Shown in pieces: positions 1-64,000 of a stretch of DNA of 64,000 nt (its first letter is position 1; the number at the start of each line of letters is the position of its first letter). The DNA is taken from positions 36,766,001 through 36,830,000 of the forward strand of contig NC_135805.1 in assembly GCF_964213995.1 (NCBI RefSeq). Reading direction: 5' to 3'. Source of the stretch: Mustelus asterias (taxonomy: Eukaryota). The notes beneath the pieces are model-generated. The model was given only the letters and a program-made list of their open reading frames with translations, was not told where the DNA came from and did not search any database. The position numbers and the translations under genes are program-made.

Positions 1-1220
1 CTGCTTCCCAGATTGCCTGGATCCACTACAGTTCGCCTATCATCGCAACAGGTCCACAGCAGATGCCATCTCCCTGGCCCTACACTCAACCCTGGAACAC
101 TTAGATAACAAGGACACCTATGTCAGACTCCTATTTATTGACAGCTCAGCCTTCAAAACCATTATTCCTACGAAATTCATTTCCAAACTCTGGCCTGGGC
201 CTCGGCACCTCCCTCTGTGACTGGATCCTGAACTTCCTCACTCACAGACCACAATCAGTAAGGATAGGCAACAACACCTCCTCCATGGTCATCCTCAAAC
301 TGGTGCCCCACAAGGCTGTATCCTCAGCCCCCTACTATACTCCTTATACACCTATGGCTGTGCGGCCAAATTCCCCTCCAACTCAATTTTCCAGTTTGCT
401 GATGACACCACTGTAGTGGGTTGGATTTCAAACAATGATGAGACAGGGTATAGGAATGAGATAGAGAAGCTGGTGAACTGGTGCGGCAACAATAATCTCT
501 CCCTAAATGTCAACAAATGAAGAAAATTGTCATCAACTTCAGGAAGCGTAGTGGAGGACATGCCCCTGTCTACATCAATGGGGATGAAGTAGAAATGGTC
601 GAGAGCTTCAAGTTTTTAGTTGCCCAGATCACCAACAACCTGTCCTGGTCTCTCCATGCAGACGTTATAATTAAGAAAGCCCACCAACGCCTCTACTTTC
701 TCAGGAGACTAAGGAAATTTGGCATGTCCGCTACAACCCTCACCAACTTCGATAGATGCACCATACAAAGCATTATTTCTGGTTGTATCACAGCTTGGTA
801 TGGCTCCTGCTCTGTCCAAGACTGCAATGAACCACAAAGGGTCACGAATGAAGTCCAATCCATCACGCAAACCAGCCTCCCATCCATTGACACTGTCTAC
901 ACTTCCCGCTGCCTCAGAAAAGCAGCCAGCATTACCCCACGCATACTCTCTTCCACCCTCTTCATCAGGAAAAAGATACAGAAGTCTGAAAACGCGTACC
1001 AACCGACTCAAGAACAGCTGCTGCCATCAGGCTTTTGAATGGACCTACCTTATATTAAGTTGATCTTTCTCTACACCCTAGCTATGACTGTAACATGACA
1101 TTCTGCAGCATCTCCTTTCCTTCTCTAAGTATGGCATGCTTCGTCTATATAGCGTGCAAGAAACAATACTTTTCACTGTTTACTAATACATGTGACAATA
1201 ATAAATCAAACCAAATCAAA
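1..1220 (+). mobile_element. Rex1/Babar-clade LINE 3' fragment (RT C-terminal half plus 3' UTR), frameshifted
   Basis: Translates to [52 protein letters not shown]; ends in tgtgacaataataaatcaaaccaaatcaaa tail. Confidence 0.9.
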
Positions 1221-1233
1221 ATGTGCGGAAGTG

Positions 1234-1607
1234 ATGGCCTAATGGTATCATTGCTACACTATTAATCCAGAAACTCAGCTAATGTTCTGGTTCAAATTCC
1301 ACCACAGCAGATGGTTGAATTTGAATTCAATAAAAAATATCTGGAATTAAGAATCTGCCAATGACCGTGAAACCATTGTCAATGTCAGAAAAACCCATCT
1401 GATTCACGAATGTCCTTTAGGGAAGGAAATCTGCCGTCCTTACCTGATCTGGCCTATATGTGATTCCAGACCCACAGCAATGTGGTTGACTCTCAACTGC
1501 CCTCTGAAATGGCCTCGCAAACCACTCAGTTCAAGGGCAACCAGGGATAGGTTAATAAATGCTGGTCAGACACCGAAGCACATGCTCCACGAATGAATAA
1601 AACAAAA
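1234..1607 (+). mobile_element. tRNA-derived SINE (family S2) with CR1/L2-type 3' tail
   Basis: A-box-like tggcctaatggta, B-box ggttcaaattcc, tail aagggcaa..gggat..aataaatgctgg..atgaataaaa; homologous copies at 29754, 58115 and 8555-10272. Confidence 0.8.
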
Positions 1608-2871
1608 TGTTTTGCATCAATTGCTATTTCTGGGAGACTGTTGAACATATCTAATATTGTAAAGCAGAAAACAAATAACTGTTGCTAATTTTGCAGAATA
1701 CATCTTAATTTTGCAGCCTTCATTTTGGTATCTTACAAAATAAGAATACAAGAATAAAATGGTTGTGTGACTAAGTAGCACAAAGAGTCCAGCTAAGAAG
1801 CAACCTTAGCTGGTGCCTTTAAATTGGTAGAACATATTTACATTTTCTACTTCTGTTGTCAGTGTATTTAAGGGCTCATTTAAGCAGCAGGGAAATGGCT
1901 TAGTCTCTGATCAGCATTTGTCAGTGAGACGTGATCTCCAAGAACATGTCAAATATTCATGACTGGCTTGTGGTAGAGCTAGCCCAACATGAGATTCGAA
2001 ATGAGCAACGCAAGGACTCCAGTGATGCGATGTTTATTGATGTACATCCAACCATTGTTTGATGCAGGCATAGCGTGAACACATTTGTGACATCTGAATT
2101 GATGTTTGGTGGTGAGCGTTTTGATTGATTGTGTTTGGTTCTGTTGCACTTATTCAATAAAACCCAGACTCATGGCAATGCAGTTTTACACCAAGCTCTC
2201 TGCGTTTTCTTTCCCCTCTGTCTCTGTCTAACAGTGGTCAAAAGAAAAATATTCTTCCTTTGCACAGTTGGATGATTTCTTTGTTGAATTTTTCATGAGG
2301 TAGTTGATGTTAGGTTCTTTATGATAAGCACAAAGTATTTGACACTACCTGCAAAGACAAGGGCTGAAATACTAATTTTCTTTAGAAAAATGGGCAACGT
2401 TTCTGTTCTTATTGATTATTTGCTAATGATACTGCGGTAACATACATTTTTCAAATGTACACTTCCTAGAGAGTGCAATTGCAATGCTGGTGATGAGGAA
2501 GTTCAACCAATCATGACCAAACCACAATAATGATACGTTCACATTTCTCAATCAGCTAACGAGCTGCTAATGGGTATAAATGTTGAGAAGTTCATTAAAG
2601 CGGCTGTGGAGTGTGCAATCAGATTATCATTGCTCGCTGAGTGTATACCAATTTAACAACTAGGTGTGACAAGTCCTGGTGAGCTTTTTTAAGGAACGTT
2701 GCAGAAGCATTTCTGTCAAGAGGGCAACTTCAAACAGTTAAAGGAGGAAATAAAAACTTGACTGTTAGACAGAGATAAAGGACTCAGTGTGAACAGTGAT
2801 GAAATAAGAAAGAAGGTGCATACCTTAACAATGAGTACAATGCTGCAGAATAAATATTACTGTGAAGTTTT

Positions 2872-3162
2872 AGGGTGGCACAGTGGCACAGGGGTTCGAT
2901 TCCCAGCCTCGGGTCACTGTCTGTGTGGAGTCTGCACGTTTTCCCCGTGTCTGCGTGGGTTTCCTCCGGGTGCTCCAGTTTCCTCCCACAATCCAAAGAT
3001 GTGCAGGTTCGGTGGATTGGCCATGCTAAATTGCCCCTTCGTGTCGGGGGGACTGACTAGGCTAAATACATGGGGTTAAGGGGATAAGGCCGAGGTGGGA
3101 TTGGGGTTGGTGCAAACTCAAAGGGCTGAATGGCTTCCTGCTACGCTGTAGAATTCTATGAT
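2872..3162 (+). mobile_element. HE1-type V-SINE with CR1/HER1 tail
   Basis: V-domain gtctgcgtgggtttcctccgggtgctcc.gtttcctcccaca; tail gaatggcttcct..ctgtagaattctatga. Confidence 0.9.
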
Positions 3163-3264
3163 ATTTAAGATATATGGTCAGATTGGAAAGTTCCCTTTGG
3201 AAAAGTTGTATGAAAATGAACCATAGTAATAGAAAAGATGTTAACTAGAAGTAGCTGAGTTGTT

Positions 3265-3680
3265 TTTTTTAATTTTTCCATGGGATGGGGGTATTGCTGG
3301 CAAGACCAACATTTGTTGCGTATCCCTAATTACCCTTGAGAAGGTGATGATGAGATGCCTAGAAACAGCAATATAGTTTCAAACCAGAATGGTGAGTGAC
3401 TAGGAGGTAAACTTGCAGGTGGTGGTGTACCCATGCATCTGCTGCCTTTTGTCCTTCCAAACCTGTGGAGATTACAGATTCAGAAGGTGCTGTCGAAAAA
3501 GCCTTGACGAGTTGTTGCAGTGCATCTTGAAGATGGTACACACTGCCACTCCCTCTCTGTGTCGATTGTGGAGAGACCAAAGTTTTAAGTTGGTAGATGG
3601 AGCGCTGATCAAGTGGGCTGCTTTATTCCGGATGGTGTCAAACCTCTCCTGTGTTCTCAGGGCTTTGCACTCATCCAAGC
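3265..3680 (-). mobile_element. CR1/L2-group LINE 3' fragment (tail donor of SINE S2)
   Basis: ORF 3472..3678 FDTIRNKAAHLI..SLH..VCTIFKMHC..LFRQHL; tail matches the S2 SINE tail. Confidence 0.75.
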
Positions 3681-3714
3681 AACAGAGTGGAAATGTGAGT
3701 AGAGACGTCAGATA

Positions 3715-4347
3715 GATTTTGGGGAGATTGGAGGCAGTGCCAGGGACAGTGCCAGGGTACCAGGGGTGATGCCAGGGAGCAGGGGGCAGTGCCAGATGGG
3801 CCCCTGGAGACCTTCTTTGCTCTCCTTATCAGTTTCACCTTTTCAATTTCACCTTATCAGTTTGGGGATTGATTTCCCCTTGTGCATGTAGAGGGTGTTC
3901 CCTGTGCTCATGTGGAGGGGTGGGGAGGAGTGGATGGGTGGGGGGGTGAGGGGGGGAGGGGTGGTGGGGTGGGTGGGTGGGGGAGATTGAATTCCCTGTG
4001 CCTGTAGTGGTGGGGTGGGGGGGGGAAGGGTGTTGCTTCCTGTGTTGTATAGCAGAGAGGACTTCCAGTCCCAGCATGATGGCGTGGGCCATGCCTCCGG
4101 ATTTATTTTGCACAGAGTACTGCATTATCCAAAAGAGAAAAACAGGCTGTGCAGCCTGGCTTTCTCACCTCATGATGTGGAGATGCCGGCGTTGGACTGG
4201 GGTGAACACAGTAAGAAGGCTCACAACACCAGGTTAAAGTCCAACAGGTTTATTTGGTAGCAAATACCATAAGCTTTCGGAGCGCTGCTCCTTCGTCAGA
4301 TCTCACCTCAGCCAGCACTTTGTGCGGAGAATGGAAAATTCTGTCCA
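3715..4347. mobile_element. Degraded GC-rich non-autonomous DNA transposon (Harbinger-like, related to 20466-21664)
   Basis: ggcagtgccaggg repeats and G-rich tract; TIR-like end gaaaattctgtcc. Confidence 0.45.
4173..4300 (-). mobile_element. Penelope-like family A, 128-bp 3' terminal insertion with hammerhead core
   Basis: Minus strand reads CTGACGA-A-GGAGC-AGC-GCTCC-GAAA-GCTT-ATGG then the family tail ..gccggcatctccacatca; TSD tctcacctca at 4163-4172 and 4301-4310. Confidence 0.85.
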
Positions 4348-4363
4348 TTGAGTCTATTTGATG

Positions 4364-4638
4364 CAAAAACAGAACATGCTAGAAAATCTCAGCAGGTCTG
4401 ACAGCACCTGTGGGGAGAGAACACAGCCAACGTTTCGCGTCTAGACGACCCTTCGTCAGAGCTGATAGAGCCAATGTTTCGAGTCTAGATGACCCTTCAT
4501 CAAAGCATTTCGAGAATTTAGCATGACCATGAAACATTGGTTCTATTCTCCCAGATGCTGTCAGGCCTGCTGGGATTTTCCAGCATTTTCTGTTTTTGTT
4601 TCAGATTCCAGCATTTGCAGTATTTTGCTTTTATCTTA
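4364..4638. mobile_element. Penelope-like family B insertion with inverted termini and two tandem hammerhead motifs
   Basis: 4364-4506 (-) and 4531-4638 (+) are inverted copies of the family B end; 14-bp TSD gagtct(a/g)tttgatg at 4350-4363 and 4639-4652. Confidence 0.85.
4425..4463 (-). ncRNA. Minimal type-I hammerhead ribozyme motif (PLE family B)
   Basis: AGCU-CUGACGA-A-GGGUC-GUCUA-GACGC-GAAA-CGUU-GGCU; intact core, palindromic stem III ACGU, one stem II mismatch. Confidence 0.75.
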
Positions 4639-5337
4639 GAGTCTGTTTGATGTCTGTGCTGGCTGTTTGTGAGAACCATCCAAACCAAATTCCACTGACC
4701 TGCACTCTGCTCAAACCTCTGAAACTCCCTCTGCCTCTGAATCTTTTTTATTTTTAAAAGATGCAATGCCCACAGCCTCAACCATGTCCTTTGACAAAGC
4801 AGTCCATGTTCCAACTCTTCCTAACCTCTCTCTGTGTTTTCATGCAGACAATTATAAGTTAATGACTGTGCCCCCCCCCTCCCTGCTGACCATTTTATTA
4901 CTGGCACCTCAATCAAAGGAAATTGCGTTTCTCTCTAGTCGATAAAACCTTTTATTCCTTTTACAATCTTTATTAGATCTCCTTATAGCCTGGTCTCAGT
5001 GTAAATAGGTCCTGTATCTCAAGCCGCTCCCCATTGCTATTGTCTCCCATGTCTGGCATTACCGTAATGAAACTGTGCTATCTTCTTTTCATGGTTTTAA
5101 TGTACAATCGAAAAGGAACAGGCAATTAGCACTGAAGCCAACGGCACTTTGACAATATCAACAAGCCCTGTGCAGTGATACAAAGCACAGTTTTTGTAAG
5201 AAATGATCGCACAGTGTCTCCAGCAAATTATATCACGGGAACTGGCACAGGTGCATCACCCTTAGCTGTGCAGATAGATAGGTATTTTGTAGCCTCTAAA
5301 GCTTGCCAATGGCTACAAGGTCTTCCAGCACTGCTAT

Positions 5338-5640
5338 CACGGTGGCACAATGGTTAGCACTGCTGCCTCTCAGTGTCAGGGACCCAGGTTTGATTCCCGG
5401 CTTGGGTCACTGTCTGTGTGAAGTTTGCACGTTCTCCCCATGTCTGTGTGGGTTTCCTCTGGGTGCTCCCGTTTCCTTTCACAGTCCATAAGATGTGCTG
5501 GTTAGGTGTATTGGTCATGCTAAATTCTCCCTCAGTGTACCCGAACCAGTGCTAGAGTATGGCGACTAGGGGATTTTCACAGTAACTTCATTGCAGTGTT
5601 AATGGTAGACTACTGGTGACACTAATGAACAAACTTTAAA
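5338..5640 (+). mobile_element. HE1-type V-SINE with alternative (type 2) tail
   Basis: tRNA head plus V-domain, then ctcagtgtacccgaac..ggattttcacagtaacttcattgcagtgttaat..gtgacactaat. Confidence 0.85.
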
Positions 5641-6584
5641 ACATTTAGAAGCATACATGGTCAGTGCATAGTAAATATTGACGCAATAATTGTAACCTCA
5701 GGATTCTGACGACCATCATCATTTGTTGCTGACCATTGGAATAAACGAGAGACACTGCACAAACAGTCTGGGTCCTGCTGCAACATATGGATTGCAATGG
5801 TTCAAGAAGGCAGCTCAACACCAAGGGTGTTTGGAGATGGGCAATGAATGCTGGCCAAGCTAATGACACTCACATCCCCTGAATGAGTAAAACAAATCCT
5901 TATTATTAACATTGATATAGCCTTGACAAACAAATATTCTCTTGCATTTTGAAGAGATCAAATGGTCAGAATTGTGATGGACAGGGGTGATCAGTTGTTG
6001 GAGTTCTGTACTCAGGCCTGCTTTCTCCCCAATGTTAATGAGGTTATGAATCTTGTCACCATGATTACCTGTATTATTTGAGATTTGGGCTATTTTCAGT
6101 TGCAGGCATCACTGCTTCTTTTTCACTCTTCTAACTTCTAGTTTTTGTTTGCCTTTGCTCAAATCTTGATTTGCGCTCCCATTATGTCAACGAGGAATTT
6201 TCCCTTTTTATCTGTTGTTTCTTTGGTCTTCGTGTTTGAGGGCAGTCTGTTAGATTCCAATGTTCCTGCCACCCATCGTCAATATCGATATCACTACACA
6301 GCAATGCAACTTTATTGCTTGTGAGACTGCAGATGGTATTCATCTCTTGTGTTCCATTCTTCAGTGACGAACAGAGGAATCAAAGGTTATTAGGCTGGGC
6401 GGAATATGGAGTTGAGGCCACAGTCAGATCAGCCGTGATCGTATTGAATGATGGAGCAGGGTTCGAGGTGCCTAATGATACTGTTCCTCATTCATATGTT
6501 CGTAATAGCCAAACATACCTCAACTGGAATGGATATCGCTCTCTCAATATGCTTCTGCTTTCAAACCAGCTGTATATTTTTCTA

Positions 6585-6988
6585 GATGTGGAGATGCCGG
6601 CGTTGGACTGGGATAAACACAGTAAGAGTTTTAACAACACCAGTTTAAAGTCCAACAGGTTTACTTGATAGCAAATGCCATTAGCTTTCGGAGCGCTGTT
6701 CTTTCATCAGATGGAGTGGAAATCTACTCTCAAACAGGGCACAGAGACACAAAATCAAGTTACAGAATACTGATTAGAATGCGAATCTCTACAACCAAAC
6801 AGGTCTGGTTGGCTGAAGAGATTCGCATTCTAATCAATATTCTGTAACTTGATTTTGTGTCTCTTGCCCTGTTTGAGAGCACATTTCCACTCCATCTGAT
6901 GAAGGAGCAGCGCTCTGAAAGCTAATGGCATTTGCTACCAAATAAACCTGGTTGGACTTTAACCTGGTGTTGTTAAAACTCTTACTGT
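6585..6988. mobile_element. Penelope-like family A fold-back insertion
   Basis: Arms 6619-6802 and 6805-6988 are reverse complements; tail present only at the left end; TSD tatttttct(a/g)gatg at 6575-6588 and 6988-7001. Confidence 0.9.
6892..6928 (+). ncRNA. Minimal type-I hammerhead ribozyme motif (PLE family A)
   Basis: CCAU-CUGAUGA-A-GGAGC-AGC-GCUCU-GAAA-GCUA-AUGG; stem I CCAU/AUGG, predicted cleavage after CUA at 6924; mirror copy on - strand at 6678-6714. Confidence 0.8.
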
Positions 6989-7600
6989 ATTTTTCTGGAT
7001 GCAGTGGTGTATTTTACTTGAATGGTCACTCAGAAAATATCCGTTCAAATCCCTCCATGGGTATTTATGAATTTGAATTCATAGAATCCCGACAGTGCAA
7101 AATGAGGCCATTCAGCCCATTGAGTGTGCACCGACTCTCCGGTAGAGCATCCTACCCAGGCCCACCACCGCCCCACCCCCCCCCCCCCCCACCCCCCCAT
7201 CCCCCCACCCCCGGCCTATCCCAGCTTAACCAGTCACTCAGCTGTATCTGACTGCATCAAGTAACCCCCAGACTGCAGCGTTTCAAGAAGACCCAGCCGT
7301 CTCAGAGCAAATAAGGGAAAGCCTTGATAGAGATGCCTGTCTCCCGAGAATTAATTTAAGAAGAAAAATCAGGAGCTGCCTCAAACACCTTTATTTTAAG
7401 ATAACATCCCGAACACCCCTAGCACCTAACGCAATTTTCCAAAGAAAGTCAAGCCCCAGAAGAATCTTAGGAAACCTTTGCAATTGTGCTTATTAGAGCT
7501 TCAACTGCACAGTACTACAAGAAAATGCATTCAATCAACAGGAGTCAATTAAGGGAAATAAAGGGGAATTCAGTCGATATCAAAGGGAGGAGCAATTGAA

Positions 7601-8038
7601 AGTTATCCATTGAGATCAGCGGGATCAGTTATCTATTGAGATCAGTGGGATCAATTATCTATTGGGATCAGTGGGGATCAGTTATCTATTGGGATCAGCA
7701 GGATCAGTTATCTATTGGGATCAGCGGGATCAGTTATCTATTGAGATCAGCGGGATCAGTTATCTATTGAGATCAGCGGGATCAGTTATCTATTGAGATC
7801 AGTGGGATCAATTATCTATTGGGATCAGCGGGGATCAGTTATCTATTGGGATCAGCAGGATCAGTTATCTATTGGGATCAGCGGGATCAGTTATCTATTG
7901 AGATCAGCGGGATCAGTTATCTATCGAGATCAGCGGGATCAGTTATCTATCGAGATCAGCGGGATCAGTTATCTATTGAGATCAGCGGGATCAGTTATCT
8001 ATCGAGATCAGCGGGATCAGTTATCTATTGAGATCAGT
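7601..8038. repeat. 26-bp minisatellite, ~17 copies
   Basis: Unit agttatctattgagatcagcgggatc; two 27-bp variants at 7653 and 7810. Confidence 0.97.
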
Positions 8039-8554
8039 TGCATCCTTTCTGTACCTGTGCTTTCCATTATTCTCACCTTCTTTCGTATAACCATCTTAAC
8101 AATTGGCACAAGTTTACATTCTCAGGGATAATTTACCTTATCTTCTTGCAGATACCAATGGATTTGCCTTGTTTTTGCTTTGGCTTTTGATTGCTAACAT
8201 TTGCAGTTTTAATACAATGCATTTTTTCCACTGGGTCTGATCATAGCTTAAATGTCCAAATATATTGTGTCCTATATCTTTTATGTCATGTCACTTTAAC
8301 GTAATAGCCATAAATGTAATGTGCTTCTGCACCAAAATAGCTTGCAGCTATCCTCGATATGTATTATAATTGTTATCTTTCCCACTTTGTGCCATCCTAA
8401 TTTCCCAGGTTTTGATATTTTGGCATCAAAAGTAGATGTTTCTTTGGTTATCATAATAAACTGCGACTGTCCTGTATTGATAGATGAAATATATTAACCC
8501 TGCGCTTTGCGCAGCATGGGGAAATCTTGCGTGTGTTTAAGGAACATTTCTTCT

Positions 8555-10272
8555 TATTCATTTGTGGTTGGCCAGCAGTTATTGCCCATCCCTAGTTGCC
8601 CTTGGAGGGCAGATGAGAATCAACCACATTGCTGTGGCTCTGCAGTCCTGGTCCCCCCATGCCGACACTATAGTTAAGAAAGCCCACCAACGCCTCTGCT
8701 TTCTGAGAAGACTAAGAAAATTTGGCATGTCAGCTATGACGCTCACCAACTTTTACAGATGCACCATAGAAAGCATTCTTTCTGGTTGTATCACAGCACA
8801 ACTGTATCACAGTTGTATCACAGGCATTTATTGCCCATCCCTAATTGCCCTTGAGGAGGTGGTGGTGAGCTGCCTTCTCCCTGGCAGGAAGCCTGTGCAC
8901 TTCCTGGGAAACTGGTGGCAAACCTGCCGCTGCCTTTTTCAGGAGGCCTGATGGAATCAAGCCCGAATTGGGTGCCTACCCTCCTGCTGCCGGGTATCCT
9001 TGTCCCTGTGAGGGGAATTTCACACCTGAAACTTGGCAGGGGCAGACGGTTCACCTGCAAGAGCTGCTGGCCAATCAGAGACTGGCTGCTGTCCACAACC
9101 AGCTGTGACACAGGAAGTGGTAGCCACTGCCTGTATGTGCAGCCCAACCAAAGATGGATGCCGGAGCCCATGAAAACTGGTGAGTGGGATGGGTTTGCCA
9201 GAGTCAGACAAGGAGGTCCCGATGAGGGGGGAGAGGTCAGGAGATTGTTTTGACAACACCACCATAGAGGGTCGGATCTCAAACAATGACAAGGCATAGT
9301 ACAGGAATGAGATGGAAAATCTGGTGAACTGGTGCAGCAACAATAATCTCTCCCTCAGTGTCAACAAAGTGAAGGAGATTGTCATCGAATTTAGGAAGCG
9401 TAGAGGAGAACCATGTCCCTGTTTACATCAATGAGGATGAAGTAGAAATGGGCGAGAGCTTCAAGTTTTTAGGTGTCCAGATCACCATCAACCTGTCCTG
9501 GTCTCCCCATGCCGACACTATAGTTAAGAAAGCCCACCAACGCCTCTACTTTCTCAGAAGACGAAGGAAATTTGGCATGTCAGCTATGACTCTCACCAAC
9601 TTTTACAGATGCACCATAGAAAGCATTCTTTCTGGTTGTATCACAGCTTGATATGGCTCCTGCTCTGCCCAAGACCGCAAGGAGCTACAAAAGGTCGTGA
9701 ATATAGCCCAATCCATCACGCAAACCAGCCTCCCATCCATTGACTCTGTCTACACTTCCCACTCCCTCGGAAAAGCAGCCAGCATAATTAAGGACCCCAT
9801 GCACCCCAGACATTCTCTCTTCCACCTTCTTCCTTTGGGAAAAGGATCCAAAAGTCTGAGGTCACGTACCAACCGACTCAAGAACAGCTGCTGTCAGACT
9901 TTTGAATGGACTTATCTTGCATTAAGTTGATCTTTCCCTTTCTCTACACCCTAGCTATGACTGTAACACTACATTCTGCACTCTCTCGTTTCCTTCTCTA
10001 TGAACGGTATGCTTTGTCTGTATAGCGTGCAAGATGTGACAATAATAAATCAAATCAAATCAAATGTAGGCCAGACCAGGTAAGGATGGCAAATTTCCTT
10101 CCCTAGAGGACATTAGTGAACCTGATGGGATTTTCCCAACAACTCATGGTCATCAATAGATTTTTAATTCCAAATATTTGTTGAATTCAAATTTCACTAT
10201 CTGCTGTGGCAGGATTCAAACCCAAATCCTCTCGAATATTAGCTGAGTACTCGTCTAATGATAATACCAGTA
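8555..10272 (-). mobile_element. SINE S2 split by a composite Rex1 insertion
   Basis: 3' part at 8555-8647, remainder at 10064-10272 (atgtaggccagaccagg..ggattcaaaccc). Confidence 0.75.
9255..10063 (+). mobile_element. Rex1/Babar LINE 3' fragment
   Basis: ESFKFLGVQIT..KKAHQRLYFLRR..NRLKNS; (aaatc)n tail. Confidence 0.9.
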
Positions 10273-10697
10273 GGCAAGTGCCTCCAGATTGGAAAATACT
10301 GAGACAAATTTCCCTGCATCTGGATTTTATTATGTCCCAGCAGATTATGGACTTCCAGCCAATAATTTTGACTTAACCTGTATATGTGGAAACTGAAACA
10401 ATTAGATTGGCAGCCCCCAAACATGTTGGGCCTGGTTTGGAATAGAAAGAAACCTATGCCACAACAATGCACCACTAACTTCCAGGGAAGTGTAGGACCT
10501 AGTGTTCACAGTAGCCTAGAACATTCATCCTGATCACAGGGCTATCTTTCTGCAGCAGGGCCATTATTATATTATGGATTATATGGCATGACACTCTTGC
10601 CCATATAAAGCAAAGCAGCTTCTCATCTAATTTATTGCAAAGCATTTAACATCCATTGGCAATATACTAAAATTCTTACATATTGCATGCTTCATGC

Positions 10698-11165
10698 ATA
10701 GAATCACAAAATCCTGACAGTGCAGAAGGAGGCCATTTGGCCCATCAAGCCTGCACCAACAACAATCCCACCCAGGCCCTATCCCCATAACCCCACAGTT
10801 TTATTTGATTCATTATTGCCACATATATTGGGATACAATGAAAAGTATTGTTTCTTGTGCTACACAGACAAAGCATACCATTCATAGAGTACATAGGGGA
10901 GAAGGAAAGGAGGGGGTGAAGAATATAGTTTTGTAGTTGACGGTAGGGTGAAGAGAAAGGTCAGCTTAAGGTGCCCTTATTTACCCTGCTAGTTCCTCTG
11001 ACACTAAGGGACAATTTAGCATAGTCAATCAACCAGAGCACCCAGAGGAAACCCACGTAGATATGGGGAGAATGTGCAAAGTCCACGTAGACAGTGACCC
11101 AAGGCCGGAATCGAATCTGGGTCCCTGGCGCTGTGAGGCAGCAGTGTTAGCCACTGTACCACTGT
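10698..11165 (-). mobile_element. HE1 V-SINE with nested Rex1 3' tail (about 10800-10970)
   Basis: atagaatc tail, B-box ggaatcgaatctggg; inner ttattgccacat..gaaaagtattg Rex1 tail. Confidence 0.8.
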
Positions 11166-12029
11166 TCCCCTCCACCCCCCTCAATTTCCCACAAATTGTT
11201 AAAAACTTATTTCACTGCCTTGTTAATCACTATAACCTTTCCAAAATTCAGGTTCACTCACACCTTCTGGTTTATTTTCATTTCCACATTGAACATTTTT
11301 GGAATTTACAAGTTAAGTTCCAACTCATGGTGTGACAGAAGCTCCATTGCTCTACGCATGTGTTTCATTTAATGCATTGATTTTACCTAATAGTTTACCT
11401 CATATATTTTCATTACGCAAAATTCTTGAATTGAGGTGTAATGATAATGTCCGCTTGGCAATAAAAAAGCTTAAATGGCGCAGTCCGCCCCTTGTCAATT
11501 TTTTTTTCCAAACCGATTTCCATTATACCTAAATCTTTTGGTGTTTAAAATGTGACATAAAACACATTCAGTTGCTGCAGAATTTTTACAGTCCACTAAA
11601 TTTTACATTACTTTAATATCTGCAAATTAATACTGTCAAGAATATCCTGATTAGCACTGTCTGGAAGTAAAACAGCTGCATAATTCTTTTGCTGAGCCTC
11701 ACTGCTACTGAAGTTAACTAAAAGGAAAGATTTTAAGTCATTCTTTCACACTTTAGTTCACAGGAGCTTTAATCGGTTCTCAAAGTGTATAAGCCATTAC
11801 CTTTGTAAAACATGCAATTATAAATAATGGCTTCAGGATTAACTATTATTTTTCTTCAGGAGGGACTCCATCACTTATATGCTTCCAATATAGTGGACAT
11901 TTTAATAAATTCACCTAATCTGTCCTGTACATGAGTGTTGAAAGAGAGTTTGATTGGGATACTAAGGATTGTGCACGATGAACTGAGTTTCTGCCTTACT
12001 TTCCGAGCTACATGGAAATTCTTCCAGCT

Positions 12030-12690
12030 TATTTGCACTACAGAAACTCATCAAGGCTCCTTTGACAGCACCTTAACCTGTGATCTCAACCAGCTAGAAG
12101 GACAAGGGCAGCAGGTGCATGGGGATCCACCACCCGCAAGTTCCCTCCCGCGACACACCATCCTTACTTGGGAGTGTGAATATATTTATTCACTGTTGCT
12201 GGATTGAAAACTGCGACAGCACCGGCCCCACACCACGTGGACAGGGATGGCAGGGTGGCACAGTGGCTGGCACTGCTGCCTCACAGTGCCAGGGACCCGG
12301 GCTCGATTTGAGCCTTGAGCGACTGTCTGTGTGGAGTTTGCACATTCTCCCCGTGTCTGCGTGGATTTCCTTCAGCTGCTCCGGTTTCCTCCCACACTCC
12401 AAAAATGTGCAGGTTAGGTGGATTGGCCATGGTAAATTGACCCTTTGTGTCTCAAGATGTTCGGGGGATTAGCAGGGTAAATGTTTGGGGTTACGGGGAT
12501 AGGGCTGCGGTTGGGCCTGGATAAGATGCTCTCTCGGAGAGTTGGTGCACACTCAATGGGCTGAATGGTCTCCTTTTACAGTGTAGGGATTTTGTTGTTC
12601 TATGATTGCAGCAGTTCAAGAGGGTTCACCATTAAATTAGCCATGGATAATAAAATACTGGTTTTGCCAGAAATATACAAATTGCATAAA
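12030..12690 (+). mobile_element. CR1/L2-group 3' fragment interrupted by an HE1 SINE (12245-12606)
   Basis: LINE sequence ..cacaccacgtggac resumes as tgcagcagttcaag after the SINE tail. Confidence 0.8.
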
Positions 12691-13535
12691 CAAATTTAAA
12701 AAATTGCATTTGCATCTCTTTCACCATGCAGAGAGTGCAGAAGTCCCAAAGATCATTAAGGTTTTCCTGCACTGCAGGCTTCCCCAATGCTATTGGTTGC
12801 ACTCACGTGGCACTGTATGATCCCAATCACCAGCCTGGCAATATTTCTCAACAGTTAGGGAGACCAATAGCTTATTTGTGACCACATGGCATTTGTGCCT
12901 GAACTCCGTTTCCTGGCACAATTCATGGTTTCATCATTCTACACTGCGTTGCAGTTATTACAACCAGGTCGCCAAGTCTGTTTAGTTACATGGGATAGCT
13001 CCTCTGGATGTTGCTCATGACTGCTACCAGGAACCCAGGCAGAGAGGCAGAACAAACCTCCAGTGAAAGCCATGCCTCATCAACAATATCATTAAGCATA
13101 AGTATTGGTGTTGTAAATCAATGATCCTGGGCCTGGACTATTTGGGCGAAGCTCTGCAGGAATAATTTTGCATAATATCCAGATTTGCCATTGAGTGCTG
13201 CATTACTTCATTGTTCTGGAGCTAATGCAGAAGCTCACATTCTCCGCCACTCCAAACAGAATTTGACCCATTTGATGCACAAGGGAGAACAGTATGGTAA
13301 GTAGATCCTAGTGCTAGCTCTGCTCCATGCCCACCCTTCCCAACTCCCAGAATCCTGGGGCATAACTTTTTGTTAATATTTCCTGAAGTAAATTACATTA
13401 AGGTTGCAAGAGTTATTTAGCTATATGTAAATAAATAGTACAAGTACACCATGAGTACAAGTTAAAGGAAACTTGTACTCAGTTGCCATTACCTGGGCAG
13501 CAAGAAGTGGAAGAAGAGGAGGAGCAGAAACAGCT

Positions 13536-13659
13536 GCCAGAATTTTACCTCCTCGCCCACCCGAGGCTAGTAAGATCCCACCCGAGGCCAATGGAGAATG
13601 CCGTTCCGCGAGCCTCGCCCGCCCCGATTCTGGGGCTCGCAAGGCGGTAAAAATCCAGC
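13536..13659. mobile_element. Short MITE (Harbinger-like)
   Basis: Imperfect TIRs gccagaattttacc / ggtaaaaatccagc; core cccgaggccaatggaga shared with 15618-15731. Confidence 0.6.
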
Positions 13660-13981
13660 AAGCATCACTCAAAAATGCCCCACCTTTAAGAGCAAACATA
13701 GAAGAGTTCAGCGCTTCCTCTGCACTGTAATTAATTGAATATCCATCGTCCTTAGTAATACCATCAGACTGCATCTCATCAGTCCAGCCTCATGACACTT
13801 ATCCCCAGCTCTGTAACAAACACCAAATTCAGGAAACAGAAACTTCACTGCAGCAGCTCAGATCTGAATAACATCAGAATAATAAAAAATGATCCTTGTG
13901 CCTGTCTTGTGTGTAGGATTACCTATCCTGGTGTTCTTACAAATTATCTCCTCAATGGTGGCCGTTGGGGAGGTGGAAAGT

Positions 13982-14536
13982 TAGAATCATCAAATTGTAC
14001 AGTGCAGAAAAGGCCCTTCGGCCCATCGAATCTGCATTGAAATGTTGAAACACCTGAACTCCCACCTAATCCCATTTACCAGCACTTAGCCTGTAGCCTT
14101 GAACGCTATGACGTGCCAAGTACAGGTCCAGGTACTTTTTAAAGGGTGTGAGGTAACCTGCCTCCCCCACTCTCCCAGGCAGCACATTCCAGATCGTCAC
14201 CACCATTTGGATAAAAACGCTTTTCCTCACATCACCCTTAAACCTCCTGCCCCTCACCTTGAACTCATGACTAACCCTTCAACTAAGGGGAACAGCTGCT
14301 CCTTATCCACTCTGTCCTTGTCTCTCATAATCATGTTTACCTCGATCACGTCACCCTTCAGTCTTCTCTGCTCCAATGATAACAACCCAAGCTTACGCAA
14401 CCTCTCTTCATAACTTAAATGTTCCACCCCAGGCAACATCCTGGTGAATCTCCTCTGCACCCTCTCCTGTGCAACCACATTCTTGCTATAATTGGTGACC
14501 AGATCTATACAGAGTACTCTAGCTGTGGCCTCATCA
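13982..14536 (-). mobile_element. CR1 (HER1-like) LINE 3' fragment
   Basis: ERVQRRFTRMLPG..SYEERL..LFPLVEG; tagaatc tail. Confidence 0.9.
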
Positions 14537-15617
14537 AAGTTGCTGAGCTGCCATCAAAGATATCACAAGTGGGCAGTTGTGAACAGTGCGGCCTCAAGCA
14601 CCTGGCCACACTTCAGGTCTGTCTGGTCTAGCTGTCACTGTGGCACTGGCAAGAGCACTGGGTGGCAGGAGAGTGGACATGATGTTATCCTGAGAGAGGA
14701 CATAGAATCATAGAATCCCTACAGTGCAGAAGGAGGCCATTTGGCCCATCAAGTCTGCACCGACTACAATCCAGGCGCTATTCCCACATGGTCCCTCTCC
14801 CTTTGACAATCCTCTTGGAATCTGCCTCAGTAGCTCCTACAGCTCTGCGTATGAAGGCCCTTGTCAATGCTGTTCCCCTGAGTCAATATGGCAATGGTCT
14901 TTCTTTCTGTGCCAGTCATATGAGCTGCCATGATAACGGTTGAAACTGACACCAGTGGCTCCATCATGTCTGTACTCATGGAGCTGGTCACTCACTCTTT
15001 GCTTGACAGAAGATCTGCCCTGACAAAGGCTGGAGCTGTGATCTCAGCCATTGTGCTGAATGGGTGCACCTAACGGATCCTTTCTGCTCACCAGCTTTCC
15101 TCATTAAGGTGGTCCTCGAATTCAGCAACCTCGTCCTCAAACAGAACTAGCTTGCAATCTCACCCCTGAGTGAACTGGTTCCTGTGGCAACTTATTCTCC
15201 CACCGAAGGCCATCTGAAGACTCCTCCTCTGACCCTCTCTAGTGTGGTACCAGACTCTGAGCTGATGTTTGATGTGGCCAGTTATCTTTCAGGGGAGCTG
15301 TCCTCTTTATGCTCTATGGTCACGGGGGAAATCAATGTTTTCAGGGCTGGAAATGACTGAGGAGGACAAAGAGCAGCTATTATTGTGAAGCGCAGAGAGA
15401 GATGAACGGAAACAACTGCAGTTTGGCATGCAGAGTGTATAGGACGAGGCAGAAATGAGAAGAGAAAAAGAAGTCAACGTGTGAAGTGAAACCACCTGAT
15501 ATTTCCTATGTTTCCACTCACAACAGCCCTGATTCTGCTCCTGTCCAGTTGGGTACAACACATTCTTCTGCTTAGGGTGTTATAGTACTTGGAGAAAGTA
15601 CGTGAAACTGAGACTGT

Positions 15618-15731
15618 GGGCGGGATTTTACGGCCTCACTTGGACGAGACCGGATATTTCCGCCCGAGGCCAATGGAGATTTCCGTTGTCACGCCGATTC
15701 TGTGGCGGGTGAGGTGGTAGCCATCCAGCCT
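15618..15731. mobile_element. Short MITE (Harbinger-like)
   Basis: gggcgggattttac start; same core as 13536 copy. Confidence 0.55.
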
Positions 15732-17171
15732 ACATGTGAACCTTGCATTGCTCTTTAACAATCTTCTGTTCCCACCTAACCACTTACCTCACCATCTCTC
15801 CAAGCCTCTCCTACCTATCCACTAATGATACCCAAGTCCTCCTCTTCCTGTAGTTTCAGCTTTGAGTGATGGTATTCATTCACTGCTTGTACTTCTCATT
15901 TATTTATTTGATTTTTATTGCCTTACACTGCAAATCACATCGGCACAGTATGAAAAACAAGAACAGCAACAACATCAGACAATACATATATAGAAATCAC
16001 ACTGTGTTCCAGACAAGTCTTCTAAAAGTCACTACATTTTCAACTTGGACAAGAAAACCAGGCAAAACATTCCAAGTATCAACAATTCTATGTGAAAAAA
16101 AATTGCAAATATCAAGAAGTGAACCGAATTTCTGTAGCTTACATTGATGACCAGACAAAATACCGTAATTGCGAGTAAAGAACTTTTCAGGCTCCTGTGA
16201 TGGTTATGGCTAATCCTTTCTTCCTGAAGGAGAGAGCAGGAATACACATGGCTTAGGCATTTGACCTAAATGAGTGCTTGCATCCCACGATGATGCTAAG
16301 TGAAGGTGCATTATCCCTTTAAGAGATATGCCCTTAAAAACTAGCAGAAACCCCCAGTAGCAGGTTGAATGATTGACTGGTTGTTAGTTAAGAAGTTGCT
16401 TGAGTGCTTCAAGGTTGCCCTTTGCATTAATGGATTTTCCAGACTCCCTGTTGCTGAACTAGAAAGAGAATAATTGCCAAGGAGGTGAGTGAAAGCACTA
16501 TGAGTCATCATGTAAAAATGGCCTCAGTGCCAGACTTATCAAGAATCTTGTGCAGTCGGTGATGCTGTGTGACAGTTCTCGAAGTGGTGGAGGTTGCAAT
16601 GATTGATCTGTCACCTCCTTCCATACAGCCAACAGTTTATCTTCCTGCCCTAAGCAGCCAATAGCTCAGGCCAGCAACATCTCCAAGGATGAATCAGTGG
16701 GAATCTTCACACTGTTGCTCTTTCACCTGATTGTGGTTTTTAAAGGTTATTTCACTCCCTGCCTGTACTGGTACTATACGGGCAGGAGTGTTTTTTCTAG
16801 CAATTCTAGCAGCAGATTCTCATTACACCCTTTTCTCCACTGAAAAGGAGGAGGATTATGCCCAGTATTAACCAGCAGTCAATCAATTAGCACTCAGTAT
16901 TGCAGAATTGTTACAGTGCAGAAGGAGGCCATTTGGCCCATTGTGTCTGTACCAGCTCTCCAAACAAGCATCATGGTTTAGTGCCATTCTCCTGCCATTT
17001 CTCCATACACATTCACTCAATGCCTCACACAGATTAAAGGGACATTTACCTGGGTTACTGTTTGTCTGGACCCTCAACCTAAGTTAGCATTTTCAGGAAA
17101 GAAAAATTAATATTTAGAAACAGGCACTGGCTTTGAAAAACGTGGTTTTATCATTTACTATTTGAATGATT

Positions 17172-17588
17172 TTATTGCAATTGTACAGGGTGTTGGTGAG
17201 GCCACATCTGGAGTATTGTGTGCCATTTTGTGTCCTTATCTGAGGAAGGATGTCCTTGCTGTAGAGGGAGTACACCAAAGGTTTACCAGGCTGATTCCTG
17301 GGATGGCAGGTCTGTCATATGAAGAGCGATTAAATCGATAAGAATTATATTCATTGGAGTTTAGAAGAGTGAGAGGGGATCTCATAGAAACTGATAAAAT
17401 TCTAACGGGATTAGACAGGATAGATTCGGAAAGAATGTTCCTGATGGCGGGGGAGTCCAGAACTAAGAGTCATAGTTTGAGGCTAAGGGATAAACCTTTC
17501 AGGACTGAGGTGAGGAGAAATTTCTTCACTCAGAGAGTGGTGAATCTGTGTAATTCATCACCACAGTAAGTAATTCAGGCCAAAACAT
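17172..17588 (+). mobile_element. CR1 LINE fragment
   Basis: LYRVLVRPHLEYC, EFRRVRGDLIE..RNFFTQRVVNL. Confidence 0.85.
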
Positions 17589-17589
17589 G

Positions 17590-17863
17590 CTCTTGGACAG
17601 AGCATCCCACCTAGGCTCTGTCCCTGTAACCCCACATATTTACCCCACTAATCCCCTAACCTACACATCTTGGGACACTAAGGGACAATCCACCGAACAT
17701 GCACATCTTTGGAGTGTGGGAGGAAACCAGAGCACCCAGAGGAGACCCATGCAGACACGGAGAGAATGTGCAAATGCCAAGCAGACAGTCACCCAAGGCT
17801 AGAATCGAACTGGGGTCCCTGGCACTGTGAGGCAGCAGTGTTAACTGTGACATCGTGCCGCCC
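17590..17863 (-). mobile_element. HE1 V-SINE
   Basis: Reverse complement of tRNA head plus V-domain. Confidence 0.8.
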
Positions 17864-18711
17864 ATGATGGAGCCCAACAGCTACTGGACCCTGGAAGAAA
17901 ATGTGCACCGTATGTTGGGTGGAACCTCATCCACATGGCTCCTCTGAGAAGTAGCTTTAGAAAGGTGGGAAGCCTCCAAACAGCAGCTCTGACTTCGTTG
18001 AGCCTTTTGACCTCCAGCGACTTTAGTTGGGGGATGGGATTCTCAAGCTGTGGAATGGAAGACAGCAGGAGGTACTGATAGATGGCGAAGGAGGTGGGGA
18101 GGGATGTCTAGGTCCAAAGGAAGGCAGCTTACCACAAACTTCCCAAGGGCTGTAAATGCTGGTCAAGTCAACAACACCCACATGCTGTAAATGAATTAAG
18201 TAAATAAAATAAAGGCTCTGAAAGGCCCTGCCACAGAGCATTTTTGCTGCAGATTCACTCATGAGTCGGCTGAGTGCAAAGCTGTAGAAGGACACTGAAA
18301 GAAAGCAGTAGGCATTAAGCAGTGAAAATGAATATATTTTGAATCATAGAATTCTAGAATCTCTACAGTGCACAAGAGGCCATTCAGCCCATCATTTTCA
18401 GGCATTTACGTTGTGACAATTATTGTGTTCACCAATGCAACCAGTTGTGATTCAAATTTATTGATTTTTCCAGACCTACTATTTATTCTAGGTTCTGCCC
18501 TGGCAGGAGTAGAGACAGCTGTATGATGTGCTTGCCCTGTTGCCTCTGGAGGCATGGAGGCCCCCGGCTTCCTTTGGCTACCCTCCTGTGGGCCAGTGAG
18601 GTGATTGTCGGTTTAAGGGCAACACATCAGGGTAAAGAATACCTGGCCTGTGTGAGCAATCGGAACTCAGAATGTGGAATCACCCCATGGTGAGAGAGAC
18701 TCCCAGAATCA

Positions 18712-19152
18712 TCATAGAATACCTGCAGTGCAGAAGGAGGCTATTTGACCCATTGAGTCTGCACCGACTCTCCGACAGTGTCTGAGCCAAGTACTCTCCC
18801 CCGCTCTATCCACGTAAATCAGTGCTTTAACCATGGCCAATCCACCTAACCTGCACATCTTGGGACACTAAGGGGCAATTTAGCATAGGAAATCAACTTA
18901 ACCTTTACATGTTTGTACTGTGGGAGGAAATCAGAGCACCCAGAGGAAACCCACACAAATACGGGGAGAACGTGCAAACTCCACACAGTCATAGAAACAT
19001 AGAAACATAGAAACCCTACAGTGCAGAAGGAGGCCATTCGGCCCATCGAGTCTGCACCGACCACAACCCCACCCAGGCCCCAAGGGTGGAATCGAACTTG
19101 GGTCTCTAGCACTGTGAGGCAGCAGTACTAACCACTGTGCCAACGTACCACC
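18712..19152 (-). mobile_element. HE1 V-SINE with a second HE1/HER1 tail nested at about 18990-19080
   Basis: (atagaaac)n tail interrupts the SINE at cacacagtca|..|cccaagg. Confidence 0.85.
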
Positions 19153-19374
19153 CAGAGAAATTTTGGGAGCTTTGGGTATGAGAAGATGTGGGTGCCCTCT
19201 CTCATCATTTGCCATTTTCTGTGGTTGTGATTGATCAGATCCTGTTCAAAACAACAGAAAAGGGGTTTGAGAAGATTTGCATGTTGCATATATTGCAAAG
19301 TTATAATTTGCTTCATTTTTTCATCACTTCCCCTTGTAAGACAGCCCACTTTTGTGTGGGACGGCTGACAGGTG

Positions 19375-19715
19375 GCCAGGAAGGTGGTGGGCTTGCTAAC
19401 CCTTGTATTTGTTCTTGATGGTGTCAAGCTTCTAAAGTGTCATTGGAGCTGTACTCATCCAGGCAAGTGGAGAGTATTCCATTACACTCCTGACTTGTGC
19501 CTTAAAGGTGGTGGACAGGCTTTGGGGAGTCAGGAGGTGAGTTACTCACGGCAGTATTCCCAGCCTTTGAGCTGCTCTTGTCGCCACAGTATTTAAATGG
19601 CTGTTCCAGTTCAATTTCTGGTCAATGGACTTCCAAAGTGTTGGTGTGGGATTCAACGATGGCAATGTCGTTGAATTTCAAGGGGAGTTGGATAGATTCT
19701 CTCCAGTTGGAGGTT
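19375..19715 (-). mobile_element. CR1/L2-group RT fragment
   Basis: actcatccaggcaagtggagagtattccattacactcctgacttgtgcctt = K.QVRSVMEYSPLAW on the minus strand. Confidence 0.7.
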
Positions 19716-20465
19716 GTAGCAAGAGCCAGAAGAAATAGCTCAGCCACTAACTATATCTAGCTAATAGCACTTGTCCCTCAAATTATTGAGTGCATTTTCA
19801 GTGGTGGGAGTTTAAGAGAGGTTGTAAGCTTGAAAGTGAAGGTCCAAAATGGCAACATACTCTTCCATTTAGCGTTGACGCCATGATCTACCTGCTCTTC
19901 ATGCTGTCGAGAAACAATAGGTTCATGTGGATTAACCCGTTTGCCTTTGAATCAGACAGGCCAGCTCCTTATTGGAGCCTTGAGGGACCCTGCAGAGACA
20001 TTGCTCCATAGTGAAAACCTGAACTTGTGTTGTGCATTCACTAATCAGTCTGATTAAGAATGTTTCCGTTGTGGCCTTTGAATCACCCAATTTATTTTGG
20101 ACATCACACGTTTGCATGTACTTTAATGTTTCAAACATCATTTTGATTCAAACATATTATAATAGAAGCCTTTATTTATAAAATTCTAATCGATCACAAG
20201 GCACTTGCAATTATTTTTTTTAAAAGAACTTGCATTTATGTGTTGTCAGTTACGACTGCAGGATATCTCAAAGCATTTTACAAGCAATAAAGTCATATCT
20301 GAAGTGTAGTCACTGTTGTAAGTGTTAGAAAATGTGGCAGCCAATGTGTGCACAGCAAAGTTCTATAATGCGCTGATGACCAGATGATCTGTTTTTTTGA
20401 TATGCTGATTGAAGGTTAAAGAGAGAAATTCCCTTTTCTTCTTCACAATACTGCCATGAAATCTA

Positions 20466-21664
20466 GGGGGTGATTCTTCCAAAAATATTCTAAGTGCCGA
20501 ACTCACATGAGAACTGGAATATCTCCCGCTGATTTTTTTTTGGCGTGATTTTCAAAATGTATCCCACACTCTGAGCATTGCAGAGTGCCCCAGCGTGATT
20601 CACTCAGAAAGGTAGTGGGCGAGGCTTATTCCCACTGGAGAGGTCAGCATAGCACTGAGCGGGCCACTGCACATGCAGTGATATGTCAGAGCAGAGATCG
20701 GCGCATGCACACTGGCCCCGCACTGCCGACCTCCAGATAGCCAGCAATCGAGCTGGCTAACCCCACGACCTCGCAACGTTGCCTCTCCAATCCCCAACCA
20801 GAGATTGCTGGCCTCCCAGATCTCGATGTGGAAATGCCGGCGTTGGACTGGGGTAAACACAGTAAGGAGTCTAACAACACCAGGTTAAAGTCCAACAGGT
20901 TTATTTGGTAGCAAATGCCACTCGCTTTCGGAGCGCTGCTCCTTCGTCAGATGGAGTGGAAATCTGCTCTCAGATCTCTCCAGACCAGGCCCAATGTCCC
21001 CTCCCCCACCACCCCCCACCCAGTTCCGATCTCCCAGACCCACCTTTCCACCCAGATGGCCAGCCCTGATCACTCCCTTCCCTCCCTCTGCCATGGATCC
21101 CTATGCCAAGTGGCGGATCCCTCCACCCCCACTGATTGCATGCTATAGGCCCCACTTCCCACTAGGCCCTGCCTCCTCTGGCCCTTACCCCTTGGCACTG
21201 CCTGATGCCCAGTAGGCAGTACCAAGGTTCCCCTTGGTCATTGCCAGTTTGCCCCTTGGGCAGTGCCAAGGGGCCAGGCTAGCAATGCTCAGGGGGCACC
21301 CCTCCTGACTTCCTGGGGGGGCCCGATGGCCTCTGTTTTCTCCAGCATGGTGGGCCGCCCATTCCCCAGTAAGGAGAGCTGTTGTAAACCCCGCTGGAGG
21401 GAACCACTCCTGGAGGGAGGGGAGAGGCTAGCAGGCCCAGAGACTTCAGTCCCAGACCTGTTAATGAAATGGCAATGGCAGTTTAAATATTTAAATCAGC
21501 TCTGCACCGATTTGCAGCATGGAGCTGATTACTCCAAAATCTTGGAGCCGGAGACATGTGGAGGCAGTGGTGCCCAGCGGGGAACCTGCTAAATGGCTTC
21601 CACTGATGTCTCCAGGCCTGTTGCACTGCCAGAGCAGTGCAGTGGGCTGGGAGAATCGCCCCCC
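20466..21664. mobile_element. GC-rich non-autonomous DNA transposon (PIF/Harbinger-like)
   Basis: TIRs gggggtgattct / agaatcgccccc; colinear with 61726-62835. Confidence 0.75.
20825..20970 (-). mobile_element. Penelope-like family A terminal insertion with mutated hammerhead
   Basis: CCAU-CUGACGA-A-GGAGC..GCUCC-GAAAGCGA-GUGG (U16.1 changed to G); TSD cagatctc. Confidence 0.85.
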
Positions 21665-21677
21665 TTTACATCCATCT

Positions 21678-22183
21678 CTACATCCGTCCTGGCATGGCAG
21701 CAAGGACAGTAGGTGTATGGGGATCCACCACCTGCAAGTTCCCTTCCACAGTGCACCATCCTGACATGGGAGTGTGAAAGTATTCCCGCACTGTTGCTGG
21801 ATTGAAACCTGCGACAGCACCGGCCCCACACCACATGGACAGGGACAGCATGGTGGCACAGTGGTTAGCACTGCTGCCTCACAGCGCCAGGGACCTGGAT
21901 TCAATCCCCGCCTCGGGTCACTGTCTGTGTGGAGTTTGCACATTCTCCCCGTGGCTGCGTGGGTTTTCTCCGAGTACTCTGGTTTCCTCCCACAGTCCAA
22001 AGATGCGCAAGTTAGGTGAATTGGCCAGGCTCAATTGCCGCTTGTCCCAAGATGCGTACATTAGGGGGATCAGCGGGGTAAATTTGTGGGGTTGCAGGGA
22101 TAGGGTCTGGCTGGGGTGCTCTGTCAGGGAGTTGATGGGCCAAATAGCCTCCTTCTGCACTGGAGGGATTGTATGATTCTATG
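21678..22183 (+). mobile_element. Composite unit: LINE-derived leader plus HE1 SINE
   Basis: 21695-21850 aligns with 12100-12250; HE1 body at 21842-22183. Confidence 0.8.
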
Positions 22184-22623
22184 CCCTGAGAGGCCAGGCA
22201 TTTTTGACTTAACATCTCATTTGAAAGATGTTCCCCGGCAATGGAGCACTCCCTTAGCACAGCACTGAAGTGTCAGCCGAGAAGTTGTGCTCAAGTCTCT
22301 GGAGCCCACAACCTTGTGACTCAGAGGTGAGAGTGCTAGCAACTGAGCCGTGGCTAATACATTTTTCACCCTGACATATTGAGCTTCCAGCCCAGCTCAT
22401 TTTAATCCGGTCGCTCTGACTGACAGCTTGTGTTTTTTTAAAGCATTTGCCAAGATTGCATTTGGAGAAACCGTATCACATCATATTTATTTACAACACT
22501 TCTCTTTTGCAGCACGGTCTTTAAAATGTAGTCATTATGAAGGAAAAAAGCAGACTTATAGTTATTAGCCTTGGTGCCTGCGCATGCTATCGATATTGCA
22601 GCCAGCAAATCACAAAGATCTCC

Positions 22624-22640
22624 TGCAGCAGAGGGCAGCA
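22624..22640 (+). promoter_or_regulatory. CTCF-like motif in repeat-free island
   Basis: tgcagcagagggcagca resembles the CTCF core CCASYAGRGGGCRS. Confidence 0.4.
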
Positions 22641-23256
22641 ACACCACATAAATAGTTCTATTGGCGAGCCCTAGGTGTCGGTCTTATGTGTTCACAAGAA
22701 AGCAGAGCAAATTAATTGTGCTCATTTGTTTTTGGAGCAAGTGTTTCACTGTCACCAACAGGGCTGGACTATAAATCACAGTACAATTGAACAGCCTATT
22801 TACTTTGTCTGGCAGGAGTAAGGTGTCCGTCATTCATGATGCAGACTTTCTGCAATAATGGGGCTCTGACACATTGCTCTTCTGCTCATCATTAAGTAGA
22901 TATTTGCACACTGTCAGACGGGCGAAAGCAAAAAGCCACTCCTGCTTTGACCGCTCAATTCAATGATAAATGGGCGTGAGCATGATCGATCTCATGTATT
23001 CAGCAGAGTGCTAGTTTACTGTGTGTGTATTAGGTACGAAGCAACAAAAATGGGATCATCACTCATGGGGAGGGGGGGAGGTATAATTACCCTGTTTACT
23101 TCAAGTTCATTTGCATTTGAGTCTAATTGGAATGTGGTGGGTGAGCTTCGAATCAATATCATCATCATAATCAGTGTCACTAGAAGCAGAGTTAAACAAT
23201 TCCACTTGCGGAGTTCGGTTTTATGGTCAGAAAATGAGATAAGAGACCGAATCATT

Positions 23257-24085
23257 GGGCGGGATTTTCTGCCCTGACCCGCGATGGGAGAAGTCGACCC
23301 CCACTGCGGGTTCCCCACATGGTCATGCCAATTGCCATTGACTTTGATGGTTAGCACTGCTGCCTCACAGTGCCAGGGACCCGGGTTCAATTCCTGCATG
23401 GGGCGGCACGGTAGCACAGGGGGCGGCACGGTAGCACAGTGGTTAGCACTGCTGCTTCACAGCTCCAGGGTCCCGGGTTCGATTCCTGGCTCGGGTCACT
23501 GTCTGTGTGGAGTTTGCACATTCTCCTCGTGTCTGCGTGGGTTTCCTCCGGGTGCTCTGGTTTCCTCCCACAGTCCAAAGATGTGCGGGTTAGGTTGATT
23601 GGCCAGGTTAAAAATTGCCCTTTAGAGTCCTGAGATGCGTAAGTTAAGAGGGATTAGCGGGTAAATATGTGGGGGGAGGGCCTGGGTGGGATTGTGGTCG
23701 GTGCAGACTCGATGGACCGAATGGCCTCTTTCTGCACTGTAGGGTTTCTATGATTTCTTAAATGATTTCTATGATTTCAGCCTGTCTGTGTGGGTTTTCT
23801 CTGGGTGCTCTGGTTTTCTCCCACTGTCCAAAGATGTGCAGGTTAAGTTGATTGGCCATGGAAATTGCCTCTTAGTGTCAGGGGGATTAGCAGGGTAAAT
23901 ATATGGGGTTGCAGGGATAGGGGCTGCGTGGGATTGTTGTTGGTGCAGGCTCAATGGGCTGAATGGCCTCCTTTTGCACTGCAGGGACTCTATGATTCAG
24001 CAGGCCTGGAAGATTCGCCAGCATCCAATGGTGAGCTGCCCCTGCAGCGGGAAAAACTGCCATGGGACAGCCGGAAAATCACGAC
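23257..24085 (+). mobile_element. MITE containing an HE1 that itself contains a young HE1 (23400-23775)
   Basis: TIR-like gggcgggattttc / gaaaatcacgac; outer HE1 at 23348-23396 plus 23782-23997; inner copy has a duplicated 20-bp head. Confidence 0.75.
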
Positions 24086-24087
24086 TA

Positions 24088-24587
24088 TAGAATCATAGAA
24101 TGGTTATGGCACAGAAGGAAGCCATTTGGCCCATAGTGTTTGTGCCAGCTCTCTGCAAGAACAGCTCAGATAGTTGCATTCCACTACATTTCCCCATATA
24201 TCCCGGAATTTTCTTCCTCTTCAGATTATTCTCCAATTTCCTTCTGAAAGTTCTCATTCAATCTCCTTCATTTCACTCTCAGGCAGCGTATTCCAAAGTG
24301 TAATCACGCACTGAAAAAAAATGTTCTCTCATGTCACCTCTGGGTCTTTTGCCATTCAATGTAAATCAATGACCTTTGGTTTTCAACCTTTCCATCAATT
24401 GGAGCAATTTCCCCCAGTCTCCTCTATCCAGATCCCTCAGGGTTTTGAATACCTCCACCAAATCTCTCACTTCTTCTCTTAGGAAAGGAACCCCAGTTTC
24501 TCCAATCCATTTATGTACCAGTCCGTCATCCCTTGAACCATTCTCCTAAATCTCTTCTGCACTCCCTCTAATGCCTTCACATCCATC
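24088..24587 (-). mobile_element. Old CR1 3' fragment (resumes at about 25965-26115)
   Basis: tagaatca tail, degraded RT C-terminal motifs. Confidence 0.7.
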
Positions 24588-24589
24588 TT

Positions 24590-25965
24590 AAAAGGTAGGG
24601 AAATTATTGAAGAAGATTGACTCATATTTGGAAAAATATGGATTTATTAGTGATAGGCAGCATGGCTTTGTGCGGGGGAGGCTGTGTCTGTTTATGAGGA
24701 AGTGATAAAGATGATTGATGAGGGCCGGGGAGTGGATGTTCTCTACATGGACTTTCGCAAGGTCTTTAACAAGGTGCCACATGGCAGGTTATTACAGAAG
24801 GTGAAGTGAAATGGGATCAGCAGTGAGCTGGTAAGATGGATACAGGTCATAGAAGACAAAGAGTAGTGATGGAAGAATGTTTTTCTGAGTGGAGATCTGT
24901 GATCAGTAGTGTTGCAGAGGGATCGGTGCTGAGACCCCTGTTGTTTGCAATATATAAATGATTTAAAGGAGTATGTAGATGGCCTGATTGGTAAGTTTGA
25001 GGACGACACAAAGATTGGGGGAGCGGCAGAAAGTGAGCAGGATTACCAGAAGATGCAGCAGGATATAGATGGACTGGAGACTTGGGTGGAGAAATGGCAA
25101 TTGGGAATTTAATCCAGACAAATGCGAGGTGATGCATTTTGGAAAGTCTCAGGCAGGAGAGAATTAGAAAGCAAATGGCAGAACCCTTAGAAGCATTAAC
25201 ATGCAGAGGGATCTAAGCATACAGCTCAACAGTTCCCTGAAAGTGGCAACACAAGTGGATACGGAGGTCAAGAAGGTGTATGGCATGCTTGCCTTCATCA
25301 GTCGGGACATAGAGTATAAAAATTGGCAAGTCATGTTGCAGCTCCATAGAACTTTGGAATATTGCGCCCAGTTCTGGTCACTATACTACCAGAAGGATGT
25401 TCAGGCTTTGAAGAGGATTTTCACAGTAACTTAATTGCAGTGTCAATGTAAGCCTACTTGTGACACTAATAAATAAACTTAACTTAAAACATAGAAAAGG
25501 TTTACCAGGATGTTGCCTGGTTTGGAGGGTATTAGCTATGAGGAGAGATTGGAGAAATTTGATTTGTTTTCACTTGAACATTGGAGGGCGAGGGACAACC
25601 TGATAGCAGCTAGCCGAATAATGAAAGGCATGGATAGAATAGATAGTCGGAGTCTTATTCCCATGGTAGAAATATCAGTTACTAGGGGACATAGGTTTAA
25701 GGTAAAAAGGGGAAAGTTTAAAGGAGATGTGAGAGGCACGTTTTTTACATAGAGGGTGATAAATGCCTGGGATGCACTGCCAGAGGAGGTGGTATAAACA
25801 GATACAATAGCTATGTTTCAGAGCCATCTTGACAGATACATGGATAGGCCAGAAATACAGGGATATGGACTGCATAGAGGCAAAAGCCTTTTAATTTAGG
25901 AAGGCGTCATGTGTCAGCACAGGCTTGGTGGGCCAAAAGGCCTGATCCTGTGCTATACTGTTCTT
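24590..25965 (+). mobile_element. CR1 LINE RT fragment, with a V-SINE type 2 tail inserted at about 25414-25490
   Basis: QHGF, YMDFRKVFNKVPH, QGSVL, KFEDDTK, MLPGLEGISYEERL. Confidence 0.9.
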
Positions 25966-26309
25966 TCGCAAACAACTCTGGCAAATACTACAATATGTGC
26001 AGAATGGCTCCAGCACCTCTATTCCTGCATTCCTGCATTCTCATCAGAATTGTATCCTTTTTTTGAAAATTCCTGCCAAAATGGAGTCCTTCACACTTCT
26101 CAGCATTAAATCTAATCTACCTGGTTAATCTGCTGATATTAGTGGCAGTTCAGAAGAATTAGTTAGGTTTTAAAAATCAGCAAAGAATGAGTAAAACATT
26201 TAATGAGGGGTGAATTGGAGCATGAAAGAACGATAGCTAGAAATATAGAAACAGACAGTAAGAGTTTCTACAAATATTGTAGAATTATATAGAATTATAT
26301 AGAAATATT

Positions 26310-27208
26310 GACACCAAGATTGGTGGAGTAGTGGATGAGGTGGAGGGCTGTTGTAGACTGCAAAGAGACATAGATAGGATGCAAAGCTGGGCTGAAAAAT
26401 GGTAGATGGAGGTTAACACTGATAAATGTGAGGTGATTCATTTTGATAGGACTAATTTAAATGTGGATTGCAGGGTCAAAGGTAGGGTTCTGAAGACTGC
26501 GGAGGAACAGAGAGATCTTGGGGTCCATATCCACAGATCTCTGAAGGTTGCCACTCAAGTGGATAGAGCTGTGAAGAAGGCCTATAGTGTGTTAGCTTTT
26601 ATTACAGGGGGTTGGAGTTTAAGAGCCGTGGGGTTATGCTGCAACTGTACAGGACCTTGGTGAGACCACATTTGGAATATTGTGTGCAGTTCTGGTCACC
26701 TCACTATAAGAAGGATGTGGAAGCGCTGGAAAGAGTGCAAAGGAGATTTACCAGGATGCTGCCTGGTTTGGAGGATAGGTCTTATGAGGAAAGGTTGAGG
26801 GAGCTAGGGCTGTTCTCTCTGGAGTGGAGGAGGTTGAGGGGGGACTTAATGGAGGTTTATAAAATGATGACGGGGATAGATAGAGTGAACGTTCAAAGAC
26901 TATTTCCTCAGATGGATGGAGCTATTTCAAGGGGGCATAACTATAGGGTTCGTGGTGGGAGATATAGGAAGGATATCAGAGGTAGGTTCTTTACTCAGAG
27001 AGTGGTTGAAGTGTGGAATGGACTGCCTGCAGCGATAGTGGAGTCAGACACTTTAGGAACATTTAAGTGGTTATTGGATAGGCACATGGAGCACACCAGG
27101 ATGATAGGGAGGGGGATAGCTTGATCTTGGTTTCAGATAAAGCTCGGCACAACATCGTGGGCCGAAGGGCCTGTTCTGTGCTGTACTGTTCTATGTTCTA
27201 TGTTCTAT
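26310..27208 (+). mobile_element. Young CR1 LINE 3' fragment
   Basis: ORF 26612..27124 LYRTLVRPHLEYCVQFW..FFTQRVVEVWNGLP; (tgttcta)n tail. Confidence 0.92.
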
Positions 27209-29690
27209 ATGTCCTATTTAAAAAGGAAAATTGTAAGTAAAGTGAGTGTTGGTCCCTTACAGAATGAGAATTGGGAATTAATAAAGGAAATAGCTGAAGC
27301 ATTGAACAGATATTTTTGTGCCTGTCTTCTCTGTGGAAGACACAAAATCATATCAAGAATGCTTGAAAATCAAGAGATAAGATAAAGTGAGGAACTCGAA
27401 ACAATCACAGTTGGAAGGGAAAAGTGAGAAAACTATTCGACCCCTGGACCTAATGGCTTTCATCCTAAAGTCTTAAAATAAGTGGCTGTGGAGATATAGA
27501 TGCATTGTTTGTGATTTTTCAAAATTCTCTAGAATGTAGAAAGGCCCCAATGAATTGAAAAATCGCTAATGCAACAATTTTGTTCAAGAAAGAAGGGAGA
27601 CGGAAAGGAGTAAACTATAGGCCAACTAGCCTAATGTCTGTCTGATGCGCATCAATTTGACACGAGGCACAAAGCTTTGGTAAAAGAAGGCTTTTATTAA
27701 CTAACAATGGAACTATCAGAACTTTAACACACTATCCCAGACTGAAGGGGTCCCGCCCGAGCAGGGAGTCTTATACCTCTCCCAGGAGGCGGAGCCCAAC
27801 TGGGATGTGCCACAACAGTTACAACCACAGGTGTATCAATCCCACCCTAGCCCAACAACAACATTAGAACAACCCAACAACAACATTAGAACAATCCCAC
27901 AGTGGGAACCAACGATGGTTCACCACACTGTCATAGGAAAAATAAACTAGAATCCATTATTCAGGAGGTAATAGCAGGATGTTTAGAAAATCACAATATA
28001 ATTAGACAGAGTGAACATGGTTGTAAGAGCGGGAAACCATGTTTGATACATTAATTCGAGTTACTCAAATTTATTGACTTTTTGTGACTTTAAAGGGGGG
28101 TCTTGACAAATACATGAATAGGATGGGAATAGAGGGATACGGTCCCCGGAAGGGGAGGGGGTTTTGGTTAAGTCAGGCAGCATGGTTGGTGCAGGCTTGG
28201 AGGGCTGAAGGGCCTGTTTCTATGTAATTTTCTTTGATCTTTATTGAGGCATATTTGGATTTCCTAAAGGCAATTGATCAGGGGCCACCTCAAAGGTTAC
28301 TATACAAAATAAGAACTCATAATGTAGGGGATAACATATTAACTCAAACAGAGCATTGGTTAGCTGAAAGGAAGCAGAGTGCAGGGATATATTAGTAATT
28401 TTTGGGTTGGCAACCTTTTCCTAGTAGAGTGCCACAGGGGCTCTGACTATTTACAAATCTATTCTATATCAATGACTTGGATGAAGGGATCAAATGAATT
28501 GGAACTAAATTTGCTGAAGGTACAAAGATAGGTGGGAAAGTAAATCTACAAGAGATATAAAGAATCCACAAAGGGGTATTGATAGGTTAGGTTAGTGGGC
28601 AAAATGTTGGCAGATGGGGAAAATGTGAACTTGTGAATTTGCTAAATGTGGGGAAATGTGAATTTGTCCACTCTAGATAGAAAAATAGAAAAGCAGTACA
28701 TTATTTGAATGGAGTGAGTCTGCAAAACTGTATGGTACAGAGGGATCTGGGTGTCCCAGTACATGAATCACAAAAAGCTGGTATGCAAGTGCAGCAGGTG
28801 ATTAGGAAGGCAAATGGATGGTAAGCATTTTTTGCAAGGGGGATTGAGTCTGAAAGTAGGGAAGCTCTAATCAATAGTTGGAGAATGAGATACACTCAGT
28901 GGACTTCTACGCTACCCACCTGGTCCTCCTCATAACCTGCCTGGTCCTCCTTGACTGCCTTATTGCAGAGTCTTCACCACCCTCCACCCCCCCCCCCCCC
29001 ACCCCCCCCCCCCCCAACCCTCCCGACCCCGGCACCCGACCACCTCCGCCACCGAACAGCTCTACAGGGCCTTGGACCTCATCTGGAATATTGTGTCCAG
29101 TTTGGTTTCCTTCCTTTGAGAAGTGATATAAATGCATTAGATACAGTTCAGAGAAGGTTCCCTCAACTGAATCCTTGCATGAAAGGCTTATCTTATGAGA
29201 AGAGGTTGAGCAGTTTGGGATAATGCCCATTTGACTTCAGAAGAGGTGCTCTTTTTGAAACATACAAGATTCTGAGGGGACTTGACGGTAGAAGCTGGAT
29301 GGATGTTTCCACTTTTGAGGGAGTCTAAATCTAAGGGATAAAGTTTAGAAATGAGAAGTCATCTATTTAAGACTAAAATAGAGGATTTTATTTATCTCCC
29401 AGGGAGATGATGGTCTGCAGGATTCTTTTCCCCAAAGTTCAGCGCAGCCTGGGTCATTGAATATACTGAAAGCTGAGTTAGACAGATTATTGATCAACAA
29501 GGGATTTGGGGGTTCTGACGGTGGTGGGGGGAGGCGGAATGGGGTGGGTCAGTGAATGGAGGGGGGAGCGGCTGCAGACAGGAAAGTGGTGTTGATCAAA
29601 ATCAGATCAGCCATGATCTTCTCGAATGATGGAGTAGACTCGATTGGATGGATGCCTGTTCCTTCTTCCATTTTTGTGTTCCTGTGTTTG
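27209..29690 (+). mobile_element. Old CR1 ORF2 remnant hosting several insertions (starts about 26130)
   Basis: PGPNGFHPKVLK, NYRPTSLMS, EHG, YLDF.KA, YINDLD, KFAEGTK. Confidence 0.8.
27643..27927 (-). mobile_element. Solo LTR, 285 bp
   Basis: TG..CA termini; 5-bp TSD ctgtc at 27638-27642 and 27928-27932; TATA-like and AATAAA motifs. Confidence 0.92.
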
Positions 29691-29753
29691 TCCCTTTCTG
29701 CAATTTCCTTGCAGTTTTGTTCCCCCCTATATATTTTCTGCCAGTTACTCATG

Positions 29754-30113
29754 ATGGCCGAGTGGTATCATCGCTAGGCTATTAATCCAGGAACTCAGCT
29801 CATGTTCTGGGGACCTGGGTTCAAATCCCACCATGGCAGATGGTGGAATTTGCATTCCATAAAAACAATCTGGAATTAAGAATCTACTGATGACCATGAA
29901 ACCATTGTCAATTGTCAGAAAACCCCATCTGGTTCACTAATGTCCTTTGGTGAAGGAAATCTGCCATCCTTACTTGATCTGGCCGACATGTGACTCCAGA
30001 GACACAGCAATGTGGTAGACTCTCAACTGCCCTCTGAACAAGGGCAATTAGGGATGGGCAATAAATGCTGGCCGTCAGCGATGCCCAAGTCCCACGTATG
30101 AATAAAAAAAAAT
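29754..30113 (+). mobile_element. SINE S2, full length
   Basis: tggccgagtggta A-box, gggttcaaatccc B-box, A-rich tail. Confidence 0.85.
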
Positions 30114-31842
30114 AAGATGCACCTTGTAGTGTAATCTAATCTAAGCTCTAATCAAAAGTTGGAAAATGAAATACACTCAGTGGACTTCTATGCTACTTGC
30201 CTGGACCTCCTTGACTGCCTGATTGCGGGGTGACCCCCCACCCCACTCAACCGCGGTTGACCCTCCCCTCCTTCCTTCCTTCCTTCCTACCCATTCATTG
30301 TCTTAAACTCATCCCCTTTGCTCCCACACCACTGCCGCTCTCCCGAATCTACCCAAACTCTCTCCCAGCCCAAGACCGTGGACATGCCTGCTTTGGGGAT
30401 CGAGGGCACTGGGGTCCTCTCTTCACCAGCACTCCCAACATCATCCACTGAATCCCCTTGTGTTGTTAGGACTGATGGAACTGCTGGTGAGTCAGATCGG
30501 CAGGCAGCTCCAGAGGGTGGGACATCACCCCACTGAGTGGCAGAGGGCCTATTTGGCTCTTACTGATCAGCCCCACAGCACTTTATGGCTCTGGAGAGGG
30601 TCAGCAGGGAGTGTGTCAGCTCCATGCCAATGTGGTTTCGGGGGTGTGGGGGAGTGGCATACCACCTGCTTCCTGCCATGTTATTCAACCCCCTGTATAC
30701 ATATGCAAGGAATAGAGGGATATGGATCAAGGGCAGGTAGGAGGGATTAGTTTAATTTGGCGTCATGTTCAGCACAATATAGAACATAGAGCTTACTGCA
30801 TTCTGAAGCAGAATGCACACTCCATGGGACTGAGATTTCCTGCCATACCTCCATTTATTAGAGTATTAGCTGACTTAATAGAAATAAACTCAAGATGAAA
30901 TAAATAACAGGTACACAACAGTCAGCTGCTTCCCTTGTACTGACATTGCATTATTTTGTAAGAAGTTAACTTAAATATTTTTACTTAACTCTTATTATCC
31001 ATACAGCATAGATTCAAATTTACTGAAAAATTCAGAAACCTTTGCAATTTAATTTTAAATTTAGCACCTAGATCTGATTAATTAATTGAACATTGATTGT
31101 AATTATATGATAAAATATCAAATTTGATTTAGGTCTTGTGCTAATTAATTGGCCTGGTCTTTCTTCATAGTTGATTCAATTAAATTAAATTAAAAGTTTG
31201 TCAGTATACTCAACCCATGGGACTCTGTTTTGTGACATCACTTTATTAGATTTATCCTCCCTGTCCAATCACAGTGCGTCTCCACTCTGCTCCCGAATTC
31301 TCCTGTTACGTTGTTCCGTTCTGCTCCCAATCTCTCCTTTCAAATGCTCCACACTACTCCCGTCCTTTTCTTTTCCATGCTTCCACTCTGTTCCTGGCTT
31401 CTTCTTTTACACTGCTTCACTCTCAACCTCTCTTTTCAGACCTTTCTTTTCTTGGCCTCTCAATTTTATGCTGATCTGCTCCACATTCAACAGCTCCATT
31501 TATGCTGCTCTGCTTCACTCTGCTCCCAGCCTTTCCGTTTTATCCACCTTAACTTCATTCCTCTCCAGGCCGCTCTCTTTATGCTTCTGCAATCCATAAA
31601 TGTAGCGCTCGTGCACACTCTGCACCTTTGTTCTGCTATTTACTCAATCCGATTTCCTTACGAGCTGCTATTAGCACCATTCTCAGTCTTTACTATATTC
31701 CCTTTGTCTTTTTGTCTATTGCATCTTGGTCAATTACATCACCCAGCCCCCTCCCCCACCCTTATAAATCTCGTCCTACTTTCTTTGTCTTCAGCTCTGA
31801 CGAAGGGTAATCCAGACTCGAACTGTTGGCTCTATTCTTTCT

Positions 31843-32586
31843 CAGTAAGAAGTTTAACAACACCAGGTTAAAGTCCAACAGGTTTATTTGGTAGCAAAAG
31901 CCACACAAGCTTTCGGAGCTCCAAGCCCCTTCTTCAGGTGAGTGGAAATTCTGTTCACAAACAGGGCATATAAAGACACAAACTCAATTTACATGAATAA
32001 TGGTTGGAATGCAAATACTTACAACTAATCAAGTCTTTAAGAAACAAAACAACGTGAGTGGAGAGAGCATCAAGACAGGCTAAAAAGATGTGTATTGTCT
32101 CCAGACAAGACAGCCAGTGAAACTCTGCAGGTCTAGGCAACTGTGGGGGTTACAAATAGTGTGACATGAACCCAATATCCCGGTTGAGGCCGTCCTCGTG
32201 TGTGCGGAACATGGCTATCAGTTTCTGCTCAGCGACTCTGCGCCGTCGTGTGTCGCAAAGGCCGCCTTGGAGAACGCTTACCCGAATATCAGAGGCCGAA
32301 TGCCCGTGACCGCTGAAGTGCTCCCCAACAGGAAGAGAACAGTCTTGCCTGGTGATTGTCGAGCGGTGTTCATTCATCCATTGTCGTAGCGTCTGCATGG
32401 TTTCCCCAATGTATCATGCCTTGGGACATCCTTTCCTGCAGCGTATCAGGTAGACAACGTTGGCCAAGTTGCAAGAGTATGTACCGTGTACCTGGTGGAT
32501 GGTGTTCTCACGTGAGATGATGGCATCTGTGTCGATGATCCGGCATGTCTGTTTACCCCAGTCCAACGCCGGCATCTCCACATCAT
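31843..32586 (-). mobile_element. Penelope-like family A element: GIY-YIG endonuclease remnant, 3' UTR with hammerhead, inverted tail
   Basis: Minus frame 32150-32549: YSCNLANVVYLIRCRKGCPKA*YIGETMQTLRQWMNEH..PVGEHF..AEQKLI..GLN; TSD-like tctattct(t/c)tctc. Confidence 0.9.
31902..31942 (-). ncRNA. Minimal hammerhead ribozyme motif, intact core
   Basis: CAC-CUGAAGA-A-GGGGC-UUGGA-GCUCC-GAAA-GCUU-GUG. Confidence 0.8.
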
Positions 32587-32673
32587 GTCTATTCTCTCTC
32601 CACAGATGCTGTCAGACCTGCTGAGATTTTCCAGCAGTTTCCGTTTTTATTTCCAATTCCAGCATCTGCAGTA

Positions 32674-33015
32674 TCATAGAATCATAGAAACCCTACAGTG
32701 CAGAAGGAGGCCATTTGGCCCATCGAGCCTGCACCGACCACAACCCCACCCAGGCCCTACCCCCACATATTTTTACCCACTAATCCCTCTAACCTACGCA
32801 TCTCAGGACTCTAAGGGGCAATTTTTAACCTGGCCAATCAACCTAACCCGCACATCTTTGGACTGTGGGAGGAAACCGGAGCACCCGGAGGAAATCCACG
32901 CAGACACGAGGAGAATGTGCAAACTCCACACAGACAGTGACCCGAGCCGGGAATCGAACCCAGGACCATGGAGCTGTGAAGCAGCAGTGCTAACCACTGT
33001 GCTACCATGCCGCCC
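32674..33015 (-). mobile_element. Young HE1 V-SINE
   Basis: Full head to tail; cagta TSD; very similar to 23420-23775. Confidence 0.92.
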
Positions 33016-33883
33016 AGTAATTTGCTTTTACCATAGATTTAGGAACTGTGCCTTTGGATTGGAAAACTCTGCATGTCACTCCATTGTTTATAAAAATAGG
33101 ATTTGAGAACCGAGATGACTGCAGAAAACTTATCAATTGTGGGGAATTTATTGAGCAAGAGAGACAGCGCTCAGGATGTTGCGCTCGCGTTCATCACAGG
33201 CACAAATGACGACGTGAGAGCAAAATCCTGAAAGAGGCCAAAAGCGAGATTCTCACCAGTGAGATCTTGTGATCATTCCCACAACCTGCCATTGACGTAA
33301 CAATCTTCCCATGTGTTTTATTTTTTAATTAAAATCTAATGCAGTAATGGAAGAAAATATGGAAGACAATTCTTTGGTAAAATTGATTCAAAACTATGCA
33401 ATATTCTTTAAAATTAGCTATGGGCATTTAGTTTAGCTTATGTGGAAATAATATATTAATTAATTTAATATAAAGCATGTAACTGGAAAGTACGATTAAT
33501 ATTTTATATTGGCTAAATGTTAGTTCAAATACAACATAGTGAATGTTTAAACTTTGATAAGTCTCTCGTGCGATAATCCACTATCTTACTGTGAATTGTG
33601 TGAATATGTGCTGTATTAAAATGAGAAATATTAAGATGTTTCTCACAAAAGAGCAGACTGCATAGATGAAAAGGTTGAGCACTTGACTCCCATCGAGAAG
33701 GTTGTACATTAAAGTCCCTAGACAGTTGCTGCTCAAATAACACCTCCGCCAGGTTTGACAGATGCAGTGCCACTTGGAAACAAGACGTTGGAGCACTGAA
33801 TCACCCACTTAAATCACATTTCCTGTCATCAAAGAATGACATCAATGCTAGCTACAGAGGAATACACCATGCCCAGGCCAACC

Positions 33884-34180
33884 TGGCACAGTGGCACCAT
33901 GATTAGCACTGCTGCCTCACAGGGCAAGGGACCCAGGTTCGATTCCCAGCTTGGGTCACTGTCTGTGCGGAGTCTGCATCTACTCCCCATATCTGTGTGG
34001 GTTTCCTCTGGGTGCACCGGTTTCCTCCCACAGTGCTGGGTTAGGTGGATTGGCCATGCTAAATTCTCCCTCAGTGTACCCAAACAGGTGTCGGAGTGTG
34101 GTAACTAGGGGATTTTCACAGTAACTTCATTGCAGTGTTAATGTTAGCCTCCTTGTGACACTAATAAATAAACTTTTTAA
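33884..34180 (+). mobile_element. V-SINE with type 2 tail
   Basis: Head, V-domain and ..cacagtaacttcattgcagtgttaat..tgtgacactaataaataaac. Confidence 0.88.
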
Positions 34181-34589
34181 AAAAACTTTAAAAACCTGTT
34201 GTCAGAAGTGGCTATTGTCAGTTTTGAGGTGCTGACAAGGAAGGGAAATAGTAAATAAATGTATTTCCACTCTCCCAAAATAAAATCATGTTGGTATGTG
34301 AGTTTTCCAAACGGGAATATTTTGGCTAAAGGAGGAAAGAAAAACTCTGCAAAGATGCAAAGTCACAAACAACAGAAGGAGGATTTGGATTATTATACAC
34401 AAAGGTACTCTTCCCTTCTCTATTTTAAGAAGCATGGTAACCTTTGCAGTTGAAGCTTCTTCCTGGAGATGTACTTAAGCTTTAGTGATGGGAGCACTGA
34501 ACACTAGTCTGCTGAGAGAATGCAGTTAAATTTAGAGTCTTCATCCAGTGCCATGTGAAATTATAATTACCTCTCACTCATTCTTTTAT

Positions 34590-36083
34590 TTAGAAAAATA
34601 GAAACATAGAAATTAGAAGCAGGAGTGGACCATTCAGTCCTTTGAGCCTGTTCCACCATGCATTTTGATCATGGCTGATCATCGAATTCAATATCCTGAT
34701 CCCCCCCTTCTCCCCATATCCCTTGATCTCTTTAGTCCCAAGGGCTATATCTAATCTCCTCTTGAAATCAGACAACTTTTTGGCCTCAACTACATTCAGT
34801 GATAGCGAACTCCCCACATTCACCACCCTCTGGGTGAAGAAATTTCTCCTCACCTCAGTTCTAAAAAAAACTACCCCTTATCCTCAAACTATGACCCTTA
34901 GCTCTGGACACCCTCACCACAGGGGACATTCTTTCTGAATCTACCTTGTCTAACCCTGTTAGAATTTTATAAGTTTCAATGAGATTCCCTCTCACTCTTC
35001 TAAACTTCTAATTGACATAATCTCTCCTCATATGACAGACCTGCCATCCCAGGAATCAGCGTGGTAAACCTTCGCTGCACTCCCTCCAGAGCAAGGACAC
35101 CCTTCCTCAGATATCGACACCAAAACTGCACACAATACTCAAGTTGTGGCCTCACCAACGCCCTATACAATTGCAGCAAAACATCCCTATCCCTATACTC
35201 AAATCCTCTCGCTATGAAGGCCAACATACATACCATTTGCCTACTTTACTGCCCACTGTACCTGCACACTTACTTTCAGTGACTGATGCACGAGGACCCC
35301 AAGCTCTTGTTGACTATCCACCTCTCTGAGTGTACACCAATTCAAGTATTAATCTGTCTTCCTATTATTGTTACCAAAGTGGATGACCTCTCATTTATCT
35401 ACATTGTACTGCTTCAGCCATGCAGATACCCACACACTCAGCCTGTCCAAATCACACTGAAGCATCTCTGCATCCTCCTCAAAGCTCACCCTCCCACCCA
35501 ACTTTGTATCACCTGCAAATTTGGAGATAATACATTCAGTTTCCTCTTCCGAATCATTAATATATAATGTGAACAATTGGGGCCCTAGCACAGATCCCTG
35601 TGGAACCCCACTAGTCACTGACTGCCAGTCAGAAAAAGACCCATTTATGCCAAGTCTTTGCTTCCCATCTGTTAACCAGCTTTCCATCCATCTCAAGACA
35701 TTACCTGCAATCCCATGTGCTTTAAATTTACACAGTAGTCTGTTATGTGAGACCTTTTCAAAAGCCTTCTGAAAGTCTAAATGAAACCACATCCATTGGT
35801 TCTCCTTGGTCAACTCTACTAGTTACATCCTCAAAAAAGTCCAATAGATTCGTCAAGCATGATTTGCCTTTTGTAAATCCATGCTGACTTTGTCTAATTA
35901 TACCACTGTCTTCCAAATACTGAGTTATGAAATCCTTGATAATAGAATATAGCAACTTCCCCGTTAGGCTCACTGGTCTATTGTTCCCTGCTTTCTCGCT
36001 ACCTCCCTTTTTGAATAGCGGGCTTCTATTAGTGACCCTCCAATCTATAGGAACTATCCAGAGTCCAAAGAATTTTGGAAAAA
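34590..36083 (-). mobile_element. CR1 LINE RT fragment
   Basis: QHGFTKGKSCLTNLL, LDFQKAF.KV.H, SGVPQGSVLGPQLF, KFAGDTK. Confidence 0.92.
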
Positions 36084-37189
36084 TTTAGCTGTTCTATGTG
36101 ATGTCGGATTCTTAAGGAAGCAGTGTTCTTTTTTAAATTTCATAAATAATGTTCAGTTTATGTTCAGTGACCCGCCAGTTGTAAGGTTGGTTGTTATTAA
36201 CATTTTAGGAACACTCGAGGATTTATTTTATTGCTGTCTTTTTACTTAGTGGGATTAAAAGGTAACGGCCCAGATTTTACAGTAGCAGGTGATTTGGCAT
36301 TGTTTGCTGTTAGACCTGCCCTCGCAATATGTAGCTTTTCTTACATTTCCTTTATGTGAGAAGTCGCTGCATGTGCGAACTGGTCATGACACAGCAAGAG
36401 AAACAGGGCATCGGAGGCCTGAGTGAATTGGGCAAAAAACATTGCATTTCCTTAACTAATCAAAATGAAGCGCTGTGAAAAAGACCGTTCAATGAAGGGT
36501 TAATTAGAATGCATGAATGTAATGTCAAATCAGGTACAGAAAAAGGAATAGAGATAGGGAAAGAAATATTAGATAAAAGGAGAGAGAAAAAGGAGACTGA
36601 AAGGAAAAGTTAAAAAAAAGTGAAATCTGACATTTGTAAAATCTCCAGCTACACACAGACCTGGAAGAAATGAAGCTCCTCATTTGTAATCATTAATTTT
36701 CGATGCCAAAGGATTTTATTAACTGTAATTAACAATTAGCACACTATTAAAAGAATACTTACACTGATAATTATTATCTCTATAACATGGCAGTGAGTTT
36801 AGTTCATATCAGTTGATTGTTACTTAATTTTTTGTAAATTTTATTTATTAGTGTGACACGTAGGCTTACAGTAACACTGCAATGAAGTTACTGTGAAAAT
36901 CCCCTAATTAACATTTACTATGTATTAGGCTTGAACTGGTTAAGGTTAAACTTTCTTTGGAAAGTTTTGTTTGTATCTACAATGCCAATACAGCAACTTT
37001 ATGCCGTTCAATGAATTTCACTGCTGAGGCAGGCAGCAAGATGCTATTGTTGCGAAGCTAACAATGGAATGGTGCAACTCAGGCAGTAACCTTTGGGTAT
37101 CCGTGATTAATCATGGATCTGCCCCTTGCCTATGTTGTTGTACCATTTACACATAAATTCTGGCAAGCACCGTTAGCCTCATTGTTTTC

Positions 37190-37717
37190 ATAGAATCATA
37201 GAACCATACAGCGCAGAAGAGGCCCTTTGGTCAGCAACTCTGCCCCGACACGTGAGAAACATCTGCGTCCCACCTGATCCCATTTACCAGTACTTGGCCA
37301 TAGCTTTGAATGTTATGATATGCCAAGTGCACATCCAGGTACTTTTTAAAGGATGTGAGGCAACCTGCCTCTACCACCCTCCTGGACAGCACATTTCAGA
37401 ACATCACTATCCTCTGGGTAAAAATGTTTTTCCTCAATAAACCTCCTGTCCCTCGCTTTGAACCTATGTCCCCTGGTGACTGAACCTTCAACTAAGGGGA
37501 ATGGCTGCTCCTTATCCATTCTGTCCTTGCCCCTCATAATCTTGTGCACCTCGATCAGGTCACCACCTCAGCCTGCTCTGCTCCAAAGAAAACAACCCAA
37601 GCCTATCCAACCTCTCTTCGTAATTTAATGTTCCATCCCAGGCAACATCTTGGCTCCCTGTACATCCTTAAGTGCAATCACGTCCTTCCTATAATGTGGT
37701 GACCAGAACTGCCCACA
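37190..37717 (-). mobile_element. CR1 LINE 3' fragment
   Basis: KIMRGKDRMDKEQPFPLVEGS.TRGH; same subfamily as 13982-14536. Confidence 0.88.
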
Positions 37718-37829
37718 GTTTTGTATATTGAGAAATCAGATCCAGATTTGACAAGTTTTTCTAAGTATTTTTGTTCATATTATCCCACCTGTGTCTTTTC
37801 CACTTCAACACCCTTTCCCTTCCCCCGTT

Positions 37830-38715
37830 GCCCTGTTTGCCTTTGGCTTCTTATACCAGTGCAATTCAGTTCAGCACAAGCTAAAGCCACAGGACTTAAC
37901 CCAGGATCAGGGGAACCCAACAAGGAGACTGCAGTTTGGTAAATCAGAGGCCCACATGTCCATGACAATATTGGTAAGAGTGACTAATGCACAGTCCTTG
38001 TGAAAGATCACACCTTCACACTCACTTCCTGGCACCCCAAAGCCTGTGCACCAGTTACAAGGCACAGTGAAGAGTGTCACGGAATACTCTCCACTTGCCT
38101 GGAAGAGTGCACCTCCAACAACACTCAGGAAGCTCAAAAGCTCAACACCATCAGGACAAAGTGGCCCATTTGATCAGCACCACGTCCACCACCGTACGCA
38201 TTCACTTGCTCCCTCCACCATGATACACAGTAGTAGTAGTGGGTACAATCTACAAGATGCATGTAGCAAGTTGCCAAGGCTCCTTGGACAGCACTTTCCA
38301 AACTTGTGACCTCTGTCACTTCTAAGAATAAGGGTATTATATGTCAAGGAACATTGCTACCTGAAAGTCCCCCTCCAAATTCCGTTCCTGACTTGGAACG
38401 ATGGCCTAAATCTTTCATCTTCATTCATGGCTTATACTTTCCTGGAGTGCTGAGAGTGAATGGAGTTTTGGTTGGAATGCCAAATTTCCGTTCTCATTTG
38501 CAACTTGTCCCACCATGGATGAGAATCCTACCCTGCATCTTTGTTATTTCACCGTCACTGTGTAAAATGTCGGAGCTTCCTTCCAAACTGCACTGTGGGT
38601 GCATCTGCACTGCAGAAACTGCAGCAGTTAAAGAAGGCAACTCTCCACCACCTTCTCAAGGGCAATTAGGAATCAACAATAAATGCTGACTCAGCCAGTG
38701 ATGCTCATATCCAAT
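37830..38715 (+). mobile_element. CR1/L2-group LINE 3' fragment (S2 tail donor)
   Basis: VKSVTEYSPLAWKSAPPTTLRKL; tail caagggcaattagg..aataaatgctg. Confidence 0.75.
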
Positions 38716-38924
38716 GGAGGGATTAGACAGAAGCAATGCCCCTTGCCAGGGATCCCCAGTTCCAGTATCTCATCATCAAGGGCACCTTCCAGCACTTTGT
38801 ACTTCAGCTGACAACTTAAAAAATCAACACTATTTCCAAGCTCGCAAAACATTCGCCGTCCCATTCAGGTCTATTCTTTCCATTCATTTTGGAGATAAAT
38901 ATAGTTCATTCAATTGTTTTTTTC

Positions 38925-39228
38925 TATTTATTAGTCACAAGTATGCTTACAGTAACACTGCAGTGAAGTTACTATGAAAATCCCTGAGTCGCCACACTCC
39001 GGCGCCTGTTCGGGTACACAGAGGGAGAATTTAGCACGGCCAATCCACCTAACCAGCACGACCTTTGGACTGTGGGAGGAAACCGGAACACCTGGAGGAA
39101 ACCCATGCAAAAATGGGGAGAATGTGCAGACTCCACACAGACTGTGCCCCAAGCCAGGAATTGAACCTGGGTCCCTGGCGCTGTGGGGAGCAGTGCCGTG
39201 AGACAACACTGTGCCACCATGCCACCCC
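38925..39228 (-). mobile_element. V-SINE with type 2 tail
   Basis: Reverse complement of the 33884-type copy. Confidence 0.88.
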
Positions 39229-39249
39229 AAAGTGTCAACCAAACACTAA

Positions 39250-39321
39250 AGGGGGCACTTGGATTTGAGCCAGCGACCTCTTGATCTGCAGTCAAATGCT
39301 CTACCACTGTGCTATAACCCC
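39250..39321 (-). pseudogene. tRNA-Cys(GCA) pseudogene
   Basis: GGGGTTATAGCACAGTGGTAGAGCATTTGACTGCAGATCAAGAGGTCGCTGGCTCAAATCCAAGTGCCCCCT, 72 nt; intact anticodon arm, mismatches in acceptor, D and T stems, B-box GTTC changed to GCTC. Confidence 0.88.
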
Positions 39322-39569
39322 TCACTTATATCCCATTTTTTATCCTATTTCATCCCATTGTCCTTCCAATACATCCATTCTTAACCTTGGTTTTGAAATT
39401 ACTTTAATCTAAGGCACTTTACCCCCTTTTCAAACCTTTTACACTCTGATTTGTGCTTGTCTGCGATACATATCAAGAACAGCGCTAGGATTTAATCAAA
39501 TTTGCCCTTTTGGCCAGACTTTTCAGATACTTTGATGGGTACAAGCAGGCACCTGAGCTGTCCCACCTA

Positions 39570-40250
39570 ATTTGATTTGATTTGATTTATTATTGTCACG
39601 TGTATTAACATACAGTGAAAAGTATTGTTTCTTGATGCTATACAGACAAAACATAACGTTCACAGAGAAGGAAACGAGAGAGTGCAGAATGTAGTGTTAC
39701 AGTCACAGCTCGGGTGTAGAGAATGATCAACTTAAAGCAAGGTAAGTCCATTCAAAAGTCTGACAGCAGCAGGGAAGAAGCTGTTCTTGAGTCGGTTGGT
39801 ACGTAACCTCAGACTTTTGTACCTTTTTCCCGAAGGAAGAAGGTGGAAGAGAGAATGTCCGGGGTGCGTGGGGTCCTTGATTATGCTGGCTGCTTTGCCG
39901 AGGCAGCAGGAAGTGTAGACAGAGTCAATGGATGGGAAGCTGGTTTGCGTGATGGATTGGGCTACATTCACGACCTTTTGTAGTTCCTTGCGGTCTTAGG
40001 CAGAGCAGGAGCCACACCAAGCTGTGATGCAACCAGAAAGAATACTTTCTATGGTGCATCTGTAAAAGTTGGTGAGAGTCGTAGCTGACATGCCAAATTT
40101 CCTTAGTCTTCTGAGAAAGTAGAGGTTTTAGTGGGCTTTCTTAATTATACTGTCGGCATGGGGAGACCAGGACAAGTTGTTGGTGATCTGGACACCTAAA
40201 AAGTTGAAGCTCTCGACCCTTTCTACTTTGTCCCCGTTGATGTAGACAGG
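39570..40250 (-). mobile_element. Rex1/Babar LINE 3' fragment
   Basis: IIKDPTHPGHSLFHLLPSGKRY..NRLKNSFFPAAVRLLN; (gattt)n tail. Confidence 0.92.
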
Positions 40251-40473
40251 TGTGTGGCTGTCCTCAATTGCAATTTCAAGGAACGCACAAACTATTTACT
40301 CCATGGACTTTGGGTTAGTCAGAAGTGTATTTGGGATGGGCACACCTCAGTACCCATATCTGAAAGAGCCCCGATTCATGGATTTTAAGGTCATGTTTTT
40401 ATTTGCTTCATTTTAACCTCATTTGAAATGGTAAGGCCAGTAATGACTCATAAAAATGGCTGAGATGAGATGT

Positions 40474-40775
40474 AGAATCATAGAATCCCTACAGCGTAGA
40501 AGAAAACTATTTGGCTCATCGAGCCTGCACTGACAACACTCCCACCCAGGCCTTACTGTAACCCCACACATTTATCCTACTCAGCCCCCTGACACTAAGG
40601 GAGAATTTAGCATGGCCAATCAACTTAACCTGCACATCTTTGGACTGTGGGAGGAAACCGGATGGAAACCCACACAGACACGGGGGAGAACACACAAGCT
40701 CCACACAGACAGTCACCCAAGGCCAGAATCAAACCCAGGTAACTGGCGTTGTGAGGCTGGACAATGTGCCACCCC
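40474..40775 (-). mobile_element. HE1 V-SINE
   Basis: tagaatca tail, V-domain, B-box. Confidence 0.85.
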
Positions 40776-41292
40776 GGACGAATGTGACAGGCAGGTGGGG
40801 GTAGATTTTTGTTATCACCATTTTTAATTGCAATGGCATGAAATTCAGATGTATTCTCTGAGCACCAGCTTACTGCCCAGAAGGTGTAAATGAAAACTGA
40901 ATGGAGATGTGTCGATTGGAAGATTGAATTAGATCACATACATACAATGTGGAAATGGAATTAATTACATCTGCAGCTGAATTGTATTTACTTTGATTTA
41001 ATTAGTTCCGCGATGAGCTGTGCCTCCCATTTTAACATTTCATTAGCATCATTTATCTTTTCACTGGCATCTTTATGGAAGGCAAGGCAGAAGATTTTAA
41101 AAATGTATGCAGCCACCAGCTAATCGTCAGTATTTTTCACCTTGTGTGTTAGGTAGTGTTGTGCGATTAACACATGAACAACTGCAAAAAGATCAATGCT
41201 TACTTATATCCATTCTTATTTGGCTTCCATATTTAGATGAGTGTCTTGCCATTGATTCCAGTGGACTAAAGCAAAGAAAGATCTTGCATTTA

Positions 41293-42355
41293 TATCTACT
41301 CTACATCGGAGAGACCAAACACAGACTGGGTGATCGCTTTGCTGAACATCTTCGATCTGTCCGCAAGCAGGACCCAGGCCTTCCTGTCGCTTGCCACTTC
41401 ACCACACCACCCTGCTCTCCTGTCCACATGTCCATCCTTTGCCTTTTGCAATGTTCTAGCGAACCCCAATGCAAACTAGAGGAACAGCATCTCATCTTCC
41501 GATTGGGCACTTTACAGCCTTCCAGACTGAACCTTGAGTTCAACAACTTTAGAGGGTGTGGTGAACCATCGTTGGTTCCCACTGTGGGATTGTTCTAATG
41601 TTGTTGTTGGGTTGTTCTAATGTTGTTGTTGGGCTAGGGTGGGATTGATACACCTGTGGTTGTAACTGTTGTGGCACATCCCAGTTGGGCTCCGCCTCCT
41701 GGGAGAGGTATAAGACCCCCTGCTCGGGCGGGACCCCTTCAGTCTGGGATAGTGTGTTAAAGTTCTGATAGTTCCATTGTTAGTTAATAAAAGCCTTCTT
41801 TTACCGAAGCTTTGTGCCTCGTGTCCAATTGATGCGCATCAGAGGGTGAACTCTCCCCTCCACCTCCACCCCATTCCCAATTATTTTATTTTATTTCATC
41901 TCATTCATCCATTTTATCATCTTTCTTTTTCACTTCTATTTTCTGACTTCTCCATTCCAGCTCTGCTTCTTTCCACATCCCCCCCTGCCCCCCTCCATCC
42001 CCCCCCTCCGCCCCCCCCCCCCCCCAAACACCCTTCATTGCAACCGCCATATTCCTCTGGCAGTTCTTTACCAGTCTACCTCTGTGCTGCCATTCTTGCA
42101 CATTCTGATCACTTAATGGACCCTCTTAACACCTTCTCAGCCTTCTGTATTCTCATTTATATTACCTTTGTCCAATTCCATCCCCCCCCCCCCCCCCCCC
42201 CACCCCCCCTCCACCCCAGTAGTATAAATCTCTGCTGATTCTCATGCTCTTAGTTCTGGCGAAGGGTCATCTGGACTCAAAACTTTGGCTCTACTCTCTC
42301 CCCACAGATGCTGTCAGACCTGCTGAGATTTTCCAATATTTTCTGTTTTTGTTGT
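41293..42355 (+). mobile_element. Penelope-like family B element: GIY-YIG C-terminus, 3' UTR, degenerate hammerhead; interrupted by an LTR
   Basis: LYIGETKHRLGDRFAEH..PVACHF..KLEEQHLIFRLGTLQPSRLNLEF; ctggcgaagggtcatctggactcaaaact at about 42256; TSD atttatatc. Confidence 0.9.
41557..41841 (+). mobile_element. Solo LTR, 285 bp
   Basis: TG..CA; TSD gaggg at 41552-41556 and 41842-41846; near-identical to 27643-27927. Confidence 0.93.
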
Positions 42356-42674
42356 ATTTATATCATGCCTTTCATGACCTTAGCACTCTGTAACCCATAA
42401 AGTACACCTTGAAATACTCATGCAATTGACACAATTGTGTGCATAGAATGATACCAACATACTAAAAACAAAGATGGCACTGGAGTGAAGCGACTTCTTG
42501 AGTGAGATGAAAACAATGTTTCACATTTGCCAGTAGTAAGTGTTTCATTTATGCAGCTGAAAAACATGCTTGGTATTTTAAAATGCTTGCCGTTAATACA
42601 TGTAACAAGGTTTCCCCCCCTAAATTATGTGTAGCTATTTCTAACTCCAGAAATTGAAGTGATCATCGGTATTT

Positions 42675-42776
42675 GTTAGCTCTGACAAAGGGTTATCTGG
42701 ACTCGAAACGTCAACTCTTTTCTCTCCTTACAGGCGCTGCCAGACCTGCTGAGATTTTCCAGCGTTTTCTCTTTTG
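42675..42776 (+). mobile_element. Penelope-like family B terminal insertion with mutated hammerhead
   Basis: agctCTGACAAagggttatctggactcGAAAcgtc (G8 changed to A); TSD ggtattt. Confidence 0.8.
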
Positions 42777-42926
42777 GTATTTTTCACCTTGGGTGTTCGG
42801 TTGTGTTGTGTGATTAACACATGAACAACTGCAAAAAGGTCGAGCTGTCCACAGCATACCCTCTAATTCCATCTTTTTCTCTCATTCTATGCTCTTAAAA
42901 CTTAATTCTAACTTCTTCAAACTGTC

Positions 42927-43263
42927 TAGAAATCATAGAAACCCTACAGTGCAAAAGGAGGCCATTCAGCCCATCAAGTCTGCATCGACAACAATCCCAC
43001 CCACACCCTACCCCCATAATCATCCCTATTTACCCCACTAATCCCTCTCACCGGTGCATCCCGAGACACTAAGGGGTAATTTAACATGGTCAATACACCT
43101 AATTCATGCATTTTTGGACTGTGGGAGGAAACCGGAGCACCCCCACGCAGGCACTGGGAGAATGTGCAAGCTCCACACAGACAGTGACCCAAGCCGGGAA
43201 TCGAACTCAGGGCCCTGGAGCTGTGAGACAGCAGTGCTAACCACTGTGCCACCGTGCCGCCCA
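42927..43263 (-). mobile_element. HE1 V-SINE (followed by a Rex1 tail at 43270-43412, +)
   Basis: Full head, V-domain, HER1 tail. Confidence 0.9.
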
Positions 43264-43902
43264 TAATCTAATTATGTCACTACTATATTCTGCACCCTCT
43301 CCATTCCTTCTCATTTATGTACTCTATGAACGGTGTGTTTTGTCTGTACAGCTTATAGGAAACAATACTTTTCACTGTATCCCAATACGTGACAATAATA
43401 AATCAAATCAAATGAAAAAAGTACAGCAGAGTAGACCATCTGGAATTATTACGTCCACATACGTGAGGGAAGACAGAAAAGCATCTGAGAAAGATCTGTA
43501 AATGCAGTGCCTGAAAGCGTTCTATTGTCTATGTAACCAACCGTTAGACATACTTCACAGAAAGCGATGAAACATTTTCAGACTTGTGGTAGATAATTTT
43601 CTTCAGTGAGAATAAAATATTTAAATTAAAAGCCCCTTGGACAGTTTCTGGCATTCTTCCTCATATGTCGCATATAACTTGTTTCAAATGGTTGACTAAA
43701 GAAGCTGTGGGTTTTTGAATATTTTCTTTCAGAGAGGCACAGCAAAATGCTGCTTGCCTGAATATTGTCAGAAAATATTTAAACAAAGACCAAATAAAAA
43801 CTCTCTGAAAACATTTCCCAGGCACCATTAATGATATATTTTAAAGAAACATTTTTTTGTTCTGTGTGATATCCTCTTCAATTTCTGAAGTAGATAAAGC
43901 TG

Positions 43903-45208
43903 TTTTGATTTGATTTATTGTTGTCACATGTATTGGGATACAGTGAAAAGTATTGTTTCTTGCGTGCTATATAGACAAAGAATACCGTTCATAGAGTACA
44001 TAGGGAAGAAGGAAAGGAGAGAGTGCAGAATATCGTGTTACAGTCATAGCTATGGTGTAGATAAAGATTAGCTTAATGTAAGGTAGGTCCATTCATAAAT
44101 CTGATAGCAGCAGGGAAGAAGCTGTTCTTGAGTCGGTTGGTACGTGTCCTCAGACTTTTGTATCTTTTTCCTGGTGAAAGAAGGTGAAAGAGAGAATGTC
44201 TGGGGTGCGTGGGGTCCTTAATTATGTTGGCTGCTTTTCCAAGGCAGCAGGAAGTGTAGACAGAGTCAATGGATGGGAGGCTGGTTTGCCTGATGGACTG
44301 AGCTTTGTTCACAACCCTTTGTAGTTTCTTGTGGTCTTAGTCAGAGCAGGAGCCATACCAAGCTGTGATACAACCAGAAAGGATGCTTTCCATGGTGCAT
44401 ATGTAAAATTTGGTGAGGGTTGTTGCAGACATGCCAGATTTCCTTAGCCTCCTGAGAAAGTAGAGATGTTGTTGGGCTTTCTTAACTATAGCATCAGCAC
44501 AGGGGGACCAGGACAGGTTTTTTTGTGATCTGAACACCTAGAAACTTGAAGCTCTTGACCACTTCATCAACATTGATGTAGACACAGGCATATCCTCCAC
44601 TATGCTTTCTGATGTTGATAACTATCTTCTTCATTTTGTTGACATTGAGGGAGAGATTATTGTCGTTGCACCAGTTCATCTGATACTCTACCTCATTCCT
44701 GTACTCTGTCTCAACATTGTTTGAGATCCGACCCACTACAGCGATGTCGTTAGCAAACTTGAAAATTTAGTTGGAGGATAATTTGGCCACATCATCATAA
44801 GTGTATAAAGAATATAGTAGGGGGCTGGGGGCACTGTCTTGTGGGGCACCGGTGTTGAGGATGATCGTGGAGGAGTTGTCGTTGCCTATCCTTATTGATT
44901 GCTATCTGTGCATTAGGAAGTCTCGGATCCAGTAACAGAATGAAGAGCTGAGCCCTAGGCCACGGAGTTTGCAGATGAGTTTTGTTGGGATAATGATGTT
45001 GAAGGTTGAAGGTCAGAAATTGGAGTCTGGCATAAGTATCCTTGCTATCCAGGTGTTCTAGTGGATCCAGGCAATCTGGGATACTGGAGTTGATGCATGC
45101 CAGGACTAATCTTTTGAAGCACTTCATAACGGTTGATGTCAGAGCCACCGGGCGGTCATCATTAAGGCACGCTGCCTTGCTTTTCTTCAGTACAGGGATG
45201 ATGGTCAT
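43903..45208 (-). mobile_element. Rex1/Babar LINE RT fragment
   Basis: [38 protein letters not shown]; TSD-like aaagct. Confidence 0.92.
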
Positions 45209-45439
45209 ACACAAAGCTCCACAAAGCTTAGGAGAAAAAAAAGCACCAAGTAAAATATTTAATCTTATTACATGTAACAACTGCAAGCACTTTAAAATAC
45301 CGAGCAGAATTTTCAGCTGCATAAATGAAACACTTACTATTGGTAAATGTGGAACATTATTTTCATCCCACTCAACTAATTGTGAGTTGTTACATTTTAT
45401 AAAAAATTTGATCAAAACTTCAGCTCATCCGGAACACTG

Positions 45440-45865
45440 CGATGAGGGACCTAATTCACATCAAATCCCCATGTGCACATCAACCCAATTTGGCTTTCAA
45501 TCCAGCCACCCTTCAACATTGCATTCTTGTGTTTGAATGTCATCAAGATCTTGACCATCATTAATTCTGTCACTTCCTCCAGCCTTGTCCTCTGCCTTCC
45601 TCCATTTGTGATCTCTTTTGCATCCCTGATTTCCTTCCATCATTGCCTTCAGTTGGTAACACCATATGTTCTTGAATTGCTTCCCCGAATCTCTCTGTCT
45701 CTCTTTCTTCCGACTCCTTCAAACCTACCTCTTGTACCAGTCTTTTTTTCACCTGTTCAAGTATCTCCTCATATGGTTCAGTGACATATTTCTTTTCTAA
45801 ATGCTCCTGTGTGCCTTGGGATATTTTATTATGTTCAAAGTGCTTTATAAATGTGAGTTGCTGCT
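45440..45865 (+). mobile_element. Degraded L2-like 3' end
   Basis: Tail gccttgggatattttattatgttcaaagtgctttataaatg. Confidence 0.5.
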
Positions 45866-45912
45866 GATGTCAAGTCCCGCTCCAAAGACTTGAGAGCATG
45901 AACTAGGCTGAA

Positions 45913-46831
45913 CTAATCAGCAAGTTTGCGGATGACACGAAGATGGCTGGACTTGTGGATAGCGAAGAACATTGTCGGACAATACAGCAGGATATGGATA
46001 GGCTGGAAAATTGGACGGAGAAATGGCAGATGGAATTTAATCCAGATAAATGCGAAGTGATGCATTTTGGAAGAACTAATGTAGGGGGGAGTTATACAAT
46101 AAATGGCAGAGCCATCAAGAGTATAGAAACACAGAGGGACCTAGCTGTGTAAGTCCACAAATCCTTGAAGGTGGCAGTACAGGTGGAGAAGGTGGTGAAG
46201 AAGGCATCTGGTATGCTTGCCTTTATAGGACGGGGTATAGAGTATAAAAGCTGGAGTCTGATGTTGCAGCTGTATAGAACGCTGGTTAGGCCACATTTGG
46301 AGTACTGCATCCAGTTCTGTTCGCCGCACTACCAGAAGGATATGGAGGCTTTAGAGAGAGTGCAGAGAAGGTTTACCAGGATGTTGCCTGGTATGGAGGA
46401 TCTTAGCTATGAGGAGAGATTGGGTAAACTGGGCTTGTTCTCCCTGGAAAGACGGAGAATGAGGGGAGACCTAATAGAGGTGTACAAAATTATGAAGGGT
46501 ATAGATAGGGTGAACAGTGGGAAGCTTTTTCCCAGGTCGGAGGTGATGATCACGAGGGGTCACGGGCTCAAGGTGAGAGGGGCGAGGTATAACTCAGATA
46601 TCAGAGGGACGTTTTTTACACAGAGAGTGGTGGGAGCCTGGAATGCGCTGCCAAGTAGGGTGGTGGAGGCAGACACGCTGGCATCGTTTAAGACTTACCT
46701 GGATAGTCACATGAGCAGTCTGGGAATGGAGGGATACAAACGAATGGTCTCGTTGGACCAATGAGCGGCACAGGCTTGGAGGGCCGAAGGGCCTGTTTCC
46801 TGTGCTGTACTGTTCTTTGTTCTTTGTTCTT
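45913..46831 (+). mobile_element. Young CR1 LINE 3' fragment
   Basis: KFADDTK; ORF 46165..46764 of 199 aa; (tgttctt)n tail. Confidence 0.93.
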
Positions 46832-46840
46832 TGACACTCC

Positions 46841-46952
46841 AACCTGTTGGACTTTAACCTGGTGTTGATAGACTTCTTACTGTGTTTATCCCAGTCCAAC
46901 GCCACTTCTTACTGTGTTTACCCCAGTCCAACGCCGGCATCTCCACATCATG
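46841..46952 (+). mobile_element. Penelope-like family A tail fragment with 32-bp tandem duplication
   Basis: acttcttactgtgttta.cccagtccaacgcc occurs twice. Confidence 0.8.
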
Positions 46953-47643
46953 ATTCCATTATTGTACCAAGGGAGTGCTGCACTGCCAGAGTCTTCTGGA
47001 TATGATGATTAAATTTAAGCTAATTCCTTCTATTCTGGTAGCTGATGAGGGTGAAAAAGCTTTCTTGATGCTATTCAAGGAAAAACACAGGATGCTTGCC
47101 AATATTCATCTCTTAACAAACTGCAATAAAACAATTAAGTGCTCATTCACCTCACTGCTGCTTGCATCCTCTTTGCCGTGCCCAAAATAACTGCTTTCTA
47201 CCCAACAATCAATGCCCTTCAAAGTAGTTAATTGTTTGCAAAACACTTCGGGACATCCTGCGGGTTGTAAGGAGATGCGATGTGAACGTGAGCTTTTTGT
47301 GTGTCTGAGTGTGTCACATTTACTTCAGGTAACAAGCACTTTGTTGATTGGGCAGAATAGAATTTGACTTATTCAGTTGCAGTAAATCATGACCTCTGTA
47401 ACCTGCTCGAGAGATCAGTGACTGAGACCCTTTCTGTTAAACAGTGTGTGACACCCATATTGCTACAAAACAGTGCATCAATTACTTGAAACGTTAACCC
47501 TTCTTTATTCTCTCCACAGATAATGCCTAACCTGGTGAGTTTTTGCAGCATTTTCTGTTTTTGTTATACACCAAATATTCCTGGAGAACTGCTATTTTAT
47601 AAGAAATGCATTAAAATAGCAGATAACAGAATTTCATACATTA

Positions 47644-47771
47644 AGGCCGGAATTCTCTGACCTCACCCATGGCTGGGATTTTCCGGTCCTGCTACAATGA
47701 ATGGAAATTTGGCTGAGCACCAAATTCTCCTTTCTTGTTGGCAGCGGTAGCAGGCTGGAGAATTCCGGCCT
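47644..47771. mobile_element. MITE with perfect 14-bp TIR (Harbinger-like)
   Basis: aggccggaattctc / gagaattccggcct. Confidence 0.8.
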
Positions 47772-48419
47772 GAACATTTGTCTGTTATTTTTACAATGCA
47801 TTATTTAATGTAGTGGTATTTGGACAAATGTCATTTAAGGTTACATAGAGACAACATAAACCATTCGACAATAAAACAAAGCAGTGGATGCAGGAAATCT
47901 TAAATACAAAATTTCTGGAAATATTCAGAAAGTCTGTCAGCATCTGTGGAGGGAAAAACAGTTAGCCTTTCAGGTCAACAAACTTTCTTCGAACCATTCT
48001 ATTTTTATCAACAATAGTGCATTGGCCATGCTAAATTCTCCCTCAGTGTACCCGAACAGGCGCAGGAGTTTGACGACTCAAGGATTTTCACAGTAACTTC
48101 ATTGCAGTGTTAATGTAAGCCTACTTGTGACACTAATAAATAAACTTCAAACTTAATTGAATAAATCAATCACGTTAGTCAAATGTAAAATTTAACAAAG
48201 AATTCCTGCAGTGCAGAAGGATGTGATTCGGCCCATCGAGTCTGTACCGACTCTCTGGCAGAGTACCTTACTCAGGTCCTCTCCCCCACCCTATTTTCAC
48301 AGTGACTTCATTGCAGTGTTAATGTAAGCCTACTTGTGACTAATGAATAAACTTTAATGTTATCCTGTAACCCCTCGCATTTACAATGGCCAATCCATCT
48401 AACCTACACATCTTTGGAG

Positions 48420-49760
48420 CATGCCAGCTACCATTTTATGATCCATTCTTCTCCCAGTGGCAATTAATTTTTGTCTTGGATCACTGTCTCTAAAATATTC
48501 CCCATCACCAACATTAGGTTGACTGGCCATTAGTCGCTGGGTTTAACTCTCTCCCATTTTTTGAACAAGAGGCATGGTATTTGCAATCTCCCCTCAGCAA
48601 CCTAGGACATAACATATCTAGACCAGGCAGCTTTTGCAGTTTGAGAACTGCTATCCTTTTAAGTTCTCTCTCTCCACCTATTTTATCCTATTCAATTTCT
48701 CCACTATCTCCTTCTTTGCTATAAAAATTGATAGCATGCTCTTCAGTGAAGACAGAAACAAAGTACGCCTTTAGTAACTCTGCCTCCATGAGATGGCCTT
48801 TTTGGTTTTTAATGAACTCTATCATTCCTTTGACTGCCTTATTACTATTTATTGTTTATAAATGACTTCTAGCTTCTCTTTTATGTTAGCTGTTAATCTG
48901 TTCTTGTACACTCTCTTTTCTTCTCTTATTTCCTGTGTAGATTCCCCATGTACTTCTGCATTCATTTTGATCCTCTCCTGCATTATGAATCTTTTGAATG
49001 GACCAACCATAAGACCATAAGATATAGGAGCAGAATTAGGCCATTTGGCCCATTGAGTCTGCTCTGCCATCAATCATGGCTGATATGATTCTCATCCCTA
49101 TATTCTCCTTCCTTCTCCTCGTAGCCCTTGATCCTCATATTGATCAAGAGGTTCTATCTCTGTCTTAAAGGCACTCAATGACCTGGCCTCCACAGCCATA
49201 TATTAAGCTGATCTTTCTCTGTACCCTAGCTATGACTGTAACACAATATCCTGCACCCTCTCCTTTCCTTCTCCCTGATGTACTTTATGAATGGTATGTT
49301 TTGTCTGTAGAGCGTGCAAGAAAAAATACTTTTCACCTTATGTCAATACATGTAACAATAATAAATCAAATCAAATCACTCATTTATTTTTTTTGATTCC
49401 AATACATTTGGGCCAGAACACTTTTTAACTCACTCTAATTAGCCCCTTTCCTGTTGAATATTTTCACGTTTGATTGTTCTTCATTCTATTCCATATCTAC
49501 TTTAAACCAAATAATATTGTGATCACTGTTTCCCAAATGCTGCTTCACTGAAACATGTGCCAATTAGAAACATAGAAACATAGATAAACTACAGCACAAA
49601 GCAGGCCCTTCGGCCCCACAAGTTGTGCCGAACATATCGCTACCTTCTAGGCCTACCTATAACCCTCCATCCTATTAAGTCCCATGTACTCATCCAGGAG
49701 TCTCTTAAAAGACCCTATTGAGTTTGCCTCCACCACCACTGACGGCAGCCGATTCCACTC
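48420..49760 (-). mobile_element. Old CR1 remnant with nested CR1 tails (49005-49198, 49566-49761) and a Rex1 tail (49200-49378, +)
   Basis: Degraded ORF2 tether motifs; (cataaga)n, (atagaaac)n and (aaatc)n tails. Confidence 0.7.
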
Positions 49761-51130
49761 GTTCCAGTTCATTCCTTCCCTCTTTTCTCTTTACACTGAC
49801 ATTTAACCAATCTATATCAGGATAATGGAATGACATCTTTGGAGTTCTTACAACTTTCTGAAATTTGCCTCCAAATTTGGTCATCTATTTCTTTCCCATT
49901 GGCAGCGCAATGAAGTGGAAACACAAGAACAGAATAAAAACAGCACAAGAAAAATGTTCAGAAATACTACCAATACTGCTTAAATGTGCTTCTATATGAT
50001 GGAGCTTTTGGAAAATATTTCTATAAACAGCTTTCTAGCAAACCTGCATACAGCATGATATCAGTGTTTCTGCTGGTAAATTGCATGCACATCTGAATGG
50101 TACCATCAGTGGTTAAATTCAGCACCATTAACAGCAACCCAATAGATGAATGAGACATCAATAGAAAATCCACCCTGAAAATTGGATGCTAAATAGATGC
50201 TAACCAAGTGTAATTAAATTCTCCCCATTTGTCCAATAAATTCTGCCCATTTCATTGGGTATAACTAAGTGAGAAGTCCACTGTTTTCTCATGATGGTAG
50301 ATAGGATGAATTGCATGGGAACAAATACATAACCATCAAAATGATGGATACATTTTGGATTCATTCTTAATTTGCATTATTTCTAAGCAGGGACAATTCA
50401 GATGAAGATGTCTGTATTTAACACCCCCAGAGGAAATTCCGACAGAAACTGAAGCATTGATTCATTGTAAATCTTTCTCTATTCCACTTCTCTTTTGTGT
50501 GAACCATTAGCTGAAATAATGGCAGTTATACAATCAACTGTATGTGGAGTATTGTTATGTCTTTTCAATAGCCCAGGATGATTCCTGATTGTCAGCGTTG
50601 TTGTAAAATTGTGAACATGTTTTTACAGCTCTGTTTCTCCTATCCCTCGGCCCTTTCTGTCCATCTACTGTATGATAATAACATTGCGTAAAGGACAAGT
50701 TGCTAGTTATGTATTAGAGCAGATGGAGGGAGCATTGAACTCTCCTGTCAACCATAGAATCCCCAGAGAGGTATTCGGTGCCCAATTAGCAGCACCAGGA
50801 GAAGGCTGGAACTGGGACTTAGTTATGGAGGGTGATTTTAAAAGGCAGCCTTTACTGGGTTTGCTGTTGTCTAGATGTATGGAGTGTAGTATAAAGGGTT
50901 AACAGAAGAGCTATGTAAATGTATGAAATAGATGATGATTGACCACTAATATCAGTCAGTCATGTGTTTGACTGAAGAGAGAGAGTGGTGGAGGGGGCGA
51001 GGTTTAATTATGCCTAGGAGCAACATGTCTATGCTGTCACATGTCATAGAGTTGTATATTACAGAAGAGGCCCTTCAAGTAAGGGGAGCAATTGCTTCCT
51101 ATCTACCCTTCCATTCTCCTCATAACCTTT

Positions 51131-51461
51131 TGGGGTGGCACGGTGGCACAGTGCTTAGCACTGCTGCCTCACCGCGCCAGGGACCTGGGTTCAATTCCCG
51201 GCTTGGGGTCATTGTCTGTGTGGAGTTTGCACGTTCTCCCCTTGTCTGTGTGGATTTCCTCCGGGTGCTCCGGTTTCCTCCCACAGACCAAAGATGTGCA
51301 GGTTGGGTGGATTGGCCGTGTTAAATTGCCCCTTCGTGTCAGGGGGACTGGCTAGAGTAAATGCATGGGGTTATGGGGATAGGGCCAGGTGGGATTGCGG
51401 TCGGTGCAGGCTCGATGGGTCAAATGGCCTCCTTCTGCACTGTAGGGATTCTATGATTCTA
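51131..51461 (+). mobile_element. HE1 V-SINE
   Basis: Full length with gattctatgattcta tail. Confidence 0.92.
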
Positions 51462-52228
51462 TATACCTTAATCAGATCCCCCCCTCCTCCTGCTCCCCCC
51501 CCCACCCCCACCCCCTCCGCCTTCCCCCCACCCCCACCCCCGCCTCTCCCCCACCCTCCTCAGCCTTCTCTGCTCTAAAAAAAACACCCTGAGCCTATTA
51601 GGCCTCTCTTGATCGCTCAAATGTGCCAACCCAGTCACCATCCTAGTGAATCTCCTCTGCACCCTTTCCAGTGCAGGCGACCAGAACTGCACGCAGTACT
51701 CCAGTTGTGGTCTACCTAAAATTTTGTACAACTCCAACATAACCTTCCTGCTTTTATAATCTATGCCATGACTGAAAAAGGCAGGTGTCCTGTACGCCTT
51801 CATAACTATCCCATTAACATGTCCTGCCACCTTCAGGGACCTGTGGACAAGTATCCCCAGATCCCTTTCTCTGAGCTTCCTAGTGTTCTGCAACTCTTTG
51901 CGTGTTCCCTTATCTTGTTACTCCTCCCAAAGTGCATCACCTTCCATGTTTCAGGGTTAAATTCTATCTGCCACTGATCTGCCCATCTGACCAATCCATC
52001 GCTATCTTCCTGAAACCTGAGGCCTTCTTTCTCACTATTAACCACCCTGCCAATCTTCTTGTCATTCGCAAGTGTATTTATCATCTCCCTCACATTCTCA
52101 TCTATATTGTTCATATATATTATGAACGATAAGGGAACTAGCACTGATCCCTGCAATAAGCCACTGGACACCGGCTGCCAGTCACACATACAGCCTTTTA
52201 CCACCACCGTCTGCCTCCTACCACTAAG
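51462..52228 (-). mobile_element. CR1 LINE RT fragment
   Basis: SGLLQGSVL, LYKILGRPQLEYCVQFW. Confidence 0.88.
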
Positions 52229-52259
52229 CTTTGAGGACACTGGTTTGAATCCCACCATG

Positions 52260-52487
52260 GTCACATGTATTGGTATGCAGTAAAAAGTATTGTTTCTTAC
52301 TCGCTATACAGACAAAGCATACCGTTCATCGAGTACATGGGGAGAAGGAAAGGAGAGGATGTAGAATGTAGTGTTACAGTCACAGCTAGGATGTAGAGAA
52401 AGATCAAATTGTGAGAGATTAAGATCAAGGTAAGTCCATTTAAAAGTCTAATGGCAGCAGGGAAGAAGCTGTTCTTGAGTCGGTTGA
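52260..52487 (-). mobile_element. Rex1 3' tail fragment
   Basis: gtcacatgtatt..aaaagtattg..gggaagaagctgttcttgagtcggttg. Confidence 0.85.
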
Positions 52488-52753
52488 GCTATGGCAGAAC
52501 CTTTAGCAATTCTGAGGCTTCAGAATTCTGTATAGCAATCTTGTCTCCAAGTTAACTGTCGACACGAAATGTATCTGATTACGTAAAATTAGACTGCCTT
52601 GTCTCCATTCTTCCTGCTCTCCAGAATGTGGCAACCTCGTACAGAGGGAAGTGAGGCTCTCTTATCACTGCCTCCAGAAAGTGGATGGTCATCCCAAAAT
52701 ATTATTGGGAAATTATTCCTTCTTCTTTTCTTAACATACTTAATGAAAGTTGG

Positions 52754-53450
52754 TGTTATAGGGCTATATTAGGGATTGTGTCTTTTATATTTTAATTTAT
52801 ATGTCCGTTTATATTTTATTTAATTTCAGTGCAATACATGCAGGGGCACATAGAATAAGCCCAGAGACCCAGGCCTCACCAGAGGGAAGGAAAGGGTTAA
52901 CTCAGACAGCTAGAGGCCTGCTCTGCCGACAGATAATGATTAATGCATGCTTTCAACTTCCGAATTATCACGACAATGGGAGAACCGGCATTAAGACAGC
53001 CAGGCTCCATATAGTCTAGGAAGGATATCGTCTTCTGTAAAATATGATCACCTAGCAGAGGGGGTGGGTGGGGGGGGGGGGGTGGGGGGGGGAAACAATT
53101 AACACACCAATGCAAATCGGTTGAGCAAATACAATGCTTTGACATTGTAATCAAGTAAAGGGAACTGCCCAAAGAACCGATTAACAAAGTTGTACTGAAT
53201 CATGCAGTCTGCATAATGAGATTAGAAGAACCATCTTGTAACCAACTCAGGAATTCATATGCTAATGTAAACCTTTATGACTCGAAAAAGTGTAATAACC
53301 TGTACCAATTGAATAGAGGCAGAGAAGGGCTCGCAGGCAACCTGAGATTTCAGGCCAGAGTCCAGCTCTCCCTCATGCATGTGGAATAAAAACTTTTCTT
53401 GAAGTTCGACACGGTCTCCAAGGCTTGACTCATTTTATTTCCTTCCTACA
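52754..53450 (+). mobile_element. Solo LTR, 697 bp (second family)
   Basis: TGTTA..CTACA; 5-bp TSD gttgg at 52749-52753 and 53451-53455; AATAAA about 60 nt before the 3' end. Confidence 0.8.
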
Positions 53451-53939
53451 GTTGGTCTTTTCTCTTTTGTCATTTATGTTCACTGAAATCTCAGATCATC
53501 TTTGCTTTTTCAGTCATCGATACACAGTGGATGATGGAGCTGTGACAGTTTTCTCTGGTGTTGAAGATCGTTCCTCTTCCAGAGCTCTTTCCCAGTATGT
53601 TTTGAGGGAACAACAAGATCTTCAGAGTGTCCTGAACTCATCTCCTCTATACTCAGAGAGTCCAAAGGTCAATGCTCTTCAGTCTTCTCTTTTGGATCAG
53701 TCTTTCATTGAAAAGTCTTCGTTGTCCTTGCTGTTCACGCATTCTGCAATCTATACTCTGCTCCCTAGTAATGCTTCCATTCTGCTGATGATGATATACT
53801 CCCAGATGGTGAAGAATGCCTTCATGTCTCCAAAACATCTTCCCTAAGTCCCATCATTCTATCTTAAGTTTTCAGAGCAAATTAACATTTGCGTCACTGA
53901 GAAGATGTCTATCTCAGACCTAAATAGCCTCTTGACTTG

Positions 53940-55290
53940 AAATACCCTGTTTATTCCTACTCTCTGCTTCCAATCTTCTATCCATGCTAATGATATATCA
54001 CTTTCAACTCTGTGGGCCCTTTAATTTAATCTTTTTGTAGCACTTGAGTCAATACCCTTTGAGAATCCAAATATGCCATGTCTATTGGTTTCCCCTTTAC
54101 CCAGCTAGATTTATACCTTAAAAAAAAATTCCAATAACTTTGTTTAATGCAAGTTCCCTTCTGTGAAATTATGTTAACCCACTCTGATTTCCTAAGTGCA
54201 TTGTTTGATTTTCCAAATAATAAATCCTGGCTTCTTCCTGATGTCAGGCTAACTGGCCTGTACCTCCTTATTTTTCCCTCATTTCTTGAATCGCAGTGTT
54301 ACATTTCTAATCTATTGGAATTGTTCTAGGTCTCTTGAAACAAAAGATTTTTTGGAAAACCATAACCACTGTATCTCTGCAGCAACTTTCTAATTCTTCT
54401 TCAAAAGTACTTTCGAGATTCTATTCCAAAGGATTTGATAAATGGACATTTGGATGATAATGATCTGGTTGGGCATCTGATTTATGAATGGGAAATCTTG
54501 TTTGATGAACCTGTTGGAGACTTTTGTCGATGTTACGAATGGAATTGATAAAGGGAATTTGGTGGATGTAGTACACTTAGATTTTTCAGAAGACTTTTGA
54601 TAATGTCCCCCACAGGAGGTTAATTCGGATAGTTAAAGTACAGGAGATAGGAGATAATAAATGGACATTGGCTAACAGGCAGAAAACAGAGAGTAGGAAT
54701 AAACAGATCTTCTTATGTTGTCAAGCTATGACTAGTTGAGTACTATAGGGGTCAGTACTTGAACCTTACCTGTTAACAAAATATATCAATGACTTGTATG
54801 TGGGGACCAAGTGTAATAGCTGAGATGTTTTGGTCCTACCCACCCCAAGACTGTCAAATTTTCCATCTTACCATGACAATTCCTGCTGTGTGTGGGACCA
54901 GATGATGTACCTAAATATTTCTAAGTTCACGGATGGTTCAAGGCTCAGTGGAAATGTTCATTGTGAGGAAGATGCAAAGCAGTTTCAAGAGAATTTTGAC
55001 AGACTTGGGGCAAGGACATGGCAGAGGAAATATAATGTGGAAAAATGTGAAGTTATCCTGTGTTGGGAGAACATATATGCAGAAAATTTCTTAAATGATA
55101 AGAGATTAGAAAGCACAACGGGACCTGGGTTTCCTTGTCAATAAGTCACTGAAAGCTAACATACAGGTTCAGCAAACTATTAGCAAGAGGAAGGGTGTGT
55201 TAGCCTTTATCACAAGAGGATTTGAGTACAGGAGTAGTGAAGTCTTGCTCCAAGAGTATAGAACCTTGGTTAGACCTCACCTGGAGTACA
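53940..55290. mobile_element. Old CR1 remnants (53940-54390 minus; 54420-55290 plus)
   Basis: ISKFTDG, KYNVEKCEVI, YRTLVRPHLEY. Confidence 0.7.
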
Positions 55291-55420
55291 CACGATCTTG
55301 ACTAGGAAATAAATCACCGTCCCTTAATCATTGATGGATCGTAATCTTAGAACTCCCTCCCAAAATCACCGTGGATGTAACTACACCAATTAGATTGCAT
55401 TGGTTCAAGAAGGCTCACAA

Positions 55421-55926
55421 AAAACAAAGAACAAAGAATTGTACAGTACAGGAACAGGCTCTTTGGCCCTCCAAGGCTGCACCGATCATGATGCCTACCT
55501 AAACAAAAACCGTATGCACTTACGGAGTCTATATTCTTTCATTCCAATCCTCTTCATGTATATGTCTAGATGCCCCTTAAATGCTGCTATCGTACCTGCT
55601 CCCACCACCTCCCTGGGCAGCGCGTTCCAGACATTCACCACCCTCTGTGTAAAAAACTTGCCTTGCACATTTTCTCTAAACTTTTCCCCATGCCTGTTAA
55701 ACTTATGTCCCCTAATACTTGACTCCTAGGAAAGAACATCTAACTATCCACTCTGTCCATAATCTTGTAAACCTCTATCAGGTCACCCCTCTACCTTCAT
55801 CGTTCCAGTGAGAACAAACTGAGTTTATCCAACCTCTCCTCATAGCTAATACCCTCCAGACCAGGCAACATCCTGGTAAATCTCTTCTATCCCCTCTCCT
55901 AAGCATCCACATCCTTCTGGTAGAGT

Positions 55927-55958
<32 letters not shown>

Positions 55959-56205
55959 AGGCCTAACTAAGGTTCTGTACAGTTGCAGCATGACCTGCCA
56001 ATGTTTATACTCAAAGCCCCGACCGATGGAGGCAAGCATGCTATATGCCTTTTTGACTACCTTATCCACCTGCATTGTCATTTTCAGTGATTGGTAGATG
56101 TGTATGGCCAGATCCCTCTGCCTGTCAATACTCCTAAGGGTTCTACCATTTACTGTATAATTCCTACATGCATGGGACCTTCCAAAATGCATTACCTCAC
56201 ATTTG
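55421..56205 (-). mobile_element. CR1 LINE 3' fragment
   Basis: KCEVMHFG..LYRTLVRPHLEYCVQFW. Confidence 0.9.
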
Positions 56206-57697
56206 CAAGTGCTATCAGGATTGGGAAATAAAAATCTTTGCTTCACCAGTGACCTCCAAAACCCATGTATGAACAAAAAATAGTAAAGGAAAGGATGATT
56301 GCCATCAATAGAACTATCCCTCATCAGCTCTGCAATTCTCACCATGAAACCAGGCACCCCCTCCTCACTCTGAGACCTACATTTGTAGTCATTGGCTCGT
56401 CCTGCTTAAATTTAGTGGGGCTGAAAGTTTGAGACAGAGCTTTTAGCTGTTACATTGATGCTTCCTAAATCAAAATCCCAGTGCCTTAAAATATTTGATA
56501 AAGATTGAACTATAAATGCGGCCCAGAACGCTCTGTGATATTCACTTAAGTGGTCTGCTAACACAAAATCCTTATGCTAAGGATCACAATGTCCATTGTA
56601 AATGGATGGCTTTCTGCATCTGTGCTCATCAGTTTGCAATTATCTGTCCACTTACTTCAGTGCACTGATAATCACGGACTGCATGTGCTGAACCTCAGTC
56701 GAAATCTCCGCACTGTGGTTCCATCTGTCTCATGGCCATCTATTGCAATGTTATACGGGTCTCATTTTATGCCTCATTTGTGCAGACTTGGACAACTTGG
56801 TCTGCATTGGGAATTCATTTAGAATTTGCTCATTTGGAAATGAATTCTTTAAGTCAGTTTCAAGAAGTCCCCCTTCACTTTCTCGACCGAGTTACAGTTC
56901 TATGTACAATATATAGTGATACCATTTCTTGCTCCATTACACTTCGAGCGAATTGGTTTTTGCAACATGACAATGAACAGCCTGAAGTAATGGCATTGTC
57001 ACATGGCCTACCATGCATGCTCTCCTGCCTTGCAGCAGCGTACGAGTCAGAACACCAAAAGTACTTAACTCCTGGAAGCGGCTTGGCTTGTGCAGGCGGT
57101 GAGATGAAACCTTCTTTAAACATCATGCTGGAGCGCAGAGGTTTTAATATTATATTTACAATGCTATTGCATGCCTCTCCCTCTGCTTTGACAGTGTGTA
57201 AAGAATGAAACATAGCCAAAGTCTGTTTTAGAGCGTTGTTAAAGATGTCACACTGCACACTGACATGGTGAGAAGTAAGTAAAGGCATTCTATGCAAATC
57301 ATAAATCATCTCGACAGGGCAACAGCAAAGAACACCACAGGCAGTTTTAAAAGAAACATAAATATTCATTGAAGAAACTAATGTTATTTGGCTTCATAAT
57401 TCAAAAAAAAATATTTACAGGGATTGCCATCCAGGCAGGTAATTGGAGATGCTCCTTGAAGCTATAGTTAACCGTAGTTGTATTTTGTTCAACATCATTA
57501 TAAGGCTCAGTGACAGTAGCTACAGATGGATAACTGTTTAAGATGGGCTGGGATCCTTTGTAGAATATTGTCTTTGGATAATAAAATACAATTGGGTTGT
57601 TTTCTTGTATAAATTCATCTTGTTACCTTAAACAACAGTGTATGCACATGCAGGTAATTGTAGCAATGCAAATAGCAGGGCTTTATTGAGACACGAT

Positions 57698-57868
57698 CCA
57701 AAGATATGCGGGTTAGGTTGATTGGCCATGATATATTGCCCCGTGGTGTCAGGAGGATTAGAAGGATAAATATGTGGGGTTAGGTGAATAGGGCCGGGGT
57801 GGGATTGTGGTCAGTGCAGACTCAATGGACCAAATGGCCTCATTCTGTACCATAGGGATCCTTTGGAT
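57698..57868 (+). mobile_element. 5'-truncated HE1 SINE
   Basis: tccaaagat..ggttaggttgattggccatg through the HER1 tail. Confidence 0.8.
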
Positions 57869-58114
57869 TTCCATTTGTACCCCACTATCCAGTGATTCAC
57901 TCAGACGTGTAGACCACTTTTACCTGTGTTCACCACATAGCATGCATACCATCAATAAATTCTAATGCAGCTAAGATACGTACAGTAATAGCAGAACAAC
58001 AGACATGGACCCTGCAAAAATGCACTCATGCTCAATCATTTCCAATTATCTTGTTGCAATGGTTATTTTGCCATACAAACTTAATTTCATTTCCCATAAA
58101 CATAAGATGGGGTA

Positions 58115-58456
58115 TGGCCGAGTGGTATTATCGCTAGACTGTTAATCCAGAAACTCAGTTAATGTTCTGGGGGCCTGGGTTCAAATCCCATCACAGCAGC
58201 TGGTGGAATTTGAATTCAATAAAAATATTTGGAATTAAGAATCTACTGAAGACTATGGTCATCGTCATAAAAACCCATCTGGTTCACTAATGTCTTTCAG
58301 GGAAAGAAATTTATTATCCTTACCAGTCTGGCCTACATGTAACTCCAGAGCCACAGCAATGTGTTTGATTCTGAACTGCCCTTAAGCAACTAGGGATGGG
58401 AAATAAATACTAGCCAGCCGGCGACGCCCATGTCCCATGAATGAATAAACAAAAAC
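58115..58456 (+). mobile_element. SINE S2, full length
   Basis: Same structure as 29754-30113. Confidence 0.85.
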
Positions 58457-58798
58457 ATCCTTCCTAAAGTGCGACGCTAAGAATTTGAAGATTTTTAACA
58501 TGGATGATAATCACTGACAAAGGATGGTTCTGTCAATATGTAAAGTCACATTCTGTCCAAAACTGAAATCCACAAAACATACTCTTAAATTCTGAACGCA
58601 CTTCTACTTTTCACATAGTATAAAAGCATCAAGCATGCTCAGGTAAGACACAACAGGGGCTAAGTGTAATTGAAAGCTGCCTCTGGACCATTGAGTGCTG
58701 ATAGTAGGAAGCACATTCACCCGTGGGTTAGAATGTTGTGTATAAAACTCACAGTGAGACTTGAGTACATAATTTTGTCAAGTTCAGTACAGAGAGAG

Positions 58799-59767
58799 TA
58801 GAAACATAGAAACATAGAAAAACTACAGCACAAAACAGGCCATTCGGCCCCACAAGTTGTGCCGAACATATCCCTACCTTTTAGGCCTACCTATAACCCT
58901 CCATCCTATTAAGTCCCATGTACTCATCCAGGAGTCTCTTAAAAGACCCTATTGAGTTTGCTTCCACCACCACTGACAGCAGCCGATTCCAATCGCCCAC
59001 CACCCTCTGTGTGAAAAAACTTCCCCCTAACATTTCCCCTGTACCTACCCCCCAGCACCTTAAACCTGTGTCCTCTCGTAGCAGCCATTTCCACCCTGGG
59101 AAAAAGCCTCTGAGAGTCCACCCGATCTATGCCTCTCAACATCTTATATACCTCTATTAGGTCTCCTCTCATCCTACATCTCTCCAAGGAGAAAAGACCG
59201 AGCTCCCTCATTCTATCCTCAATCCAGGCAACATCCTTGTAAATCTCCTCTGCACCCTTTCAATCTTTTCCACATCCTTCCTGTAATGAGGCGATCAGAA
59301 CTGAGCACAGTACCCCAAGTGGAGTCTGACGAGGGTCTTATATAGCTGCATCATTATCCCCGGACTCCTAAACTCAATCCCTCGATTGATAAAGGCCAGC
59401 ACACCATACGCCTTCTTAACCACCTCCTCCACCTGCGGAACCAATTTTAGAGTCCTATGGACCCAGACCCCAAGGTCCTTCTGATCCTCTACAGGACTAA
59501 GAGTCTTTCCCTTTATATTGTACTCCTTCATCCCATTTGACCTACCAAAATGGACCACTACGCATTTATCTGGGTTGAAGTCCATCTGCCACTTCTCTGC
59601 CCAGTCTTGCATCCTATCTATGTCCCTCTGTAACTTCTGACATTCCTCCAGACTATCCACAACCCCACTAACCTTTGTGTCATCGGCAAATTTACCAACC
59701 CATCCCTCCACTTCCTCATCTAGGTCATTTATGAAAATGACAAACAGCAAGGGTCCCAGAACAGAAC
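58799..59767 (-). mobile_element. Young CR1 LINE 3' fragment
   Basis: LFVIFINDLD..KFADDTK; 3' end near-identical to 49566-49761; agagtagaa at both flanks. Confidence 0.92.
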
Positions 59768-59909
59768 AGAGTAGAAGATATCAAACAAGACATGACAACG
59801 GATTCCTGCTCCACTGATTCGTGAGTGTTTTAAGACCAGGGTGAAATTTTGCTATTGGGAAAATATTCCTCCTTCAACTAACATCACCAAAGCCAATAAT
59901 CACGGGTTC

Positions 59910-60140
59910 ATAAAAGCAAAATACTGCGGATGCTGGAATCTGAAACAAAAACAGAAAATGCTGGAAATTCTCAGCAGGTCAGACAGCATCTGTGGGGAGA
60001 GAATAGAGCCAATGTTTCGAGTCTGGATGACCCTTTGTCAGAGCTGAGAGCAAAGAGAATCAGCAGAGATTTATACTATGAGGATGAGGGGAGAGGTGGA
60101 ATGGAACAAAAGGAATGTAAATGAGGATACGGAAGGCTGA
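59910..60140 (-). mobile_element. Penelope-like family B 3' end with mutated hammerhead
   Basis: Minus strand: agctCTGACAAagggtcatccagactcGAAAcattggct plus family tail. Confidence 0.82.
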
Positions 60141-61725
60141 GAAGGTGCTAAAAGTGTGCAGATCTCAAGAATTATTTGGAGATTAAAATGATAAACTTCT
60201 AATAATCTAAGAGTGGCCTTACTCAGTGATACTGAAAATAACCTTTCATTTGTGAAACCTATTCAAGTGATCAATCTGCAATAAAAGCAAACAAACATCT
60301 AATCAATAACTAGATAAAAGACAGCTAATTCTTTAATGTCCTCTTAAAACTGTCAATCAAAGTATGAATACACCCCCACCTCCATTGCAATGATAAGTGG
60401 TTTTGAAGTTTTTGAAACTCAGCCAAGCATATGTACTATGATCAGCTCTAATAATATTCATTGAGAAATGTTAACAATGCAGTCCACTGAGACAGCAGAA
60501 AAATATATTCATGTGTTCATCTAAACTACACCGGATGGCCTATCAATCAATACACTCCAGCAGTGTGCATTTTTTAATCTAACTTATATATTTAAGTGGC
60601 TGTATAATTGCTTTAATAGCTTGTCACATGATTTGATGGTGATGTGGTTAAGGTGTTTTAGTTTCAGTTTTCTGTTCTGTGCCGAGAACATCTCTTTCAA
60701 TAAACCTGTTGCGTTATTTGAATCTACATGTGCAAACCATGTATTTTTCTTTTTGTTTAAAACCCACAACACAACCCCTAACAGAGTTAGAAAATTACAA
60801 AAAGCAAATTGGTGATGAGTCAAAAATATCGAGAAAAGATCCTATGTAGAAGGGGGAAAAAAGACATTTTGAGTCCTCAGGCATCAAATATTAGAAGGTT
60901 GGGGAGAAGCAACAATAGAGTTAAAGATAGAAGTACCAGTGAAGGAGGCTAAGTAAGAAAAATGAAGATAGGAACTCTCTATGTGGTTTGATGTGCATCC
61001 CATCATCATTGGATAGATTCAAACTCAGATCCCAGAAATGAATGCATAACTGAATGTCTTTGACATCAGTTAGATTGCTGAGGTTTTTTTAAAGCAATTT
61101 CAGTTTGTAATTTCACTATCAAAATCCAGACGACATCTGGAGAAGATATTAACGTATGATAAAAAAGGGTAAGTTTTGAGAAAGTCAGCAAAATCAGTTT
61201 TGTTTTAATTTTGTGCATCACTTAAAGATAAGATAAGATGAACAACAGTGCACAATTTTCTTACATAGTTCAAAGACATTGCTTTCATCTACCTCAATAG
61301 CAGTTTCAAAAGGAATATAATGTAAACTTCTATGATTACTAAATACCATCAAGGTATTCTAAATGCTGTCTACGGATTGCACTCTGCGAATATGAACATA
61401 CAAGTATACAAATTAGGATTGGGAATAGGCCATTCAGCCCCTTGAATCTTCTCTGCCATCCAGTAAGCTCATAGCTGATCTGAATGTGTTCTCAACACCA
61501 CATTATACCTAACCCTGATAACCTTTGGCTCCTGTGTTAGTTGATTTCAAAGCGATAGGCTTAGCGTAGAGCCTAGTGTAATGAAGCTACAATACTTGTA
61601 TAATTCAACTGATTTTTAATTAGCTAAATCTAACACAACTTTGTAGTGTGTCCATTTTGTTGCTAATATTGTTGTAACTGTTATCAATTAGTTCTTCCAT
61701 GGTATATTAGACTTCCGTATATTGA

Positions 61726-62835
61726 GGCCATTTTCCCCCAAAATGTGAAGCGTCAAATTCAGGTAAAAACTGGAGTAAATCACGCTGTTTTTTTTCAATT
61801 GGAGTTTCAAAATGAATCTCCCACACTCTGTGCACTGCAGAGTGTACGAACGTGATTCACTCCAGAAATCAGGGGGCAGGGTCTATTCCCGCTGGAGAGG
61901 CCGGCAGCATCGCGCTGAGCGAGCCACTGTGCATGCACCGATCTGTCAGCACCAAGATCGGCATATGCGCAGTGGCCCCTGTCTGCCGGCCTGCCGATTG
62001 CCGGCCAGCTTGATCGCTGGCACAGCCCCGCGATCCCTGCATTGCTGCCCGTGTGACCCTCTCCCAATCGCTGGCCCCCCGAACATGTCCAAGCCAGCCT
62101 TGACCCCCAACCCTCCCCACTCCCGCTCTCCCGATTCCCCCTCCGATCCCCTCTTTCTGCAGTCCCGACCCCCTCCCCACAGTCCCAATCACTCCCCTGC
62201 AGCCCCGATCTCCGAAACAGGCTGCTCCCCAACCCGATGGCCAGCCCTGATCACTGGCCTCCCCCCCTCGCTCTGGCAGCCAGACCACCCATTCTCACTG
62301 ATTGCCCTCCAGAGGCCCCGCCACCATCAGGTCCCGCCCCCATTATACCCCACCCCCTTGACACTGCTCTATGCCTGGTGGGCAGTGTCAAGGTGCCCCC
62401 TGGGTGATGGCACTTTGCCCCTTGGGCACTGCCAGGGGGCCCAGGCTGGAACTGCCAGGCTGGCAATGCCCAGGGGACACCTCCCCCAGTGCCTGACCCC
62501 TTGGCCCCCTTTCACTCCAGTAGGGTTAGGCCGCCAGCTCCCTGCAAGTGGGGAGCTATACTAAACCCTGCTGGAGTTAAATACTTCTGGCAGAGGGCGG
62601 GGGGTGCGGGGAGAGGCTAGCAGGCCCTGAAACATCAGTCCCAGGCCCGCTAATGAGATCAAATCACATTAAAATTCTAATTTGAATACATTATGCAGCT
62701 CGGTGCCAATTTCTAGCGCGGAGCTGACGGTGTCGGGAATCTGGCACTGGGAGATGCGCGGAGGCCGTGGTGCCCAGAGGGGGGCCTGCAAAACGGCCTC
62801 CACAGAGTCTCCTGGCCCACTGCGCTACAAAAGCT
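61726..62835. mobile_element. GC-rich Harbinger-like non-autonomous element, right end truncated
   Basis: Colinear with 20466-21664 (cccacactctg..cgtgattcactc..gggcagtg..ggtgcccagaggggg). Confidence 0.7.
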
Positions 62836-62984
62836 CCTCCATTGTCTCATTGTTCCATAACATGAGAGTTGTAATCAACGTATATCTTAATACACTTTAT
62901 CATTTGTTTCTTCTGCTGCCTTCATTATAAACTACTAAAGTTGTGCATTCAGGCGAGTGCTTTGGATGTGCTATATGTCAGGTA

Positions 62985-63279
62985 TGGCAAGCACAGTGGC
63001 AAAGTGGTTAGTACGGCAGAGACCCAGGTTCAATTCACCTGGGCCACTGTCTATGCGAAGTCTGCACATTCTCCCTGTGTCTGCATAGGTTTCCTCCAGG
63101 TGCTCCGGTTTCCTCCCACTGTCTGAAAAATCTGCTGGTTAGGTGCATTGGCCATGCTAAATTCTCCCTCAGTGTACCCGAACAGGTGCCGGAGTGTGGC
63201 AATTAGGGGATTTTCACAGTAACCGAATTGCTGTGTTAATATAAGCCTGCTTGTGATACCAATAAATAAACTAAACTTT
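62985..63279 (+). mobile_element. V-SINE with type 2 tail
   Basis: V-domain and ctcagtgtacccgaacagg..ttttcacagta..aataaataaac. Confidence 0.82.
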
Positions 63280-64000
63280 AGGTTGAAGTTTGAATGTTCA
63301 ATGGATTTGCTTCTAATTACTTCACTTTCAGAATTTGATGCTGAATACTGTGTGAAGTAGGTAATTAAAATAAAAATCTGTGCGCTTGAGCAATTGAAGT
63401 CACCACATCTGTAAAAGTTTGCCCGTCAGGATGAATTGGAATTGTCTCTTTGCAGGAAAGAATCAGGAAGAAATTGGGTTTTTTGAACAATCTGACAATA
63501 TCTGTAAGTTTCATAATGGAAATTGGTAAAGTCAATTTTAAAGGGCTCCAAGCAGAATAAACTAAAGCTACAATGTTGTCCAGTGACTCATGTGACTGTG
63601 TCATATGATTCCTCATTCTATATTTTAATAATTGTACCCATTGACTAGCTGAATATGCAGTAGAACAATGAGCTGCAAACAATTATATCCCGTGACGCAC
63701 TGATTGTTTAATAAATCTCAACAGACCGAAAAATTGGATAGCTTGCCAAAGGCTGGTGTTAATAATTGGTATCCTCAGATCATAGCAGTGTCACAGATGG
63801 AGATTCTAACCTCTCTGCACAGACCTGCTGTGGGCATTATTTGAAATTCGTCTAGCAGAACAAGCAAACAGTGCTGTTGGACGGAGGGATTCATTCTGCT
63901 TTAATTACAAAACTGCCTTTCACCCATTCTTCTGTGCTTAAAGAGGCAGTCGCTGTGGCATTAAAATGACGGTTGATTCACTTCCCCCTGCAATATCGCC

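Follow-up and report, generated by a model that had tools for sequence, protein, structure and literature searches.

Two Penelope-like families and their hammerhead motifs

The window, i.e., the whole stretch of 64,000 nucleotides of Mustelus asterias DNA that was analysed, contains copies and fragments of two Penelope-like element (PLE) families, A and B (Table 1). Five open reading frames considered as candidates for a host gene had no Pfam match. All 11 hammerhead motifs listed in an earlier note, which had spoken of about ten, were present in the window. They represent nine insertions, because the motifs at 6710 and 6896 form one inverted pair and those at 4459 and 4503 one event. The claim of many short insertions, belonging to two PLE families with minimal type-I hammerheads, was borne out as well. 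The motifs are almost certainly miniature hammerheads of two Neptune-type families, residing in 5'-truncated insertions.

Table 1. PLE copies and fragments in the window. Positions with + or - are relative to the core base C3 of the hammerhead, here and in the text.
Feature	Position (strand)	Hammerhead	5' end and tail	Further features
A1 solo copy	4174..4301 (-)	C3 4299 (-), core intact, stem I clipped	-2; tail	10-bp duplication within perfect CTG-N16-CAG site
Family B single event	4361..4639			14-bp duplication, one mismatch
B event, minus arm	4361-4468 (-)	C3 4459 (-), core intact	no tail
B event, partial tandem motif	4465-4506	C3 ~4503 (-), core broken
B event, inverted plus arm	4530-4639 (+)		+22; tail
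Family A head-to-head pair	6581..6991		-96/-91	9-bp duplication
A pair, minus arm	6581-6806 (-)	C3 6710 (-)	tail
A pair, plus arm	6805-6991 (+)	C3 6896 (+)	no tail
A1 solo copy	20824..20972 (-)	C3 20950 (-), U16.1 changed	-22; tail	8-bp duplication within perfect CTG-N16-CAG site
Family B copy	31669..32674 (+)	C3 31797 (+), core broken		split by A insertion (~31669-31842 and 32588-32674)
A2 copy	31843..32591 (-)	C3 31937 (-), intact	no tail	3' UTR; GIY-YIG remnant 32150-32550, one in-frame stop; lone inverted tail 32550-32591 (+)
Family B copy	41290..42353 (+)	C3 42256 (+), broken	no tail	GIY-YIG remnant 41293-41552; solo LTR 41556-41843; 3' UTR TATAAA at -33
Family B short copy	42676..42778 (+)	C3 42682 (+), G8 changed	-4 to -6; no tail
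Family A fragment	46841..46953 (+)	none	+49; tail	32-nt tandem duplication; absent from the earlier list
Old family B fragment	47484..47567 (+)	no core	+14
Old family B fragment	47884..47971 (-)	no core	+24
Family B copy	59909..60160 (-)	C3 60041 (-), G8 changed	-119; tail	TATAAA at -34

The GIY-YIG remnants link each ribozyme family to its own protein, as had been proposed. The remnant at 32150-32549 (-) was 93% identical to the full A open reading frame (ORF) over 45 aa. The remnant at 41293-41552 was 86% identical to a B ORF, and it joins the motif at 42256 across the later solo LTR insertion. The A and B proteins shared 28% identity over 288 aa. The full A unit of 3021 bp was found in tandem, arranged pLTR-ORF-pLTR, and its ORF encodes a reverse transcriptase (RT; PF00078, E=1.7e-9), a CX4CX2C linker and the GIY-YIG endonuclease, in this order. 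PF00078 was detected in the single ORF of locus L011, and the endonuclease motif was read through in locus L026. Family A thus has, like EN+ PLEs, one ORF that combines the RT with a C-terminal GIY-YIG endonuclease, and the PLE architecture of partial-tandem pseudo-LTRs, inverted copies and a 30-40 nt tail was also found. For family B, the GIY-YIG match (PF01541, E=3.6e-4) was below the curated cut-off, RT pieces were present in loci L034 and L038, and no intact ORF was seen among 20 loci. Both families contain the CX2-5CxxC motif in the RT-EN linker that marks the Neptune or Nematis clade; this motif, together with the vertebrate distribution given in the literature, suggests Neptune. An in-frame TGA in the window endonuclease was considered as a family trait or recoding, which was ruled out by TGG in all 38 of 38 unbiased copies. 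The first ATG of family A lies at the tail end, at about +131.

The catalytic core was kept in five of the 11 motifs and broken in six (20950, 4503, 31797, 42256, 42682 and 60041); in three further motifs stem I was clipped or stem II mismatched. A strict descriptor matched twice in the window, versus no match in 50 dinucleotide shuffles, and 49 times in 1.4 Mb of random genome DNA, versus no match in each of five shuffles. An Rfam scan of the window motifs revealed no hammerhead family match. The subfamily forms fit the CUGANGA/GAAA/UH core with stems I and II and a palindromic stem III, and 92.6% of the cells were paired. As to the claim that stem II varies while remaining paired, the difference GGAGC/GGGGC opposite GCUCC is a one-sided A-U/G-U change, whereas two-sided changes between subfamilies were found in four of nine pairs (11 cells; 0 of 500 shuffles; 24 hand-picked sequences). 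Cofolding of a ribozyme dimer with ViennaRNA predicted a stem-II-swapped form and not the active one.

Genome-wide, at least 47,620 exact intact motifs were counted (29,763 + 16,789 + 1,068), and extrapolation from the descriptor gave about 129,000 (95,000-170,000). The available sections of PMC4209133, which report minimal hammerheads in pseudo-LTRs of metazoan PLEs including fish Neptune and Poseidon, give 4,000 for coelacanth and 9,000 for Xenopus, obtained with another descriptor. The motifs described there resemble the present ones in many respects: they are type I with no real helix III, a palindromic 15.2-16.2, a short helix I, an extra base between 9 and 10.1 and a G10.1-C11.1 pair, and they occur mostly as single dispersed motifs, with opposite-strand pairs 100-700 bp apart.

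Inverted pairs, tails and target site

Head-to-head pairs made up 48 of the 86 A insertions in 1.4 Mb of random DNA. Exactly one 36-nt tail was present in 44 of the 48 A pairs and in seven of nine B pairs, and the 3' ends were bimodal in both families, with the two ends 36 nt apart. The 5' ends of the two arms of A pairs were correlated (rho 0.84). Among 56 candidate pairings, 48 had a target duplication of at least 7 bp, compared with 5.5% of shuffled pairings; the mode was 12-13 bp. The 44 rebuilt empty sites, of which a few lie within shared repeats and are thus not independent, had CTG on the left in 26 and CAG on the right in 25 cases (swapped 2 and 2; background 0.12), and the spacer was 16 in 12 of 19. 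CAG was also found 11-18 nt past the tail in 13 of 22 tail-bearing solo copies, versus 0.16, or in 11 of 18 when the four solos that recur among the rebuilt sites were omitted.

One tail per pair, 12-13 bp duplications and a symmetric CTG-N16-CAG site form the footprint that one would expect from a dimeric endonuclease that nicks each of the two strands, with reverse transcription primed at both nicks. Such twin priming is quite probable. Fold-back self-priming, which the available text of PMC3846280 proposes for an antisense template, would need no second primer, and it would fit the nearly equal 5' ends of the arms (within 14 nt in 21 of 48 pairs) and the junctions, which often lie on short palindromes. 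However, the arms differed by 149-429 nt in six of 48 pairs, and self-priming alone leaves the single tail (44 of 48), the symmetric target and the constant duplication of 12-13 bp that encloses the ends of both arms unexplained; it is therefore an improbable origin of the pairs.

Positions of the 5' ends

The 5' ends were mapped in 1.4 Mb of random genome DNA with a forward-only reference panel, since an all-against-all estimate was inflated by inverted partners; the bins were picked after the data were seen. As the earlier note had claimed for the region just 5' of the ribozyme, the ends were non-random and piled up at +5 to -24. In family A about 2.0 ends per 100 nt were found at +5 to -24 (42 of 90 arms at risk), compared with 0.50 on the downstream side and 0.1-0.3 on the upstream side, and with one arm per insertion the pile-up was 3.9-fold and 9.9-fold. 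In family B the values were 8.2 versus 1.1 (30 of 34 arms); no more than four B arms in this random sample extend past -15, and two older B subfamilies have no long reference. B copies with an intact core ended at 0 to -14 in 21 of 30 cases, and among the B copies of the genome that reach -4 the motif at -13 to -10 was kept in just 507 of 2725. Position -4 was also the loose end of B that had the best support in contigs from three other runs of presumed RNA origin (24, 9 and 28 contigs). The peak position was the same in tail-bearing and tail-less solos, at small numbers. In young A copies the peak was weak (1.06 versus 0.54 at +5 to -14, p=0.08), and 30 intact A1 copies, which extend beyond -1500, showed no peak at 0 to -14 (p=0.78).

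Type-I hammerheads cut downstream of the core, at +29/+31. No excess of ends was found at this site in family A (p=0.81) or B (p=0.60), which rules it out as the boundary of the copies and indicates that the copies were made from uncleaved RNA and not from ribozyme-cut units.

This result bears on the proposal that the short insertions are mini-retroelements bounded by ribozymes, which would spread as units and bring self-cleavage sites into host transcripts. The pile-up at the edge of the ribozyme is real, intact motifs are numerous, element sequence was found in contigs of runs guessed to be RNA, and PLE-derived retrozymes are known from the literature. In contrast, the 5' ends were heterogeneous and defined no single fixed unit, and a same-strand partner within 5 kb was found for just eight of 49 strict motifs, which is about chance. 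An inverted partner faced 26 of the 49 and would bury them in a long duplex; the pair at 6581-6992 is predicted to fold into one hairpin of -292 kcal/mol. Chlamys PLEs, of a group said to lack canonical hammerheads, also yield insertions with a median of 128 bp. Furthermore, divergence was similar in core and flank of inserted copies (A1 0.012 versus 0.013, n=36; B1 0.049 versus 0.056, n=9), so that the core decays neutrally and a role in host transcripts is unsupported. Overall, propagation as mini-retroelements is very unlikely.

Of 26 long B rows, 22 had a TATAAA (at -34 in 13 of them). A TATA-like box was present in 43 of 45 A2 and four of four old A copies, but in only three of 32 A1 copies, in which the ends lay at a greater distance upstream and over a wider range (median -17 versus -9 and -6, p=1.4e-4). 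The pile-up lies about 30 nt behind the TATA box and likely marks the transcription start, so that the mRNA would have the ribozyme at its extreme 5' end. That the pile-up arose by run-off of RT at this RNA start has about an even chance. In several inverted pairs the arms met on a palindrome at -14, which is upstream of the predicted start, and the internal promoter of the D. virilis Penelope, which has no TATA box, counts against a TATA-defined start. G was in excess before -4 at B junctions (293 versus 110 A), which is not cap-specific; among 20 inspected junctions the G lay within the target duplication in one, and target microhomology accounts for a duplicated pair.

A stop of RT caused by structure or bound protein, with no RNA start involved, is a less favoured, rather doubtful explanation: the cDNA would fold and fall off once the GC-rich stem II is copied, or the element protein on the ribozyme would block the enzyme. 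In both families the peak lies 5-40 nt after stem II, the rate rises already inside the core (B, +15 to +6: 2.1 per 100 nt), TATA-less A1 keeps a broad excess at -15 to -44 (1.55 per 100 nt), and the PAc ribozyme requires protein according to the accessible part of PMC11167929. However, the A1 fold is identical and its ends are nevertheless shifted and spread compared with the TATA-bearing subfamilies, and a block by structure should halt RT at the 3' foot of the fold, yet no excess was seen there (+21 to +35).

It is most improbable that the family B boundary is a 3' splice site and that the short copies stem from spliced RNA. A branch-like motif, a pyrimidine tract and an AG ending at -3 are visible in long B copies, and the D. 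virilis intron ends at helix I, but the short B copies have no common upstream exon, no GT..AG joint occurred among 15 joints listed of 34, and the matching AG in family A is not conserved in older subfamilies. An intron in family A (GT at -85, AG at -13) was also rejected, as its signals are not conserved across subfamilies and no GT..AG was found among 15 listed joints of 49.

A model of insertion and its meaning

The whole account is, on balance, probable: the copies are 5'-truncated insertions of Neptune-type PLEs, for which a dimeric element endonuclease would nick both strands of the CTG-N16-CAG site and each nick would prime reverse transcription on uncleaved RNA. Priming from one nick would occur at the end with the tail (+128/+132) and from the other at the end without it (+92/+96). 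Both cDNAs would then be joined head to head, often via short palindromes, and loss of one would leave a solo copy. The pile-up would reflect cDNAs that run off where the RNA starts, some 30 nt behind the TATA box of the pseudo-LTR, and longer copies would derive from read-through RNA. Copies that end near C3 have no upstream TATA box and are thus predicted dead ends. In this account the ribozyme is under selection in source elements and would serve there to trim or decap the RNA, while inserted copies decay neutrally. A more specific version is tentative: a GIY-YIG dimer would nick 2 nt 5' of CAG on each strand, the 12-nt 3' overhangs would prime at both tail ends, and where priming took place on the mRNA's 5' pseudo-LTR, strong-stop-like cDNAs would result that run off at the TATA-defined start, where the hammerhead begins. 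The hammerhead would then act as a self-decapping switch at the 5' terminus, with its integrated run-off products making up the short copies, several hundred thousand in number.

A close precedent is PAc, the Poseidon element of Anolis. For this element the available sections of PMC11167929 describe two internal sites at which RT starts and between which a tail of 30-40 nt lies; both strands were nicked and extended, a dimer was predicted, and the template was mainly uncleaved RNA. PAc differs in its clade, which is without the Cys linker, in its ATT cut preference in vitro, versus CTG-N16-CAG here, and in its first ATG, which lies inside the ribozyme. The excerpts of PMC8557442, PMC3846280 and PMC2377424 report for canonical PLE insertions partial tandems, an inverted 5'-truncated copy, an optional tail at one end, 8-10 bp duplications and a putative TATA box and initiator in the pLTR. 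In contrast to these, such features were quantified here on 86 random A insertions, together with the symmetric target and the 5'-end peak. Non-LTR retrozymes, as described in the accessible part of bioRxiv 10.64898/2026.07.22.740005, share the type I hammerhead, the origin from PLE pseudo-LTRs and the occurrence in a cartilaginous fish. They are tandem repeats with a ribozyme per unit, whereas the present copies stand alone or in inverted pairs and vary in their 5' ends, and tandem units that each have a complete hammerhead were not found in the window.

Taken together, the link between hammerheads and PLEs was already known, and a mechanistic footprint of insertion is added here. The data give a testable account of why the inverted copy has a tail at one end and of what the ribozyme does, and a young, very abundant family (97-99% identical copies) offers a defined target motif, an overhang length and a predicted RNA start for such tests. 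The data also caution that large-scale tallies of hammerheads in genomes mostly reflect dead retrotransposon copies.

Hammerhead motifs and their elements

All 11 hammerhead motifs named in the earlier note were located in the window (G000:C5:36766001-36830000; genome size 3.68 Gb). They represent nine insertions, next to three core-less fragments; the core bases are complete in 5/11 motifs, and one core base is lost in 6/11. A strict descriptor detected two motifs in the window (6896, 31937) and 49 in a random sample of 140 10-kb stretches (1.4 Mb); shuffled sequence gave no hits, neither in 50 shuffles of the window nor in five of the sample. Exact patterns yielded genome-wide counts of 29,763 (subfamily A1), 16,789 (A2) and 1,068 (family B) intact motifs, with 0 hits for reversed-pattern controls. 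The random sample contained 135 A and 78 B arms (oriented copies), which, if arms were uniformly distributed, would correspond to about 355,000 and 205,000 in the genome. The stems covary between subfamilies, with two-sided changes in four of nine pairs (24 hand-picked sequences).

The endonuclease remnants of the window were used to search the genome, and 40 loci were fetched. A family A tandem element was recovered (unit 3021 bp, order pLTR-ORF-pLTR; pLTR, pseudo-LTR), whose ORF joins an RT domain to a GIY-YIG domain through a CX4CX2C linker. The domains follow the same order in family B, the identity between the families is 28%, and no intact B ORF was present among 20 loci. The linker cysteine motif is described as a mark of the Neptune and Nematis clades of Penelope-like elements (PLEs; PMC8557442), and by this motif A and B would be placed there. 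The pLTRs of such PLEs are reported to carry minimal hammerheads (PMC4209133).

Positions are given relative to core base C3 (0), with the cut site at +29 (A1) or +31 (A2, B). In family B a frame that crosses the tail, an extra 3' segment, begins with an ATG at +50 (e.g., window 32588-32674), and the B ORF may thus start inside the pLTR, unlike that of A. The GIY-YIG motif contains an in-frame TGA (window region 32414-32416) in the window copy and in 7/26 best-hit copies (L011 and other endonuclease-hit loci), and in 0/38 unbiased copies. The carriers of this TGA are a small sublineage, predicted to be endonuclease-dead and copied in trans.

The two solo-LTR-like copies in the table are 99% identical, and the plus-strand copy splits a family B element just past its ORF. 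The tRNA-like sequence is probably a pseudogene. SINE motifs in the window may be of a shark type.

Other features of the window
Feature	Position	Strand	Remarks
Solo-LTR-like copy, 288 bp	41556-41843	+	TG..CA ends, 5-bp duplication
Solo-LTR-like copy, 288 bp	27641-27928	-	TG..CA ends, 5-bp duplication
tRNA-like sequence	39250-39321	-	Rfam RF00005, 43.3 bits; anticodon GCA; mismatches
Minisatellite, 26 bp, 16.7 copies	7601-8037		93% matches
SINE-like and LINE-like RT fragments, dense	e.g., 2885-3091, 21842-22034, 559-932, 26588-27124, 46153-46764

Insertion anatomy and target site

Both families have two 3' end positions about 36 nt apart, a spacing that equals the known tail. Head-to-head pairs make up 48/86 A insertions, and exactly one tail is present in 44/48 pairs, none in three and two in one; seven of nine B pairs have one tail. 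The 5' ends of paired arms are correlated (rho 0.84). A duplication of at least 7 bp (mode 12-13) was found in 48/56 candidate pairings versus 5.5% of shuffled pairings, indicating that pairs are single insertion events. In 44 rebuilt empty sites, a few of which have a repeat in common, the duplication has CTG on its left in 26 and CAG on its right in 25, versus 2 and 2 for the swapped arrangement (background 0.12), and the CTG-to-CAG spacer is 16 nt in 12/19 rebuilt sites. Tail-bearing solo (unpaired) copies are concordant with the CAG target in 13/22 cases (non-overlapping 11/18; background 0.16). Two of the copies in the window, at 4174 and 20824, occupy perfect CTG-N16-CAG sites.

This anatomy and the symmetric target are the trace that a dimeric endonuclease would leave if it nicked both target strands and each nick primed reverse transcription. 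For a Poseidon element, nicking and extension of both strands have been reported, together with a tail defined by two internal RT starts and a predicted dimer (PMC11167929).

Three A-into-B insertions lie at nearly one place just past the B cut site (window 31843; L201 and L217, about +45), where the B sequence nearly matches the A target. Separately, 3/20 B copies (L281, L283, L285; about 337-340 in element orientation) break at +31..+33 and run into a similar-looking unrelated repeat, which suggests a second insertion hot spot.

Distribution and possible cause of the 5' ends

The 5' ends were scored against a forward-only reference panel in bins fixed after data inspection; two A and four B stretch-edge arms were dropped. 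Family A has about 2.0 ends per 100 nt at +5..-24 (42/90 arms at risk), against 0.50 at +60..+6 and 0.1-0.3 in the sequence farther upstream. When a single arm is counted for each insertion, the peak ratios are 3.9 and 9.9, respectively. Family B has 8.2 at +5..-14 (30/34) versus 1.1, and 21/30 intact-core B copies end at 0..-14. The cut-site bin showed no excess of ends in the random sample (six ends in each family; p=0.81 for A and p=0.60 for B). The pile-up just upstream of the ribozyme noted earlier was supported. Several observations weigh against a sharp boundary: the peak of young A arms is weak (p=0.08), 30 intact A1 copies have none at 0..-14 (p=0.78), the peak in 30 A2 copies is modest (5/30, p=0.01), and many young copies extend hundreds of bases upstream. 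A boundary upstream of the core means that the template was uncleaved, and uncleaved RNA of PAc, the Anolis Poseidon element, is likewise reported as a template in vitro (PMC11167929).

The odds are about even that the pile-up reflects run-off at the RNA start. TATAAA is present in 22/26 long B copies (at -34 in 13), from which a start near -4 is expected. The loose end of B with the best support in contigs of three other runs is -4. A TATA-like motif at -35 is found in 43/45 A2, 4/4 old A and 3/32 A1 copies, and the ends of A1 are more spread and further upstream, with a median of -17 against -9 and -6 (p=1.4e-4 on non-independent arms). Together, these motifs and the shifted ends of TATA-less A1 argue for run-off; the main rival is a stop caused by structure or protein. 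An excess of G before -4 (293 G versus 110 A) fits cap copying, and 20 inspected loci revealed other sources for this G. Genome-wide, the -13..-10 motif is kept in 507/2725 B copies extending to -4, uncorrected for mutation. A TATA plus initiator is reported in rotifer pLTRs (PMC3846280), and a pLTR start from a TATA-less promoter for D. virilis Penelope (PMC2377424). With an RNA start at the pile-up, the mRNA would carry the ribozyme at its extreme 5' end.

Host transcripts and relation to known elements

The proposal that short copies place self-cleavage sites in host transcripts found no support. Inserted core bases decay like their flanks (divergence A1 0.012 versus 0.013; B1 0.049 versus 0.056), same-strand partners of strict motifs are at chance level (8/49), and an inverted copy faces 26/49, with which a long duplex would form. 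The short copies are without a TATA box, and Chlamys PLE insertions are reported to be short as well (median 128 bp; PMC9977147). Between intact copies, which number in the tens of thousands, trans-dimers may form.

Published work already describes the link between ribozyme and element, as well as the architecture of tail and inversion. The 5'-end peak and the symmetric target were not found in literature searches or in the main-text portions examined of the papers cited here. The window copies are further members of a known element type.

Follow-up and report, generated by a model that had tools for sequence, protein, structure and literature searches.

An old Penelope-like element insertion with two hammerhead ribozymes stacked 44 nt apart, probably left by a single re-priming event

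The window, that is, the whole stretch of 64,000 nucleotides analysed here (Mustelus asterias, NCBI RefSeq assembly GCF_964213995.1, contig NC_135805.1, positions 36,766,001 to 36,830,000 of the forward strand), contains an insertion of Penelope-like element (PLE) pLTR sequence in which two hammerhead ribozymes lie in tandem. Coordinates refer to the window, and the parts of the insertion, together with the candidate donor of a short SINE fragment, are as follows.

4350-4652: insertion together with the 14-nt TSD copies at both of its edges
4350-4363: left TSD, 13/14 identity with 4639-4652
4364-4428, minus strand: left, tail-less pLTR copy, 3' part; its end at 4364 is the family's internal end site and a putative internal start of reverse transcription
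4425-4464, minus strand: HH2, with C3 at 4459, a predicted cut between 4429 and 4428, and an intact conserved core
4465-4506, minus strand: HH1, the duplicate, with U3 at 4503, A16.2 at 4475 and a predicted cut between 4473 and 4472
4429-4472, minus strand: hypothetical 44-nt product of double cleavage, based on geometry
4506-4514, minus strand: third hammerhead fragment, 9 nt, spanning from where stem II ends to 16.2, at the second go-back junction
4512-4529, minus strand: captured SINE fragment, 18 nt, matching the reverse complement of 5512-5529 at 18/18 (E=0.001)
4531-4634, plus strand: pLTR copy in inverted orientation, with the GAAA box at its start, 88% match to the copy 59910-60018
4599-4634, plus strand: 36-nt tail, on the right arm; the left arm has no tail
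4635-4638: four extra bases between tail and TSD
4639-4652: right TSD; this junction is also found in organisms B and C
5512-5529, plus strand: candidate donor of the SINE fragment, inside SINE 5335-5640

The insertion is built of two pLTR arms in inverted orientation, with 4356-4422 and 4540-4606 being 82% complementary, and the 3' ends of both arms face outward, as would be expected if each target strand had primed one cDNA. The initial annotation had described an inverted, tail-bearing copy after the tandem, and this was borne out by the right arm and its tail. It had also placed the unit inside a single 14-bp TSD; the duplication was found, but its two copies match at 13 positions and not at all 14. 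Of 5,000 pairs drawn at random from the window, 18 reached 13/14. The right arm is without the 5' half of the hammerhead, the GAAA box being its first element, and carries a 5-nt deletion near 4546. On the left, nearly the same end as 4364 (within about 2 nt) recurs in three other copies in the window. Among the contigs placed on 4305-4784, loose ends accumulate at 4633-4635, where the tail ends. Loose ends at 4364 were considered as proof of a family end site and were rejected, since tailed copies also depart from the reference there.

Within the insertion, a direct repeat of 38 nt (4425-4462 and 4469-4506, minus strand) shows 87% identity (33/38) at a spacing of 44 nt, whereas the best 38-nt match in 200 shuffles reached 26 at most. 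This confirmed the two head-to-tail, minus-strand hammerheads 44 nt apart that had been reported from the initial reading. Both substitutions described for the upstream unit, C3U at 4503 and G16.2A at 4475, were likewise present, and stem I of HH1 is shortened to 3 pairs. The core of the downstream unit had been called intact. This holds, HH2 being the only one of six copies in the window with an intact core, but its stem II contains a G.G mismatch at 10.2-11.2 (4438), where 95.5% of the family depth has the pairing letter.

Of about 41 homologous positions, HH1 and HH2 have different letters at 7. Both have the same loop II state, which occurs in none of the four other copies in the window, and this points to one common template; most differences between the units therefore probably arose after insertion, as first proposed. 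That dating does not extend to G16.2A taken alone, because this CpG change is a common variant in the family, making up 21-32% of the family depth in all four runs and also occurring in the inverted arm. The hammerhead letters of orthologues are swamped by family copies at 80% likeness. HH2 retains five CpGs (4433-4459, minus strand), which, like its intact core, speaks against pure decay. Four changes are private to it; each adds a G on the sense strand, and together they create a 10-nt perfect palindrome over loop II. At the Rfam gathering thresholds, no hammerhead was detected in the window; the one match was tRNA-like (39250-39321, minus strand, 43 bits) and adjoins the SINE copy 38934-39196.

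The copy turns back twice, and the two junctions differ. Beyond HH2, copying starts again at a point 8 nt on the 3' side of the cut site. Beyond HH1, the new start lies 2 nt on the 5' side, 13 nt short of a repeated 44-nt unit, and SINE sequence follows. The fragment at 4506-4514, absent like the SINE piece from the initial annotation, agrees with HH2 (4431-4439) in 8 of 9 letters, the exception being a private change of HH2, and such a short match may be due to chance. The overlap at both go-back junctions is only 0-1 nt, a point against the re-priming reading, and the SINE fragment is joined via a 3-nt GAG overlap. Long microhomology at the tandem junction was rejected because of this 0-1 nt overlap, and cleavage-ligation was rejected as the source of the junctions because neither lies at a cut site. 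Two differing junctions, neither at a cut site, fit run-off and re-priming of the reverse transcriptase (RT), not the copying of a 44-nt circle. Among seven SINE copies within 3 mismatches of the captured fragment, only the nearest matches exactly, so that DNA repair may have contributed a step.

The same family is represented elsewhere in the window, most informatively by the following features.

41296-42353, plus strand: family copy with upstream endonuclease fragment, TATA box at 42223 and tail-less end
41296-41562, plus strand: GIY-YIG endonuclease C-terminal fragment, about 660 nt upstream of the family pLTR
59910-60075, minus strand: reference family copy, with a TATA box 30 nt above stem I, a hammerhead and the tail

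Eight further pieces of the family were found in the window, four of them with a whole hammerhead, and these four have neither an intact core nor a tandem. No other tandem was found in the window. Copies of the family end at two sites 36 nt apart, the internal one being used in four window copies (left arm included) and the distal one in two (right arm included), plus one tailed copy that is probably interrupted. In that copy, at 32588-33037, about 340 nt including a SINE apparently interrupt the tail. Three window copies retain upstream sequence, and all three have a TATA box (31763, 42223 on the plus strand and 60075 on the minus strand) 29-30 nt above the A in stem I. The starts of HH1, of HH2 and of an independent copy (42678) fall within 3 nt of this A, and what precedes them is unrelated sequence; the present insertion itself has no TATA region. 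On the simplest reading, transcripts of the family are predicted to start at the stem I A, where the RT would run off, and a mini-element transcript of roughly 100-140 nt beginning at the ribozyme is suggested. In the published descriptions, rotifer pLTRs carry a putative TATA box plus initiator (PMC3846280), and the promoter of Penelope in D. virilis is internal and TATA-less (PMC2377424).

A second family of minimal hammerheads, with another stem III palindrome, is also present (4160-4303 on the minus strand, 6640-6960, 20880-20970 and 31844-31960). Among its copies, one stops about 60 nt short of the insertion on its left side, another makes up an inverted pair, and a third was inserted immediately behind a hammerhead of the present family at 31843.

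The endonuclease fragment at 41296-41562 gave no Pfam match itself. Among 33 candidates, 19 homologues of it were found, the named ones coming from rays and sharks. When five homologues were scanned, all matched GIY-YIG (one above the Pfam cut-off) and three matched RVT_1. Moreover, five of six aligned homologues have a CxxC linker between RT and endonuclease; a Zn-finger-like CxxC linker is described as a feature of Neptune, shared with Nematis (PMC8557442). Adjacency and orientation, over about 660 nt, thus appear to link the family to autonomous PLEs with RT and GIY-YIG, and the family probably belongs to the Neptune clade. The present insertion contains no ORF sequence. The interval between the GIY-YIG fragment and the pLTR is interrupted by one member of a 288-nt inverted pair (41556-41843 and 27641-27928; identity 99%), an insertion or duplication of young age.

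Contigs of 4 of the 21 runs were placed on 4305-4784 at 80% likeness, with 51,082, 10,449, 42,632 and 39,245 contig records per run; the family is therefore very abundant in three organisms. The age of the insertion follows from its right junction, which is present in two other organisms. A contig of organism B (4605-4782) runs from the tail into the right flank with 5 differences in 178 (2.8%), and a contig of organism C (4609-4784) does so with 14 differences and 3 gaps in 176 (8%), the latter having 30 letters on the element side, one below the bridging rule. Thus, the insertion is old.

The depth over the SINE piece was 20.7, 4.9 and 3.1 in runs X1, X4 and X8, compared with 14.6, 5.5 and 2.0 over the unique flank, and the family bins reached 10^3-10^6; depth is not copy number, but the SINE piece falls below the family bins by several orders of magnitude. 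Depth at the centre of the insertion is like that of a single copy. Run X3 had almost no depth over 4513-4528, with five empty bins. Among the listed pieces of the four runs, none combining tail and tandem was longer than about 103 nt, where 143 nt would be possible from a copy having both; this is a weak negative, because the tandem of the locus itself is likewise unspanned among the listed pieces, and 147,601 pieces and 846 joints lie outside the listing. The tandem pattern had no match in metagenome contigs, a zero that carries no weight, as the family is absent there: the monomer pattern was found at 12 loci, none of the present family, one of the 12 having a 32-nt match at the hammerhead level only, and no match was found in viral contigs. 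Two of the metagenome loci (L006 and L008) each contain an inverted pair of minimal hammerheads from unrelated PLE families.

The cleavage potential of the tandem was evaluated by folding. The cis double hammerhead is fully nested in the predicted fold: the 3' stem I strand of HH1 pairs with the 5' strand of HH2, with the linker closing a loop of 5 nt, and a stem III of 4 bp is formed between the two palindromes. With harmonised units, the double fold lies 10.3 kcal/mol above the ensemble, compared with 19.4 kcal/mol for a control with 101-nt spacing, and with the present sequence it lies 16.0 kcal/mol above; these are Turner energies only, exclusive of core contacts, and are meaningful relative to each other. 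The proposed geometry, in which double cleavage would release a 44-nt piece (4472 to 4429), is thus feasible as a model. The objection that the linker is too short failed against the same control and was rejected, the 44-nt spacing favouring the double fold.

Both catalytic centres are damaged. Centre A, formed by the core of HH2 and the site of HH1, has a C.A mismatch in stem III next to A15.1-U16.1 and the G.G mismatch in stem II, and centre B has U3 opposite G8 and the 3-bp stem I. A lone C3U change would strongly slow hammerhead cleavage; in the hammerhead literature searched, no direct measurement of it was found. For the anole PLE hammerhead, a single C3G or G8C change is reported to abolish cleavage (PMC11167929), natural cores usually covary to U3-A8 (PMC3088659), and PMC7151607 mentions a U3/G8 variant that occurs naturally and carries an insertion, so that C3U may retain some activity. 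Since the insertion has no TATA region, any RNA from it would be a read-through product that includes the inverted arm. In an RNA of the whole insertion, the double fold lies 28.5 (present sequence) or 23.0 (harmonised) kcal/mol above the ensemble, and the predicted ensemble has the GAAA, stem III and cut-site region paired to the inverted arm, either in HH1 (0.41) or in HH2 (0.48). The arm would therefore mask the hammerheads in read-through RNA, and from these models we infer that the present tandem is inactive.

The locus is probably best explained by a single, old retrotransposition of a non-autonomous PLE pLTR RNA, during which the RT re-primed, leaving a dead-end fossil. The template would have been the pLTR RNA of a non-autonomous Penelope-like element, probably of the Neptune type. 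Both nicked target strands, 14 nt apart, would have primed reverse transcription and so produced the outward arms and the TSD, the left arm being primed at the internal start site (hence tail-less) and the right arm at the distal site (hence tailed). The left cDNA would have run off the template's 5' end at stem I of the hammerhead, and re-priming 44 nt back would have copied the hammerhead a second time. A second run-off at the same place would have been followed by further re-priming for 9 nt, after which the cDNA would have gained 18 nt of SINE and been joined to the second cDNA; the SINE piece marks this patchwork junction. The 44-nt tandem would then have the geometry of a double hammerhead by chance, in a setting with no promoter of its own, a long hairpin and decay. 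Such steps have precedents in the published accounts: the anole PLE nicks and extends both strands, and its reverse transcription starts at two sites bounding the tail (PMC11167929), while R2 is known to add non-templated bases on run-off and to jump between templates (PMC2718515), steps that the RT of the present family may share.

A DNA-level origin, in which slippage or end-joining with templated insertions duplicated the 44 nt and copied 18 nt from a SINE about 1 kb away, would lead to the same inert fossil. The captured piece being exact only to the nearest of seven SINE copies, and the rare loop II state being common to both units as a local duplication would give, speak for it. However, both endpoints lie on the recurrent 5' end of the family, where a slip would have no reason to land twice, and the divergence of the units (7 of about 41) resembles that of the arms (82%), which fits a duplication at the time of insertion. 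We consider this origin unlikely. An assembly artefact, with the tandem or junction coming from mis-joined repeat copies, would agree with the tandem being unspanned among the listed contigs, but the units differ at 7 positions, the TSD frames the whole, and the SINE-piece bin is at single-copy-like depth in three organisms. In addition, two runs contain 0.71 of the words, though these may be from the source sample. Such an artefact is hardly credible.

The reading in which the tandem belongs to, or was produced by, a minimal 44-nt retrozyme, which would be cleaved in cis, circularised and re-integrated by the PLE enzyme, draws on the feasible nested fold, modelled as better than that of the 101-nt control, on a survey that traces animal retrozymes to PLE pLTRs and gives family units of 51 bp or more (bioRxiv 10.64898/2026.07.22.740005), and on the weak cleavage of minimal hammerheads as dimers (PMC4209133). 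A fixed circle, however, would repeat one junction, and the second junction here is 13 nt short and enters the SINE; the centre of the insertion is single-copy-like in depth, and no longer tandem occurs among the listed pieces. The same survey describes eight of nine natural vertebrate retrozyme dimers as not cleaving in vitro, and the anole PLE hammerhead needs protein to cleave and is dispensable for insertion (PMC11167929). The likeness to a minimal retrozyme unit drawn in the initial annotation is thus not upheld, in view of the differing junctions, the single-copy-like centre, the lack of a promoter, the damage to both centres and the competing inverted arm, and a retrozyme origin appears very unlikely. 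Retention of the tandem as a cis-acting host ribozyme that cuts a read-through transcript would suit an old insertion present in at least two other organisms and the intact core of HH2, one of six in the window. Each of the two centres, however, draws on both units, both are damaged, and the inverted arm would pair with the GAAA, stem III and cut-site region, which leaves this role with a minimal likelihood.

Under the preferred re-priming explanation, the locus as it stands carries little weight, since it is a single decayed copy and its family runs to tens of thousands of contigs per genome. It shows that PLE integration is able to stack two ribozymes in working geometry. That re-priming from the transcript end at stem I routinely seeds short double hammerheads is improbable in our assessment. 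If it did, re-primed pLTR transcripts would keep yielding cis double hammerheads of ~44 nt, and part of these would be cleaved and closed into circles. The locus would then record, as a fossil, how PLEs give birth to retrozymes, its unit being below the 51-bp minimum of the survey, and cartilaginous-fish genomes would contain further units of this kind. If short tandems recur and cleave, they would mark out a concrete path by which PLE pLTRs become retrozymes and would supply a candidate RNA circle that is very small and processes itself.

Published PLE insertions are described with partial tandems, an adjacent inverted and 5'-truncated copy, a one-sided tail of 30-40 nt and TSDs of 8-10 bp (PMC8557442, PMC3846280). 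The present locus resembles the reported insertions of endonuclease-positive PLEs (PMC8557442, PMC3846280, PMC11167929) in its partial tandem, inverted 5'-truncated copy and TSD, in its tail at one end (36 nt here), in the minimal hammerhead of its pLTR, and in its relatives with RT and C-terminal GIY-YIG. Unlike them, it has no ORF, its tandem has a period of 44 nt in which the ribozyme alone is repeated, and it holds a SINE scrap at the inversion.

The pLTR hammerhead agrees with the consensus line in the supplement of PMC4209133. It shares with the minimal type I hammerheads of metazoan PLEs, as described there, CUGANGA plus an extra base, G10.1-C11.1, a 5-bp stem II, the palindromic 15.2-16.2, a 4-bp stem I and the dependence on dimers (PMC4209133). 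Such hammerheads are thought to act as dimers, and engineered dimers and trimers are reported to cleave weakly (PMC4209133, PMC6765202, PMC6155905). In contrast to the natural pairs published in PMC4209133, which are spaced about 3 kb from each other in tandem or 100-700 bp on opposite strands, the present pair is 44 nt apart on one strand, and both of its centres are damaged. In the literature searched, no report of a 44-nt PLE hammerhead tandem was found; the searches were not by that length, and short units may be listed in the supplements of the 2026 survey.

Metazoan retrozymes are described with units of 170-400 nt and expressed circles (PMC7229834). In the 2026 survey, retrozymes derive from pLTRs and have units of 51-972 bp, cleavage is given for one of nine dimers, and its one cartilaginous fish has a mean unit of 363 bp (bioRxiv 10.64898/2026.07.22.740005). 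[quoted passage not shown] Unlike metazoan non-LTR retrozymes, the locus has a 44-nt period, two units only and one broken core. It is like them in its head-to-tail type I hammerheads derived from a pLTR, its long TSD and its dimeric cleavage geometry. The locus is a PLE insertion that has the build of a retrozyme dimer yet falls short of two complete hammerheads.
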